DNA of 57,128 nucleotides from a virus. Taxonomy: Duplodnaviria; Caudoviricetes. Under the pieces are notes generated by a model, which saw only the letters and a program-made list of their open reading frames with translations, was not told the origin of the DNA and made no database searches. Location of the stretch: the IMG/VR virus record IMGVR_UViG_3300022752_000082, positions 1 through 57,128 of that record; one strand, 5' to 3'. The translations under genes were made by a program, and so were the position numbers. Shown piece by piece: positions 1-57,128 of this stretch (the stretch's first letter is position 1; each line of letters opens with the position of its first letter).

Positions 1-116
1 GTGGCGCGTGTGGCGGGTGGCGTGTGGCGGGTGGCGTGTGGCGTGTGGCGTGTGGCGTGTGGCGTGTGGCGTGTGGCGTGTGGCGTGTGGCGTGTGGCGT
101 GTGGCGTGTGGCGTGT
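1..116. repeat. Heptamer tandem repeat (GTGGCGT)n
   Basis: 12 perfect units at 31-114 plus degenerate units at 1-30; may be truncated by the window edge. Confidence 0.95.
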
Positions 117-197
117 AGTGGTTGCGTGCGGGAGCGGTCCGCGTGCGGGAGCGGTCCGCGTGCACGTCGCGGACGTGTTCGCGAGTGCGCGCACGCG

Positions 198-524
198 TTA
201 GTTCAAATTGACAACGACGCTTTCATCACCCGCAAAGATCGCTTCAAATGTCGCGGCGTCCATCACACCGGTGGGTTCGATGTCGATCGTCGCTTGGTAC
301 ATCGCGATTGCATTGCGCGTCGCGTCGCCGTACCATCCGTCTTTGTCCGCGACGACGCGCGTGTATCCAAGTTCGATGAGGCGGCGTTGAACATGGTGAA
401 CCGTAAGCGACTTTCGTGTCACGGTGCTTTTATACACGCACCTCGACAAGAACACATCGTCTTTCGCCTTACCACTTACCGCATTACGCGCCGCGTTCAC
501 TTTTGGTCGTCGAATCACCGCCAT
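198..524 (-). CDS. Peptidoglycan-binding domain protein (PG_binding_1-like)
   Basis: VQRRLIELGY...DGWYGDATRNAIAMYQ...TGVMDAAT matches the PGBD three-helix pattern; directly downstream of the terminase. Confidence 0.75.
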   Translation of the reverse strand: MAVIRRPKVNAARNAVSGKAKDDVFLSRCVYKSTVTRKSLTVHHVQRRLIELGYTRVVADKDGWYGDATRNAIAMYQATIDIEPTGVMDAATFEAIFAGDESVVVNLN

Positions 525-527
525 GTG

Positions 528-1955
528 TCAACGCTGTCCTCTCGGCATGAACACGCGACCGCCGCGACCACCTCCGTTGCCACCGCGAAACGCGGGCAAC
601 CTTCGCGCCGCAACCGACTTCGCTGTCAGCGAACCTCCAACAAATCCTTCCGGCGGTTTGATAAGTAGCGCGGTGAGTGCGTGAACGAGCGCGTCGACTC
701 TGTCAGGCGACTTCCCCTCGCCTGGAATCCACGCGCACATTTGCGATTCGAGGTCCGCAAGGTAGTTGATGTGGTGAACGCGTGACTGTTCGTACGCAAG
801 GACGACCGGCTCAGCGCGAAGCGCCTTACCGTGCTTCGAGTGAACCTCAAGTACCTTCACGCGTGGGTCGATCGTTTGGATCGCGTTGCGAACGAGCGCG
901 CCACCTTGGTTCACTTCAGCGACGACCGGACATCCCCACTTGCGCGCCATCGCAACGACTGTGTTTGCCCACACCTCCGGCGAGCCGTGGATCGTCGCGT
1001 CTTCAAGCACCCACGCCTGTCGCTTGTACAAATCGCGCTCGCCTGTCGACGCGCACACGACGATACCGCACTCGTCTCTCGGGTTCTCCGCGACTGACGG
1101 GTCAACTCCGACGATGCGCAGCGGTGCGCCGAGTGGCGCGACGGTCTGCCGGCCGCGATCGATCAAATCCATCACCCACAGCGCGCCTTCGACATCGCTC
1201 AACATCTCGCCGTACAACTCTTGCGCCGCGAGTCGCGTACCCGCATAGACGCCGGTGATCGCTTCGAGGTACGTGTCAGAAAGGTTGCCCGCGTTGTCGA
1301 GAGTCGACCCGCGTGAGATGACGACGCGCCCGGTGCGTTGTGATTCGTTGATGAGGTTGTAGAGGACGGGTACGCGTTTCGGAGTAGTGGTCGCAATGAT
1401 CTGAGGTGCTGTCCCAAGGCGCGTGCCGACGCGGAGGTTGTCCCATGACGTCATACCCGCAGCGTCAGGCGACTGTCGCCACGCGGCGATCTCGTCAGCC
1501 CACGCATAATGAAACTGCGGACCGCGAAGACCGTCAGGTTCGTCGGCGGTGAAGCAGGTCGCCGTGTTGCCGTTCGGCCAAGTGAGTCGTCGTTTCGACG
1601 GCTCGTAAAGTGGTCGCTCGCTCGGCGGCGTGACGTTTATGATTCCCGACTCGCCTTCAACGATGACGTCACGGACGTCCGCGGCGGTTCGCGCGACCAG
1701 CGCAAAACGCAGCTGACCTTTCGATGTATCTTTCGCTTTTTCACGAATCCACTCCGCAGCGCTTCGCGTCTTGCCGGCGCCGCGGCCAGCGAGATAGAGC
1801 CAGATCGCCCAGTCGTCACCGCCGGGAGGCAATTGCTCTGGGCGCGCCCACGAGCGCCAATCCCACATCAGCACCTCGGAATCGATACCGCGCATCACAG
1901 CGTCGCGCTCTTCGGCGGGCAGCATCGCGATCTGCTCCATCAAACTCTTGCCCAT
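528..1955 (-). CDS. terL: Terminase large subunit
   Basis: Walker A AGRGAGKT, Walker B AWADE, LRGPQ and TTTP motifs, C-terminal RNase H-like nuclease VGVDP...SPDRVDA; 475 aa. Confidence 0.93.
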   Translation of the reverse strand: MGKSLMEQIAMLPAEERDAVMRGIDSEVLMWDWRSWARPEQLPPGGDDWAIWLYLAGRGAGKTRSAAEWIREKAKDTSKGQLRFALVARTAADVRDVIVEGESGIINVTPPSERPLYEPSKRRLTWPNGNTATCFTADEPDGLRGPQFHYAWADEIAAWRQSPDAAGMTSWDNLRVGTRLGTAPQIIATTTPKRVPVLYNLINESQRTGRVVISRGSTLDNAGNLSDTYLEAITGVYAGTRLAAQELYGEMLSDVEGALWVMDLIDRGRQTVAPLGAPLRIVGVDPSVAENPRDECGIVVCASTGERDLYKRQAWVLEDATIHGSPEVWANTVVAMARKWGCPVVAEVNQGGALVRNAIQTIDPRVKVLEVHSKHGKALRAEPVVLAYEQSRVHHINYLADLESQMCAWIPGEGKSPDRVDALVHALTALLIKPPEGFVGGSLTAKSVAARRLPAFRGGNGGGRGGRVFMPRGQR

Positions 1956-1965
1956 TGTGATTATT

Positions 1966-2778
1966 CTACCCGCGACGCGGCTTGCGCTTCGCTTTCTTCA
2001 CCGCGACCCACGCGTTGTTGCGCGAGTGGTCGGGAAGGAGCGGAGCGGTGAAGCAGGCCATCACCTCGGCGCCGTAGAACTCTCGAGCGCGCTCAAACGC
2101 CCGCAACAGCACTCGAGCGTCGTCAGGCGACATCGTTTCTTTGATTCCTCGCTTCACGTCGGGCCACGACGCAAACGTGCCGAAGCGATCGACGACCTCG
2201 AACCCGCACGATGAAAGTTTGTCGTGAAGTTCGGCGACCGTGTACTCGCGGACGTGGTTCTTCGCCGCTGAGCCGTTGAAGACCGGAGTCGAGATGATGA
2301 GTCGGCCTTTCGGACCAAGCAGCGCGTGAGTCGCGGACAGGTACGCGTCGCCGAGCGGCTCGGTCATGTGTTCGATGACCTCGAACGAGACCGCGAGGTC
2401 GAACGAAGCTCCCCACCGCTTTTTGATCTCACGCCAGCGCTCAACGAAGTTGAAGTCTTCCAAGAGGACCATCGTTCGAGCGAGCTCGCCTTCGGTCTTC
2501 TTTGTCTTCAGCGCGGAGATCTTGTTGAGGTCAGCGCCGACATACAACTTCGGCCGCATGTTCGATCCGCGTGACCGCTTGAGCGCGTGGTACAGCGGCG
2601 AGTCGGCGCCGCAGCCCGGTTCAACGACCTTCACGGTGTCGTTGATGAATGTCGTCGCCCAACCCCACCGCAGTACGTGCGCGAGGTAGTCGCGGTGCAC
2701 GGTGAATCGGTACGCCGTGTGGCGACACGATGTCGTGTCATATTCGGCTGTCGGATCGTGGCGGCGTTCAATTCGCAT
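1966..2778 (-). CDS. Class I SAM-dependent methyltransferase
   Basis: VVEPGCG motif I, YVGAD, FDLAVSFEVIEH, LIISTP, HVREY. Confidence 0.85.
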   Translation of the reverse strand: MRIERRHDPTAEYDTTSCRHTAYRFTVHRDYLAHVLRWGWATTFINDTVKVVEPGCGADSPLYHALKRSRGSNMRPKLYVGADLNKISALKTKKTEGELARTMVLLEDFNFVERWREIKKRWGASFDLAVSFEVIEHMTEPLGDAYLSATHALLGPKGRLIISTPVFNGSAAKNHVREYTVAELHDKLSSCGFEVVDRFGTFASWPDVKRGIKETMSPDDARVLLRAFERAREFYGAEVMACFTAPLLPDHSRNNAWVAVKKAKRKPRRG

Positions 2779-2820
2779 GAGTAGACGCTACGCGACCGCG
2801 TGCGCCGGCGGCGAACTTTG

Positions 2821-2844
2821 CCCCGGGCACTCGCGTACCCGGGG
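2821..2844 (-). terminator. GC-rich stem-loop closing the cassette array
   Basis: CCCCGGGTAC-GCGA-GTGCCCGGGG (GNRA loop) just after the stop of 2859..3422; no U-tract. Confidence 0.5.
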
Positions 2845-2858
2845 CGTGTCGCTCGGAC

Positions 2859-3422
2859 CTAGAACCCGAACTTTTTCCGGCACTCAGGCCCGAGTTGAAG
2901 TTCGCGCGAGCGCTCGTCGGTCAACTCCGCGCCGCATGAACCGCAGCACGCGTAGTGCTCGCCGAATGCGCGAGCGTACTTGTACGGGTCCGCCGCGATG
3001 ATGCTGACGAGGTCCTTGACCTGTTGCACGGTGAACTTGGAGCGCGTGAAGCCGCCGGGCGCGCCGTGCAGTTGGCGCATGTACAGGGTGCCGCGGTACT
3101 CGCGGACCTCGAGGAAGACGAGGTCGTTGTTCGTCGTCACCGAGGTGCCGGTGAGGTCCGTGACGCTCACCGCGTACCGGGACTTGGGAATCGACGCGAG
3201 CACCTCGCGAAGGCCGCTGCCGCCGCCGGTCTTCACCGCGGAGTTGCGCGGAAGCGCGAGCAGCGTGGTGATGACGCCGCTGGCCGCCTTGCTGCTGAGC
3301 GTGTCGTGGGCGAGCGCCTGCTCGGTCGCGGCGCGGTACGCCGGGTCGACGGCGCGCTCCGCGAGCAGGCTCGCGATGAACCCGCGCTGCTTATCGCTCG
3401 CGGGGAAGGTGGTGGTTGTCAT
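2859..3422 (-). CDS. Phage protein with C-terminal Zn-finger (DUF6011-like)
   Basis: CGSCGAELTDERSRELQLGPEC; preceded by motif copy 3461 and CCGAAAGGAC RBS. Confidence 0.7.
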   Translation of the reverse strand: MTTTTFPASDKQRGFIASLLAERAVDPAYRAATEQALAHDTLSSKAASGVITTLLALPRNSAVKTGGGSGLREVLASIPKSRYAVSVTDLTGTSVTTNNDLVFLEVREYRGTLYMRQLHGAPGGFTRSKFTVQQVKDLVSIIAADPYKYARAFGEHYACCGSCGAELTDERSRELQLGPECRKKFGF

Positions 3423-3536
3423 TGGGGTCCTTTCGGTGGTTGGTGCGGCGGGTGCCGCTGGAGTCTATTATAACAGGTTGTAGAAAGCACCGCGTGATCG
3501 GCGCGATCGGCGAGCCGCGATCGGCGAGCCGCGTGC

Positions 3537-3558
3537 GCCCGGGGCTTTCGCCCCGGGC
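3537..3558 (-). terminator. GC stem-loop after 3568..3924
   Basis: GCCCGGGGC-GAAA-GCCCCGGGC, perfect 9-bp stem with GNRA loop. Confidence 0.55.
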
Positions 3559-3567
3559 CGCGTCGCG

Positions 3568-3924
3568 TCAGCGCTTGTAGAGGTAGCCCGTGTAGGGATC
3601 CCACTTCGACTTGAGGTCGGCGAGTGAGCCCGCGTCGAGGATGTTGTAGCGCGCGCCGTTGAGGGCGGGTCGCTTCCATCCCGCTGACTTGTAGACGTCG
3701 CCGGTCTCCGCGTCGACGAAGCAGTGAACGCTCGCGCCGCCGCGTGCGCCTGACGGCGACACGGCGATTCGAATGTACTTACGTCCGCCATCGACGAAGA
3801 AGACCTCGGGCTTCAACATCGGGTAGTTCGCCGCGTGGTGCGCGACGTTGGCCTCGTTCATGAAGTCGACGAGTGCGTCGACCGCGACGAGGACCTCTCC
3901 CTTGCGGGTGGTCGTGGTAGTCAT
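3568..3924 (-). CDS. Conserved phage hypothetical protein
   Basis: GRKYIRI...SVHCFVD..TGDVYK.AGWKRPA..ARYNI pattern recognised from other phage early proteins; RBS and motif upstream. Confidence 0.75.
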   Translation of the reverse strand: MTTTTTRKGEVLVAVDALVDFMNEANVAHHAANYPMLKPEVFFVDGGRKYIRIAVSPSGARGGASVHCFVDAETGDVYKSAGWKRPALNGARYNILDAGSLADLKSKWDPYTGYLYKR

Positions 3925-4091
3925 GGTGTCCTTTCGGTTGAGTCGGCACCCTGCGTGCCAACGAGTCTATTATACGACTTATAGAAGCCTCCCGATCCGC
4001 CGATCGCCGATCGGGCCGCGTCGTTTCTAAAAGTGTTATATTGGTCTCCAGCGGCGCACAAGGCGCCGCGACAACCGAAGGGACGAATGAC

Positions 4092-4343
4092 ATGGAGAAA
4101 AGAATCATCATGGCGCGCACGAGCGACATCGGTCCGATGGGCCGAGGCCAGGCGGGCAAGCAGAAGGTGTACGAGATTCTCGTCACCGGCAACACGGTCA
4201 CTTTCTCGTGGGGCATGGCGGAGAAGGTTCAGCGCCAAACGAAGCGCATCACCTGCCGCAGCCACCAAGAGGCCCTGGCCGAAGCGAACGCGAAGGTCGC
4301 CGCAAAGGCCGACCGCGGATACCGCGTCCTGCTCAACGCCTAA
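4092..4343 (+). CDS. WGR-domain-like protein, copy 1 (inverted cassette)
   Basis: KVYEILV...VTFSWG...A.A..K..RGY resembles WGR; paralog of 10856..11107; driven by inverted motif 4024 and GAAGGGAC RBS. Confidence 0.75.
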   Translation: MEKRIIMARTSDIGPMGRGQAGKQKVYEILVTGNTVTFSWGMAEKVQRQTKRITCRSHQEALAEANAKVAAKADRGYRVLLNA

Positions 4344-4357
4344 TCGAACATCGCGGG

Positions 4358-4379
4358 GGCCGGGGCAGCAGCCCCGGCC
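4358..4379 (+). terminator. GC stem-loop between convergent genes
   Basis: GGCCGGGGC-AGCA-GCCCCGGCC. Confidence 0.55.
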
Positions 4380-4654
4380 TACCTGCGCTCGGGCAACGTG
4401 AACCCACAACTGCACGTGTAGCGACCGGCGTCATTGCGTCGAATCTCGCTACCGCAGCGCCAACACGAGGCTGTTCGAAAGAGCACTCCGCGACCCGGAC
4501 GCCCGGGGACTCGCGGTCGGTGCGCATCGTGCTCAGTCGTGTAATGAGTCATGTGCTCTATCGGAGTCGCGAACAGCGCCCCGCACACCATGCAATCATA
4601 CTTCAACTTACTTTTTGCCGGAGCGCGCTTGCGCTTCGGCTTTTTCCGTGTCAC
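4379..4654 (-). CDS. Small Zn-finger protein
   Basis: CMVC...HMTH...H and CWRC...CSC; GTG start overlaps the TGA of the upstream gene (GTGA). Confidence 0.6.
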   Translation of the reverse strand: MTRKKPKRKRAPAKSKLKYDCMVCGALFATPIEHMTHYTTEHDAHRPRVPGRPGRGVLFRTASCWRCGSEIRRNDAGRYTCSCGFTLPERR

Positions 4655-5202
4655 AGCGCCCAATGGCCGAGTCCGCCGTTGTCGAGGAGGTATCGTGCGA
4701 CCTTGAGGTTGCAGTCGAGGTCGACGAGCGCGAACATCTGCCCCCAAGGCGTCCCGCACACCTCGTGCGTCACGGTCTTCCATGTCGAATTGATCTGGAG
4801 CAGTCCGACGTCGTAAGAACCGTCACGGTTCAGTGTCTTGGTCGGCTTTCCGTCAGGTCCGAACTCTGCGTTGACCTTCGTCGGGTCGCAACGTGTCTCA
4901 CGCCACGCAATGAACGAAAAAGTGCCGATGGGTTCTAGCCCGTATGCCTCGAACAGCGCCTCGAACTCGGGACAGCGCCTCGAGCGCTCAACTTCAGCCG
5001 GAGACCGTTCAGTGACCGCGGTAGTCGCTGCCGTGGCGACTACCGGCGGCGCGGTTGTCGCTACCTCGACCGCGACTGCTGTAGTCGTCACAAGTCGAAT
5101 CTCTGCCGGCTCCACGCCGCTTGGCGTGAACGGCGCGACGACTCCAGCAACCGCTGTTATCGCCAGGCAGAGCGCGCGAGCGACCGGCATGGGCAACATC
5201 AC
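4651..5202 (-). CDS. Secreted lytic transglycosylase (SLT/lysozyme-like)
   Basis: Signal peptide, Thr/Ala linker, catalytic WRET, DVGLLQINS, CNLKVARYL...GGLGHW; exact start uncertain. Confidence 0.75.
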   Translation of the reverse strand: MMLPMPVARALCLAITAVAGVVAPFTPSGVEPAEIRLVTTTAVAVEVATTAPPVVATAATTAVTERSPAEVERSRRCPEFEALFEAYGLEPIGTFSFIAWRETRCDPTKVNAEFGPDGKPTKTLNRDGSYDVGLLQINSTWKTVTHEVCGTPWGQMFALVDLDCNLKVARYLLDNGGLGHWAL

Positions 5203-5546
5203 TTTGCTCCCATCGACCGCGCGTCCGCGTCCTCGACCTCGTGCATCGTGTGCCAGACGTGCGACGCGGCGTAATAGTACTCATTGCCGCGCGTGACCTC
5301 GAGTCGGCTTTTGTAGTTCGAGTAATCGAGCATCTCGGCCTCGGTCGCGAGGAAGTTCGTGAACTGTTCTCGCGTTGCGATGACCCTGTAGGGATAGTCG
5401 TTGTCCGGAGTCCGCAAGACCTCGAGGTCATAGAGTTCTGAAATGAACTCGAGAGCTTTCTTGTCGCGCGCTCGGACGAGTATCTTGTCGTTGTCCTCGC
5501 TGCTTTGTACCGCGCTGATGAAACCGCGTTGAGTAAATAGCCACAT
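5199..5546 (-). CDS. Conserved hypothetical protein
   Basis: MWLFT..GF.S.V...LVRAR...DYPYR...DYSNYK; AAGGAGAC RBS. Confidence 0.75.
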   Translation of the reverse strand: MWLFTQRGFISAVQSSEDNDKILVRARDKKALEFISELYDLEVLRTPDNDYPYRVIATREQFTNFLATEAEMLDYSNYKSRLEVTRGNEYYYAASHVWHTMHEVEDADARSMGAK

Positions 5547-5611
5547 TGTGTTGTCTCCTTGTTTGTCGTTTTGTCGTTTTGATTGCGCACGGCGTGATGT
5601 GCACCGCGTGA

Positions 5612-5803
5612 TTACTGTTCGGTCTCTGCTGGAAACGAGACGCCGGCGGGGAGGTCGGCCATCGACATCGGCGTGACGTCGACCTGACCGTACTCCTCGC
5701 GCATCGCTTTGACGGCATGGTGCTTGAGTCGTGGCAGCACGTAGGCAACGATCGGTTCGCGACCTGGCCTTGGGACCGTGAGCTTGTAGACTTCTGCTTC
5801 CAT
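5612..5803 (-). CDS. Hypothetical protein
   Basis: GGAGGAAAC RBS before ATG. Confidence 0.65.
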   Translation of the reverse strand: MEAEVYKLTVPRPGREPIVAYVLPRLKHHAVKAMREEYGQVDVTPMSMADLPAGVSFPAETEQ

Positions 5804-5823
5804 GTTTCCTCCGCTATTCTACG

Positions 5824-5967
5824 TTAGTTCTGAAGGTTGAGTAGCGCGGCGATGACGCCGCCCAGCCCGATCGCGAGAACCAACTCCTGCGGACCGCCGG
5901 CCGCTGCGGCGATGACTGCGACTAAACCGCAGCACGCCGCCGCGACGGCGGACCACACGATGCGCAC
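5824..5967 (-). CDS. Small two-TM membrane protein (not in ORF track)
   Basis: GTG overlaps upstream TAG; MRIVWSAVAAACCGLVAVIAAAAGGPQELVLAIGLGGVIAALLNLQN. Confidence 0.5.
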   Translation of the reverse strand: MRIVWSAVAAACCGLVAVIAAAAGGPQELVLAIGLGGVIAALLNLQN

Positions 5968-6194
5968 TACTCGCTCGCCTTTGTGCGCGTGCGTCCCTTG
6001 AGGCGCGCCGACGGGTTTCGGATCTCGACTCCGGCAGTTGCGAGCAACTTGCGGACCTTGCTGTAGGTCGTCCCGTACTGACGTGCGACCTCGATCACCG
6101 TCTTGCCTTCGTTGTAAAGCTGGCCCGCAACTTGCGGCGTCAGCTCGGGTGATTGCGGCGTCGATAGCGACGACGCGTCGTTGAATGTTGACAT
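5967..6194 (-). CDS. Helix-turn-helix protein
   Basis: LYNEGKTVIEVARQYGTTYSKVRKLLATAGVEIR; CAGGAG RBS; alternative in-frame leaderless start at 6323. Confidence 0.7.
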   Translation of the reverse strand: MSTFNDASSLSTPQSPELTPQVAGQLYNEGKTVIEVARQYGTTYSKVRKLLATAGVEIRNPSARLKGRTRTKASE

Positions 6195-6343
6195 TTGTTT
6201 CTCCTGTGTCTGTGCTGTAGTTTGTACTTGCTCGCCCTGTTGCGTCGACATCGTCGACAGAGTTTCACGCGCCCGGGCGAATAACCCGCGTGACTCTTCG
6301 AGCAGGTTGGTGCTCGAGTCCATGTAGTCTATTATAACCACCA

Positions 6344-6676
6344 CTACTGCATTTCCGAGGAAGATCGAACTACCCCGAGTAGTGGTGCTGGGTCGGTGAT
6401 TGAGTGCTCTTCGACGACAGACAGGCTGTACCTACGCGCCGCGATGTAGCCGCAGAACCCGAGCACCAGCGGAAGCACGAGCAGCGGCGCGGGCCAAGAC
6501 GTCAGCCACAGCTCCATGGCGACCGTACTCCAGACTCCGACCGTGAGGCCGACACCCGACAGCAGCGTCGCCCTGCGCGCCTTGCGCCGGGCCGCGTTGC
6601 GCTCGACGTAGAGGACCGCGTTGAAGATCTGAGCCTGGCGCTCGATGTCATCGAACACGCTCATGTCTCTCGTCAT
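6344..6676 (-). CDS. Two-TM membrane protein
   Basis: Two hydrophobic segments; overlaps the upstream stop (ATGA). Confidence 0.6.
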   Translation of the reverse strand: MTRDMSVFDDIERQAQIFNAVLYVERNAARRKARRATLLSGVGLTVGVWSTVAMELWLTSWPAPLLVLPLVLGFCGYIAARRYSLSVVEEHSITDPAPLLGVVRSSSEMQ

Positions 6677-6912
6677 GGCAACCTGACCTCCTGTGTCGGT
6701 CGGATGTCTGCTCCGTACCTGTCAACGAGCGCTTCGACTGCAGCCCGCACGTCGCCGGTGCAGTGTTGTTCGGCGATGCGCGAGAGCGTGTCGCCTTCCT
6801 GCACGATGACTACCGTACCATCGCACGAGTAGTCCGGCGTGAAGACCTCGACCGCGAGAAGTCCTCCCACGGCCAAGGCTCCGACGAGTGCCAGCGCCTT
6901 TGCGCGCCGCAT
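6673..6912 (-). CDS. Membrane-anchored/secreted LysM protein
   Basis: N-terminal hydrophobic helix; VIVQEGDTLSRIA...IRPTQEVRL. Confidence 0.75.
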   Translation of the reverse strand: MRRAKALALVGALAVGGLLAVEVFTPDYSCDGTVVIVQEGDTLSRIAEQHCTGDVRAAVEALVDRYGADIRPTQEVRLP

Positions 6913-7109
6913 CAGCGGTCGAAGATCGAGGTCGGCTCGATCTTGTCCGCCTTGAGGTCCCGCAAGACCGCCTGGATGTCGACGCTTGCGTCGTCGAGTG
7001 CCGTCGCGAGCTCAACGAGCTCTGCGCGACGCTCGGTGATCTCGGCCTGCACCTTTGCGATGCGTGCTGTGATCTCTTCGACCGTGCGTGCTTTCTTCTT
7101 CATGTTCAT
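6912..7109 (-). CDS. Coiled-coil hypothetical protein
   Basis: AAAGGGACA RBS; motif 7151 upstream. Confidence 0.65.
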   Translation of the reverse strand: MNMKKKARTVEEITARIAKVQAEITERRAELVELATALDDASVDIQAVLRDLKADKIEPTSIFDR

Positions 7110-7185
7110 GTTGTCCCTTTGTCTCGGGGAGGCTTGCGCCTCCGGTTGATGATTCTATTATAGCACCTATAGAAGTTGCCGGCGC

Positions 7186-7350
7186 CTACTTGCGCGGCGC
7201 CTTCAGCAGCATGCCGATCAGGCCCGCGGTTGCCCCGGGGGAGAGGTCTCTGAACCCCCAGAGGGCCTCGTCGATCAGTCCGCGGTACCGTACCGGTACC
7301 CGGCGCTCGACCGCGAGTCGCTCGAGCAGCTCGCGCTGCTTCGGGCTCAC
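7186..7350 (-). CDS. Stand-alone paralog of the N-terminal domain of 2859..3422 (not in ORF track)
   Basis: MSPKQRELLERLAVERRVPVRYR...LSPGATAGLIGMLLKAPRK aligns with SDKQRGFIASLLAERAVDPAYR...LSSKAASGVITTLLALPR. Confidence 0.6.
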   Translation of the reverse strand: MSPKQRELLERLAVERRVPVRYRGLIDEALWGFRDLSPGATAGLIGMLLKAPRK

Positions 7351-7463
7351 CAGCGGCTCCGGCTCCGGCGCGGACGCTGTGCGCGCCGCGCGGTGCCCCG
7401 GGTGAACCGGTAGACCTTGCGTGCTTTGAGGATGCTGTAGATCATGAGTCTATTATACCACTT

Positions 7464-7676
7464 TTAGAACTCATCGGCGGCAAGTTCTTCGAGCCACTCG
7501 GCCAGGCACTTTTGCGCGAGCGCGTCGGTCTTGTGGCTGTGGCCGCAGCACGTCGTGGTGCCGTCATGCCAGATGATCCTCGCACCGTACCTCGCGAATG
7601 ACGAGTATCCGGCCTGGAGGTATGTGTCTGAGCCCGCGACCTGCTTCGCGGCCGGGGCTGTGGTGGTAGGTTCCAT
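7464..7676 (-). CDS. Hypothetical protein, leaderless
   Basis: ATG after a 6-nt spacer from TATAAT; CGHSH..C; stop TAA lies inside motif 7446. Confidence 0.7.
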   Translation of the reverse strand: MEPTTTAPAAKQVAGSDTYLQAGYSSFARYGARIIWHDGTTTCCGHSHKTDALAQKCLAEWLEELAADEF

Positions 7677-7711
7677 GAGTCTATTATAACACCTGTAGAA
7701 AGTACCGGTGC

Positions 7712-7733
7712 GCCCGGGGCTTGCGCCCCGGGC
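7712..7733 (-). terminator. GC stem-loop
   Basis: GCCCGGGGC-GCAA-GCCCCGGGC; same stem as 3537-3558. Confidence 0.55.
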
Positions 7734-7745
7734 CCGCGTGTCCGG

Positions 7746-8183
7746 TCAGATGAAGTCGCTCGTCCGGAGCCCGGTGTCGTTGCCCTGGCTGTCGTAGGCG
7801 AACGGGTCGAGGCCGACGCGGTCCCCGTAGCCCGAGTAGTAGAGGGCTTCCGCGTCGCGGTCGCGATCGGACTGCCGGGTGCCCTCTCGGGCCTCGTCGG
7901 CTGCCCACTCGGCCGCGGCTTCCGCGCACCACTCGATGCGCTCGGCCTCGGTCATCTCGAACACCGACATCTGCTTGTCGCCGACGTAGAACCGGTAGTT
8001 CACGTAGGTCGCCGTGAAGCCCTTGTGCAGGGACTGCCAGGCGTCCTCGCCGACTCCGGCTGGTGCCGGCGGAACCTCGAGCGGCGCGTGCCACACGGTC
8101 TCGCCGGTCGCCGCACGGGTGTGCGGAAGCATGCCGTCTTCGGTCAACTCGAGGTTCATCGAGTCGAGGTAGGTGGATGTCAT
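7746..8183 (-). CDS. Hypothetical acidic protein
   Basis: CCGAAAGGACA RBS; motif 8222. Confidence 0.75.
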   Translation of the reverse strand: MTSTYLDSMNLELTEDGMLPHTRAATGETVWHAPLEVPPAPAGVGEDAWQSLHKGFTATYVNYRFYVGDKQMSVFEMTEAERIEWCAEAAAEWAADEAREGTRQSDRDRDAEALYYSGYGDRVGLDPFAYDSQGNDTGLRTSDFI

Positions 8184-8256
8184 TGCGTATGTCCTTTCGG
8201 TTAGTGCCGGCGGTTGCCGACAAGTCTATTATAACACTTGTAGAAGTGGTCTCGTC

Positions 8257-8430
8257 TCAGACGAGTCCGAACCTCCGGCGCAGTTCGGCGGCCGTCACCT
8301 TGTCAAGGGTCGCCGCGACACCGGCGACGACCTCACGGACGATGTCGTCACCGGACACATCCGGATAGTCGTCCACCGCGTCGTCGATTGCGTCATTCAC
8401 TTCTTGGATGGCTTCGTCAAGTTTGGTCAT
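8257..8430 (-). CDS. Hypothetical protein, leaderless (not in ORF track)
   Basis: MTKLDEAIQEVNDAIDDAVDDYPD...; ATG after a 6-nt spacer from TATAAT of motif 8431. Confidence 0.65.
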   Translation of the reverse strand: MTKLDEAIQEVNDAIDDAVDDYPDVSGDDIVREVVAGVAATLDKVTAAELRRRFGLV

Positions 8431-8448
8431 GAGTCTATTATACCACTT

Positions 8449-8829
8449 TTAGAAGTCACCGCGGTTATCATCGAACTCCTCGACTGTGACCGCGAACTTG
8501 AACGTCGACAGCGCGAGCGCGGACTCGGCCGCGTCACGGTCGCGATACACATGCCAATAGTCTGGGTTAGATGAGAACCTTTCGCCTCCGTAGGCCCACG
8601 GACCGCACCACGCCTTCTGGTCGCGTCTTCGGACCAAGACGTAGCGCAGCGCAGACTCTTCTTCACGCTCTTTGGTGGCAACAGGCACTGTCCCCAGCGG
8701 GGTGCCATCAATCTTTGTCCCGCGGCCTGCCGGCGCCGGGAACGCCAATGTAAGCAGCCCTGGCGGAGACCACAGCCGCATGTCGGCCGCCTTCAGCGGC
8801 GGAAGGTATCGTTTCTTGTCTCTTCGCAT
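8449..8829 (-). CDS. Hypothetical protein, leaderless
   Basis: Starts right after motif 8830; ends TTC TAA in motif 8431. Confidence 0.6.
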   Translation of the reverse strand: MRRDKKRYLPPLKAADMRLWSPPGLLTLAFPAPAGRGTKIDGTPLGTVPVATKEREEESALRYVLVRRRDQKAWCGPWAYGGERFSSNPDYWHVYRDRDAAESALALSTFKFAVTVEEFDDNRGDF

Positions 8830-8836
8830 GAGTCTA

Positions 8837-9100
8837 TTATAACGTCTTTAGAAACGTCTCGTCTGGGTACCGGTCGGCGACCTTCCGCGCGAGTCCCGGA
8901 AGCGCGCGCAGCAGAGCGCGAACGCACACCTCACAGATGTTGAACGCCTCATCCTCGCCCCACGGCTCCCACGGCGCGTCGTCAACGAAGCCGCCGTAGT
9001 AGCCCATGTCCCTGAACGGGACGACGAGCCCGCGAGAGATCAGGTGCTCGTTGACGGAGTCGCACTCGTGTACGACTCCGCACGAGTCACACGCCCGCAC
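8837..9100 (-). CDS. Cys-motif hypothetical protein
   Basis: CDSC...CEVC; ends TTA TAA in motif 8830; start uncertain. Confidence 0.55.
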   Translation of the reverse strand: MRACDSCGVVHECDSVNEHLISRGLVVPFRDMGYYGGFVDDAPWEPWGEDEAFNICEVCVRALLRALPGLARKVADRYPDETFLKTL

Positions 9101-9111
9101 CGCCGCGGCGC

Positions 9112-9321
9112 TCAGCAGTGTCCCCAGACACGCTGGTGCATCGCGGCGATGTCGTGCGCCTGCTCCGGGCTGGTGCAGTGCATCTCGAACCGCACGGTGT
9201 CGGTCGAGTCGCCTGTCGGGCTCGAGAACCAAAGCTCGACGATGTTGCCAAAGATCATGTACCCGCGGTACGCGCCCTTGTTTATCTGCTCGAGGCTAAG
9301 TTGTTCGTCTGTCATTGCCAT
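9112..9321 (-). CDS. Hypothetical protein
   Basis: CCGAAAGGACA RBS; motif 9359. Confidence 0.7.
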   Translation of the reverse strand: MAMTDEQLSLEQINKGAYRGYMIFGNIVELWFSSPTGDSTDTVRFEMHCTSPEQAHDIAAMHQRVWGHC

Positions 9322-9384
9322 GTCGTTTGTCCTTTCGGTTAGGTCGGCTCGTGCCGGTGATTCCATTATAACACCTTTAGAAGC

Positions 9385-9585
9385 CTAGGCCCTTCTTCGC
9401 ATCGCCCACTTTGGAGCGACGCCGGCGGCCTCACAGTCGTCACAGACGAAGAATGCGCCAAGGTACCCGGCGAAGCCGCAGAGGACAGTAGCCCTATGCG
9501 TCTCGCAGGTCTGGCAGACCTTCGGCTTGGCCTTGAACCGGCCGTTTCTCGATCGCGCTTGCTTCATACCGCGAGCGCGATCCAC
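9385..9585 (-). CDS. Small Zn-binding protein
   Basis: CQTC...CDDC; true start may be ATG 9567. Confidence 0.55.
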   Translation of the reverse strand: MDRARGMKQARSRNGRFKAKPKVCQTCETHRATVLCGFAGYLGAFFVCDDCEAAGVAPKWAMRRRA

Positions 9586-9797
9586 TCGGCGAGGTTGAGG
9601 CTCCGCGTCTTGCGGAGGACCCAGACCTGCGCGTCGGCGAGGTCGTCAAAGCCCTCACCGCTCACCGCGTTCTCTTCGCCGCCGTGGCGCTTGATGACCA
9701 CGACCCTGCCGGCCGCATCGCGCCCGACCCAGAGAGTGATCTGCCTGTCGCCGACGTAGACCGCGGCCTGCGGCCACTGCATCCAGTTCGTTTCCAT
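9564..9797 (-). CDS. Hypothetical protein
   Basis: CCGAAGGGAC RBS; motif 9836. Confidence 0.7.
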   Translation of the reverse strand: METNWMQWPQAAVYVGDRQITLWVGRDAAGRVVVIKRHGGEENAVSGEGFDDLADAQVWVLRKTRSLNLAEWIALAV

Positions 9798-9853
9798 GTT
9801 GTTCGTCCCTTCGGTTAGTGCCGGCAGACGCCGGCAAGTCTATTATAACACTT

Positions 9854-10033
9854 TTAGAAACCCAGGTCGGCGAACGCCTCGCTGAGCTCGCGCTGCTGCC
9901 GGGCGTTGAGGCCCTCCGCGGCGACGATGTTGCTGATCACTTCTTCGACGTGTTCGGAGCCGAAGTCGGGGAAGTCCGCGGCCAGGTCCTCAAGTGCGTC
10001 GCTTGCTAGTTGCTTGATGTTGATGGTGGTCAT
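9854..10033 (-). CDS. Hypothetical protein, leaderless (not in ORF track)
   Basis: MTTINIKQLASDALEDLAADFPDF...DLGF*; stop inside motif 9836. Confidence 0.65.
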   Translation of the reverse strand: MTTINIKQLASDALEDLAADFPDFGSEHVEEVISNIVAAEGLNARQQRELSEAFADLGF

Positions 10034-10040
10034 GAGTCTA

Positions 10041-10205
10041 TTATAACGCTTTTAGAAGCTTGATGGCCTCGGCGAGGTCCGGGTGCTTCCAGTTCTTGAT
10101 GCCGATGTTGCGCAGCAGCCACTTCTTGTCGATCGGCTCGAGACGACCCGCAGGGAGATCCATGCGAGCGAGCAGCTCGTGCAGTCGGGTCTGGTCCGCG
10201 TTCAT
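10041..10205 (-). CDS. Hypothetical protein
   Basis: MNADQTRLHELL...WLLRNIGIKN; ends in motif 10034. Confidence 0.6.
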   Translation of the reverse strand: MNADQTRLHELLARMDLPAGRLEPIDKKWLLRNIGIKNWKHPDLAEAIKLLKAL

Positions 10206-10207
10206 CG

Positions 10208-10345
10208 TCAGTCCCAGTTCCCGCGGCGGCACGCCTTACGGCTGGCCTCCCGCTTCTTGTTGGGAATCGTCTGGGCCTTGAGGACATTCCGATCCGCGAA
10301 GGCTTGGCGGTCTTCTTTGTTCCACTTTGTGCTTGGTTTGGTCAT
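10208..10345 (-). CDS. Small basic protein, leaderless (not in ORF track)
   Basis: MTKPSTKWNKEDRQAF...KACRRGNWD; follows motif 10346. Confidence 0.55.
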   Translation of the reverse strand: MTKPSTKWNKEDRQAFADRNVLKAQTIPNKKREASRKACRRGNWD

Positions 10346-10424
10346 GAGTCTATTATAACACTTTTAGAACTGGGTACCGCGGCTGCCGGCCGGGCTTGTG
10401 CCCGGCGCGGCGGCCTTGGTAGCC

Positions 10425-10736
10425 TCAGGCGGTGAAGTTCAGGGCCTGCACGCGCTCAAGAGCGGTCCAGGCTGCATTGCTGAGCTCGGCTTGCTTGTCC
10501 TCTGAGCGGTAGGTGGCCTGCGTGAGGTCCGCAAGGCGGAAGGCTACCACCGGGCGGAAGCCGGCATCTGACCAGCGGAGGACATACGCCTCGTGGTCAT
10601 CCACGCCCGCACGGACTTCAGTGACCACCTTGAAGAGGCCCTTGTCAGTGTTGACCAGGAGCTCCACGGTTGACCTAGCATTGTAGCCATTCGTGTTGAC
10701 GTAGTTCTCAAGCACGGCGTGCGTGTTGACTTTCAT
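10425..10736 (-). CDS. Hypothetical protein
   Basis: CCGAAGGGACA RBS; motif 10780. Confidence 0.7.
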   Translation of the reverse strand: MKVNTHAVLENYVNTNGYNARSTVELLVNTDKGLFKVVTEVRAGVDDHEAYVLRWSDAGFRPVVAFRLADLTQATYRSEDKQAELSNAAWTALERVQALNFTA

Positions 10737-10855
10737 TCGTTGTTGTCCCTTCGGTTGTACCGGCGCCCTTTGCGCCGGTGATTCCATTATAACACTTTTA
10801 GAAAGTGGCGCTTGGCGGCCCGGGGCTTGCGCCCCGCGGCCGCCGCGCCTGGCTC

Positions 10856-11107
10856 TTAGGCCTCCAGGATGACCCGGTACCCGCGGTCCACCTTGGCCCA
10901 CTTCTTCTCAGCGGCGGCGGCCATGGCGGCCTGGCTGCTGGAGAAGGTGACTCGGCTGACCTGGCGGCGCACCTTTTCGGCCATGCCCCAAGAGAAGGTC
11001 ACGGTGTTCTCGCTCACGAGAATCTCGTAGACTTTCTGCTTGCCTGCCTGGCCGCGGCCCATTGGGCCGTGGTCGCTTCCCTTGGTGAGGATGATTCGCT
11101 TTTCCAT
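10856..11107 (-). CDS. WGR-domain-like protein, copy 2
   Basis: Shares GPMGRGQAGKQKVYEILV and NTVTFSWGMAEKV with 4092..4343. Confidence 0.8.
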   Translation of the reverse strand: MEKRIILTKGSDHGPMGRGQAGKQKVYEILVSENTVTFSWGMAEKVRRQVSRVTFSSSQAAMAAAAEKKWAKVDRGYRVILEA

Positions 11108-11277
11108 CGCTGTGTCCCTTCGGTTGTACCAGCACCGGTTTGTGCTGGTGATTCTATTATAACACTTTTAGAAAGTGGTTGGCGCGTTCCGCGCCGGGGC
11201 GATAAGGACGACCAGGGCGAGGTCGCGGTGCGTGTATTCTGCCCGCTTTATTCTCGCCCCGGCCGTCCCCAACCGAC

Positions 11278-11508
11278 CTAGTTGGCCGCGACCGAGCGGA
11301 CCGTGACCTGCGGCTGGCTGAGCGTCAAGAGCGCGCGGCCCAGGGTCTCCTCGACCGTCTCGCCTTTAGCCGAGGCGACGTAGAAGGTCACCGAGTCGTC
11401 GCCGCGCGAGAAGGTGACCGTGATGCGGCCCTCCCAGACGGTGACGTCGACGCCGGGGACACTGCTTTCGAAGCCAGTGCTACCGTGCATGTGAGTTGTC
11501 GTTGTCAT
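11278..11508 (-). CDS. Hypothetical protein
   Basis: AAAAGGACA RBS; motif 11553. Confidence 0.7.
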   Translation of the reverse strand: MTTTTHMHGSTGFESSVPGVDVTVWEGRITVTFSRGDDSVTFYVASAKGETVEETLGRALLTLSQPQVTVRSVAAN

Positions 11509-11621
11509 TGCGTATGTCCTTTTGTCGTTGTGGTTGGCCGGCTTGTGCCGGTGAGTCCATTATAACACTTTTAGAATCCCACCCCTGCCCGGGGGCACCG
11601 CGCCCCCGGGCCGGGTCGAGA

Positions 11622-11945
11622 TTACTTGGCTTGGAGGACCGTGTAGGCGGTCTCCGTGAGGCAGGCCGCGTAGGCCTCCGGGAAGGCGGCCTTGAGGGCC
11701 TCGCGGTCGATGTTGCTGCGGTTGCGGTGGTTCACCCGCACGCGCTCCACGCCGTTGATGACGCCGATGTCCGCGCCTTGGAGGAGAGCGCGGATTGCGT
11801 TCTCAGCCTCGGCCTTCTTCGCCTCGAGCGCCTTGATGGCCGCCTTCGCCTCGTTGAACTCGACGATCAGCGCCTCGGCGCTCGGGTCGAGGACCGCGAC
11901 GTGCTCGGAAGACACGACGGTCGTGGTGGTGGTGATTGTGGTCAT
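11622..11945 (-). CDS. Coiled-coil phage protein, copy 1 (resembles the C-terminal part of YqaJ-type phage exonucleases)
   Basis: Near-identical to 24384..24710; IDREALKAAFPEAY...TVLQAK; family resemblance is an inference. Confidence 0.75.
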   Translation of the reverse strand: MTTITTTTTVVSSEHVAVLDPSAEALIVEFNEAKAAIKALEAKKAEAENAIRALLQGADIGVINGVERVRVNHRNRSNIDREALKAAFPEAYAACLTETAYTVLQAK

Positions 11946-12065
11946 TGCTGTCCTTTCGGTTGTTGTCGCGGCACCCTTTGTGCCGCTGGTATCCATTATA
12001 ACACTTTTAGAAAGTAGCCGGCGGTGGCCGGAGGCGCCATGTGCGCCGCCGGCCACCGCGTCGAC

Positions 12066-12299
12066 CTAGACCGCGACCGCCCCGAGGTCCTCGGTGTCGA
12101 GGTTCCAGTGGTACGCGACCGCTTCGAGGTCTTCCACGTCGATGGTGAACTCGTACACGGGCCAGCCGCCTGTCGTGTACTTCGTCTTTTTCCACCGCAC
12201 AGACGGTGCCGCGTCACGCAGGTCGGCCAGCACGTCCTTGAGCGTCTCGTTGTCATCCGAGCCGCCCCAGGCCACCGGGCCCATAAAGCGCATTTTCAT
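12066..12299 (-). CDS. Hypothetical protein
   Basis: RBS and motif 12341; GGWP motif shared with the next cassette. Confidence 0.7.
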   Translation of the reverse strand: MKMRFMGPVAWGGSDDNETLKDVLADLRDAAPSVRWKKTKYTTGGWPVYEFTIDVEDLEAVAYHWNLDTEDLGAVAV

Positions 12300-12418
12300 T
12301 GATGTTGTCCCTTCGGTTGGGCGACGCGGGTGCGCCGCTGGAATCCATTATAACACTTATAGAAACCGACCGGGCGAGGCGCGAACGCCCTCGCCCGGGT
12401 CGATTCCTTATTCGATTG

Positions 12419-12688
12419 TTATTCGATTGTTGACGGAAGGTCGTCGGTGAGTTTGAGGAAGAAGTCGTAGTCGTCGCTGTACCCGAAGAACTCCGCGAAC
12501 GCCGGGAGATCTTTTGAGTGAATGATGACTCGGCCTTGCGGCCAGCCGCCGCCGCTTCCTTCAAACTTCCATAACTGCACGAACGCCGACGGGCAAACCC
12601 TGGTCAACTTTTCCAGCATTTGCGGCCACGTGTCGGACGTGTCGTCCCACGGTAGGTCGATGTCGTCGATAAACTTCCATTCCATCAT
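12419..12688 (-). CDS. Hypothetical protein
   Basis: RBS and motif 12727; GGGWP motif. Confidence 0.7.
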   Translation of the reverse strand: MMEWKFIDDIDLPWDDTSDTWPQMLEKLTRVCPSAFVQLWKFEGSGGGWPQGRVIIHSKDLPAFAEFFGYSDDYDFFLKLTDDLPSTIE

Positions 12689-12807
12689 TGTGTCCCTTCG
12701 GTTGTACCGGCGCCCTTTGCGCCGGTGATTCCATTATAACACTTGTAGAAACCACGCAGGCTTCGATGGTCGCCATAGATGGAGTCGAGGTCGATGTCGA
12801 CCTCGGC

Positions 12808-12984
12808 CTACGAGCGAGCGAAGACGAGTGTTTCGACGACGGCCTTCTCGAGCGCGCTCAGGCCTTCGGCGGACGCGTACGCGTCGACCAGGGCCTCGGT
12901 CGCCTCTTGGTCGCCTGCGTACTCAGCGTTCGCGGTCGCGACGATGTCGTCGGCGATCTTGATCAGTTTCTCGTTTGGTCTCAT
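12808..12984 (-). CDS. Hypothetical protein (not in ORF track)
   Basis: MRPNEKLIKIADDIVATANAEY...; CCGAAAGGACA RBS; motif 13008. Confidence 0.65.
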   Translation of the reverse strand: MRPNEKLIKIADDIVATANAEYAGDQEATEALVDAYASAEGLSALEKAVVETLVFARS

Positions 12985-13035
12985 GTCTTGTGTCCTTTCG
13001 GGTTGTTGAGTCCATTATAACACTTATAGAAACAG

Positions 13036-13103
13036 GCCCGTCTGCACGGCGCGTGCCTAGCGTGCCTGTGCCCGTCTGCACGGCGCGTGCCTAGCGTGCC
13101 TGT
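13036..13103. repeat. Tandem 34-bp direct repeat containing CCCGTCTGCAC
   Basis: GCCCGTCTGCACGGCGCGTGCCTAGCGTGCCTGT x2; related sequence at 19368-19395. Confidence 0.9.
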
Positions 13104-13106
13104 GCG

Positions 13107-13697
13107 TCACACCGGGCGGTGCTGCGTGAAGTAGCTAAACGGTTGGCCCGTCCCGGAGTCGAGGCGTGCCGCGACGTGCAGAGCCTTCTTGGCTGCTTCG
13201 CGCGCTTGCTCGATGTCGTCGGTCCCGTCAGGCAGCATGGCGTGTAGCGCGCCGACAGCAAAGTCTCCTCCCGAGCCGAGCCCGTATAGCCCGGTCGAGT
13301 CCCGTGCCCATGAGTAGTCTTGCCCGATGGTGTAGGCAGCGCCGTTGACGACGACCAAGATCTCCGAGCCGGCCTCGGCCGAGCCCGTCTCCGAGTTGCG
13401 TACCTCGCCGTACCCGTTCTTCTCGAAGCACGACCGCAGTGCCGGAACGAAGTCGCGCGTGATGAACCGATCGAGCTTTGCCTCGACGTATGACTGCGCG
13501 TCCGGCGGAGTGAATGCGTACGCGAGTAGGTTGATCGCCCGCACATCGCCGGCGGCGCCGAGCAGGTACTTGCGATTCCTTGTGACCTTGCTTCCTGCCT
13601 TCGCGAGCGTGTAGGTACGTCCGTACTCCTCGGTGACGCGCGAGTCGGCGCCGACCACGACCCACCGCGGGCCTTGGATAGCGACAAGCGTCGTCAT
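13107..13697 (-). CDS. HslV/proteasome-beta-like Ntn threonine protease
   Basis: N-terminal M-TT, VGADSRVT...K, GAAGD, GLGSGGDFAVGAL, DSGTG. Confidence 0.85.
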   Translation of the reverse strand: MTTLVAIQGPRWVVVGADSRVTEEYGRTYTLAKAGSKVTRNRKYLLGAAGDVRAINLLAYAFTPPDAQSYVEAKLDRFITRDFVPALRSCFEKNGYGEVRNSETGSAEAGSEILVVVNGAAYTIGQDYSWARDSTGLYGLGSGGDFAVGALHAMLPDGTDDIEQAREAAKKALHVAARLDSGTGQPFSYFTQHRPV

Positions 13698-13909
13698 TCG
13701 TCTGCCGGCAGTGGGTTCTCGATGAGCATCACCTTGACCGCGTTCTGGATCTTTGCGATGTCGGAGTTCTTCGACTGGAGCGGGTTGTCACAGAACTTCT
13801 TGACCTGTGACTTCTTCACTCCGGACTTCTCTGCTACCTTGTCGATGCCGAGCTTTCGGACGGTGCCGGTGAGGTCGAGCATCTTGTCTGATACCTGCGC
13901 TGTTGCCAT
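13694..13909 (-). CDS. Small Cro/XRE-like HTH protein
   Basis: GIDKVAEKSGVKKSQVKKF...IAKIQNAV; motif 13938; ATGA-coupled to the protease. Confidence 0.55.
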   Translation of the reverse strand: MATAQVSDKMLDLTGTVRKLGIDKVAEKSGVKKSQVKKFCDNPLQSKNSDIAKIQNAVKVMLIENPLPADE

Positions 13910-14048
13910 GTAAGTTGTCCCTTCGGTTGAGGTTGTTGAGTCTATTATAACACTTTTAGAATCGGGCGCAATGCGAAGCACCGGCACCGGCCCCGCCTCT
14001 CTGGGCATGGGTTGTCGGTGCCGGCGCCACTCGCATGGCAGTGCGACC

Positions 14049-14249
14049 TTACTTCTTCTGCTCCATCACGACGACTCCGGTCGTGCTGTGCCTCTTTGAG
14101 CCGCAGGTCGGCGGGTACTTCGCCTTGAAGTGCAGGACTATTCCCTGCCCACACTTGGGGCACTCCCACTTCACGCTGACCTTGGGCTTCTTTTCTTTGA
14201 CGGCCTCGGTCGACTCTTCAGTCGTCTCCGGCTCGGTTTCTTCTGCCAT
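14049..14249 (-). CDS. Small Zn-ribbon protein
   Basis: WECPKC...PPTC...H; AGGAGG RBS; motif 14276. Confidence 0.7.
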   Translation of the reverse strand: MAEETEPETTEESTEAVKEKKPKVSVKWECPKCGQGIVLHFKAKYPPTCGSKRHSTTGVVVMEQKK

Positions 14250-14419
14250 GCTGAACCTCCTAGGTTGTTGGTGTTGATTCTATTATAACACTTTTAGAAA
14301 CAACACCGAGTAGTCACTGTCGCTTTCGACTACTGTACTTCATTCCCAGGATGAGAAAGGTGACCACCGCCCAGGTAATCGCGGCGGCTGTGTTTGTGAT
14401 GTCGACCTCGAACCGCATG

Positions 14420-14686
14420 TCACTTGCCTCCCTGCTTCTCGAGCATCGCGGTGAGGCCGCTCATGAGACTCGACATTCCACTCGAGACTTCACGCTCGGT
14501 GATGATGTGGTCGAACGCATCGGACAACCCGACGAGGATGTCGAAGTGGTCGTTGTTCTCTTCAGTGCGCTCGTCCGGCGGGATCTCGAGCAACATCGCC
14601 TGGTACAGCGTGACCGCACACTGCACGGCCTCGAGCGCCTCGATCGGCATCTCGAACTTGATTGAGTGGTTGTCGTTGTTTGTCAT
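14420..14686 (-). CDS. Hypothetical protein
   Basis: AAGGAG RBS. Confidence 0.65.
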   Translation of the reverse strand: MTNNDNHSIKFEMPIEALEAVQCAVTLYQAMLLEIPPDERTEENNDHFDILVGLSDAFDHIITEREVSSGMSSLMSGLTAMLEKQGGK

Positions 14687-14747
14687 ATGACTCCTTGTTG
14701 TCGTTGTTGGTAACTATACCGCGTCGCTTAGCGAATCCCGGGATGAC

Positions 14748-14945
14748 CTAGAGGTACCCTTCCACGGCTAGGTACCTCTCGAGGTCTGCGTACATCTCGC
14801 TCGTGATGCCGATGTCGTGCTTCGCGCCATCGAGCATACGCGAGACCGCGTCATACACGTCGTCTGGGTAGCGTTCCTCGGCCTCACGGACGATTGACTT
14901 CGCGAGTCTGTGCATCTGCTTGCGCTGTGCTGCTGCTGTCTTCAT
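14748..14945 (-). CDS. Hypothetical protein
   Basis: GAGGTG RBS; follows whiB. Confidence 0.65.
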   Translation of the reverse strand: MKTAAAQRKQMHRLAKSIVREAEERYPDDVYDAVSRMLDGAKHDIGITSEMYADLERYLAVEGYL

Positions 14946-14946
14946 G

Positions 14947-15195
14947 TCACCTCAGCACGATGGACTCGACCTTGAGTCGCCCGCGACGGATGAGCCTGCG
15001 CTGGTTGGCCGTGAGGCCGCCCCACACGCCGTACTCGTCCTCACGCGGTATCGCGAAGGCCCGGCACTCCTCGAGCACCGGGCACGAGGCGCAGATCTTT
15101 CGCGCTTTCGCGACGTTACTCTTCTTCAAGTCATCAAAGAAGAGTTCACCGTGACCGACACACGCGGCCCTTGACATCCAGCGGAGGTTCGTCAT
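14947..15195 (-). CDS. whiB: WhiB-family Fe-S transcription factor
   Basis: W..RAAC...LFF...ARKICASCPV..EC...GVWGG..RR: four Cys plus the G-turn. Confidence 0.93.
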   Translation of the reverse strand: MTNLRWMSRAACVGHGELFFDDLKKSNVAKARKICASCPVLEECRAFAIPREDEYGVWGGLTANQRRLIRRGRLKVESIVLR

Positions 15196-15581
15196 GCGTT
15201 CACCGCCGGGACAATCGAAGAGGTAAAGAAGTACATCTTGTCCTCCACCAGGTTGAGCGCAGCGATTGGATACTTGCGGCGGCTTGACGCGATGCCGGCA
15301 AAGGCATACTCTGTCCCGCGGCTCGTAAACTTCTTGCCGAGTAGGTCAGGCTTGAGGCCGTATGACGCAGCAAAGCGCTTGTAGTCAACCGCGTACTCTG
15401 ACGCCATGTTGACTCCGTTCTCGCCACGTGCCACGGCATTCGCCTCAACCTTGAGTGAGTAGATGTCGCCGTAGCCTGCTCGAGACTTTGACAACTCGAG
15501 TCCATGCTTGGCGAGTACAGCCTTCGCGGCCGCGAGAATCTCTTCCGTGATGCTGTCGCACAGCGCCCTTGAGACTGTCAT
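15192..15581 (-). CDS. Hypothetical phage protein
   Basis: LLGKKF...GI...RRKYPI; ATGA overlaps at both ends. Confidence 0.7.
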   Translation of the reverse strand: MTVSRALCDSITEEILAAAKAVLAKHGLELSKSRAGYGDIYSLKVEANAVARGENGVNMASEYAVDYKRFAASYGLKPDLLGKKFTSRGTEYAFAGIASSRRKYPIAALNLVEDKMYFFTSSIVPAVNA

Positions 15582-15793
15582 TGGTCGTCATCCTCCTCGG
15601 AGTAGTCTTCCAGGTCTGGGCTCATCTCAGTCGCCTGGTGGATGAGCGCAGTCCACATGTCGAGGCACTCGCGGACCTCCGCCTTGGTGCGGCAGTCGAA
15701 CGTGATGCTGGTGCTGTAGTCGCCGGCATCAAAGAGGACGGTGACCTCTTTGTTGTCAACGGCCACATTGACCGGTGTACCGATGGTTGTCAT
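15578..15793 (-). CDS. Hypothetical acidic protein
   Basis: GGAGAGG RBS; motif 15830. Confidence 0.65.
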   Translation of the reverse strand: MTTIGTPVNVAVDNKEVTVLFDAGDYSTSITFDCRTKAEVRECLDMWTALIHQATEMSPDLEDYSEEDDDQ

Positions 15794-15910
15794 TTCGTAT
15801 TCCTCTCCGGGCTGGTGCCCTTGGTTGATAGTTCTATTATAACACTTTTAGAAACAGCGGCTGCGGCGAGACCCGGGCAACCGAACCCGGGCCCCGCCTG
15901 ACCAACCGAC

Positions 15911-16306
15911 CTACGCGGTGATGAAGTACTCGCCGTACTCAAGCGCGTCCGCGAGAGCGATGAAGGTGTCGAAGTCGAACGGCTCGCCGATCGGCACGCC
16001 GATGTCGTTGACAATGACAACCTGCTTGCGCTCCCAGTCGACGACCGCAGACTGAACCCAGTCGAGCATGATGCCGCAGGTCTCGCCGACCTCGATACCG
16101 TACCCGGTCTCTGACGCCCACTGGTCTCCGATGATGCGCGAGATGCAGATGCGTGTCGCGTAGTCGGGCTGGTCCCAGCGCGGGCGAGCCTTTGAGATTG
16201 CCTCGGCCAGGTCCTTGAACTGGCTCGAGCCGCCCCAGTGCGAGTAGAGCCACAGGGTCGGGCCTTCCTTGGTGTTCTTGAAACCGAACGCTGCTCGGTC
16301 TCCCAT
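15911..16306 (-). CDS. Conserved phage hypothetical protein
   Basis: MGDRA...LYSHWGG...ARPRW.QPDYATRI; RBS and motif 16345. Confidence 0.75.
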   Translation of the reverse strand: MGDRAAFGFKNTKEGPTLWLYSHWGGSSQFKDLAEAISKARPRWDQPDYATRICISRIIGDQWASETGYGIEVGETCGIMLDWVQSAVVDWERKQVVIVNDIGVPIGEPFDFDTFIALADALEYGEYFITA

Positions 16307-16362
16307 TGTTGTGTCCTTTCGTCGTGGGCTTGCGCCCGGTTGATGATTCTATTATAACGCTT

Positions 16363-16680
16363 TTAGAAACGCACCGGCTGCGAGTCGCCGTCCTCGATGT
16401 AGCACAACGGGTCGAAGTACAGGCCTTCATTGAGCGGCGGCACGATGCTGCGCAGCGCCGTGTCGATGTGCGAGTCGCGGTACCCCTCGGTGCCGTCGTC
16501 ACGCCACTCGAACTCGGTGGCTACCTCCCAGAACAGGTCCCAGCGGTACCTCTTGTCGAGGTCAACGAACTCGTTCACCCGCGTGTAGTCGCCACCGCGG
16601 TACCGATCGCGGCGCTCCTCCGTGTCGAGAGGCGCAATCGCGAAGAGCAGCCTGTCGCGGTCGTGCGCTGAGACCTTCAC
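16363..16680 (-). CDS. Hypothetical protein
   Basis: DKRYRWDLF...DSHIDTALR; ends in motif 16345. Confidence 0.65.
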   Translation of the reverse strand: MKVSAHDRDRLLFAIAPLDTEERRDRYRGGDYTRVNEFVDLDKRYRWDLFWEVATEFEWRDDGTEGYRDSHIDTALRSIVPPLNEGLYFDPLCYIEDGDSQPVRF

Positions 16681-16928
16681 AAGAGCCTCGCGTCTCTGCG
16701 TGCGCACCACTCGCGGCTGAAGACCTCGAACTCGAGACACTCGAGGTCGAAGATCTGCGCCTCCTTGTCCTGCCGGATGAAGTCGTCAATCCGCTTGTCG
16801 TCCCACGCCGTGATGTCGCAGGTGATGACCGCCGCGTCGACCTCGCCGGACGAGAGTTTGACGTCGTCATTCGCAACGCGGATGACCCAGTCACCGGTTG
16901 AGAGTGTGTAGTCGATGACGCGCTTCAC
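16677..16928 (-). CDS. Hypothetical protein
   Basis: GTGA overlaps at both ends. Confidence 0.55.
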   Translation of the reverse strand: MKRVIDYTLSTGDWVIRVANDDVKLSSGEVDAAVITCDITAWDDKRIDDFIRQDKEAQIFDLECLEFEVFSREWCARRDARLL

Positions 16929-17326
16929 GCCAGCACCAGCCTTGGCGCCTTGCGCTCGTCGATGTGGCTGAGGTCCTTGAACTCGACCCAGGCGTCGAAC
17001 CTGCTCCAGGTCTTGCCGCCGATGCTGACCTGCTGCTTCGGGAGGATGAATCCCGGTGAGCACGGGCAAGAGCACCCTGCGTACTGTGACCACTGCAACT
17101 TGCCGAGGTCGAACACCTGGCCGAGTTGCGAAGACCAGATTGCGGTCTTGTAGATGTTGTACGGCCGGCGCGTGCGGTTGGCCAGGTTGTCGAGAATGGT
17201 CTCGTCCTCGACGTCGACGTACAGGCGCGGAGCCGCGTTGAACTCGCTGCTCTTCGTGTGTCGACCCCACTGGCGCTCGCGCAGTGAGACTTTTGCTCCG
17301 CCGAGGCGGAAGGTGTAGGTATCCAT
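16925..17326 (-). CDS. Hypothetical protein with GCSCPCSPGF motif
   Basis: RBS and motif 17358. Confidence 0.75.
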   Translation of the reverse strand: MDTYTFRLGGAKVSLRERQWGRHTKSSEFNAAPRLYVDVEDETILDNLANRTRRPYNIYKTAIWSSQLGQVFDLGKLQWSQYAGCSCPCSPGFILPKQQVSIGGKTWSRFDAWVEFKDLSHIDERKAPRLVLA

Positions 17327-17424
17327 TGCTTGGTTTGTCCTTTCGGTTGTGGTTGGTGATTCCATTATAACACTTTTAGAAACTGCCGGCCCGGGGCGAA
17401 GCCCCGGGACCGGCGTGACTTTGG

Positions 17425-17625
17425 TCAGCCTTCGCAGGGGCAGGCCCAGAAGCCGTGGGCGTTGGCCGCGGCCTCGGCTGCCTCGTAGGTATCGAACCCG
17501 GCGAAGTTCGGACCCATCAGGGTGACCTTGCGCTTGCGCCAGATGTGAATCGCGTAGTAGCGACCCTCTGCGGTGGTGTCGATGACCATCTTGTTGACGA
17601 CGGTGCGGCGGGTTGGTGCGGGCAT
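17425..17625 (-). CDS. Hypothetical protein
   Basis: RBS and motif 17664; followed by hairpin 17385-17414. Confidence 0.7.
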   Translation of the reverse strand: MPAPTRRTVVNKMVIDTTAEGRYYAIHIWRKRKVTLMGPNFAGFDTYEAAEAAANAHGFWACPCEG

Positions 17626-17670
17626 TGCGGTTGTCCTTTCGGTAGGTACCGGCGGCTGCCGGTGATTCTA

Positions 17671-17850
17671 TTATAACGCTTTTAGAAACTCACCCAGCTC
17701 TCGGTCGGTGGCGTGCTGCACCTCTACGGCTGGCTTCGCCGCCGGCATCAAGGCGAGAATCGTGCCGTAGCCCTTGGCCCACGCTCGAGCCTCTTCAAGA
17801 GTCTCGAACGGGCCAAAGTGCACACCGCGCAGCTCAACGATGTACCTCAT
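17671..17850 (-). CDS. Hypothetical protein
   Basis: GPFETLEEARAWA; ends in motif 17664. Confidence 0.6.
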   Translation of the reverse strand: MRYIVELRGVHFGPFETLEEARAWAKGYGTILALMPAAKPAVEVQHATDRELGEFLKAL

Positions 17851-18137
17851 CGAACTGCCCTCCACTGGCGCTTGCCGTAGACGAGCGCCGCGTCGTCGAA
17901 GTACCGAACCGAGGCGCGCCGTGCGAGCGCGCGGACGGCTTCCCACTTCGTGTCACAGGTCGTGAGCACGGTGCCCATGTCCGCCGGGTAGACCCAGAAG
18001 GCCGTGTCGAACGTGCGCGTGTCGCGCCGATCGACGACCGTACCCGCGATGATGGGGTCATCGTTCAGGTACTTGAGAAAGACGTCAAACGAGTCTTCAG
18101 TGCGCTTGCGCGTGGTGACTGTGACGATGAAACTCAT
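17847..18137 (-). CDS. Hypothetical protein
   Basis: ATGA overlaps at both ends; GAGG RBS. Confidence 0.6.
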   Translation of the reverse strand: MSFIVTVTTRKRTEDSFDVFLKYLNDDPIIAGTVVDRRDTRTFDTAFWVYPADMGTVLTTCDTKWEAVRALARRASVRYFDDAALVYGKRQWRAVR

Positions 18138-18370
18138 ACCAGTGCCTCGACTTCTTCGATTGCGCGCTGGGCGAGACCGTCGATGTACTCGGCGACATTC
18201 CCGACCGCGCCCAAGATGTAGTACGGGCTTTGCTCGACGGGGTGTGTCTTGTAGTCGTACGGCGTCGCGAGGTTCTCCATGTAGACCTCCATCTTGGCGC
18301 ACTGAGTGCGGATCTGACGGAGCGCCCACTCGAGTCGCTCGACCTGCTGTAGTAGTTCTGTCTTCGTCAT
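18134..18370 (-). CDS. Hypothetical protein
   Basis: RBS and motif 18410. Confidence 0.7.
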   Translation of the reverse strand: MTKTELLQQVERLEWALRQIRTQCAKMEVYMENLATPYDYKTHPVEQSPYYILGAVGNVAEYIDGLAQRAIEEVEALV

Positions 18371-18480
18371 TGCGTTGTCCCTTCGGTTGTGGGCTTGCGC
18401 CCGGTTGATGATTCTATTATAACGCTTTTAGAAACACCCCGGGCCGGGGAGCGCCTGCTCCCCGGGCCCAGGTCGATGGA

Positions 18481-18984
18481 TTAGTCGCCCGAGTCGACTC
18501 GGCTCCAGGCGCCGCACACCGAGCACTTGTACTCGTTGTAGCAGCGGCCCAGGTTGCGAGTCACCCACTTGTGGTTGCAGCCCACCTCGAGTTCGACGAA
18601 CTTGTGGTCGTCGCCGTACCAGTACGGCTCGCACAAGATGACGACGTTGAAGTTGTCGCCGCCGGACTGGCCGTGGTACGGTGGAGTGAAGAGCGTCGCC
18701 TTGACGCTTTCAAGACCGTAGGTGTGGCCAAGCACCTTGCGCATGTCGAGCGGGATGAGGTTGCCGGCCTCACCCAGGTACTCCCACCCGGTGTCGAACT
18801 CAGCGACTCGCTCCAAGATGTGGGCCAGGCGGTAGTGCCCTGGGACCACCTCGGCGCGCACCAAGTGCTTGCGCATCGCGTTGCCAAGGCCACCCCACTT
18901 CTCAGTGAGTTGCGCCATGTACTTCGCCCGGTTGTCGCGGGTGATCTCCCACGGCTGCTTCGGGCGCGTGACTGTGTCTGTCAT
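18481..18984 (-). CDS. Phage protein with C-terminal Zn-ribbon
   Basis: GCNHKW...GRCYNEYKCSVCG..VDSGD; motif 19020. Confidence 0.75.
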   Translation of the reverse strand: MTDTVTRPKQPWEITRDNRAKYMAQLTEKWGGLGNAMRKHLVRAEVVPGHYRLAHILERVAEFDTGWEYLGEAGNLIPLDMRKVLGHTYGLESVKATLFTPPYHGQSGGDNFNVVILCEPYWYGDDHKFVELEVGCNHKWVTRNLGRCYNEYKCSVCGAWSRVDSGD

Positions 18985-19086
18985 TGCGTTGTCCTTTCGT
19001 TGGGCCGGCGGATGCCGGCGAGTCCATTATAACTCTTTTAGAAAGTCGCTAGGCCCGGGGCTACGCACCCGGGGCTCATAGTACGA

Positions 19087-19299
19087 CTAGGCGTGAACCG
19101 GCTCGTCGACGACGACCTCGGCGTCAGCGCCGGTGACTTCATCGATTCGATGAATCTCGACGCAGCCGTCTGTGTCGCCGAAGCGCACGAGTTCGTCGAG
19201 TCGCTTCGCGTACTCGGCCTCCGAGTTCGCCTCGAGCGTGTACGTGATTCTGGCCTCTGACGGCCACACGAGCACAACCTTGTGATACTTCTTTGGCAT
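19087..19299 (-). CDS. Hypothetical protein
   Basis: RBS and motif 19340. Confidence 0.7.
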   Translation of the reverse strand: MPKKYHKVVLVWPSEARITYTLEANSEAEYAKRLDELVRFGDTDGCVEIHRIDEVTGADAEVVVDEPVHA

Positions 19300-19525
19300 C
19301 GCGTTGTCCTTTCGTTGAGTTAGGTCGGCTGCTGCCGACGAGTCTATTATAACACTTTTAGAAACGTGCCCGTCTGCATGGCGCGTGCCTTAGCGGGCCT
19401 GTGTGTCGTCGACTCGGTAGCACTCAACGCACTCACCTCCGAGAGAGTCCTCCCACCAGTGAGGGTCGATGCCAGGCCAGTTTATCGACAAGATGAGTGG
19501 CTGGCCGCAGCTACGGCAAGGCCAC

Positions 19526-19605
19526 ACCGTCTGCACCGGCGTGCCCCCGGGCCAGGCGTGCCCGTCTGCACCGGCGTGCCCCCGGGCCAGGCGTGCCCGT
19601 CTGCG
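19526..19605. repeat. 35-bp tandem repeat with CCGTCTGC core
   Basis: CCGTCTGCACCGGCGTGCCCCCGGGCCAGGCGTGC x2 plus a third partial unit. Confidence 0.9.
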
Positions 19606-19663
19606 CTCAGCGCGCCTAGCGAGCCAGCGTGCCGCGACGAGCGTCGTGATGATGCTCACCGCG

Positions 19664-19951
19664 TTAGTGATCGACGGTGAACGCGGCCAGCTCAGCCAAC
19701 TGAGTCCATGACAGCTCGTACTTGAATGTCACGCCTCCTTCGGTCAGGCCACGGAACCTGATGCCGTTGTTGAACACGTCAAGCTCGAGTTCTTCCTCGA
19801 CTGGGTCGTGCGTGTCGCTGATGAAGATGCGGACACGGTTGAACTGGTCGACGTCGAGCTCGCCGGCGAAGATGCCGACCACCGGGACTTCGTCAAAGTC
19901 GACCGTGCCGTCATCGTCTTGGTGCACGATGACATCCTTATTCGTTGTCAT
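19664..19951 (-). CDS. Hypothetical acidic protein
   Basis: Overlaps the upstream gene; GGAG RBS. Confidence 0.6.
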   Translation of the reverse strand: MTTNKDVIVHQDDDGTVDFDEVPVVGIFAGELDVDQFNRVRIFISDTHDPVEEELELDVFNNGIRFRGLTEGGVTFKYELSWTQLAELAAFTVDH

Positions 19952-20192
19952 CGAAGTACTCCGGGTAGACGTTGCCAATGGCGGTGTCTGGGTTTGCGTC
20001 CTCGCTTACCTCGACCCACAGCGAGCCGTCCTCCGGGTTCTCGCGGAAGATGATCGTGAAGATGCTGTCATCGTCGATGAGCACGCTGAGCAGCGCGTTG
20101 CGCGCGTTGCGCTTGCGAACTACCACGTCCTGCATCCAGATGCGGCGCTCGTTTTGTGGTACCTTGCGCTTGGGTTTCTTCTTCTTTGGCAT
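19938..20192 (-). CDS. Hypothetical protein
   Basis: AAGGAGAG RBS. Confidence 0.65.
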   Translation of the reverse strand: MPKKKKPKRKVPQNERRIWMQDVVVRKRNARNALLSVLIDDDSIFTIIFRENPEDGSLWVEVSEDANPDTAIGNVYPEYFDDNE

Positions 20193-20222
20193 GTGTCTCT
20201 CCTTGTTTGTTGTGTTGTGCCG

Positions 20223-20426
20223 TTATTGTTGGTTGAGCTCGAGCTTCCCCTGAGCGGGGTTGCTCTCGTAGTTCGCTTGAATCTGCGCGGCGATGTTCCA
20301 GCGCTCGCTGTCGGCGCACATCTCGATCGCCTCGACTTCTTCATCGGACCACTTGCTGGTGTCGATGATGAGAAGCTCCTCGGCGTCGCCGTAGCTTCCA
20401 TCTTTTGCGAAGTATGTAAGTTGCAT
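20223..20426 (-). CDS. Hypothetical protein
   Basis: YFAKDGSYGDA; RBS and motif 20452. Confidence 0.7.
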   Translation of the reverse strand: MQLTYFAKDGSYGDAEELLIIDTSKWSDEEVEAIEMCADSERWNIAAQIQANYESNPAQGKLELNQQ

Positions 20427-20529
20427 GTCACTGTCTCCTTTTGTTGTTGTTGGTTCTATTATAACGCTTTTAGAAGCCACGCGGCAGGGCGTAGGAAGGA
20501 AGGGAGGGCGCCCCACCGCGTGACCGAAC

Positions 20530-22371
20530 TTATCGGCGCTCACTTACCTGCGTGAGCTGCTGCGCCGCGCTGCGTCCGATGTGGGTCGCGATGTCCTGCG
20601 TCGCGGTCATGCCTGGCTCGATGCGGACGACCACGCCGTTCTTGCGGACAATCTTCTCTGGTGAAGCGTCCGTGGGGTCGAAGGTGACCCAGGTGACCGC
20701 CACACCGGAGGCCGCGCACTGGGCTGCCCAGGCGGACGCCGCTCGCTCCTGGTCGTGCGTGTAGCAGCCATCACTGACTACCACCAGCATCTTGGCGCCG
20801 GTGCCGTTGAGCAAGTTGAGTGAGCCGTCGAGAGCCTTGAAGGCCTGGTCAAACTTCTCGGTTCCGTCACACGCTGTGTACACGTTGACTTCGCTGAGGT
20901 GCTGTCCTGGCTTGAGAGTCGGGAAGACGCCCTGGCCGTAGTAGACCATCGCGGCTCGACCCTGCACGCGGCGCACGGCCTCGCTGAGAATCCACGCGGT
21001 GGACGCCATCGGCTGCATCGCCGCGGACATTGAACCGCTGATGTCGACCATCACGCCGACGGTGAGTGTCGGGTCGTCAGTGTGCTTGCGCACCGTGCGG
21101 CGCCAGGGCTCGACTTGCGTCATCACTCCCTTGGCCTTGAACGCTGCGCCCTGCACCATCGCGCGTGTGCGCAGCCGGCCGGGAGGGATGACCGAGGTGA
21201 CCTCGGTCTCGTCACGCTCGCGGTACTTGGCCTTTTCGAGAAGCTGCGCGAGGCGCACGGCAGAGGTGCGCTCGTCGGTACGCGGCTTGCGCGTCTCGAC
21301 CAGCGAGCTGCTTGTGCGCTCGTCAGCGACCGGGCCTGTGCCCTTGCCGAATACTTTCTGGGCGGTCTCGCGATTCTCCGCCGTGCGCTTTGCTGACTGC
21401 GCACGCGTGCTCGCCTCCTCGCGCCACTCTTCAGTTTGCTGCTGCTCGGCCGCGTCATCCGCTGCACCGATCGACGCGTTGTCGGCTGCTTCCTCGAGCT
21501 CTTTCATCAGCTCTTCCATCATGCCTGCCGTCTCCGGGTCGTCCTCGCCTTCGGTGCCGCCGCCGCCTGCGCCGCCGCCTGCGCCGCCGAAGGAGTCAGC
21601 CATCTCGCCTTCGCCGGCGTCCTTGGCTGCATCTTCGACGAGCTTGGCCCAGCGGCGTGCGATGTCATAAAGCTTTTCGATGTCGTGCGCCTCGGTGACT
21701 TGCGCCTCGCGCCAGAGCTCGGCGAGCTTGTTGAAGAGGTCAACGCCAAGCTTCTTGGTGATGACTCGCTCAATCGACTCGATGTCCTCGAACATGACCG
21801 AGCCTGCGTCGACTCGAGCAGACGTAAGTGCAAGCACCTGTGCGGCCGCGCGTGTCGGCGTGAGCTCGGTGATCGGGTTGAGCTCGAGGTCTGACATCAC
21901 GATGCCAAGCACGCACGCGCGCAGGAAGCACGCGTTGTCCGGGTACATCTTGAGGCCCTGCGCCTCGATGCGGCCCTCCTCCAAGAGCACCAGTGCGTGA
22001 ACCTCGGCCTGAGTAAGCGCCTCGTGCGCAGCAGGCAGGTCCCAGGTCGAGAAGCGAGCGTGAAGCGCCTCGTGAAAGATGAGGCCGGTGGCTTGCGCGT
22101 ACTCGAACTGCACGTTGCGCTCGGTGATGTTGCCGACGCGCTTGGGGTCGACCTTGCCGAAGGCGACGCCTGCGTCGAGCTCCATCTCGGCGGTGAGCGG
22201 CGCGAAGCACGCGGGAGCGCCGCTGCTTGTCCTGCTGCCGATGCGCACCGCGATGTCGCCGCGCCCTGCGAGCATGTTGGCTAACTGACCGGCTTGCGAA
22301 CCGGCGAGCAGCCAGGCCGGGTCAACCGGAGCGCTGGCTCGCGTTCGTTTGTTGTAGTCGATGTGTCCCAT
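20530..22371 (-). CDS. VWA (MIDAS) protein with N-terminal HExxH domain, CobT-like partner of MoxR
   Basis: FHEALH...LEEGRIE, acidic Gly linker, VDISGSMS, VVSDG; start may be 22392. Confidence 0.85.
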   Translation of the reverse strand: MGHIDYNKRTRASAPVDPAWLLAGSQAGQLANMLAGRGDIAVRIGSRTSSGAPACFAPLTAEMELDAGVAFGKVDPKRVGNITERNVQFEYAQATGLIFHEALHARFSTWDLPAAHEALTQAEVHALVLLEEGRIEAQGLKMYPDNACFLRACVLGIVMSDLELNPITELTPTRAAAQVLALTSARVDAGSVMFEDIESIERVITKKLGVDLFNKLAELWREAQVTEAHDIEKLYDIARRWAKLVEDAAKDAGEGEMADSFGGAGGGAGGGGTEGEDDPETAGMMEELMKELEEAADNASIGAADDAAEQQQTEEWREEASTRAQSAKRTAENRETAQKVFGKGTGPVADERTSSSLVETRKPRTDERTSAVRLAQLLEKAKYRERDETEVTSVIPPGRLRTRAMVQGAAFKAKGVMTQVEPWRRTVRKHTDDPTLTVGVMVDISGSMSAAMQPMASTAWILSEAVRRVQGRAAMVYYGQGVFPTLKPGQHLSEVNVYTACDGTEKFDQAFKALDGSLNLLNGTGAKMLVVVSDGCYTHDQERAASAWAAQCAASGVAVTWVTFDPTDASPEKIVRKNGVVVRIEPGMTATQDIATHIGRSAAQQLTQVSERR

Positions 22372-22542
22372 TGTTGTGTCCTTCCTAGACATTGTTGTTG
22401 GTCGGGCTTGCGCCCTGATTCTATTATAACACTTTTAGAAACGGTATTGGTGGTGAGAGAGCCGGCCGGGACCTACCACAGTCCGGCCGACTCCCTCCCG
22501 GCGAGTCCTTCCTCGACGAGGAAAGGATGACTCAAATCGAGG

Positions 22543-23538
22543 TCAGATTCTCGCCGGCCTGAACTCCGCTCCTAAGACGCGGGTCAGGACATCTGCTACC
22601 ACCGGGCGGTCAATCTCGGGCGCTGCTGCGAGCAGGTTCTCCACCGCGAACTTGGTGCCGAACGCGACTTCCAGGTCGCGGAAGGCGAGCAGCTCGCGCA
22701 TCTGCGGAGCCCAGGTGGTCTCCGCTGCCTGCTGCTTCTTGGCCAGGTTCTGCGCCGCCGTGACGAGCGCGGACGAGACTCCAAGCTTGCGAGCGAGAGT
22801 CCAGTCAGTGGTCATCTCCGCCTGCACGGTGAATCGTGAGAGAAGCGCCTCAGACAGGCGCACGCCGGGAGCGTTGGGGTTAGTGGCCGCGATGACGTAG
22901 AAGCCATCGGCCGCCTTGACCGTGCCGCGCTCTGGGTTGGCCGTGACCGTGTACTCGCGGCGGCCGTCCATCAGACCGTAGACGATGCTGAGCACCTTCG
23001 GGTCGATGAGGCCAACCTCGTCGATCAGCAGCACGCCGCCTGACTCGGCAGCCTTGAGCAGCGGGCCGTCTTCCCAGATGAAGCCACCGCTTGGCGTCTG
23101 CACGTAGCCGCCGACCAGGTCAGCGACCTCAGTGTCACCCGAGCCAAGCACGGTGAAGAGTCCACCGTCCTGGTCGTGGAATGCAGCTTCGACAAGAGCA
23201 GTCTTGCCGCAGCCGGGCGAGCCGTAGAGGAGCACGTAGCTGCTCATCTCGCGAGCCTTGCGAAGCACCGCGATGTCGAGGTGGTCGCCCCACGCGCGAG
23301 TGTAGTATAGCTCGCCGTTCGGGCGTGCGTACGACTTTTCGCCGGTGAGGGCATTCGCCGCCACTGTCTTCACCACCTTTGGTGTCTTGGGCTTGAATGT
23401 GCTGAGCTTGCCGTATGGGTCGACTGCCTTGTCAAGGGCCGCCCACGCGTCGGTGCTCACGGCCTGGGTCATCGTGTTGATGACAAGGTCCGAGAGCCCC
23501 GGGTAGAGCTCATTGTACTTCGTTGTGATTGGGTCCAT
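22543..23538 (-). CDS. MoxR/CbbQ/CobS-like AAA+ ATPase
   Basis: GSPGCGKT, LLIDEV, AATNP, LSEALLSRF, sensor-2 MREL. Confidence 0.9.
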   Translation of the reverse strand: MDPITTKYNELYPGLSDLVINTMTQAVSTDAWAALDKAVDPYGKLSTFKPKTPKVVKTVAANALTGEKSYARPNGELYYTRAWGDHLDIAVLRKAREMSSYVLLYGSPGCGKTALVEAAFHDQDGGLFTVLGSGDTEVADLVGGYVQTPSGGFIWEDGPLLKAAESGGVLLIDEVGLIDPKVLSIVYGLMDGRREYTVTANPERGTVKAADGFYVIAATNPNAPGVRLSEALLSRFTVQAEMTTDWTLARKLGVSSALVTAAQNLAKKQQAAETTWAPQMRELLAFRDLEVAFGTKFAVENLLAAAPEIDRPVVADVLTRVLGAEFRPARI

Positions 23539-23610
23539 TGCGTTGTTTGTCCTTTCGTTTGGTAGGTTGAGTTGGTATTGCTGTTTCTATTATAACGCTT
23601 TTAGAAAGCG

Positions 23611-24066
23611 TCACTTGATGAAGGTGGTCGGAAAGCCGTGCTTGCGGCGGACCTTGAGCACGCGGCCGATGAGCTTGTACGGCGTGTTGCGGGCTATGAT
23701 GTCCTCCAGGTCCTTTTCAGAGACCTGCACGACGATCGGCTGCTTGTGCACGCGGAAGCCGCGTGTGTGCAGGCGCTCAATCGTCTGGTTGATGAACTCG
23801 CGGCGCATCTCCGCAGTCGACTCGGGCAAGAACGACGAGTGAGATGGCGAGAGGTAGCGCCACTGCTTCTTCGGTCCGCCGGCGCTGAGCTGCCTGCGGT
23901 AGGTGATCGCCGGGGTCTTGAGCGTAGGCGTGACCTTGCTCTGGGCCTCCGGGCAGATGAGCATCTGGAAGACGCTCGTGTCGATGCTGTGCGGGAGCAC
24001 AAACTCGAGGTACACGGCGTGTCCCACGAGAAGTGAGTCCTTCAGCTTTTCGTCATTTGGTGTCAT
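23611..24066 (-). CDS. Hypothetical protein
   Basis: RBS and motif 24106. Confidence 0.7.
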   Translation of the reverse strand: MTPNDEKLKDSLLVGHAVYLEFVLPHSIDTSVFQMLICPEAQSKVTPTLKTPAITYRRQLSAGGPKKQWRYLSPSHSSFLPESTAEMRREFINQTIERLHTRGFRVHKQPIVVQVSEKDLEDIIARNTPYKLIGRVLKVRRKHGFPTTFIK

Positions 24067-24140
24067 TGCGTTGTTTGTCCTTTCGGGTAGTGGTTTGGTA
24101 TCGCGTAGTCTATTATAACACTTTTAGAAACGGCCCGGGC

Positions 24141-24296
24141 CTACGCGTCGAGGACCGCCTGGTCGTCTTGGTGAAGCTTGTCGGCGTAGATGCCGGTGTA
24201 GATGACGAGCTGCCCTTCGTTGTCGACCTCGACATCGAACTCTTCGACGGCGAGGATGAGCGCGTCAAGCTTCTTGTCACTGAGTCTTTTCTTCAT
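24141..24296 (-). CDS. Small hypothetical protein (not in ORF track)
   Basis: MKKRLSDKKLDAL...DNEGQLVIYTGIY; GAAAGGACA RBS. Confidence 0.6.
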   Translation of the reverse strand: MKKRLSDKKLDALILAVEEFDVEVDNEGQLVIYTGIYADKLHQDDQAVLDA

Positions 24297-24383
24297 TGCT
24301 GTGTCCTTTCTGGTAGTTGGGATGAGGTTGGGTGCTGCTCCCGGCGGCGGATGACCGCCACCGCCGGGAGTCGAGCGTGTGGG

Positions 24384-24710
24384 CTATTTGGCCTGGAGGA
24401 CCGTGTACTGCGACTCGGTCAGAGTCGCGGTGTACGCCTCGGGGAAGGCCGCCTTGAGCGCCTCGCGGTCGATGTTCGAGCGGTTCCGGGTGAGGATGCG
24501 GACGCGCTCGACGCCGTTGATGGCGCCGACGGACGCGGTTCCGAGCATCGCGCGGAGCTTGGTCTCGGCCTCGAGCTTCTTGGCCTCGATCGCCTTCATC
24601 GCGGCCTTGGCCTCGTTGAACTCGACGATCAGCGCCTCGGCGCTGGCTTCGAGGTTGGCGACCTCTTCGGTGGTCGTGACGACTGTGGTCGTCGTTGCGG
24701 TGGTTGTCAT
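24384..24710 (-). CDS. Coiled-coil phage protein, copy 2
   Basis: Paralog of 11622..11945; motif 24751. Confidence 0.75.
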   Translation of the reverse strand: MTTTATTTTVVTTTEEVANLEASAEALIVEFNEAKAAMKAIEAKKLEAETKLRAMLGTASVGAINGVERVRILTRNRSNIDREALKAAFPEAYTATLTESQYTVLQAK

Positions 24711-24844
24711 TGCGGTATTCCTCTCTGGGGCTGGTGCCCCGGTTGTTGTTGATTCCATTATAACGCTTTTAGAAACGGCGCCCGGGCTGTCTCGCCCGGG
24801 GCGCCTTATCTATAGTGACCGTAGCGCAGGGGTGTTACAGGGTT

Positions 24845-25360
24845 TCAGCAGATGCTGAAGCCGCCGCATGACTCGAGGAAGAGCGCAAACTCGTCGACAT
24901 TCGAGACATCGAACGGGTAGCCCGCGGCCCAGTGCTCTTTGGTGCCGACGCCGTCACAGCCATTGCACCAGCCGTGCGTGCGCCCGGTGAGGATCGCTAC
25001 CTCAGGGGGGAGCTCGCGTGTGGGCATGCCCATGTCTTGGCCGACCTTGTCAGTGCGGATGCCGGTACCTTCGCAGAGGCTGCACACCTCGCGAGGAAGT
25101 GCAGCGAGCTCGGCTCGGTAGTCTTCCTCGTACTTCTTGGTGCGGCCTGATCGAATCTCTGCGAAGAGAATCGCCGCGAGCTTCTGTGCGCCCTCCGCGT
25201 CGAGCCCTGAACCAGCGTTGCTGTGCCCATCGACTTCCTTGCAGAGCTCAGGAGCGACGTGTTCGCAGTAGTTCCAAAGTGGACGCCACCACCACACGTT
25301 GTTCCTGAAGTATTCGCCGGCATCGTCTGTCGGCGCCTTTCCGTATACATCCATTCCCAT
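24845..25360 (-). CDS. Phage protein with DnaJ-like CxxCxGxG pair
   Basis: YFRNNVWWWRPLW; CSLCEGTG and CNGCDGVG; GGAGG RBS; motif 25396. Confidence 0.8.
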   Translation of the reverse strand: MGMDVYGKAPTDDAGEYFRNNVWWWRPLWNYCEHVAPELCKEVDGHSNAGSGLDAEGAQKLAAILFAEIRSGRTKKYEEDYRAELAALPREVCSLCEGTGIRTDKVGQDMGMPTRELPPEVAILTGRTHGWCNGCDGVGTKEHWAAGYPFDVSNVDEFALFLESCGGFSIC

Positions 25361-25413
25361 GCTGTTTCCTCCAGTTGTTGTTGGGTTGGTATTGCGATAC
25401 TATTATACGACTT

Positions 25414-25629
25414 TTAGAAAGCCTTGATGCCTTCCGACTGGCACCACGGCTCAAAGTCGAGAGCCAGCTCGCGCATCCACTCGCTGACCCAGTTCTTGCG
25501 GCGCTCTTCGAATGTCTCGCCTGGGTGGTCGGGAAGAAAGCGTGCCTCCTCCTCGTACATCTCTTCGGCCTCGACCAGCATCATGTCGAGGTACTCCTGG
25601 TACCGCTCACGGGGAGTTTGGTTCACCAT
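25414..25629 (-). CDS. Hypothetical protein
   Basis: RBS and motif 25657; ends TTC TAA in motif 25396. Confidence 0.7.
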   Translation of the reverse strand: MVNQTPRERYQEYLDMMLVEAEEMYEEEARFLPDHPGETFEERRKNWVSEWMRELALDFEPWCQSEGIKAF

Positions 25630-25724
25630 GTCATCTGTCCTTTCGTTGTGGTTGACGAGTCTATTATACGACTTTTAGAAACCGCCCAGGGCGAGCTGGA
25701 GGACTTCGCCCCGGGCGGCCGAAC

Positions 25725-26000
25725 CTAGTCGTAGTCTTCTGAGTTGAGTATCGACGCCTCTCCTGGCCACAACAGGCCGCCGATGCAGTCGAGGCAGAGG
25801 ACCGTAGGTCGCTCTGAGTCGTCATCTTCATCGGTGCACGCGGCGAGCGCGCACGGGAAGAAGTCTCCAGCGAGTGGGCCAGTCAGGACGCCGCAGTTGT
25901 CGCACTCGGTGTCGTCGATCGTGAACGCGTAGACACCTACGTGCTCGGCTGCGGCCGCGTCTTCGGCTGACTCGATGATGACGACCTCAAGTGAGATCAT
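25725..26000 (-). CDS. Acidic Cys-motif protein
   Basis: CDNC...CLDC. Confidence 0.6.
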   Translation of the reverse strand: MISLEVVIIESAEDAAAAEHVGVYAFTIDDTECDNCGVLTGPLAGDFFPCALAACTDEDDDSERPTVLCLDCIGGLLWPGEASILNSEDYD

Positions 26001-26029
26001 GCTGGGCGCTCCACGCGCCCAACACTAAC

Positions 26030-34071: not shown

Positions 34072-35313
34072 ATGACAAAAAAGACAAAGCGACGACGCGC
34101 GCTCGCCACGGCCGCGGTCCTCGTACTTATCATCGCGGTGGCGCAGCGCGTCGCGCACGCGGATTCGGCTTCTTCGTGGGGGCTTGACCGGATCGACCAG
34201 CGGTCTCTGCCGCTTGACGGCTCGTATATATACGACAAGACCGGATCCGGAGTCACGGCGTACATTGTCGACAGCGGGATCAACTCGTCGCACCTAGAGT
34301 TCTCTGGGCGCATCGGGCAGGGCACCTCGTTCATCAACGACGGCCGCGGCACCGAAGACTGCCACGGACACGGCACGCATGTCGCCGGGACACTCGGTGG
34401 CTCATCATATGGAGTCGCTCGTGGTGTCACATTGGTACCGGTACGCGTCTCTGACTGCGCTGGCTCCGCATGGGCATCGACCATAGCCTCAGGCGTGCGC
34501 TGGGCGACCGAGCATCACCAGCCCGGCGTACCGGCGGTCATGAACGTCAGCGTCAGCGGTCCACTGTCAAACAACCTCAACTGGGCGATCGCAGACGCGG
34601 TCGCCGACGGTATCGTCGTGGTCGTCGCCGCCGGCAACAACAGGGCCGACGCGTGCACGTACTCTCCAGCGTCCGCGACGGCGGCCATCACGGTCGGCGG
34701 CACAGAGTCAAATGACTCGAGGATCTCGATGTCAAACTACGGTTCTTGCGTCGACATCTTTGCTCCGGGCGGCTGGGTTGTCTCGTCGTGGATCGGCGGC
34801 CCGTCTGCCACGCGTACTCTTCGCGGCACGTCGTTCGCGTCTCCGCACGTCGCCGGCGCCGCGGCTCTTATCCTCGGGGTCTCTTCTACGCTGACGCCCG
34901 CACAGGTTACAGAGAGGCTACTTGCGTCTGCGACTCGCGATGTAGTTGTTGACGCGGGCGCCGGGTCGCCAAACCTGCTTCTTTACGTCGACAGGCAGCC
35001 GCCGGTTTCTTCTACGACCGTAGCTCAAACGACTACGACTACTACAACTATTCCGCCGATAGCCACAACGACAACAACAACTATCAAGCCAGCCGATCCG
35101 CAGGTCAGCGCCTCACGCGCAGGCAGAGGCTACTACCTGGTCAAGGTCACAGGAGCGCCAAAGAACACAGAGATCGGTGTCAACGCACTCGACGTGTCGC
35201 GCAGGCCGCAACACTCGCTGACGTGGCTTGTCACGACCGACGGCAGCGGAGGCGCGTCGTTTTTTGTCAAGGCAGAACTTTCAAGGTACTCGCTGTCACT
35301 CGTCATCAAGTGA
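34072..35313 (+). CDS. Secreted S8 subtilisin-family protease (proteinase K/aqualysin-like)
   Basis: WGLDRIDQR, VDSGI (D), HGHGTHVAG (H), AAGN, GTSFASPHVAG (S); leaderless after TGATATAAT at 34057-34065. Confidence 0.93.
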   Translation: MTKKTKRRRALATAAVLVLIIAVAQRVAHADSASSWGLDRIDQRSLPLDGSYIYDKTGSGVTAYIVDSGINSSHLEFSGRIGQGTSFINDGRGTEDCHGHGTHVAGTLGGSSYGVARGVTLVPVRVSDCAGSAWASTIASGVRWATEHHQPGVPAVMNVSVSGPLSNNLNWAIADAVADGIVVVVAAGNNRADACTYSPASATAAITVGGTESNDSRISMSNYGSCVDIFAPGGWVVSSWIGGPSATRTLRGTSFASPHVAGAAALILGVSSTLTPAQVTERLLASATRDVVVDAGAGSPNLLLYVDRQPPVSSTTVAQTTTTTTTIPPIATTTTTTIKPADPQVSASRAGRGYYLVKVTGAPKNTEIGVNALDVSRRPQHSLTWLVTTDGSGGASFFVKAELSRYSLSLVIK

Positions 35314-35375
35314 CTTGAGGTTTCACCGTTTGACAGATTTGTTTGTATAATTGTCTAACACAAAGGAGACATAGC

Positions 35376-35861
35376 ATGTCAACACAGAAGAAAGAAAAGA
35401 AATCAGAGTTGGCAGACTCATACGCAAAAAAGATCAGCCCGTTTGTCGATGACGCTAAAAAAGCGTATGGCTCACGAAGCAAGAACACAGTCGCGCACAA
35501 AGCGAGCAGACGGTACACCGACCTGTGCGTCGAGTACCGCAGCAAGGGTGGCAGCATTCAGCTGCTCGCCGATAAGCTTGGTGTGTCTTACGCGAGCATT
35601 CGTCGGCGCATCGTCACGTCGTCAACCGTCGTTCCGCCGGCGCGCCGCCGAGTAGGCTTGACGGAAGAAACGATCGCAGAGGCTGTCGAGCGCGTGCGCG
35701 TAGCACGAAACAAGGGAAGCGACAGGTATCACGCGCAGCTCGCAAAAGAACGCGAGGCCGGTATCCCGCTGCTCGCCATCGCGAAGGGGCTTGGTATCTC
35801 AAACTCCGCTCCCCTGTACTACGGAGTCCAGCGGTACTACACCACAAAAGCTGCAAAGTGA
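35376..35861 (+). CDS. Tandem HTH DNA-binding protein
   Basis: GGSIQLLADKLGVSYASIRRR and GIPLLAIAKGLGIS; AAGGAG RBS; TATAAT at 35346. Confidence 0.7.
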   Translation: MSTQKKEKKSELADSYAKKISPFVDDAKKAYGSRSKNTVAHKASRRYTDLCVEYRSKGGSIQLLADKLGVSYASIRRRIVTSSTVVPPARRRVGLTEETIAEAVERVRVARNKGSDRYHAQLAKEREAGIPLLAIAKGLGISNSAPLYYGVQRYYTTKAAK

Positions 35862-36094
35862 TAACTCACCCAAGCTACGAAGGCCTGTACCACATCTTTA
35901 TCTCGAAGCTTGCGGAAGACAACGTCGACCCAGCGCGAGCAGAAGAAGACGCAAAGCAGGTCTGCGCGGCGCTGTGGAAGCTTTCTCAAACGATTAGGAG
36001 AAGCGACATTCCAAAGACCGTCGCGTTCATGGTCGAACAAGGTGGCGTAGTCGAGCGGCTTCTTTCTAAAAGTAAAGACGAGGAGGCCGCCTGA
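35858..36094 (+). CDS. Hypothetical protein
   Basis: GTGA overlap with the upstream gene. Confidence 0.55.
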   Translation: MITHPSYEGLYHIFISKLAEDNVDPARAEEDAKQVCAALWKLSQTIRRSDIPKTVAFMVEQGGVVERLLSKSKDEEAA

Positions 36095-36095
36095 C

Positions 36096-36371
36096 GTGTG
36101 GCTTCGCAAGCGGATGACAAAGGCGATGAAGAAGACGTATCCCGTTGTCATCCGCCAGGCGAGGTACATGGGAGTGTATGAAGGCGGCCTCTGGATCGCG
36201 ACATCGAGCACTCCAGAGATACCTTCGCCTCGGTTTTTTGACTACCTAACAGGCAGCGACGAGGACGCAATCGAGCTGTTTTTGTCGCCGGACGCACGCT
36301 ACATCGGCCGAGGAGACACGCCTAACGAGGCGCTTGACGACCTCATGAGGCGCCTTAGCTCGCTGGACTAG
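36096..36371 (+). CDS. Hypothetical protein
   Basis: YPVVIRQARY.GVYEGG.W...GRGDTPNEAL. Confidence 0.6.
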   Translation: MWLRKRMTKAMKKTYPVVIRQARYMGVYEGGLWIATSSTPEIPSPRFFDYLTGSDEDAIELFLSPDARYIGRGDTPNEALDDLMRRLSSLD

Positions 36372-36480
36372 TCGTTGAACGCCTCCACGTCGTTGGCGCG
36401 GTCAACCTCTCTCGCAAATGCGATGACGACCCCGGCCGCAAGTGGATAGACCATCAGCGCTGCTGCAAGTAGGGCCTTCA

Positions 36481-36678
36481 CTACTTGTCTCCGTACTTTT
36501 TCTTCTCAAATGTTGACAGGCAGTCGGCACACGTTGCAAGGTGCTTGCTCATGTACGAGGTCATCCAAAGAGACGAATCGTGTAGGCCGCACGCGCTGCT
36601 GTACCACGTTGACGCCGCCGTTCCGACACGGATGTGGACAACTGGGTCTTCTTCGTTCATTGCTCTATAAAGATGCAC
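36481..36678 (-). CDS. Small Zn-binding protein
   Basis: VH...ACG...TCADC; start probably ATG 36660. Confidence 0.5.
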   Translation of the reverse strand: MHLYRAMNEEDPVVHIRVGTAASTWYSSACGLHDSSLWMTSYMSKHLATCADCLSTFEKKKYGDK

Positions 36679-36917
36679 TCGCCTGGGCAGTCTTCCGCGG
36701 CTTGAATCACGTCGTCAAGCATTGACTCTGGAAAGTCTGCTGTCTCAGTCATCTTGAGCTTTGGCTCTGAACCTTTTCTGTCTGGACCAAAGAGGTTTGG
36801 CCACGCCGGATCTTTGACATACGCGAGGCCGTCAGTGTGCATCGCAAACACGTCGGGTGCAAGTTCTGCGCAAAGCCCGTCGCCTGTGCAAAGATCTTGG
36901 TCAATCCAAACTTTCAT
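36657..36917 (-). CDS. Ferredoxin (single cluster, 3Fe-4S/4Fe-4S type)
   Basis: IDQDLCTGDGLCAELAPDVF...AAEDCPGECI. Confidence 0.9.
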   Translation of the reverse strand: MKVWIDQDLCTGDGLCAELAPDVFAMHTDGLAYVKDPAWPNLFGPDRKGSEPKLKMTETADFPESMLDDVIQAAEDCPGECIFIEQ

Positions 36918-36920
36918 GAG

Positions 36921-37718
36921 CTAGCGATTATCGCCAAACTTTTCGGTTGTGATGACTCCGCGGCTGTACTCACTGGGGGGAGGAAGCTCTTTGCGCACTA
37001 ACGCGCGCAGCAGCCAGCGGTCTGTCCCGTCGTACCTAGGAGTAAACGAGTACCTGCCGTGGACAGACGTGTTGTTGTCAATGATTAAGACATCTCCCGC
37101 CTTAAGGATAACTTCTCGAACCGACTCTTCAACCGCTTCTTCAAGCCGCCTAAGCGCGTCGTCCGCGCTCGCGTCAACGCCGGTCATTAGGTCTTCGTCA
37201 TATGTCATCGTAAACTTTCCGTCCGGCGCTTGCTTTAAGACTGGCAGCGCAACATACTGGTCTTCTTCTCCTCCGGTCCGAAAGCTTTTGTCTACTGATG
37301 TGATAAACTTTGGTTTAAGTAGCGTCTCTACGGTTACCGGCTGGAGTCGCGCCACAATGTCGTCTACGGTTGCGTAGGTCGTACCGGCGGCTGGATCTCC
37401 TCGCAGGCAAAGTAAGACAACATAGTCTGGCTTATAGGGATGGAAAGCAGTCTCCGTGTGCAGCGCAAGCCTAGTTGTCGATGATCCAGAGATCTGCTCC
37501 GATTCGTGTTCTTTCTTTGGAAAGACATGTTGTATCATGCGCCCTTCTTGCTCCTGCTTATAGGCGACAATATGACCAAGCTTTACCGCTTCTGTAACCA
37601 GCTCGCGGATTGGCACGCTAAGTTGACTTGCGTCTATGTCATCATTTGACAGAGGCGTCGGAGGTATATTTTCGACGTAGGGCGGAACGGTCAACCAGGT
37701 CTTATGCCGAGTTCCCAT
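36921..37718 (-). CDS. TauD/clavaminate-synthase-like Fe(II)/2-oxoglutarate dioxygenase
   Basis: LHTETAFH (HxE), PDYVVLLCLR, IDN..VHGR, DRWLLR. Confidence 0.88.
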   Translation of the reverse strand: MGTRHKTWLTVPPYVENIPPTPLSNDDIDASQLSVPIRELVTEAVKLGHIVAYKQEQEGRMIQHVFPKKEHESEQISGSSTTRLALHTETAFHPYKPDYVVLLCLRGDPAAGTTYATVDDIVARLQPVTVETLLKPKFITSVDKSFRTGGEEDQYVALPVLKQAPDGKFTMTYDEDLMTGVDASADDALRRLEEAVEESVREVILKAGDVLIIDNNTSVHGRYSFTPRYDGTDRWLLRALVRKELPPPSEYSRGVITTEKFGDNR

Positions 37719-37737
37719 AGGTATCTAATTATACCTT

Positions 37738-39795
37738 TTAGTTTGTTTTTACGCTGTCCTTTACAAACTTAATCTCGCAGGCGTCAGTCGTGCAGTACCT
37801 CTCGCCGATCGCGTCCGCGGCCATTCCAGCGTAGACACCGGCAAGGTCGACAAGGAACAACTTGCTCACCGCGGCCGTATACTCGTCTTCAGTGATCTGC
37901 GTGTACGGCATCTGTGGGTATGTCTCGTTGCCACTTGGCAAGAACGACACCGTCTTGAGCTGCCCGTCATACATGTGCAAAACGGTCCCAACGTGCTGAG
38001 CCTCTGTGTCACGGTCAAACGAGATGGTGACTGACACCGAGTTGTCAGACCAATGCCGCTGAGCCGTAGCGGCTAGCGACATTTTTTCGAAGATCGTGAC
38101 GTCTTTCTCGGAGCGACGCGCTTCAGACTTGACTGGGAAGAAGACGACCGATGTTGAGTCCGGCGACTCCGAGGCTTGTTCAACCCGGTATCCGGCCATC
38201 TTGAAGAGAGGCAGCATCGGATCTTCATTCGAGAATCTAATAGCACGAAGGAAGAACTGTCCACCTGGTGTCCAGTGTACGCCTGGCGACTCACCCGCGA
38301 GTATCGATACCGTTCCCGACGGCTTTACCGTGGTCATCTTGATTGACTCACGGATGCCAAGCCACTCGGAGTAGACTGTGTCGTACCCCTTGACGGTCTC
38401 GTACCCCGCGTCCATCCAGTCACGCAGCGTTGGCAGGCCGTGGACATCAGCAAAGTTTGCGACTCCTGACATCGAGGTTCCGATCCTGCGGTTCCTCTGC
38501 ATGATGGCGTTTGTCTCTTCCCAGTGTGTCGGAAGCAGCGTTACGGTCTTAGCGTACAAGTATGCAAACTTCAGCGTGCGCCTGTAGTCCTCGATATCCG
38601 TGTGCCTGTTGAGGTATGTCTCGACAAGCGTGCAGCACTCGTATGACTCGAGCGACTGCTCGGCGCATGGGTTGTACCCAGCAACACGCCAATCTTTGTT
38701 GTTTACCGGATCCGCAAGCCGGCCATATTTACGGCTAACGTCAAGCCAAATAACACCGGGCTCTCCATTCAACGCAATGCCATCAATGATCTTTGACAGG
38801 TTGGCTCCAACAGCTGCCTCAACTGAGTTGTTAGACATCCACCCCCACCCAGGCGACTTGGGATCATACGAGTTTCTTTCTGGAAACCTGGCAGGATTTT
38901 TAAGGTCGAGAAACTCTTCATCATCAATACGGCCAAGTAGCAACTCGGCAGATCGCCTGACGTTGCCAGACACCACGCACACACCGATCAGGTTGCCGAT
39001 GTCAGCGACGTCCCGCCGGGTAAGTTTTTGTCCAGCCCGGTCTGCAAAGATGCGGCGGATGTGCGTGTGCAACTTGAGCAGCGGTTCATGCCCCGCCGCA
39101 GTTCCACCAAATGTCTTGATTGGCGTCCCAGACGGACGGATCTTAGCATAGTCAAAGACAAGTTTTCGCTGCTCTGGACGCAGGTAGGAGTTGATCAGCA
39201 TCGCGACTGATTCGACCCACCCCTCTCTTGTGTCAGGAATCTCGTACACAAATGGCTCGGTTGGCTCAGCCGGTTCGTAGATTGTAAAGTCTTTGTCAGC
39301 GCCTTTGTCGTCAAAGCCGACGCCGACGCCAAGCATCGACGCCTCCATCAAAAAGGCAAACGGCTTTGCCGGGTTAACTTTGGTCATCTCTCCAGTAGAG
39401 ACAAACGCGCAATTTTGAAGAGCGGCCGAGTTTTTTAGCTCGTTTACAAGCGGTGTGCCCATGACCCATAGCCCGCGTCCCGGCGGTGTCCACTTGAGGT
39501 TGAACATGCGATCAAACGCCTCGCGCGCCGAAGCCTGCCCTTTTGCGTCATTCCACGGCAGACGGCTTGACCTGCAGTGGTCTTTTTGCAATGAATACAT
39601 CCCGTTGATGACGCGCTCGCAGACGTCAACCCACGTCTCTTTTGTCCCGTCATCTTTAAGCCGTGAATACGTTCGCAAGAACGTGATCTCTCCGACGCTG
39701 TTGCCTCCTGCGTCGCGGTATCCAAAAGGAGGCTGCTTGTCACGGTATGACGCGACAAATTCTTCGCTTAGCTTGAATGAAAACTGCACTGGCAT
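37738..39795 (-). CDS. nrdJ: Class II (B12-dependent) ribonucleotide reductase
   Basis: RTYSR, PPGRG, LQNC, GNVRRSA, NPCAEQ, TTVKPSGT, C-terminal YCTTDAC; no small subunit nearby. Confidence 0.93.
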   Translation of the reverse strand: MPVQFSFKLSEEFVASYRDKQPPFGYRDAGGNSVGEITFLRTYSRLKDDGTKETWVDVCERVINGMYSLQKDHCRSSRLPWNDAKGQASAREAFDRMFNLKWTPPGRGLWVMGTPLVNELKNSAALQNCAFVSTGEMTKVNPAKPFAFLMEASMLGVGVGFDDKGADKDFTIYEPAEPTEPFVYEIPDTREGWVESVAMLINSYLRPEQRKLVFDYAKIRPSGTPIKTFGGTAAGHEPLLKLHTHIRRIFADRAGQKLTRRDVADIGNLIGVCVVSGNVRRSAELLLGRIDDEEFLDLKNPARFPERNSYDPKSPGWGWMSNNSVEAAVGANLSKIIDGIALNGEPGVIWLDVSRKYGRLADPVNNKDWRVAGYNPCAEQSLESYECCTLVETYLNRHTDIEDYRRTLKFAYLYAKTVTLLPTHWEETNAIMQRNRRIGTSMSGVANFADVHGLPTLRDWMDAGYETVKGYDTVYSEWLGIRESIKMTTVKPSGTVSILAGESPGVHWTPGGQFFLRAIRFSNEDPMLPLFKMAGYRVEQASESPDSTSVVFFPVKSEARRSEKDVTIFEKMSLAATAQRHWSDNSVSVTISFDRDTEAQHVGTVLHMYDGQLKTVSFLPSGNETYPQMPYTQITEDEYTAAVSKLFLVDLAGVYAGMAADAIGERYCTTDACEIKFVKDSVKTN

Positions 39796-39826
39796 AGACT
39801 CTCCACTAGTTGCGGCTGGAAGGTCT

Positions 39827-40048
39827 CTATCTTACTATTTGTTCGTAGATCTCAGCGCATTCTGGGCACACAGGGTACTTTGATCCGTCACGCGACGGTA
39901 CCCATATTTTGCCGCAGAGAGCCATGATCGGGACGCCGTTTACAAACGCTTCCATGATGTCGTTTTCATCGGCGTAGTGAGCGAAGAGGTCGTGGTCTCC
40001 GTTGGTCGTATCGACCGTGATCTCTTTTTTTGTATCACTAGATGACAT
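39827..40048 (-). CDS. DUF3039-family protein
   Basis: HYA...G.P.MALCGK.WVPSRD...YPVCPEC.EIY. Confidence 0.85.
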   Translation of the reverse strand: MSSSDTKKEITVDTTNGDHDLFAHYADENDIMEAFVNGVPIMALCGKIWVPSRDGSKYPVCPECAEIYEQIVR

Positions 40049-40057
40049 GAGGCTACA

Positions 40058-40846
40058 CTAACTCTGGCAGCTTGGGCACCAATATAGCGTTCGCCCAGCT
40101 AGTGGAGCTTGCTGAACTCTCGACCGGCAGATTCGGCAACTCTCTTCACTGCGCTTATACACATATGAAAAATGCGCGCAGCCGTGCAGCCTCACCTCGT
40201 CACCGTACAGGTGGTTTTTTGCCACGGTGCGGATCTTCCCGTCGCGGGACCCGTCGCGCAGCAGGGCGCGAGACAGGTCCCAGATCTCTGAGAACTCGGC
40301 CTCAGTCGTCTCTTTGCCGGGAGTGAACGGCATTGTCTTTGTCATAAACAAGATCTCAGCCCTATAGACGTTTCCGATCCCAGCGATGACCGACTGGTCC
40401 ATCACCAGCGCCGCGATAGGCTTGCTGCTTTTTTTGAGCTTCACCCACGCACGATCAGGGTCTGAGTCAGCGTGTATCGGGTCCGGCCCAAGTGACAGCT
40501 TCTTGTCTTCAACCTGTTCGTCGGTCCAGAGCTGGCACGCTGTCGGCGCGATGAGGTTTGCCGCCGTACCGTTGCCCTCAATCCGCATGCGCGTCGACTC
40601 AGTCGCCGGGTCACCGTCAAAGTAGAGCCAGCCGTAAAGCCCGAGGTGGATGTGCACGTTCTTGTCGTCACCAAAGTGCAAGAACAGGTGCTTGCCGTGC
40701 GCCGTCACGCTTTCAAGTGTCTTGTCGTTCAGCGCGTCTGCCTCGGCTTGAAAGCGCCCCTGCGGCGACGCGACCTTCACCTTCTCACCGACAAGCGTCT
40801 CCTCAAAGACGTTGGCTAGGTGCCGTATACTGTGTCCTTCTGGCAT
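40058..40846 (-). CDS. nei: Fpg/Nei-family DNA glycosylase (Nei-like)
   Basis: N-terminal PEGH, GKHL, HLGLYG, LGPD, DQ..IAGIGNVY H2TH, C-terminal CRIC..WCPSCQ Zn finger. Confidence 0.92.
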   Translation of the reverse strand: MPEGHSIRHLANVFEETLVGEKVKVASPQGRFQAEADALNDKTLESVTAHGKHLFLHFGDDKNVHIHLGLYGWLYFDGDPATESTRMRIEGNGTAANLIAPTACQLWTDEQVEDKKLSLGPDPIHADSDPDRAWVKLKKSSKPIAALVMDQSVIAGIGNVYRAEILFMTKTMPFTPGKETTEAEFSEIWDLSRALLRDGSRDGKIRTVAKNHLYGDEVRLHGCAHFSYVYKRSEESCRICRSRVQQAPLAGRTLYWCPSCQS

Positions 40847-41000
40847 GCGTCTCTAGTATCCTATCCTCCCTCCGCCTCCTCCGCTAGGAAGATGAAGACA
40901 ATAGCCGCCGCTGAAAAACTCGGCTTTCGCGCCTCGCTCGTCGATTTAAGATCTTTGAAGCACACGCCACGAGTACTTAAGACTGGACGGACCTCTTTCT

Positions 41001-41279
41001 ATGGCACAGATCAAAAACATCATCCTGCGGATCGTCGCGACGTTCGCGGCGTCGGGCCTCGGCGTCATCGGCGCCGGGACGATCGCTGGAGTTCCGCTCT
41101 GGCAGGCGATCTTCATGGCGGGCATCGGCGGAGTCGCGACGGTCGTCGAGGGGCTGTCTCGTGCGTTCTTGAACGACGGCAAGCTTAGCCTCGATGAGAT
41201 CAACGCGGTGTTTGATAAGGTCGGCAAGCAGAAGCACGATGACGCAGCCTCAACGCAAGAAGAGGCTCCGGCGCAATGA
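41001..41279 (+). CDS. Holin-like membrane protein
   Basis: Two TM segments and a charged tail; first gene of the lysis cluster. Confidence 0.6.
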   Translation: MAQIKNIILRIVATFAASGLGVIGAGTIAGVPLWQAIFMAGIGGVATVVEGLSRAFLNDGKLSLDEINAVFDKVGKQKHDDAASTQEEAPAQ

Positions 41280-41467
41280 GGCTTGCGGCTCTTCTCGCAT
41301 TTGCGCTCGCGCTGTCGAGCTGCGGCTACCAGGGAAGCTACCGCTATGAGTGCCAAGATCCGGCAAACTGGGAGGTGCCGGAGTGCAACCCGCCGCTCTG
41401 CAAGGTCGACGGAGCGTGCTCAAAAGACCTAATCGGCTTTGATCCAGAGGAGGACTCGCAGCCATGA
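41276..41467 (+). CDS. Small lipoprotein
   Basis: Lipobox LSSC; YRYECQDPANW..PECNPP.C...G.C. Confidence 0.7.
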   Translation: MRLAALLAFALALSSCGYQGSYRYECQDPANWEVPECNPPLCKVDGACSKDLIGFDPEEDSQP

Positions 41468-41757
41468 ACAAGCGCTACACGGCCGAAGAACTTGACGCAC
41501 GACTTAAGTTTGTCGTTGGGTGCATCCTCGGCGGAGTCCTGACGATCACAACGATCGGCGTCTTGTACGCACTTGTCTTTGTGGCCCAGCCAATCGGCGC
41601 ACAGGCCGAGAACGACAAGATGTTCTTTGGCGTGCTCTCGTCCATCGCGACATTCATCACCGGGACGCTCGCTGGCCTGATGATCTCGACCGGCCGCAAC
41701 AAGGAAGAAGAACCAAGTGACAACTCACAACCCCAAACACAGGAAGAAAGCGAGTAA
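41464..41757 (+). CDS. Two-TM membrane protein
   Basis: Two hydrophobic helices; ATGA overlap. Confidence 0.7.
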   Translation: MNKRYTAEELDARLKFVVGCILGGVLTITTIGVLYALVFVAQPIGAQAENDKMFFGVLSSIATFITGTLAGLMISTGRNKEEEPSDNSQPQTQEESE

Positions 41758-41763
41758 TAAGTC

Positions 41764-42597
41764 ATGGCTAGCAAGGTCGAGTGGGACTACATCGTAAAGG
41801 TCACTGCGCCAAAGGACCTCACGGGCGTCAAGCCCGGGCAGCTTCCAGACAGCCTCTTGCGCCCGATCCCAGGCGGCGGTAAGCTGCACTGGCTCGCCGC
41901 ACAGGCCTGGCTCGCGATGGTCGCCAAGGCGAAGGCTGACGGCATCGAGCTGAAGCCAGTCTCGGCTGGCGACACCTACCGCGACTACGAGAGCCAGAAG
42001 CGCGGCTTTCTGTCGCGCTACACGACGACGCCGATCGCTGGCGCATCGACACGGACATTCGAGGGCCAGAAGTGGTACCTCAAGAAGGGCAACGCGCCGA
42101 TGGCCGCCCCTGGCTCAAGCAACCACAACCTCGGCATTGCTGTCGACGTGCACACGGCCGCCGAGGCAAAGCGCCTCAAGTGGCTGGTCGCAAACGTCAA
42201 GGACTTCGGTTTCTCGTGGGAGGTCGTGCCGCAGGAGCCGTGGCACCTCCGCTACGTCACAGGCGACAACGTCCCCGCCGCCGTGCAAGAGTGGGTGGCC
42301 GCTAACGGCGCGCCTGCCGCCGCTCCAGCGGCAAAGAAGGCCGCTCCTGCACCGGCACCGGCGCAAGATGCTCCAAAAGACGACGGTGGCGACCTCAACC
42401 CCGGAGACAGCGGCCCGCGAGTCGCGGCGCTTCAGGCGGCGCTCAAGGAGAAAGGCCACTACCAAGGAGACGCAAGCGGGCAGTTTGACGACGCGACCGG
42501 GGAGGCCGTCAAGGCGTTCAAGGCCGCTAACGGGCTCGCGGCGGACACCAAGGCGGGCGGAAAGGTACTTGACCTGCTCGGAGTGCCGAAGGCATGA
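41764..42597 (+). CDS. Endolysin: M15 (VanY-like) Zn peptidase plus PG-binding domain
   Basis: YRDY..Q, APG.SNHNLGIAVD, EPWH; C-terminal GDSGPRV.ALQ..L...FD.AT.EAVKAF. Confidence 0.88.
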   Translation: MASKVEWDYIVKVTAPKDLTGVKPGQLPDSLLRPIPGGGKLHWLAAQAWLAMVAKAKADGIELKPVSAGDTYRDYESQKRGFLSRYTTTPIAGASTRTFEGQKWYLKKGNAPMAAPGSSNHNLGIAVDVHTAAEAKRLKWLVANVKDFGFSWEVVPQEPWHLRYVTGDNVPAAVQEWVAANGAPAAAPAAKKAAPAPAPAQDAPKDDGGDLNPGDSGPRVAALQAALKEKGHYQGDASGQFDDATGEAVKAFKAANGLAADTKAGGKVLDLLGVPKA

Positions 42598-42881
42598 TCG
42601 AGGTCGCCGTTGCGTTGATCGGCGCGGTTGCCGTAGTAGCCGTCGGCTACCTCGAGCACGGTCGCCGCGCCAACAACGCGCGGTGGGAGCAGAACTCAGT
42701 AGAGCACGGCCACGTCGTTGACAAGATCGAGACGATCGGCCGCTCATTAGGCATCTCGATTGACCGAGTCGAGGAGACAGCTCTCAGGACCGAGCACAAG
42801 CTAGACCAGCATCTCAACGACCACCTCACAGGAAAGCTACACAATGGGCAAAAAGAAAAGCGGCGGCAGCGGATCCGGTAA
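42594..42881 (+). CDS. N-anchored coiled-coil membrane protein (lysis-associated)
   Basis: One TM, coiled coil, KLDQHLNDH. Confidence 0.65.
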   Translation: MIEVAVALIGAVAVVAVGYLEHGRRANNARWEQNSVEHGHVVDKIETIGRSLGISIDRVEETALRTEHKLDQHLNDHLTGKLHNGQKEKRRQRIR

Positions 42882-43038
42882 GTCAGCGCAGCAACGCGAG
42901 CGCTGGAACTACATCGAGAAAAAGATGGAGGTTGTACCCGGCACCAAGGCCGGCAAGAAGCGCACCCGTCTGCCGGTAGGCCACCCGCTGCGGACGCACG
43001 ACCTGCACGGCCCAGCGGGGAAGAAAAAGTCCGACTAA
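42844..43038 (+). CDS. Small basic protein
   Basis: Lys/Arg-rich; AGGAAAG RBS. Confidence 0.5.
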   Translation: MGKKKSGGSGSGKSAQQRERWNYIEKKMEVVPGTKAGKKRTRLPVGHPLRTHDLHGPAGKKKSD

Positions 43039-43658
43039 GGCTTACGCTTTGAGCACCTGGACTTGTCCCAAGTGCACGGCTCCCAAGGCCCCCAGCCAGA
43101 TTCGTCATACAGCAACTTGCCAGCTTTGAGGTTAGTCAGCGGGTCAAGCAGCGGATCTTGCTCGCAGATCGCCATCTCACGGCAGATCAGCGCCCACTTA
43201 TTTCTGCCGGTGTCATAGTTGACTCCGTTGATTTGAAGCAGCCCCGTGTCCGACCTGTGGTTCCACTCGGTCACCCGAGTGACGTTGCAGTTTTTGTCGA
43301 CCGCGTCTCCGCCTTTTCGATTCGGGCAACCGCCGGACTCGCGCAGGATGATCTGGCCAAGCTTAGGCCACGTCTCTTCAGGCCAACCCGCCTCGGCGGC
43401 CAGCGCAGGCAGCCAGCTGATGTCGCCGTGCCGAAACACGGTCCCGTCGACCTTCAGCACACCCACCTTCCTTGCCTTTCTCTCTGCCTCTCTTTCGTCC
43501 GCCTCTACTAAGGCAACCTTAGCCGCCGTGGCTTCTTGACGTATAACTTCTGCAGATTGTACAACAGGGGCTGGGACGTATCCCACCTCGCTTGCCATGA
43601 CGACGTTTGTCCCGGTGATCGTGCCAAAGAGACATAAAAGCATAGCCATCTTGTTCAT
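43035..43658 (-). CDS. Secreted lytic transglycosylase (SLT-like), second copy
   Basis: Signal peptide; ILRESGG, DTGLLQING, LLDPLTNLKAG..LY..SGWGPW. Confidence 0.8.
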   Translation of the reverse strand: MNKMAMLLCLFGTITGTNVVMASEVGYVPAPVVQSAEVIRQEATAAKVALVEADEREAERKARKVGVLKVDGTVFRHGDISWLPALAAEAGWPEETWPKLGQIILRESGGCPNRKGGDAVDKNCNVTRVTEWNHRSDTGLLQINGVNYDTGRNKWALICREMAICEQDPLLDPLTNLKAGKLLYDESGWGPWEPCTWDKSRCSKRKP

Positions 43659-43872
43659 GTGTGTGGACGCTCCTTAGTTGATATGTTCAGGGGCTGTCTT
43701 GCAACTGGATCCATCCTACACGCGCGAATCGCAAAATGGTTACGCTTGGATTACAAAAGTACCCCTCATTCCGTTACGGAGCAACAAAAAGAAGCGTAGA
43801 GCAAAAATGCTCGCGAGCGTGGTTAACAATTAGTTGACATAGGTTAGGTTAGGTTCACGGTAGTATTTGCGC

Positions 43873-44511
43873 ATGACGCGAGCGATTATCGCCGCGGCCG
43901 GAGAATCTTTACGCTGGCAAGGCTACCGCGGCACGCCAAAGCACCTCACGGCTGTCAGCGGCGAGGTCTTGTTGCACCGGACGTGCAGGCAACTCACGCG
44001 CTACACAGATGACATCGTTGTCGTCGGACGCGACGAGCGATACGCGGTTCCCGGCACGCAGCTCTACCACCCACACAACGACCCAGCCTGGCTCGACCTC
44101 GGCAAGGTCCTCTCATCACGCGAACTTTGGGCAACCGCTGAAAGAACGGTCCTCCTGTTTGGTGACGTGTACTTCACCGACAATGCTGTCGCTCAAGTCA
44201 TGTCGTCGACAAAAGACTGGGTCTTCTTCCTCCGCCCCGGCCACTCGAGCGTTCACACCGGACGTCCCGAGGTGTTCGGCCTCGCGTTTGACCCGTCTGC
44301 CCACGCACTGCTTGACTCGAGGCTAGAGCTGCTTGTTAAGCACAAGGTCGCCCAGTCGCGTGGAGGTTGGTGCCTGTACCGGGACATGATCCGCCCGTCG
44401 TACGGAGATAGCTTCCGCAATGACCGGCATGTCAAGATTGACGACCTCACGACAGACCTTGACTACCCAAGTGATCTTGACTCGCTCGAGGCTGCTCTCG
44501 GCGTCTTTTAG
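43873..44511 (+). CDS. NTP-transferase (nucleotidyltransferase) family protein
   Basis: AIIAAAG.S.RW....PKHL..V.GE.LL, LFGDVYF, DLDYPSD. Confidence 0.75.
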   Translation: MTRAIIAAAGESLRWQGYRGTPKHLTAVSGEVLLHRTCRQLTRYTDDIVVVGRDERYAVPGTQLYHPHNDPAWLDLGKVLSSRELWATAERTVLLFGDVYFTDNAVAQVMSSTKDWVFFLRPGHSSVHTGRPEVFGLAFDPSAHALLDSRLELLVKHKVAQSRGGWCLYRDMIRPSYGDSFRNDRHVKIDDLTTDLDYPSDLDSLEAALGVF

Positions 44512-44568
44512 TGCTTTCTTAGTCGCCGCGGGAAAGAGGGTTTTTCCGTTGCTGCGTAAGGCTTTCGC

Positions 44569-44596
44569 TGTATAATCTAAATGTTAGGTTTATACA
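44569..44596. promoter_or_regulatory. 28-bp imperfect palindrome upstream of the recombinase (res-site/operator candidate)
   Basis: TGTATAA-TCTAAATGTTAGGT-TTATACA; overlaps a TATAAT. Confidence 0.5.
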
Positions 44597-44626
44597 CGGA
44601 ACTTGTACAATATAGAGGTCTAGCCT

Positions 44627-45349
44627 ATGCCAGCAAAAGGAAAGAAAGTCGCAACTAGGGTAGAGCACGCCTTGCTGTACACAAGGGTGTCGACACAGAT
44701 GCAGGCACACGACGGACTTTCGCTGGATGCGCAAGAGCGCGAGCTCCGCCGCGCCGCCGAGCTAGCCGGGTTCTCGTCGATGGAGCTTGTCAAAGAGGCA
44801 GGCAGATCAGGCAAGAGCATCTCTGGTCGACCGGCGCTTCGCGACGCGCTTGACCGGCTGGACGCCGGCTCGGCCACGGCCATGTTTGTCACCCGGGTCG
44901 ACCGCCTCGCCCGCTCAACCCAGGACTTCCTGTCGATCATCGACCGGGCCAACAAGAACGACTGGCGGATCGTCCTCCTCGACCTCAACCTCGATACGTC
45001 GACCTACCAGGGCCGGTTCGTCGTCACGATCATGAGTGCCCTGGCCGAGATGGAGCGCAACATCATCGCCGAGCGCCAGCGTGACGTCCACAAGGACCGC
45101 CGCGCTCAAGGGAAGCGCTGGGGGATCGACCTCGGCCCCAAGCCAGAGGTTGCCGACGAGGTCCGTGACAGGATCCTCCGCGAGCGCGCCGCCGGCCTGT
45201 CGTTTCACGAGATCGCACGGAGGCTTAACGCCGAGAAGGTCGAGTCAAGCCGCGGCAAGCAGTGGTACGCGATGACTGTCAAGAACGTCGTCGAGCAGGT
45301 TCGACGGTCTGGGTTGGCCGGACCGGAGGAGCCAACTCTCTCAGATTAG
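44627..45349 (+). CDS. Serine recombinase (resolvase domain plus short recombinase/HTH domain)
   Basis: YTRVST catalytic Ser, SGKS...RPAL, VTRVDRLARS, AEMER..I.ER; C-terminal GLS..EIARRLN...W...TV. Confidence 0.92.
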   Translation: MPAKGKKVATRVEHALLYTRVSTQMQAHDGLSLDAQERELRRAAELAGFSSMELVKEAGRSGKSISGRPALRDALDRLDAGSATAMFVTRVDRLARSTQDFLSIIDRANKNDWRIVLLDLNLDTSTYQGRFVVTIMSALAEMERNIIAERQRDVHKDRRAQGKRWGIDLGPKPEVADEVRDRILRERAAGLSFHEIARRLNAEKVESSRGKQWYAMTVKNVVEQVRRSGLAGPEEPTLSD

Positions 45350-45400
45350 CTCAACTCCGGCCCGGCCGGGTTTGACGCGGATCTTCGCTTCCGCGCCAAA

Positions 45401-48031
45401 TCACCTGGCGAATCTTGTCGCGATTCCCCAGTCTACCTCTCCTGTCGGCACAGCTCGCGGGACGAGCTGCCTACCAGAGATCTGGGCCCGTGACCCAAGT
45501 CCCTCGATCTTTTCGCCGCGGTCCGACAGCTTGCGTTGAAACGCGATCTGCGTCATCGGCTTTTCGCCACGCTCCTCGCTCCACACGCGGTAGATCGCGT
45601 ACAGCGACTTGACCGGCGTCGCGGTTCCCTCCGACTCGCGCGTCTCCTCGGCGAGGAAGAAACCGATGCGGTCTTCGTTCTTGCGGTACATCTCCGCCGC
45701 CTCGCTTACGGCCGTGCACCAGCCAAGCGCATCTCGAGCGCTCGAGCCGAGCAGCTTGATCGCTCCCTCGACGGCCCACGACAAGACAGCCGGCAGCGCG
45801 CCCTCAGGGTCAAAGATGTAGTGCTTGAGGTCAGGGTCTGGATTCTCAGGAACGTTCAGCAGCGGAACGGGCCGGATGCGGCGCCACATCGCGTCATCGG
45901 TGATGATCGGCCTGTGGTTTGTCGTTACCCACAGCTTGGCGCGCGACTGAAACGTAAACGGCTTTTCGCCTGGCGAGCGCGCCGAGATCTCAGACGAGCC
46001 TGTCAGCTTCTTGATCGCGTTTTCCTTGATGCGCTCTGACTCTGGAAGCTCATCGACCCAGACCATACGCCGGCCACGAAGCTCGGCCCAGTGGTACAGG
46101 TCCGAACCGTGCGACATTCCGTCTCCCTGCGCGAGGATGCTGGAGTCAAGCGGCCACGCATACTGCTGCGTGCCCATCGCCTTGACCAGCGCCTCGACCA
46201 GCGTGTTCTTGCCAGAGCCCGGCGGGCCGTAGACAAGAAACATGATGTCGTATGTCCGAAGTCCTGTCAGCGAATATCCAGCCGCGCGTTGAAGCCACTC
46301 TTGCAGCTCCTTGTCGCCACCCGTGACAAAGTCAATAAACTGCTCCCAGCGGACGTTGCGGATTCCGGGGTTGTAGCCGACAGGCGCACGCCGTGTGATG
46401 TACAGGTCAGGTCGGCCTTTTAGCAGCTCGCCGGTGCGGAGGTCGACGACGCCGTTTGCGACGCCGATGAGGTGTTCGTCTGAGTCCCAGTTTTCAACGC
46501 CGACGATGACACGCGGGTCTGATGTCGCACTCTGGATCGCACCTTCGATGCGCGCATTTGACTTCGCCTGCTGCGCCCACTTGATCACCTCAGACTGCTT
46601 GTCAGCGTCGTCATAGTAGTGCGTCACCTCGCTCGCGATGATCGGCGCGATCTTCTTGGCGAGCTCCTGCATCTCGAGGTTTTCAACGTCTGGCTTCCAG
46701 TAGCTTCCGTTCCAGTGAAACCAGCCAAGGCCAGGGGTGTAGCGGACGGCCGCGCCGAAAGAGTCAACAAGCCGCCGGCCGTTGCCGGTGTCTGTAAGCG
46801 TGCGCTTGCCGGGCTCTCCGCCGTCACCCTCGCTAAGCGCGTCGGGGTCGAGCGGAACATCGATGTTCGAGAGGCTGCTCGCGGACGCAAGCGAGTCTCC
46901 GTCCTCGACCGCAGCCGCGATGATTCCGCCGATTGTTCCTGGAAGCGTGGATGACGCCGGCTGAGTTGACTTGATGCTATCAGCAGTTTTCTTCGACTGC
47001 GCGAGGAGCGCGTGCGACTCTTCCTGAGACCGCTTTGCCCACTCTTGAAGCCCGGGCCAGATCTTTTCGGTCCGTGGGTTATCGACGACAAATTGGATCG
47101 CTCGACGGACGTGCATGAGCAGCCCGCCTGGACCTTCAAGCGGCAGTGGCGGACGAACCTTCTCGGCGTTAAACCGAATCATCATCGTCTCGACAGCAAG
47201 CCTGCCCGCCTCGGTGTTGACCGGAAACTTGTTTGCCAGCGCGCACGTCATCGAGTAGATGTCGACAGCTCGCGATCCCTCGTCGATGCCTTCTTCAAGC
47301 AGTCGGTCGATGTCGATGCGCTCACCAGCAAAGTCAAGCTCATTAAGAAACGTCCAGTCTCCTTGACCGACATCAGTGCCAGACCTGCGGTTGCGCTTGC
47401 GAAGAGCGTTAAGTAGCTCTTCTGGAGCCTGTGCCATCTCGGTCTCCCACGGAGCCTTGCCCAGGGCCCAGTTGTAGCAGACGCCAGAGAAGTGGCGCGA
47501 CGGCGCGATAAGTACATATCCGTTGTGCTTGATGTCGATCCCGTTGAGCCCAGACTTCTTGAGGTTGCCTAGTAGAACTTCTGACGGGTCACACCGGTAG
47601 AAGAGGTGACGACCTCGTATAGATCTACCGCCGATAGAGTACTGCCCGGTTATCGCCTCGACCGTCGGCGGAAGAGCTCCGTCAACAAGTGACTCAAACT
47701 TCTCGAAAGAGTCAGGCCCACCCGACCGCGGGTCAATGTCGATGACAAAGAACCCGCTTGGGCGACAGTACACGGCGATGTTGTTTTCAGAGAGCTCTCC
47801 AGACTCGGGCCACCACTGCTGGACGGTATTTTCGTCTGGAGTCGCCTGCGCATTCCACTCCTTGACTCGCGGATGCTTGCCGACGTCTTTTGGCTCAGGG
47901 TGCGAGCTGCCGCATGTGCACCGGCCGTTGATGATGCCGTAGCACGGCAAAATGTGCCAACCCTGCCGGGCGTACCAAAGCGCGGCGTTGCCTAAGCGAC
48001 CAGAGGCTGATTCCCAATCCGTCATTTGCAT
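45401..48031 (-). CDS. Bifunctional primase-polymerase fused to a D5/P4-type SF3 helicase
   Basis: CTC...GKHP, VIDIDP, GRHLFY, GYVLIAPS.H; TDTGN, GPPGSGKNT, KKLTG, AMWRRI. Confidence 0.92.
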   Translation of the reverse strand: MQMTDWESASGRLGNAALWYARQGWHILPCYGIINGRCTCGSSHPEPKDVGKHPRVKEWNAQATPDENTVQQWWPESGELSENNIAVYCRPSGFFVIDIDPRSGGPDSFEKFESLVDGALPPTVEAITGQYSIGGRSIRGRHLFYRCDPSEVLLGNLKKSGLNGIDIKHNGYVLIAPSRHFSGVCYNWALGKAPWETEMAQAPEELLNALRKRNRRSGTDVGQGDWTFLNELDFAGERIDIDRLLEEGIDEGSRAVDIYSMTCALANKFPVNTEAGRLAVETMMIRFNAEKVRPPLPLEGPGGLLMHVRRAIQFVVDNPRTEKIWPGLQEWAKRSQEESHALLAQSKKTADSIKSTQPASSTLPGTIGGIIAAAVEDGDSLASASSLSNIDVPLDPDALSEGDGGEPGKRTLTDTGNGRRLVDSFGAAVRYTPGLGWFHWNGSYWKPDVENLEMQELAKKIAPIIASEVTHYYDDADKQSEVIKWAQQAKSNARIEGAIQSATSDPRVIVGVENWDSDEHLIGVANGVVDLRTGELLKGRPDLYITRRAPVGYNPGIRNVRWEQFIDFVTGGDKELQEWLQRAAGYSLTGLRTYDIMFLVYGPPGSGKNTLVEALVKAMGTQQYAWPLDSSILAQGDGMSHGSDLYHWAELRGRRMVWVDELPESERIKENAIKKLTGSSEISARSPGEKPFTFQSRAKLWVTTNHRPIITDDAMWRRIRPVPLLNVPENPDPDLKHYIFDPEGALPAVLSWAVEGAIKLLGSSARDALGWCTAVSEAAEMYRKNEDRIGFFLAEETRESEGTATPVKSLYAIYRVWSEERGEKPMTQIAFQRKLSDRGEKIEGLGSRAQISGRQLVPRAVPTGEVDWGIATRFAR

Positions 48032-48224
48032 GTTTTCTTTCGTTGAGAGAGTTTTTCATCCGCCGAAGTGCGGGAGGCAACTATAACACAGGTTGCTGCC
48101 AAACATGCGGACATCTAAGAAACTTTTTAAGAACATACAAAAGATATCACTCATGGCATTGCAATGTGATATTGTATGATACGGAGATTAGTATAGTAGC
48201 CACAACACGGAGAGGTCCAACATA

Positions 48225-48473
48225 GTGGGCGAGCTTCTTAACCAGATCAAGACAGAAAAGGTTCGTCACGGCAAAAAGTCAAGACTTGCCGACATCCTTG
48301 AAAAGCTGCCAAAAGACCAGCGAAAAGACTTCATCGCCGCGCTCGACGACCACTCGATCTCGGCGTCAAAGATATGCAAGGTCATGGCGCGCCACGGCCA
48401 CAAGATCACACCCGAGATAGTTTCACGGTACCGCCGCGGCCACCTAAGGACGGACCTCCATGAAGTTCAATGA
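48225..48473 (+). CDS. Small HTH-like protein
   Basis: GGAGAGG RBS; ISASKICKVMARHG..I...VSRYRRG. Confidence 0.65.
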   Translation: MGELLNQIKTEKVRHGKKSRLADILEKLPKDQRKDFIAALDDHSISASKICKVMARHGHKITPEIVSRYRRGHLRTDLHEVQ

Positions 48474-49488
48474 CGAGATCAAGGCTCAAGACGAGATAGA
48501 CGAGCTGCGCAGGGCGCTCAAGCTCGCGCAGGCCGCGGAATACAAGGCAAAGCGCAAGAACGAAGAGATTGTCGAGGCGGTGTATGTCGCTGCACGCGAT
48601 GCCGCGCTCGCTGCCGGTAGGGGAAAGTCTCTTACCGTAAAGTCTGCGTCTCCGCAGCGGCAAAAGAAAGCTACAAAAGAAACCGCCGAGGTCGTGCTTG
48701 CGCACGCAACTGACTGGCAGCTCGGTAAGAAAACAGTGTCTTACGGCATAAAAACATGCGGCGACCGCATGTCGCAGTTTACCGAAAAAACAATACACCT
48801 CACAAACATCCAGCGCGCCGACCACCCCGTGGACGAGATGGTGCTGATGTTCGGCGGCGACATGGTCGAAGGAATCACGATCTTTCCAGGGCAGGCCTGG
48901 GAGGTCGAGGCGCATCTGTTTGAGCAGCTGTTTGAGGCCGCGCGCATCATGGAGATGATGGTCCGCACGTTTTCTGAGCACTACAGCAAGGTCAGCGTCG
49001 TGTGCGAGTTCGGCAACCACGGCCGACTTGGCCGCAAGGGCGAGCTGCCGGCGCACGACAACATCGACGCGATGGCGTACCGCATCGCGCAAGACAGGAC
49101 GCGTGACGTGAAAAACGTCACATGGCAGATGTCCAATGACTGGTATCAAATCGTGACGGTTGGAAGCTACAAGGCGCTCTTGGTCCACGGTGACGAAATA
49201 AAATCATTCGGTGGAAACACTCCTGCTTTCGGAATACTTCGCAAGGCCAACGCATGGGCGACTGGAGTGGTCGAGGACTTTCAAGACGTATATATGGGTC
49301 ACTGGCACACGCCGATGGCACTTACCATGGCTAACGGCGGGCGCGTCTTCGTGACAGGCTCGCCCGAGTCGCACAACGAATACGCTCGCGAGTTCATCGC
49401 GGCGGTCGGCAAGCCGTCGCAGCGCGTGCACTTCATCGACCCGTCGCGCGGGCGCGTCACGGCCGAGTACGTCGTCTGGCTTGACTAA
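48460..49488 (+). CDS. Calcineurin-like metallophosphoesterase/nuclease
   Basis: TDWQLGK, GGDMVEG, GNHGR, VHGD, MGHWH. Confidence 0.85.
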   Translation: MKFNDEIKAQDEIDELRRALKLAQAAEYKAKRKNEEIVEAVYVAARDAALAAGRGKSLTVKSASPQRQKKATKETAEVVLAHATDWQLGKKTVSYGIKTCGDRMSQFTEKTIHLTNIQRADHPVDEMVLMFGGDMVEGITIFPGQAWEVEAHLFEQLFEAARIMEMMVRTFSEHYSKVSVVCEFGNHGRLGRKGELPAHDNIDAMAYRIAQDRTRDVKNVTWQMSNDWYQIVTVGSYKALLVHGDEIKSFGGNTPAFGILRKANAWATGVVEDFQDVYMGHWHTPMALTMANGGRVFVTGSPESHNEYAREFIAAVGKPSQRVHFIDPSRGRVTAEYVVWLD

Positions 49489-49529
49489 AAGCTAAAATAG
49501 AAGACGCACGACGCGTGTAAGATACGCGC

Positions 49530-49922
49530 GTGCCACAGTCAAGAGGCCTAAAGAAGCAGTCAAAAAGCGGCGTGCTGTCTTCTGTCTCTGACAAGGTGGA
49601 AAAGTGCCTTGAAGACAACCAGCTCGAAGATCTCACCAGGACAGCCGCGGTTTGGTCCGCGATGCTTGACCTCGAGTCAACCATGCTTCCGTCTCAGGTT
49701 GCTGCGCTACTGTCAGTCTATAGCACTATCAGAGCGACAACACTTGTCGACGCAGAAGAGCACTGGACAGATGCCGCCGTGCTTTCAGTCGCCGCCGCTC
49801 ATGCAGACATTGCCGCAATATCGGCCAGCAAAGAGCTCAACATACAGCAGGATACGGATTTGCCTGATGCGCCGGCAAAGATCGGGTTTGCCTCAAGCAT
49901 TAGCAATCAACAGCAGTCTTAG
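49530..49922 (+). CDS. Hypothetical protein
   Basis: Fills the gap; W.A.L...V..L...HWTD. Confidence 0.55.
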   Translation: MPQSRGLKKQSKSGVLSSVSDKVEKCLEDNQLEDLTRTAAVWSAMLDLESTMLPSQVAALLSVYSTIRATTLVDAEEHWTDAAVLSVAAAHADIAAISASKELNIQQDTDLPDAPAKIGFASSISNQQQS

Positions 49923-49990
49923 ATGTTACTATCTCCTTCTAGGTTTCTAGCGACTCGCGCCCTAAAAACGCCTATCTGTACGGAGAATAA

Positions 49991-55084
<5,094 letters not shown>

Positions 55085-55143
55085 TATGCACAGGCGTTGT
55101 AGTATCTATAAAGTCCAAGCGCGCAATGTAGGCAGGTCTTACC

Positions 55144-57128
55144 GTGGCAATTAATTTTCCAAATAGCCCGTCTGTCAACGACACGCACACGGTCGGCAAC
55201 CGACGTTGGATCTGGACCGGCTCAACCTGGGACCTTGATAGAGACTACATCAACGACCTCGAGGACGTCAGTATCACGGGCCCTGCCAACGGCCAGCTTC
55301 TTGTCTACGACGGCACCGACTGGAAAAACGAGGTCATGCCGTCAAACGAGCCGATGGGCCATGAGGACATCACCGAGAGCACTATCTCGTTTAACAACGC
55401 ATCGCGCACGTTTACAATCACACCAACCGGCGCGTCGTTCACCGTGTGGGTGCAGGGTAAGCGATTTGTAAAGACGACGTCGCAGTCAGTCCAGGTGCCT
55501 AACAACACCGGTCTGTACTACATCTACTTTAACTCATCCGGAACCCTCGCGCAGAAGACAACGTACTTTACGTGGGACCAAGACGCTCCAACAGCTTATG
55601 TCTATTGGAATTCTGGAACTGGTGCGGCCTACTACGTTGCAGACGAGCGGCACGGAATCACTCTTGACTGGCAAACGCACGAGTATCTGCACCGCACACG
55701 GGGAGCAGTCATCGCGTCCGGCTTTGGTGCAACCGACTACACAATTACAGGCGACGGTTCACTCGATACTCACGCGCAGATCACTCTTACCGGTGGAACG
55801 TTCTTTGACGAAGACATGGAAATTGTCATTGTTGACGACCCAACACCGGCTGCAAATACATTTGAGCAGGATCTTACGATCGCTAAGATTCCGATGTTTT
55901 ACCACTCAGGTTCGACCGGAGCGTGGATAGCAGACACGGCGACAGAATTTCCGATGAAGCAGGGCGCGCTTCGTGCCCGCTACAACTTAAACACCGCCGG
56001 GACGTGGTCAACAGCCGACATCACGTCAAATGACTTCGGTATCACCTGGATCGTTGCGACAAACAACATCGGTAATCCAATCATCGGTATTCTTGGCCAA
56101 GAAAACTACAACACGATCGGCGCTGCCGAAGCGGCGTCGTGGGACGACCTTAACCTTACAAACTTTCCGTCTGTAGAGTTCCGCCCGCTGTACAAGGTCA
56201 TCTACCAGACAAACAACTCGTACGCGAGCACGCCGCACACGCGACTTCGTGGAGTCTGGGACCTCCGCCAGATCGGCGCGGTTGGCGCCGGATACACCGC
56301 AAACCCAGTATCAGACCACGGTCTGCTTTCTGGACTTGCTGATGATGATCACACGCAGTATCTCACGACTGGCCGACACGACGTCCATGACCACAGCACC
56401 GCACTCGGCACGGCGTCGCTCGGTGACCTGGGTGACGTCACGGTCACAGGTCCCGCCAACGGCGAGATCCTCCGCTACAACGGCACACAGTGGGTCAATG
56501 ACTCGTTCACACCGGTCGCAAACGCAAACCTCGCGGACCTCGCGGACGTCAACGTCACAGGCCCTTCTGGGCCGGTTGACGGTGAGTACCTGCGCTGGAA
56601 CGGCACCGCCTGGGTCAACGACGACATCGACCTCGGCGCTGACACGGTTGGCAACTACGTCGCCTCGGTCTCTGCTGGAACAGGCGTGTCGATCACCGGT
56701 CCGACAGGCGAGGGCGCGACGCCCACGATCTCCATCGGACAGGCCGTCGGTACAACTGATAACGTCACGTTCAACGACGTCATCGTCTCCGGTAACCTCA
56801 CCGTAAGCGGAACATCGACGACGCTCAACACCGAAAACCTCTATGTCGAGGACAACTTCGTCACTCTTAACTACGGCGCAACAGGCGCCGCCGCTCTTGA
56901 CGCAGGCATCGAGGTCGAGCGCGGCACCGACCCCAACGTTGCGATCCGCTGGAATGAAACGCAGAATTACTGGGAGTACACAAACGACGGCACAACGTAC
57001 TACCAGCTTCAACCAACCGGACCGACCGGACCGACCGGGGCGACAGGTGCAGCAAGCACTGTCACCGGTCCGACTGGTCCTCAGGGTGGCACGGGTCCAA
57101 CCGGCGCAACAGGCGACACCGGTCCGAC
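55144..57128 (+). CDS. Tail-fibre/collagen-like protein, 3'-truncated by the window (not in ORF track)
   Basis: GTG start, MAINFPNSPSVNDTHTVGNRRWIWTGSTW; repeats L.DV..TGP.NG..L.Y.G..W.N; reading frame agrees with the GPTGPT collagen at 57016+. Confidence 0.85.
   Translation, partial: MAINFPNSPSVNDTHTVGNRRWIWTGSTWDLDRDYINDLEDVSITGPANGQLLVYDGTDWKNEVMPSNEPMGHEDITESTISFNNASRTFTITPTGASFTVWVQGKRFVKTTSQSVQVPNNTGLYYIYFNSSGTLAQKTTYFTWDQDAPTAYVYWNSGTGAAYYVADERHGITLDWQTHEYLHRTRGAVIASGFGATDYTITGDGSLDTHAQITLTGGTFFDEDMEIVIVDDPTPAANTFEQDLTIAKIPMFYHSGSTGAWIADTATEFPMKQGALRARYNLNTAGTWSTADITSNDFGITWIVATNNIGNPIIGILGQENYNTIGAAEAASWDDLNLTNFPSVEFRPLYKVIYQTNNSYASTPHTRLRGVWDLRQIGAVGAGYTANPVSDHGLLSGLADDDHTQYLTTGRHDVHDHSTALGTASLGDLGDVTVTGPANGEILRYNGTQWVNDSFTPVANANLADLADVNVTGPSGPVDGEYLRWNGTAWVNDDIDLGADTVGNYVASVSAGTGVSITGPTGEGATPTISIGQAVGTTDNVTFNDVIVSGNLTVSGTSTTLNTENLYVEDNFVTLNYGATGAAALDAGIEVERGTDPNVAIRWNETQNYWEYTNDGTTYYQLQPTGPTGPTGATGAASTVTGPTGPQGGTGPTGATGDTGP

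Follow-up and report, generated by a model that had tools for sequence, protein, structure and literature searches.

A 21-nucleotide repeat, TTCTAAAAGTGTTATAATAGA (read on the gene strand), lies ahead of small genes of an uncultured phage and carries within its own letters the stop codons of eight of the genes upstream. The window, that is, the whole stretch of DNA analysed, comprised 57,128 nt or approximately 38% of the phage genome (IMGVR_UViG_3300022752_000082), and contained 35 copies of the motif, against a mean of 0 expected (at most two mismatches; 100 dinucleotide-preserving shuffles). All 35 copies were intergenic and oriented as the gene that each precedes. The most likely reading of the repeat is an actinobacterial promoter with a -10 element only, placed ahead of small early genes, and that of the array is a set of promoter-driven small early genes of what would be a freshwater actinobacterial phage. 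We put at about 0.72 the probability that a promoter array with by-product stop codons, whose copies also serve as crossover points, is the right explanation.

The motif contained a perfect TATAAT preceded by TGn. A conserved box, TTCTAAAAG, spans about -24 to -16 and may serve as an operator or as the target of a phage factor; no -35 element was present in the motif. Start-site mapping in Mycobacterium tuberculosis describes, in the part of the report drawn on here, TANNNT -10 elements without a conserved -35 element, with highest activity where TGN is present (PMC3898074). Six copies showed leaderless geometry, with an ATG exactly 6 nt past TATAAT, and the remaining copies were followed by a leader hairpin, then GAAAGGA, then ATG. 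[quoted passage not shown] From these features we infer promoter activity. GC hairpins (z < -2; -22 to -60 kcal/mol) were detected in 16 of the 19 spacers folded (18 long spacers and the 26-nt spacer at 19363), and represent putative terminators or attenuators. None occurred at the 14 tight junctions, which leave no space for one; a junction is called tight where the gene stops in the motif or at most 28 nt before it.

On the gene strand the motif reads TAA at positions 4-6 and again at positions 15-17, the second falling within the TATAAT box, and a variant ending ..AATAGA adds a TAG at positions 18-20; the third frame, read directly, is free of stops. Of the 33 junctions with a gene upstream, 8 had the stop of that gene inside the motif, five times at positions 4-6 and three times at 15-17. 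These genes (G1 to G8, Table 1) are the eight open reading frames that the preliminary description of this DNA had listed as ending in the repeat in two frames. Every end was confirmed, as were the motif-encoded C-termini, F or (F/L)LK(A/T)L before the stop, that these unrelated proteins have in common. By codon usage each of the eight was the best frame at its own junction, with weak scores for G7 (17671) and G1 (7464).

Table 1. Positions in the window of the motif array, the genes that end inside the motif, the units skipped in X7 contigs and the near-identical regulatory blocks.
Feature	Coordinates	Strand	Length	Remarks
Motif array	3966..25680	-		34 same-orientation copies of TTCTAAAAGTGTTATAATAGA; ahead of nearly every small leftward gene or short gene group
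Sole inverted cassette	4025..4379	+		motif variant, leader hairpin, RBS, ORF 4092-4343, GC hairpin
Motif ending G1	7449..7469	-		TAA at 4-6; then leaderless ATG at 7445
G1	7464..7676	-	70 aa	ends ..EF; leaderless ATG 3 nt past motif 7680-7700
Motif ending G2	8434..8454	-		TAA at 4-6
G2	8449..8829	-	126 aa	ends ..DF; leaderless start past motif 8833-8853
Motif ending G3	8833..8853	-		TAA at 15-17, in TATAAT
G3	8837..9232	-		ends ..FLKTL; start uncertain, probably GTG at 9100
Motif ending G4	9839..9859	-		TAA at 4-6
G4	9854..10033	-	59 aa	ends ..GF; leaderless start past motif 10037-10057
Motif ending G5	10037..10057	-		TAA at 15-17
G5	10041..10232	-		ends ..AIKLLKAL; probable start ATG at 10205
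Motif ending G6	16348..16368	-		TAA at 4-6
G6	16363..16740	-		ends ..PVRF
Motif ending G7	17667..17687	-		TAA at 15-17
G7	17671..17946	-		ends ..FLKAL; likely start ATG at 17850 (59 aa); codon score weak
Motif ending G8	25399..25419	-		TAA at 4-6
G8	25414..25629	-	71 aa	ends ..AF; codon score high
X7-skipped unit holding G2	8450..8848		399 nt	in register; joint 8449->8849; side 62 nt; both 5
X7-skipped unit holding G4	9839..10036		198 nt	joint 9838->10037; side 165 nt; record 17; one letter between sides
X7-skipped unit holding gene 12419..12688	12360..12745		386 nt	in register; joint 12359->12746; side 255 nt; both 8; record 18
Motif + leader hairpin + RBS block	10744..10804	-		98% identical to 12691-12751; unrelated gene behind
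Motif + leader block	16315..16377	-		92% identical to 18380-18442; likeness extends slightly into G6 tail
Upstream hairpin + motif block	13008..13058	-		90% identical to 19340-19390; downstream leaders differ

A comparison of the stops in the motif with shuffled positions had been suggested. Under a null that scatters the 33 motifs at random over the 18.5-kb array, approximately 1.8 of roughly 49 gene stops are expected inside them (binomial P(>=8) = 4e-4); this null is naive, in that it takes no account of the barrier that a fixed stop presents. GC content was 61%, and in-frame stops numbered about 3 per 100 codons; at a per-codon stop probability of about 0.03, the chance of meeting no stop over 10 codons is 74%. 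An upstream gene that enters the motif in either stop-bearing frame would end there because stops are rare elsewhere and packing is tight. At tight junctions, eight of the nine genes in the two stop-bearing frames ended in the motif (the ninth had its own TGA at -6), while all six in the stop-free frame had their own stop, at -4, -13, -13, -13, -16 and -28. This partition of stops by frame makes the in-motif count the one predicted for a compact genome that carries the motif. The share of tight junctions was alike between the frame classes (Fisher p = 0.44, with the frame assignment that preceded the transfer of junction 14299 to the stop-free frame). For stop-bearing-frame genes with an upstream stop of their own (n = 15), the next in-frame stop was the motif stop in 10. 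Half of the motif stops (30/60) closed an open frame of at least 40 codons, coding or not, so that counts of open reading frames alone are too high. Family-wide, genes ended in the motif at 48 of 241 junctions, and outside the window at 40 of 210. What produces the in-motif stops is mostly a barrier effect; their count requires no special selection, and their frequency fits a compact GC-rich genome. The stop codons would be a side effect of promoter letters, one TAA lying in TA-TAA-T and the other in the upstream box: an AT-rich promoter is pressed on 61% GC genes, many of which directly abut the next promoter, and the final one to five residues of such genes would be promoter-encoded.

Comparison with homologs revealed that these ends are less conserved than others. 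Homologs distant enough for a C-terminal test were available for four of the eight genes (a single homolog each for G3, G5 and G2), and in all four the C-termini differed in length and sequence, as the preliminary description had anticipated. Differences from the best homolog were 19 (G6), 6 (G5), 34 (G3) and 7 (G2) amino acids, compared with a median of 1 and a maximum of 9 among 36 genes with their own stop (Mann-Whitney p = 7e-4). The direction of change was mixed. G6 extends 18-20 amino acids beyond its homologs in four sequence-distinct relatives, all of which end ..PL(S/N/G)E-x and three of which abut their own motif, and G2 extends beyond its homolog in the lineage L099. The G3 tail, on the other hand, is 13 amino acids long versus 47 in the L019 homolog, which stops at position 4 of its own motif, and the G5 homolog in L019 ends ..AVSLLKRAPALGSF, likewise at position 4 of its own motif. 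The suggestion that genes were trimmed at the motif fits G5 and G3, each shorter than one homolog, but not G6 and G2, which are extended as far as the motif. Close relatives of G4 and G8 (79-96% identity) agreed with them in length and in the last residue; ends are therefore stable over short evolutionary distances. Relatives of G4 were close ones only (79-100% identity, 59-60 aa, all ending ..LGF), and the single database relative of G8 (96% identical, 71 aa) likewise ended ..KAF. Homolog searches with G1 and G7 found none.

Contigs from run X7, representing a related lake strain, lacked exactly one motif-to-motif unit at each of three places (Table 1). These in-register skips were three of the seven joints listed, and the other four were not motif-to-motif. 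The joints derive from assembled contigs of one run at 85% likeness, so that an assembly chimera at the repeat keeps some residual probability; copies of the motif in the window share fewer than 30 identical letters. The crossover site varied: in two joints it lay at motif positions 5/6, ambiguous over 5-8 nt, and in the third at the downstream edge. These skips directly support gene gain or loss through joining at the motif, which is the part of the proposed capture of genes at the motif that holds, and two of the skipped units are those of listed genes, G2 and G4. Related phages appear to gain and lose single genes by recombining between motif copies. Crossing-over between two copies would delete, insert or reshuffle whole promoter-gene units; we infer both its direction and its mechanism, probably ordinary homologous recombination, as with the PeSL cassettes of T4-type phages. 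The upstream gene would stay terminated whatever unit comes next, because its stop lies in the shared sequence. Recombination at the motif is also supported by the near-identical regulatory blocks ahead of unrelated genes (Table 1), by the inverted paralogous cassette and by a gene order that is scrambled among the window, L019 and DSL-LC01. Some of the order changes relative to L019, such as those inside block 15853-14299, fall at junctions where the window lacks a motif, and recombination is therefore not limited to the motif.

A more far-reaching proposal, which we advance only tentatively, is that the promoter repeat is a universal joint for self-contained cassettes, allowing an integrase-free, integron-like capture of genes, with the stops retained for safe joints. 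The minimal unit would consist of a promoter, 3 nt, a leaderless ORF and the stop from the next promoter, and would form a complete gene on an excised circle. Such a unit could enter any other copy, in the same or a co-infecting phage, and the neighbouring gene would always be terminated.

Compaction might also act alone, the motif being a promoter whose stops are the first available in GC-rich DNA and whose copies have no role in gain, loss or trimming. The frame partition and the equal share of tight junctions would then account for the count without any further process, and the stop-poor DNA and the synteny breaks at motif-less junctions fit as well. We nevertheless consider this unlikely in view of the three in-register skips in X7, the near-identical regulatory blocks that stand ahead of unrelated genes with identity beginning at the motif, and the significantly less conserved C-termini of motif-ended genes.

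The preliminary description had likened the repeat to the attC sites of integrons. An attC site is an imperfect inverted repeat that the IntI integrase recombines as folded single-stranded DNA, and integron cassettes are mostly promoterless and rely on the promoter Pc. The array resembles an integron in that single-gene units are bounded by a repeated site into which the end of an ORF may reach, and in that units are present or absent between relatives. As a mechanism the parallel is not supported: the repeat is asymmetric and itself the probable promoter, no attC-like structure was found, and no integrase appeared among the 20 larger window proteins scanned. A dedicated system, in which a phage recombinase recognizes the motif and moves cassettes with the stop as part of the site, seems highly improbable to us. 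Such a system might be suspected from the three minimal units, which would be complete genes if circular and two of which (G2 and G4) are missing in X7, and from the 'recombinase family protein' in the DSL-LC01 annotation. However, the 21-mer and its reverse complement, read directly, share no inverted repeat or palindromic core, each unit has its own promoter-like motif, and a Pfam scan of 20 larger proteins of the window (about 38% of the genome) detected no recombinase family. The crossovers, moreover, fell at differing places in the motif, and leader and hairpin identity reaches past it, as homology-driven exchange predicts. Selected translational coupling, by which a motif stop 10-21 nt before a leaderless ATG would let ribosomes on transcripts that read through from upstream reinitiate without a ribosome-binding site, can be given equally little credence, since the association of in-motif stops with leaderless junctions in the window (4/6 versus 4/25 leadered; Fisher p = 0.026) was absent from relatives (4/33 versus 36/177; odds ratio 0.54, p = 0.34) and four of the eight in-motif stops lie ahead of leadered genes.

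The closest known system to the proposed promoter array is the promoter-early stem-loop (PeSL) cassette of T4-type phages (Arbiol et al., 2010, PMC2839356; Comeau et al., 2014, PMC4122927). In the parts of these papers drawn on here, recombination between PeSL copies leads to indels and shuffling among related phages, and mini-circles and promoter and terminator activity were demonstrated experimentally. Both systems, as far as those parts go, have a variable region in which composite promoter/stem-loop units recur between small genes whose function is not known; the spacer hairpins, the motif-to-motif skips and the mosaic regulatory blocks of the window have PeSL parallels. As a class, then, a stem-loop in the cassette and indels and shuffling at the repeats (in contigs of one run) are common to both. 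Homology does not place the array in the T4-type family: there is no sequence homology, the relatives are actinophages, and the host phylum and the promoter type differ. PeSL promoters are described in those parts as sigma-70-like, whereas the putative window promoter has a -10 element and the box upstream of it but no -35 element; six window units are leaderless, and the window stops lie inside the promoter core, even in TATAAT, in two frames.

Two further systems share some features of the array. Stoperators of Cluster A mycobacteriophages such as L5 are 13-14 bp repressor-binding sites that have no -10 box. Like the window motif, they are short and asymmetric, all point the same way and occur by the dozen in the short intergenic gaps of an actinophage, often touching stop or start codons, but the perfect TATAAT of the window motif, spaced from leaderless ATGs as a start site would be, points to a promoter. 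The host-takeover module of the Bacillus phage SPO1 contains many small early genes, nearly each with a strong promoter and a terminator. It resembles the array in giving each or nearly each small early gene its own promoter and differs in phage group and promoter type; we know of no described role of its repeats in stop codons or shuffling.

A literature search for such repeats returned T4-type PeSL papers only and nothing on actinophage promoter arrays, and a term search of the one paper on DSL-LC01, the nearest relative with a name (PMC10611076), for promoter, repeat and motif found none of these words. The array would extend the PeSL idea, of repeated promoter/terminator units as recombination linkers for gene shuffling, beyond the T4-type phages of Gram-negative hosts: the lake actinophages form an unrelated family, largely uncultured, with another promoter type and some leaderless units. 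If the cassettes are mobile, the array would be a natural place to test how phages gain and try out new small genes. A simple rule also follows, that GC-rich genes poor in stops have an AT-rich promoter as their backstop. The rule matters for annotation: every second motif stop closes a long spurious ORF, and real genes bear promoter-encoded tails. The single plus-strand copy of the motif (4025-4045) lies ahead of plus-strand ORF 4092-4343, a paralog (71% identical) of 10856..11107, in the inverted cassette.

On the gene strand the repeated 21-nucleotide motif reads TTCTAAAAGTGTTATAATAGA, with TTCTAAAAG as its upstream box. A pattern search allowing up to two mismatches recovered 35 copies, compared with none in 100 shuffles. 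All copies are intergenic; 34 are oriented leftward, between 25680 and 3966, and the single rightward copy (4025–4045) lies before the only rightward small gene there. Six copies (7469, 7700, 8454, 8853, 10057 and 10369) run into a start codon as TATAAT-AGACTC-ATG, a spacing that puts the A of the ATG at the expected transcript start for that -10 box, while the remaining copies are followed by a short GC hairpin, GAAAGGA and ATG. No -35 hexamer is conserved at the motif copies, and a sigma-70 consensus scan returned one site against 2.6 expected. Mapping of transcription start sites in Mycobacterium tuberculosis describes a TANNNT -10 element with the -35 consensus absent, the strongest promoters carrying TGN, and many leaderless transcripts (PMC3898074). 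Because the motif offers a -10 element only, leads into leaderless ATGs and fits these data, we read it as a putative promoter.

The motif contains TAA at positions 4–6, TAA at positions 15–17 (inside TA-TAA-T) and usually TAG at positions 18–20. The latter two share one frame, and the third frame is open. Upstream genes are present at 33 junctions, and the frame of each was taken as the best-scoring one under a codon-usage model built from long ORFs. The eight ORF ends and tails listed in the preliminary description (genes G1–G8, all on the minus strand) proved correct throughout; at every one of these junctions the frame so ended scores best as coding, with weak codon scores for G7 and G1. 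Of 60 motif stops, 30 close an open frame of at least 40 codons, coding or non-coding; since half of the stops do so regardless of coding, a list of ORFs alone overstates the effect. In-motif stops are enriched relative to random placement, with eight gene stops in motifs against about 1.8 expected (33 motifs over the array, P = 4e-4), but the count is matched by tight packing of genes. Gene stops lie 45–106 nucleotides upstream of the motif at 19 junctions, and the gene abuts the motif at 15. Among abutting genes in the two stop-bearing frames, eight of nine end in the motif, the ninth having its own TGA at -6, while all six in the open frame stop on their own at -4 to -28. The abutting share shows no difference between frame classes (Fisher p = 0.44, using a frame assignment that predates the move of junction 14299). 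Stops occur at about 3% per codon at the base composition of the window, and in 10 of the 15 genes that already stop upstream of the motif in a stop-bearing frame, the next in-frame stop is that of the motif. This partition by frame, together with the rarity of stops, shows the motif to be a backstop, with a count of eight as tight packing predicts; a barrier effect in a compact genome of high GC content accounts for the frequency of in-motif stops. Across the family, the stop lies within the motif at 48 of 241 junctions (40 of 210 when the window is left out), most often at position 4, and in relatives numerous other stops reach its upstream edge. The lineage with the TTCCAGAG box has no position-4 stop, its genes ending just before the motif.

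Translational coupling was also considered. An association between an in-motif stop and a leaderless downstream gene was detected in the window (p = 0.026), but coupling was rejected because the link was not seen in relatives (p = 0.34). A terminator scan requiring a T run returned 27 sites, with 17.3 expected, and failed to pick up most of the hairpins; the spacers were therefore folded. A strong GC hairpin (z < -2) was present in 16 of 19 folded spacers (18 of the 45–106-nucleotide class and the 26-nucleotide spacer at 19363), and these hairpins are likely terminators.

For four of the eight genes (G6, G2, G5 and G3), homologs distant enough to be informative were available. G6 is 18–20 residues longer than its homologs in four sequence-distinct relatives (L016, L020/21/23, L028/30 and L024/26), which share the same aligned end; in three of them this end abuts their own motif. 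Compared with its L099 homolog, which has no motif after it, G2 has 7 extra residues. G5 ends in AIKLLKAL-stop and its homolog in the related locus L019 ends in AVSLLKRAPALGSF-stop, where the L019 motif is read in its other stop-bearing frame. The tail of G3 has 13 residues compared with 47 in the L019 homolog, which likewise stops within a motif, at position 4. C-terminal length differences to the best homolog were thus 19 (G6), 6 (G5), 34 (G3) and 7 (G2), whereas 36 genes with their own stop showed a median of 1 and a maximum of 9 (Mann–Whitney p = 7e-4). The anticipated divergence of motif-encoded C-termini was borne out for these four genes, their ends differing more than others and being either longer (G6, G2) or shorter (G5, G3). 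Ends of motif-terminated genes are thus more strongly remodelled than others, in both directions, with the motif fixing the place of the stop. In close relatives of G4 and G8 (79–96% identical), length and the final F are unchanged; a large protein database returned close relatives only, for these same two genes, those of G4 lying on contigs of up to 126,903 nucleotides. G4 gave a marginal match to the relative records (E = 0.008), which was left out of the comparison. No homolog of G1 or G7, and no distant homolog of G8, was found in 80 related loci or in five larger relative records; PHROGs held no family for any of the eight genes, and a metagenome scan with G4 gave no match.

The DNA of the extra G6 tail (16369–16430) aligns loosely with the terminator-hairpin spacer at 18434–18480, upstream of a near-identical motif block at 18413–18433, and the tail may once have been a spacer that is now translated. 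The LLK common to G5 and its L019 homolog is motif-encoded in the window (10041–10060); in L019 (15225–15263) it is encoded by CTGCTGAAG, 27 nucleotides upstream of the motif. Given the resemblance of the G5 motif stretch to CTGCTGAAG, the gene could have become fused to the motif through a small deletion between the two stretches.

Contigs assembled from four freshwater metagenome runs were aligned on window positions 6501–26400. One run, X7, contains a related strain, most pieces of which are 88–97% like the window. Of the seven joints listed, three, all in X7, skip exactly one motif-to-motif unit, in register (see table), at depths similar to other X7 contigs. The joints 7734→25655, 11966→15834, 14601→23015 (sides 21–27) and 18237→18321 were not counted as support, and X7 depth dips over 8.5–10.5 kb were left out of the evidence. 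As derived from the sequences for G3 and G5, the hybrid motif after a unit skip stops the upstream gene at the same TAA. Motif-plus-leader blocks 98% and 92% identical precede unrelated genes, the identical stretch starting from the motif, and a hairpin-plus-motif block is 90% identical with differing leaders. A complete inverted cassette carries a paralog of 10856..11107 at 71% identity. Among the window, L019 and DSL-LC01, a phage related to the window, the order of genes is heavily scrambled. The earlier proposal that genes were captured or trimmed by joining at the motif is thus partly supported, by the three in-register cassette skips in assembled contigs of one run and the mosaic regulatory blocks; some gene-order changes at window sites without a motif count against an exclusive role. 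In a contig from another run, X6, the sequence behind motif 25660–25680 (from 25687) includes 20 letters matching 3987–4006, the flank of motif 3966–3986. This loose end, too short to count, hints at a join of the first and last array copies, about 21.7 kb apart.

Genes ending in the motif, X7 joints that skip one unit, and repeated intergenic sequences of relatives
Feature	Stops, motif copies or loci	Skipped (nt)	Gene removed	Shorter side (nt)	Sequence
G1, G2, G4, G6, G8 (TAA 4–6)	7464, 8449, 9854, 16363, 25414
G3, G5, G7 (TAA 15–17)	8837, 10041, 17671
Joint 8449→8849	8434–8454, 8833–8853	399	G2	62
Joint 9838→10037	9839–9859, 10037–10057	198	G4	165
Joint 12359→12746	12344–12364, 12730–12750	386	12419..12688	255
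Motif	DSL-LC01				(AGA)TTCTAAAGATGTTATAAT
Motif	L019				TTCTAAAGnnGATATAAT
Motif	Other lineages				TTCTAAGG, AACTAAAG, ATCTAGGG or TTCCAGAG
Intergenic word	L033, L036, L050, L052, L065				CCTGATATAAT
Intergenic word	L069				CTTGACAAATGTCA
Intergenic word	L087/L089				GTATCCACTTTTTT

Among known systems, the PeSL cassette of T4-type phages is the closest to the motif array. PeSLs are repeated promoter and stem-loop units between ORFans (PMC2839356; PMC4122927), each starting with the upstream gene's stop codon in an AT-rich stretch (PMC2839356), and recombination between copies gives indels, shuffling and mini-circles (PMC2839356; PMC4122927). The likeness would be one of working, without homology: the motif array belongs to phages of another host phylum, has a -10-only promoter with an upstream box, includes some leaderless units, and carries its stops within the promoter core in two frames. 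The analogy with integron attC sites holds in form but not in mechanism. An integron is unlikely: the repeat lacks symmetry, every unit carries a promoter-like motif of its own, and a scan of 20 window proteins gave no recombinase.

Relatives share the motif family, their upstream boxes differing from lineage to lineage. About 45 of the 80 related loci, which came from an alignment-based IMG/VR scan, have 0–3 matches to the motif pattern, and a quick k-mer look revealed other repeated motifs there. Relatives without the TTCTAAAG box have other highly repeated intergenic words, at 10–19 copies per 12–22 kb (L080, L085 and L064 are also among them); some of these words are plain extended -10 promoters and others look quite different. 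The array signal seems particular to each lineage. Exact-motif matches in IMG/VR (seven single hits) were judged to be chance because all lie in contigs of 33–35% GC without further copies, and a metagenome scan with the motif pattern gave no match. A term search of the DSL-LC01 paper (PMC10611076) did not find the words promoter, repeat or motif.

The array belongs to a poorly studied phage family. The window spans an entire IMG/VR virus record (57,128 bases, about 61% GC, estimated 38% complete), whose genes include those for a large terminase, a class II ribonucleotide reductase, a primase-helicase, a WhiB-like regulator and collagen-like proteins. Its nearest named relative is DSL-LC01, a lake metagenome-assembled Actinomycetia phage, with 54% amino-acid identity over a 620-residue protein; matches to Microbacterium and Gordonia phages are more distant. 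Positions 7000–20000 had no megablast match in GenBank phages, and lake and freshwater metagenome runs contain DNA near-identical to the window, no RNA run being among those listed with it. At 20530–23538, inside the promoter array, lie a MoxR-type AAA_5 ATPase (331 residues) and its conserved partner of 620 residues, annotated in DSL-LC01 as 'cobalamin biosynthesis protein'; in the 80 related loci no genes are better conserved than these two. Paralogous small genes at 11622–11965 and 24384–24710 are 75% identical over 300 nucleotides, each with its own motif copy before it; their family, found in about 60 related loci, likewise has two copies in DSL-LC01 (26218 and 40950). The regions 31269–34019 and 49991–57128 hold a 917-residue ORF with extended microsatellite runs of ACCACA/ACTACA (Thr-rich), along with very long collagen-like ORFs built on G-x-y repeats; collagen-like proteins are also annotated in DSL-LC01. 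Tandem 7/14-nucleotide repeats at the record start (1–147; GTGGCGT-type units, at least seven copies of a 56-nucleotide register) may mark either the end of the genome or an edge of the assembly. Another repeat family, about 33 nucleotides long and containing CCCGTCTGCAC, has five copies (19524–19591 and 27008–27787), some within genes, and recurs in the hairpins that lie upstream of the motif copies at 13031 and 19363.
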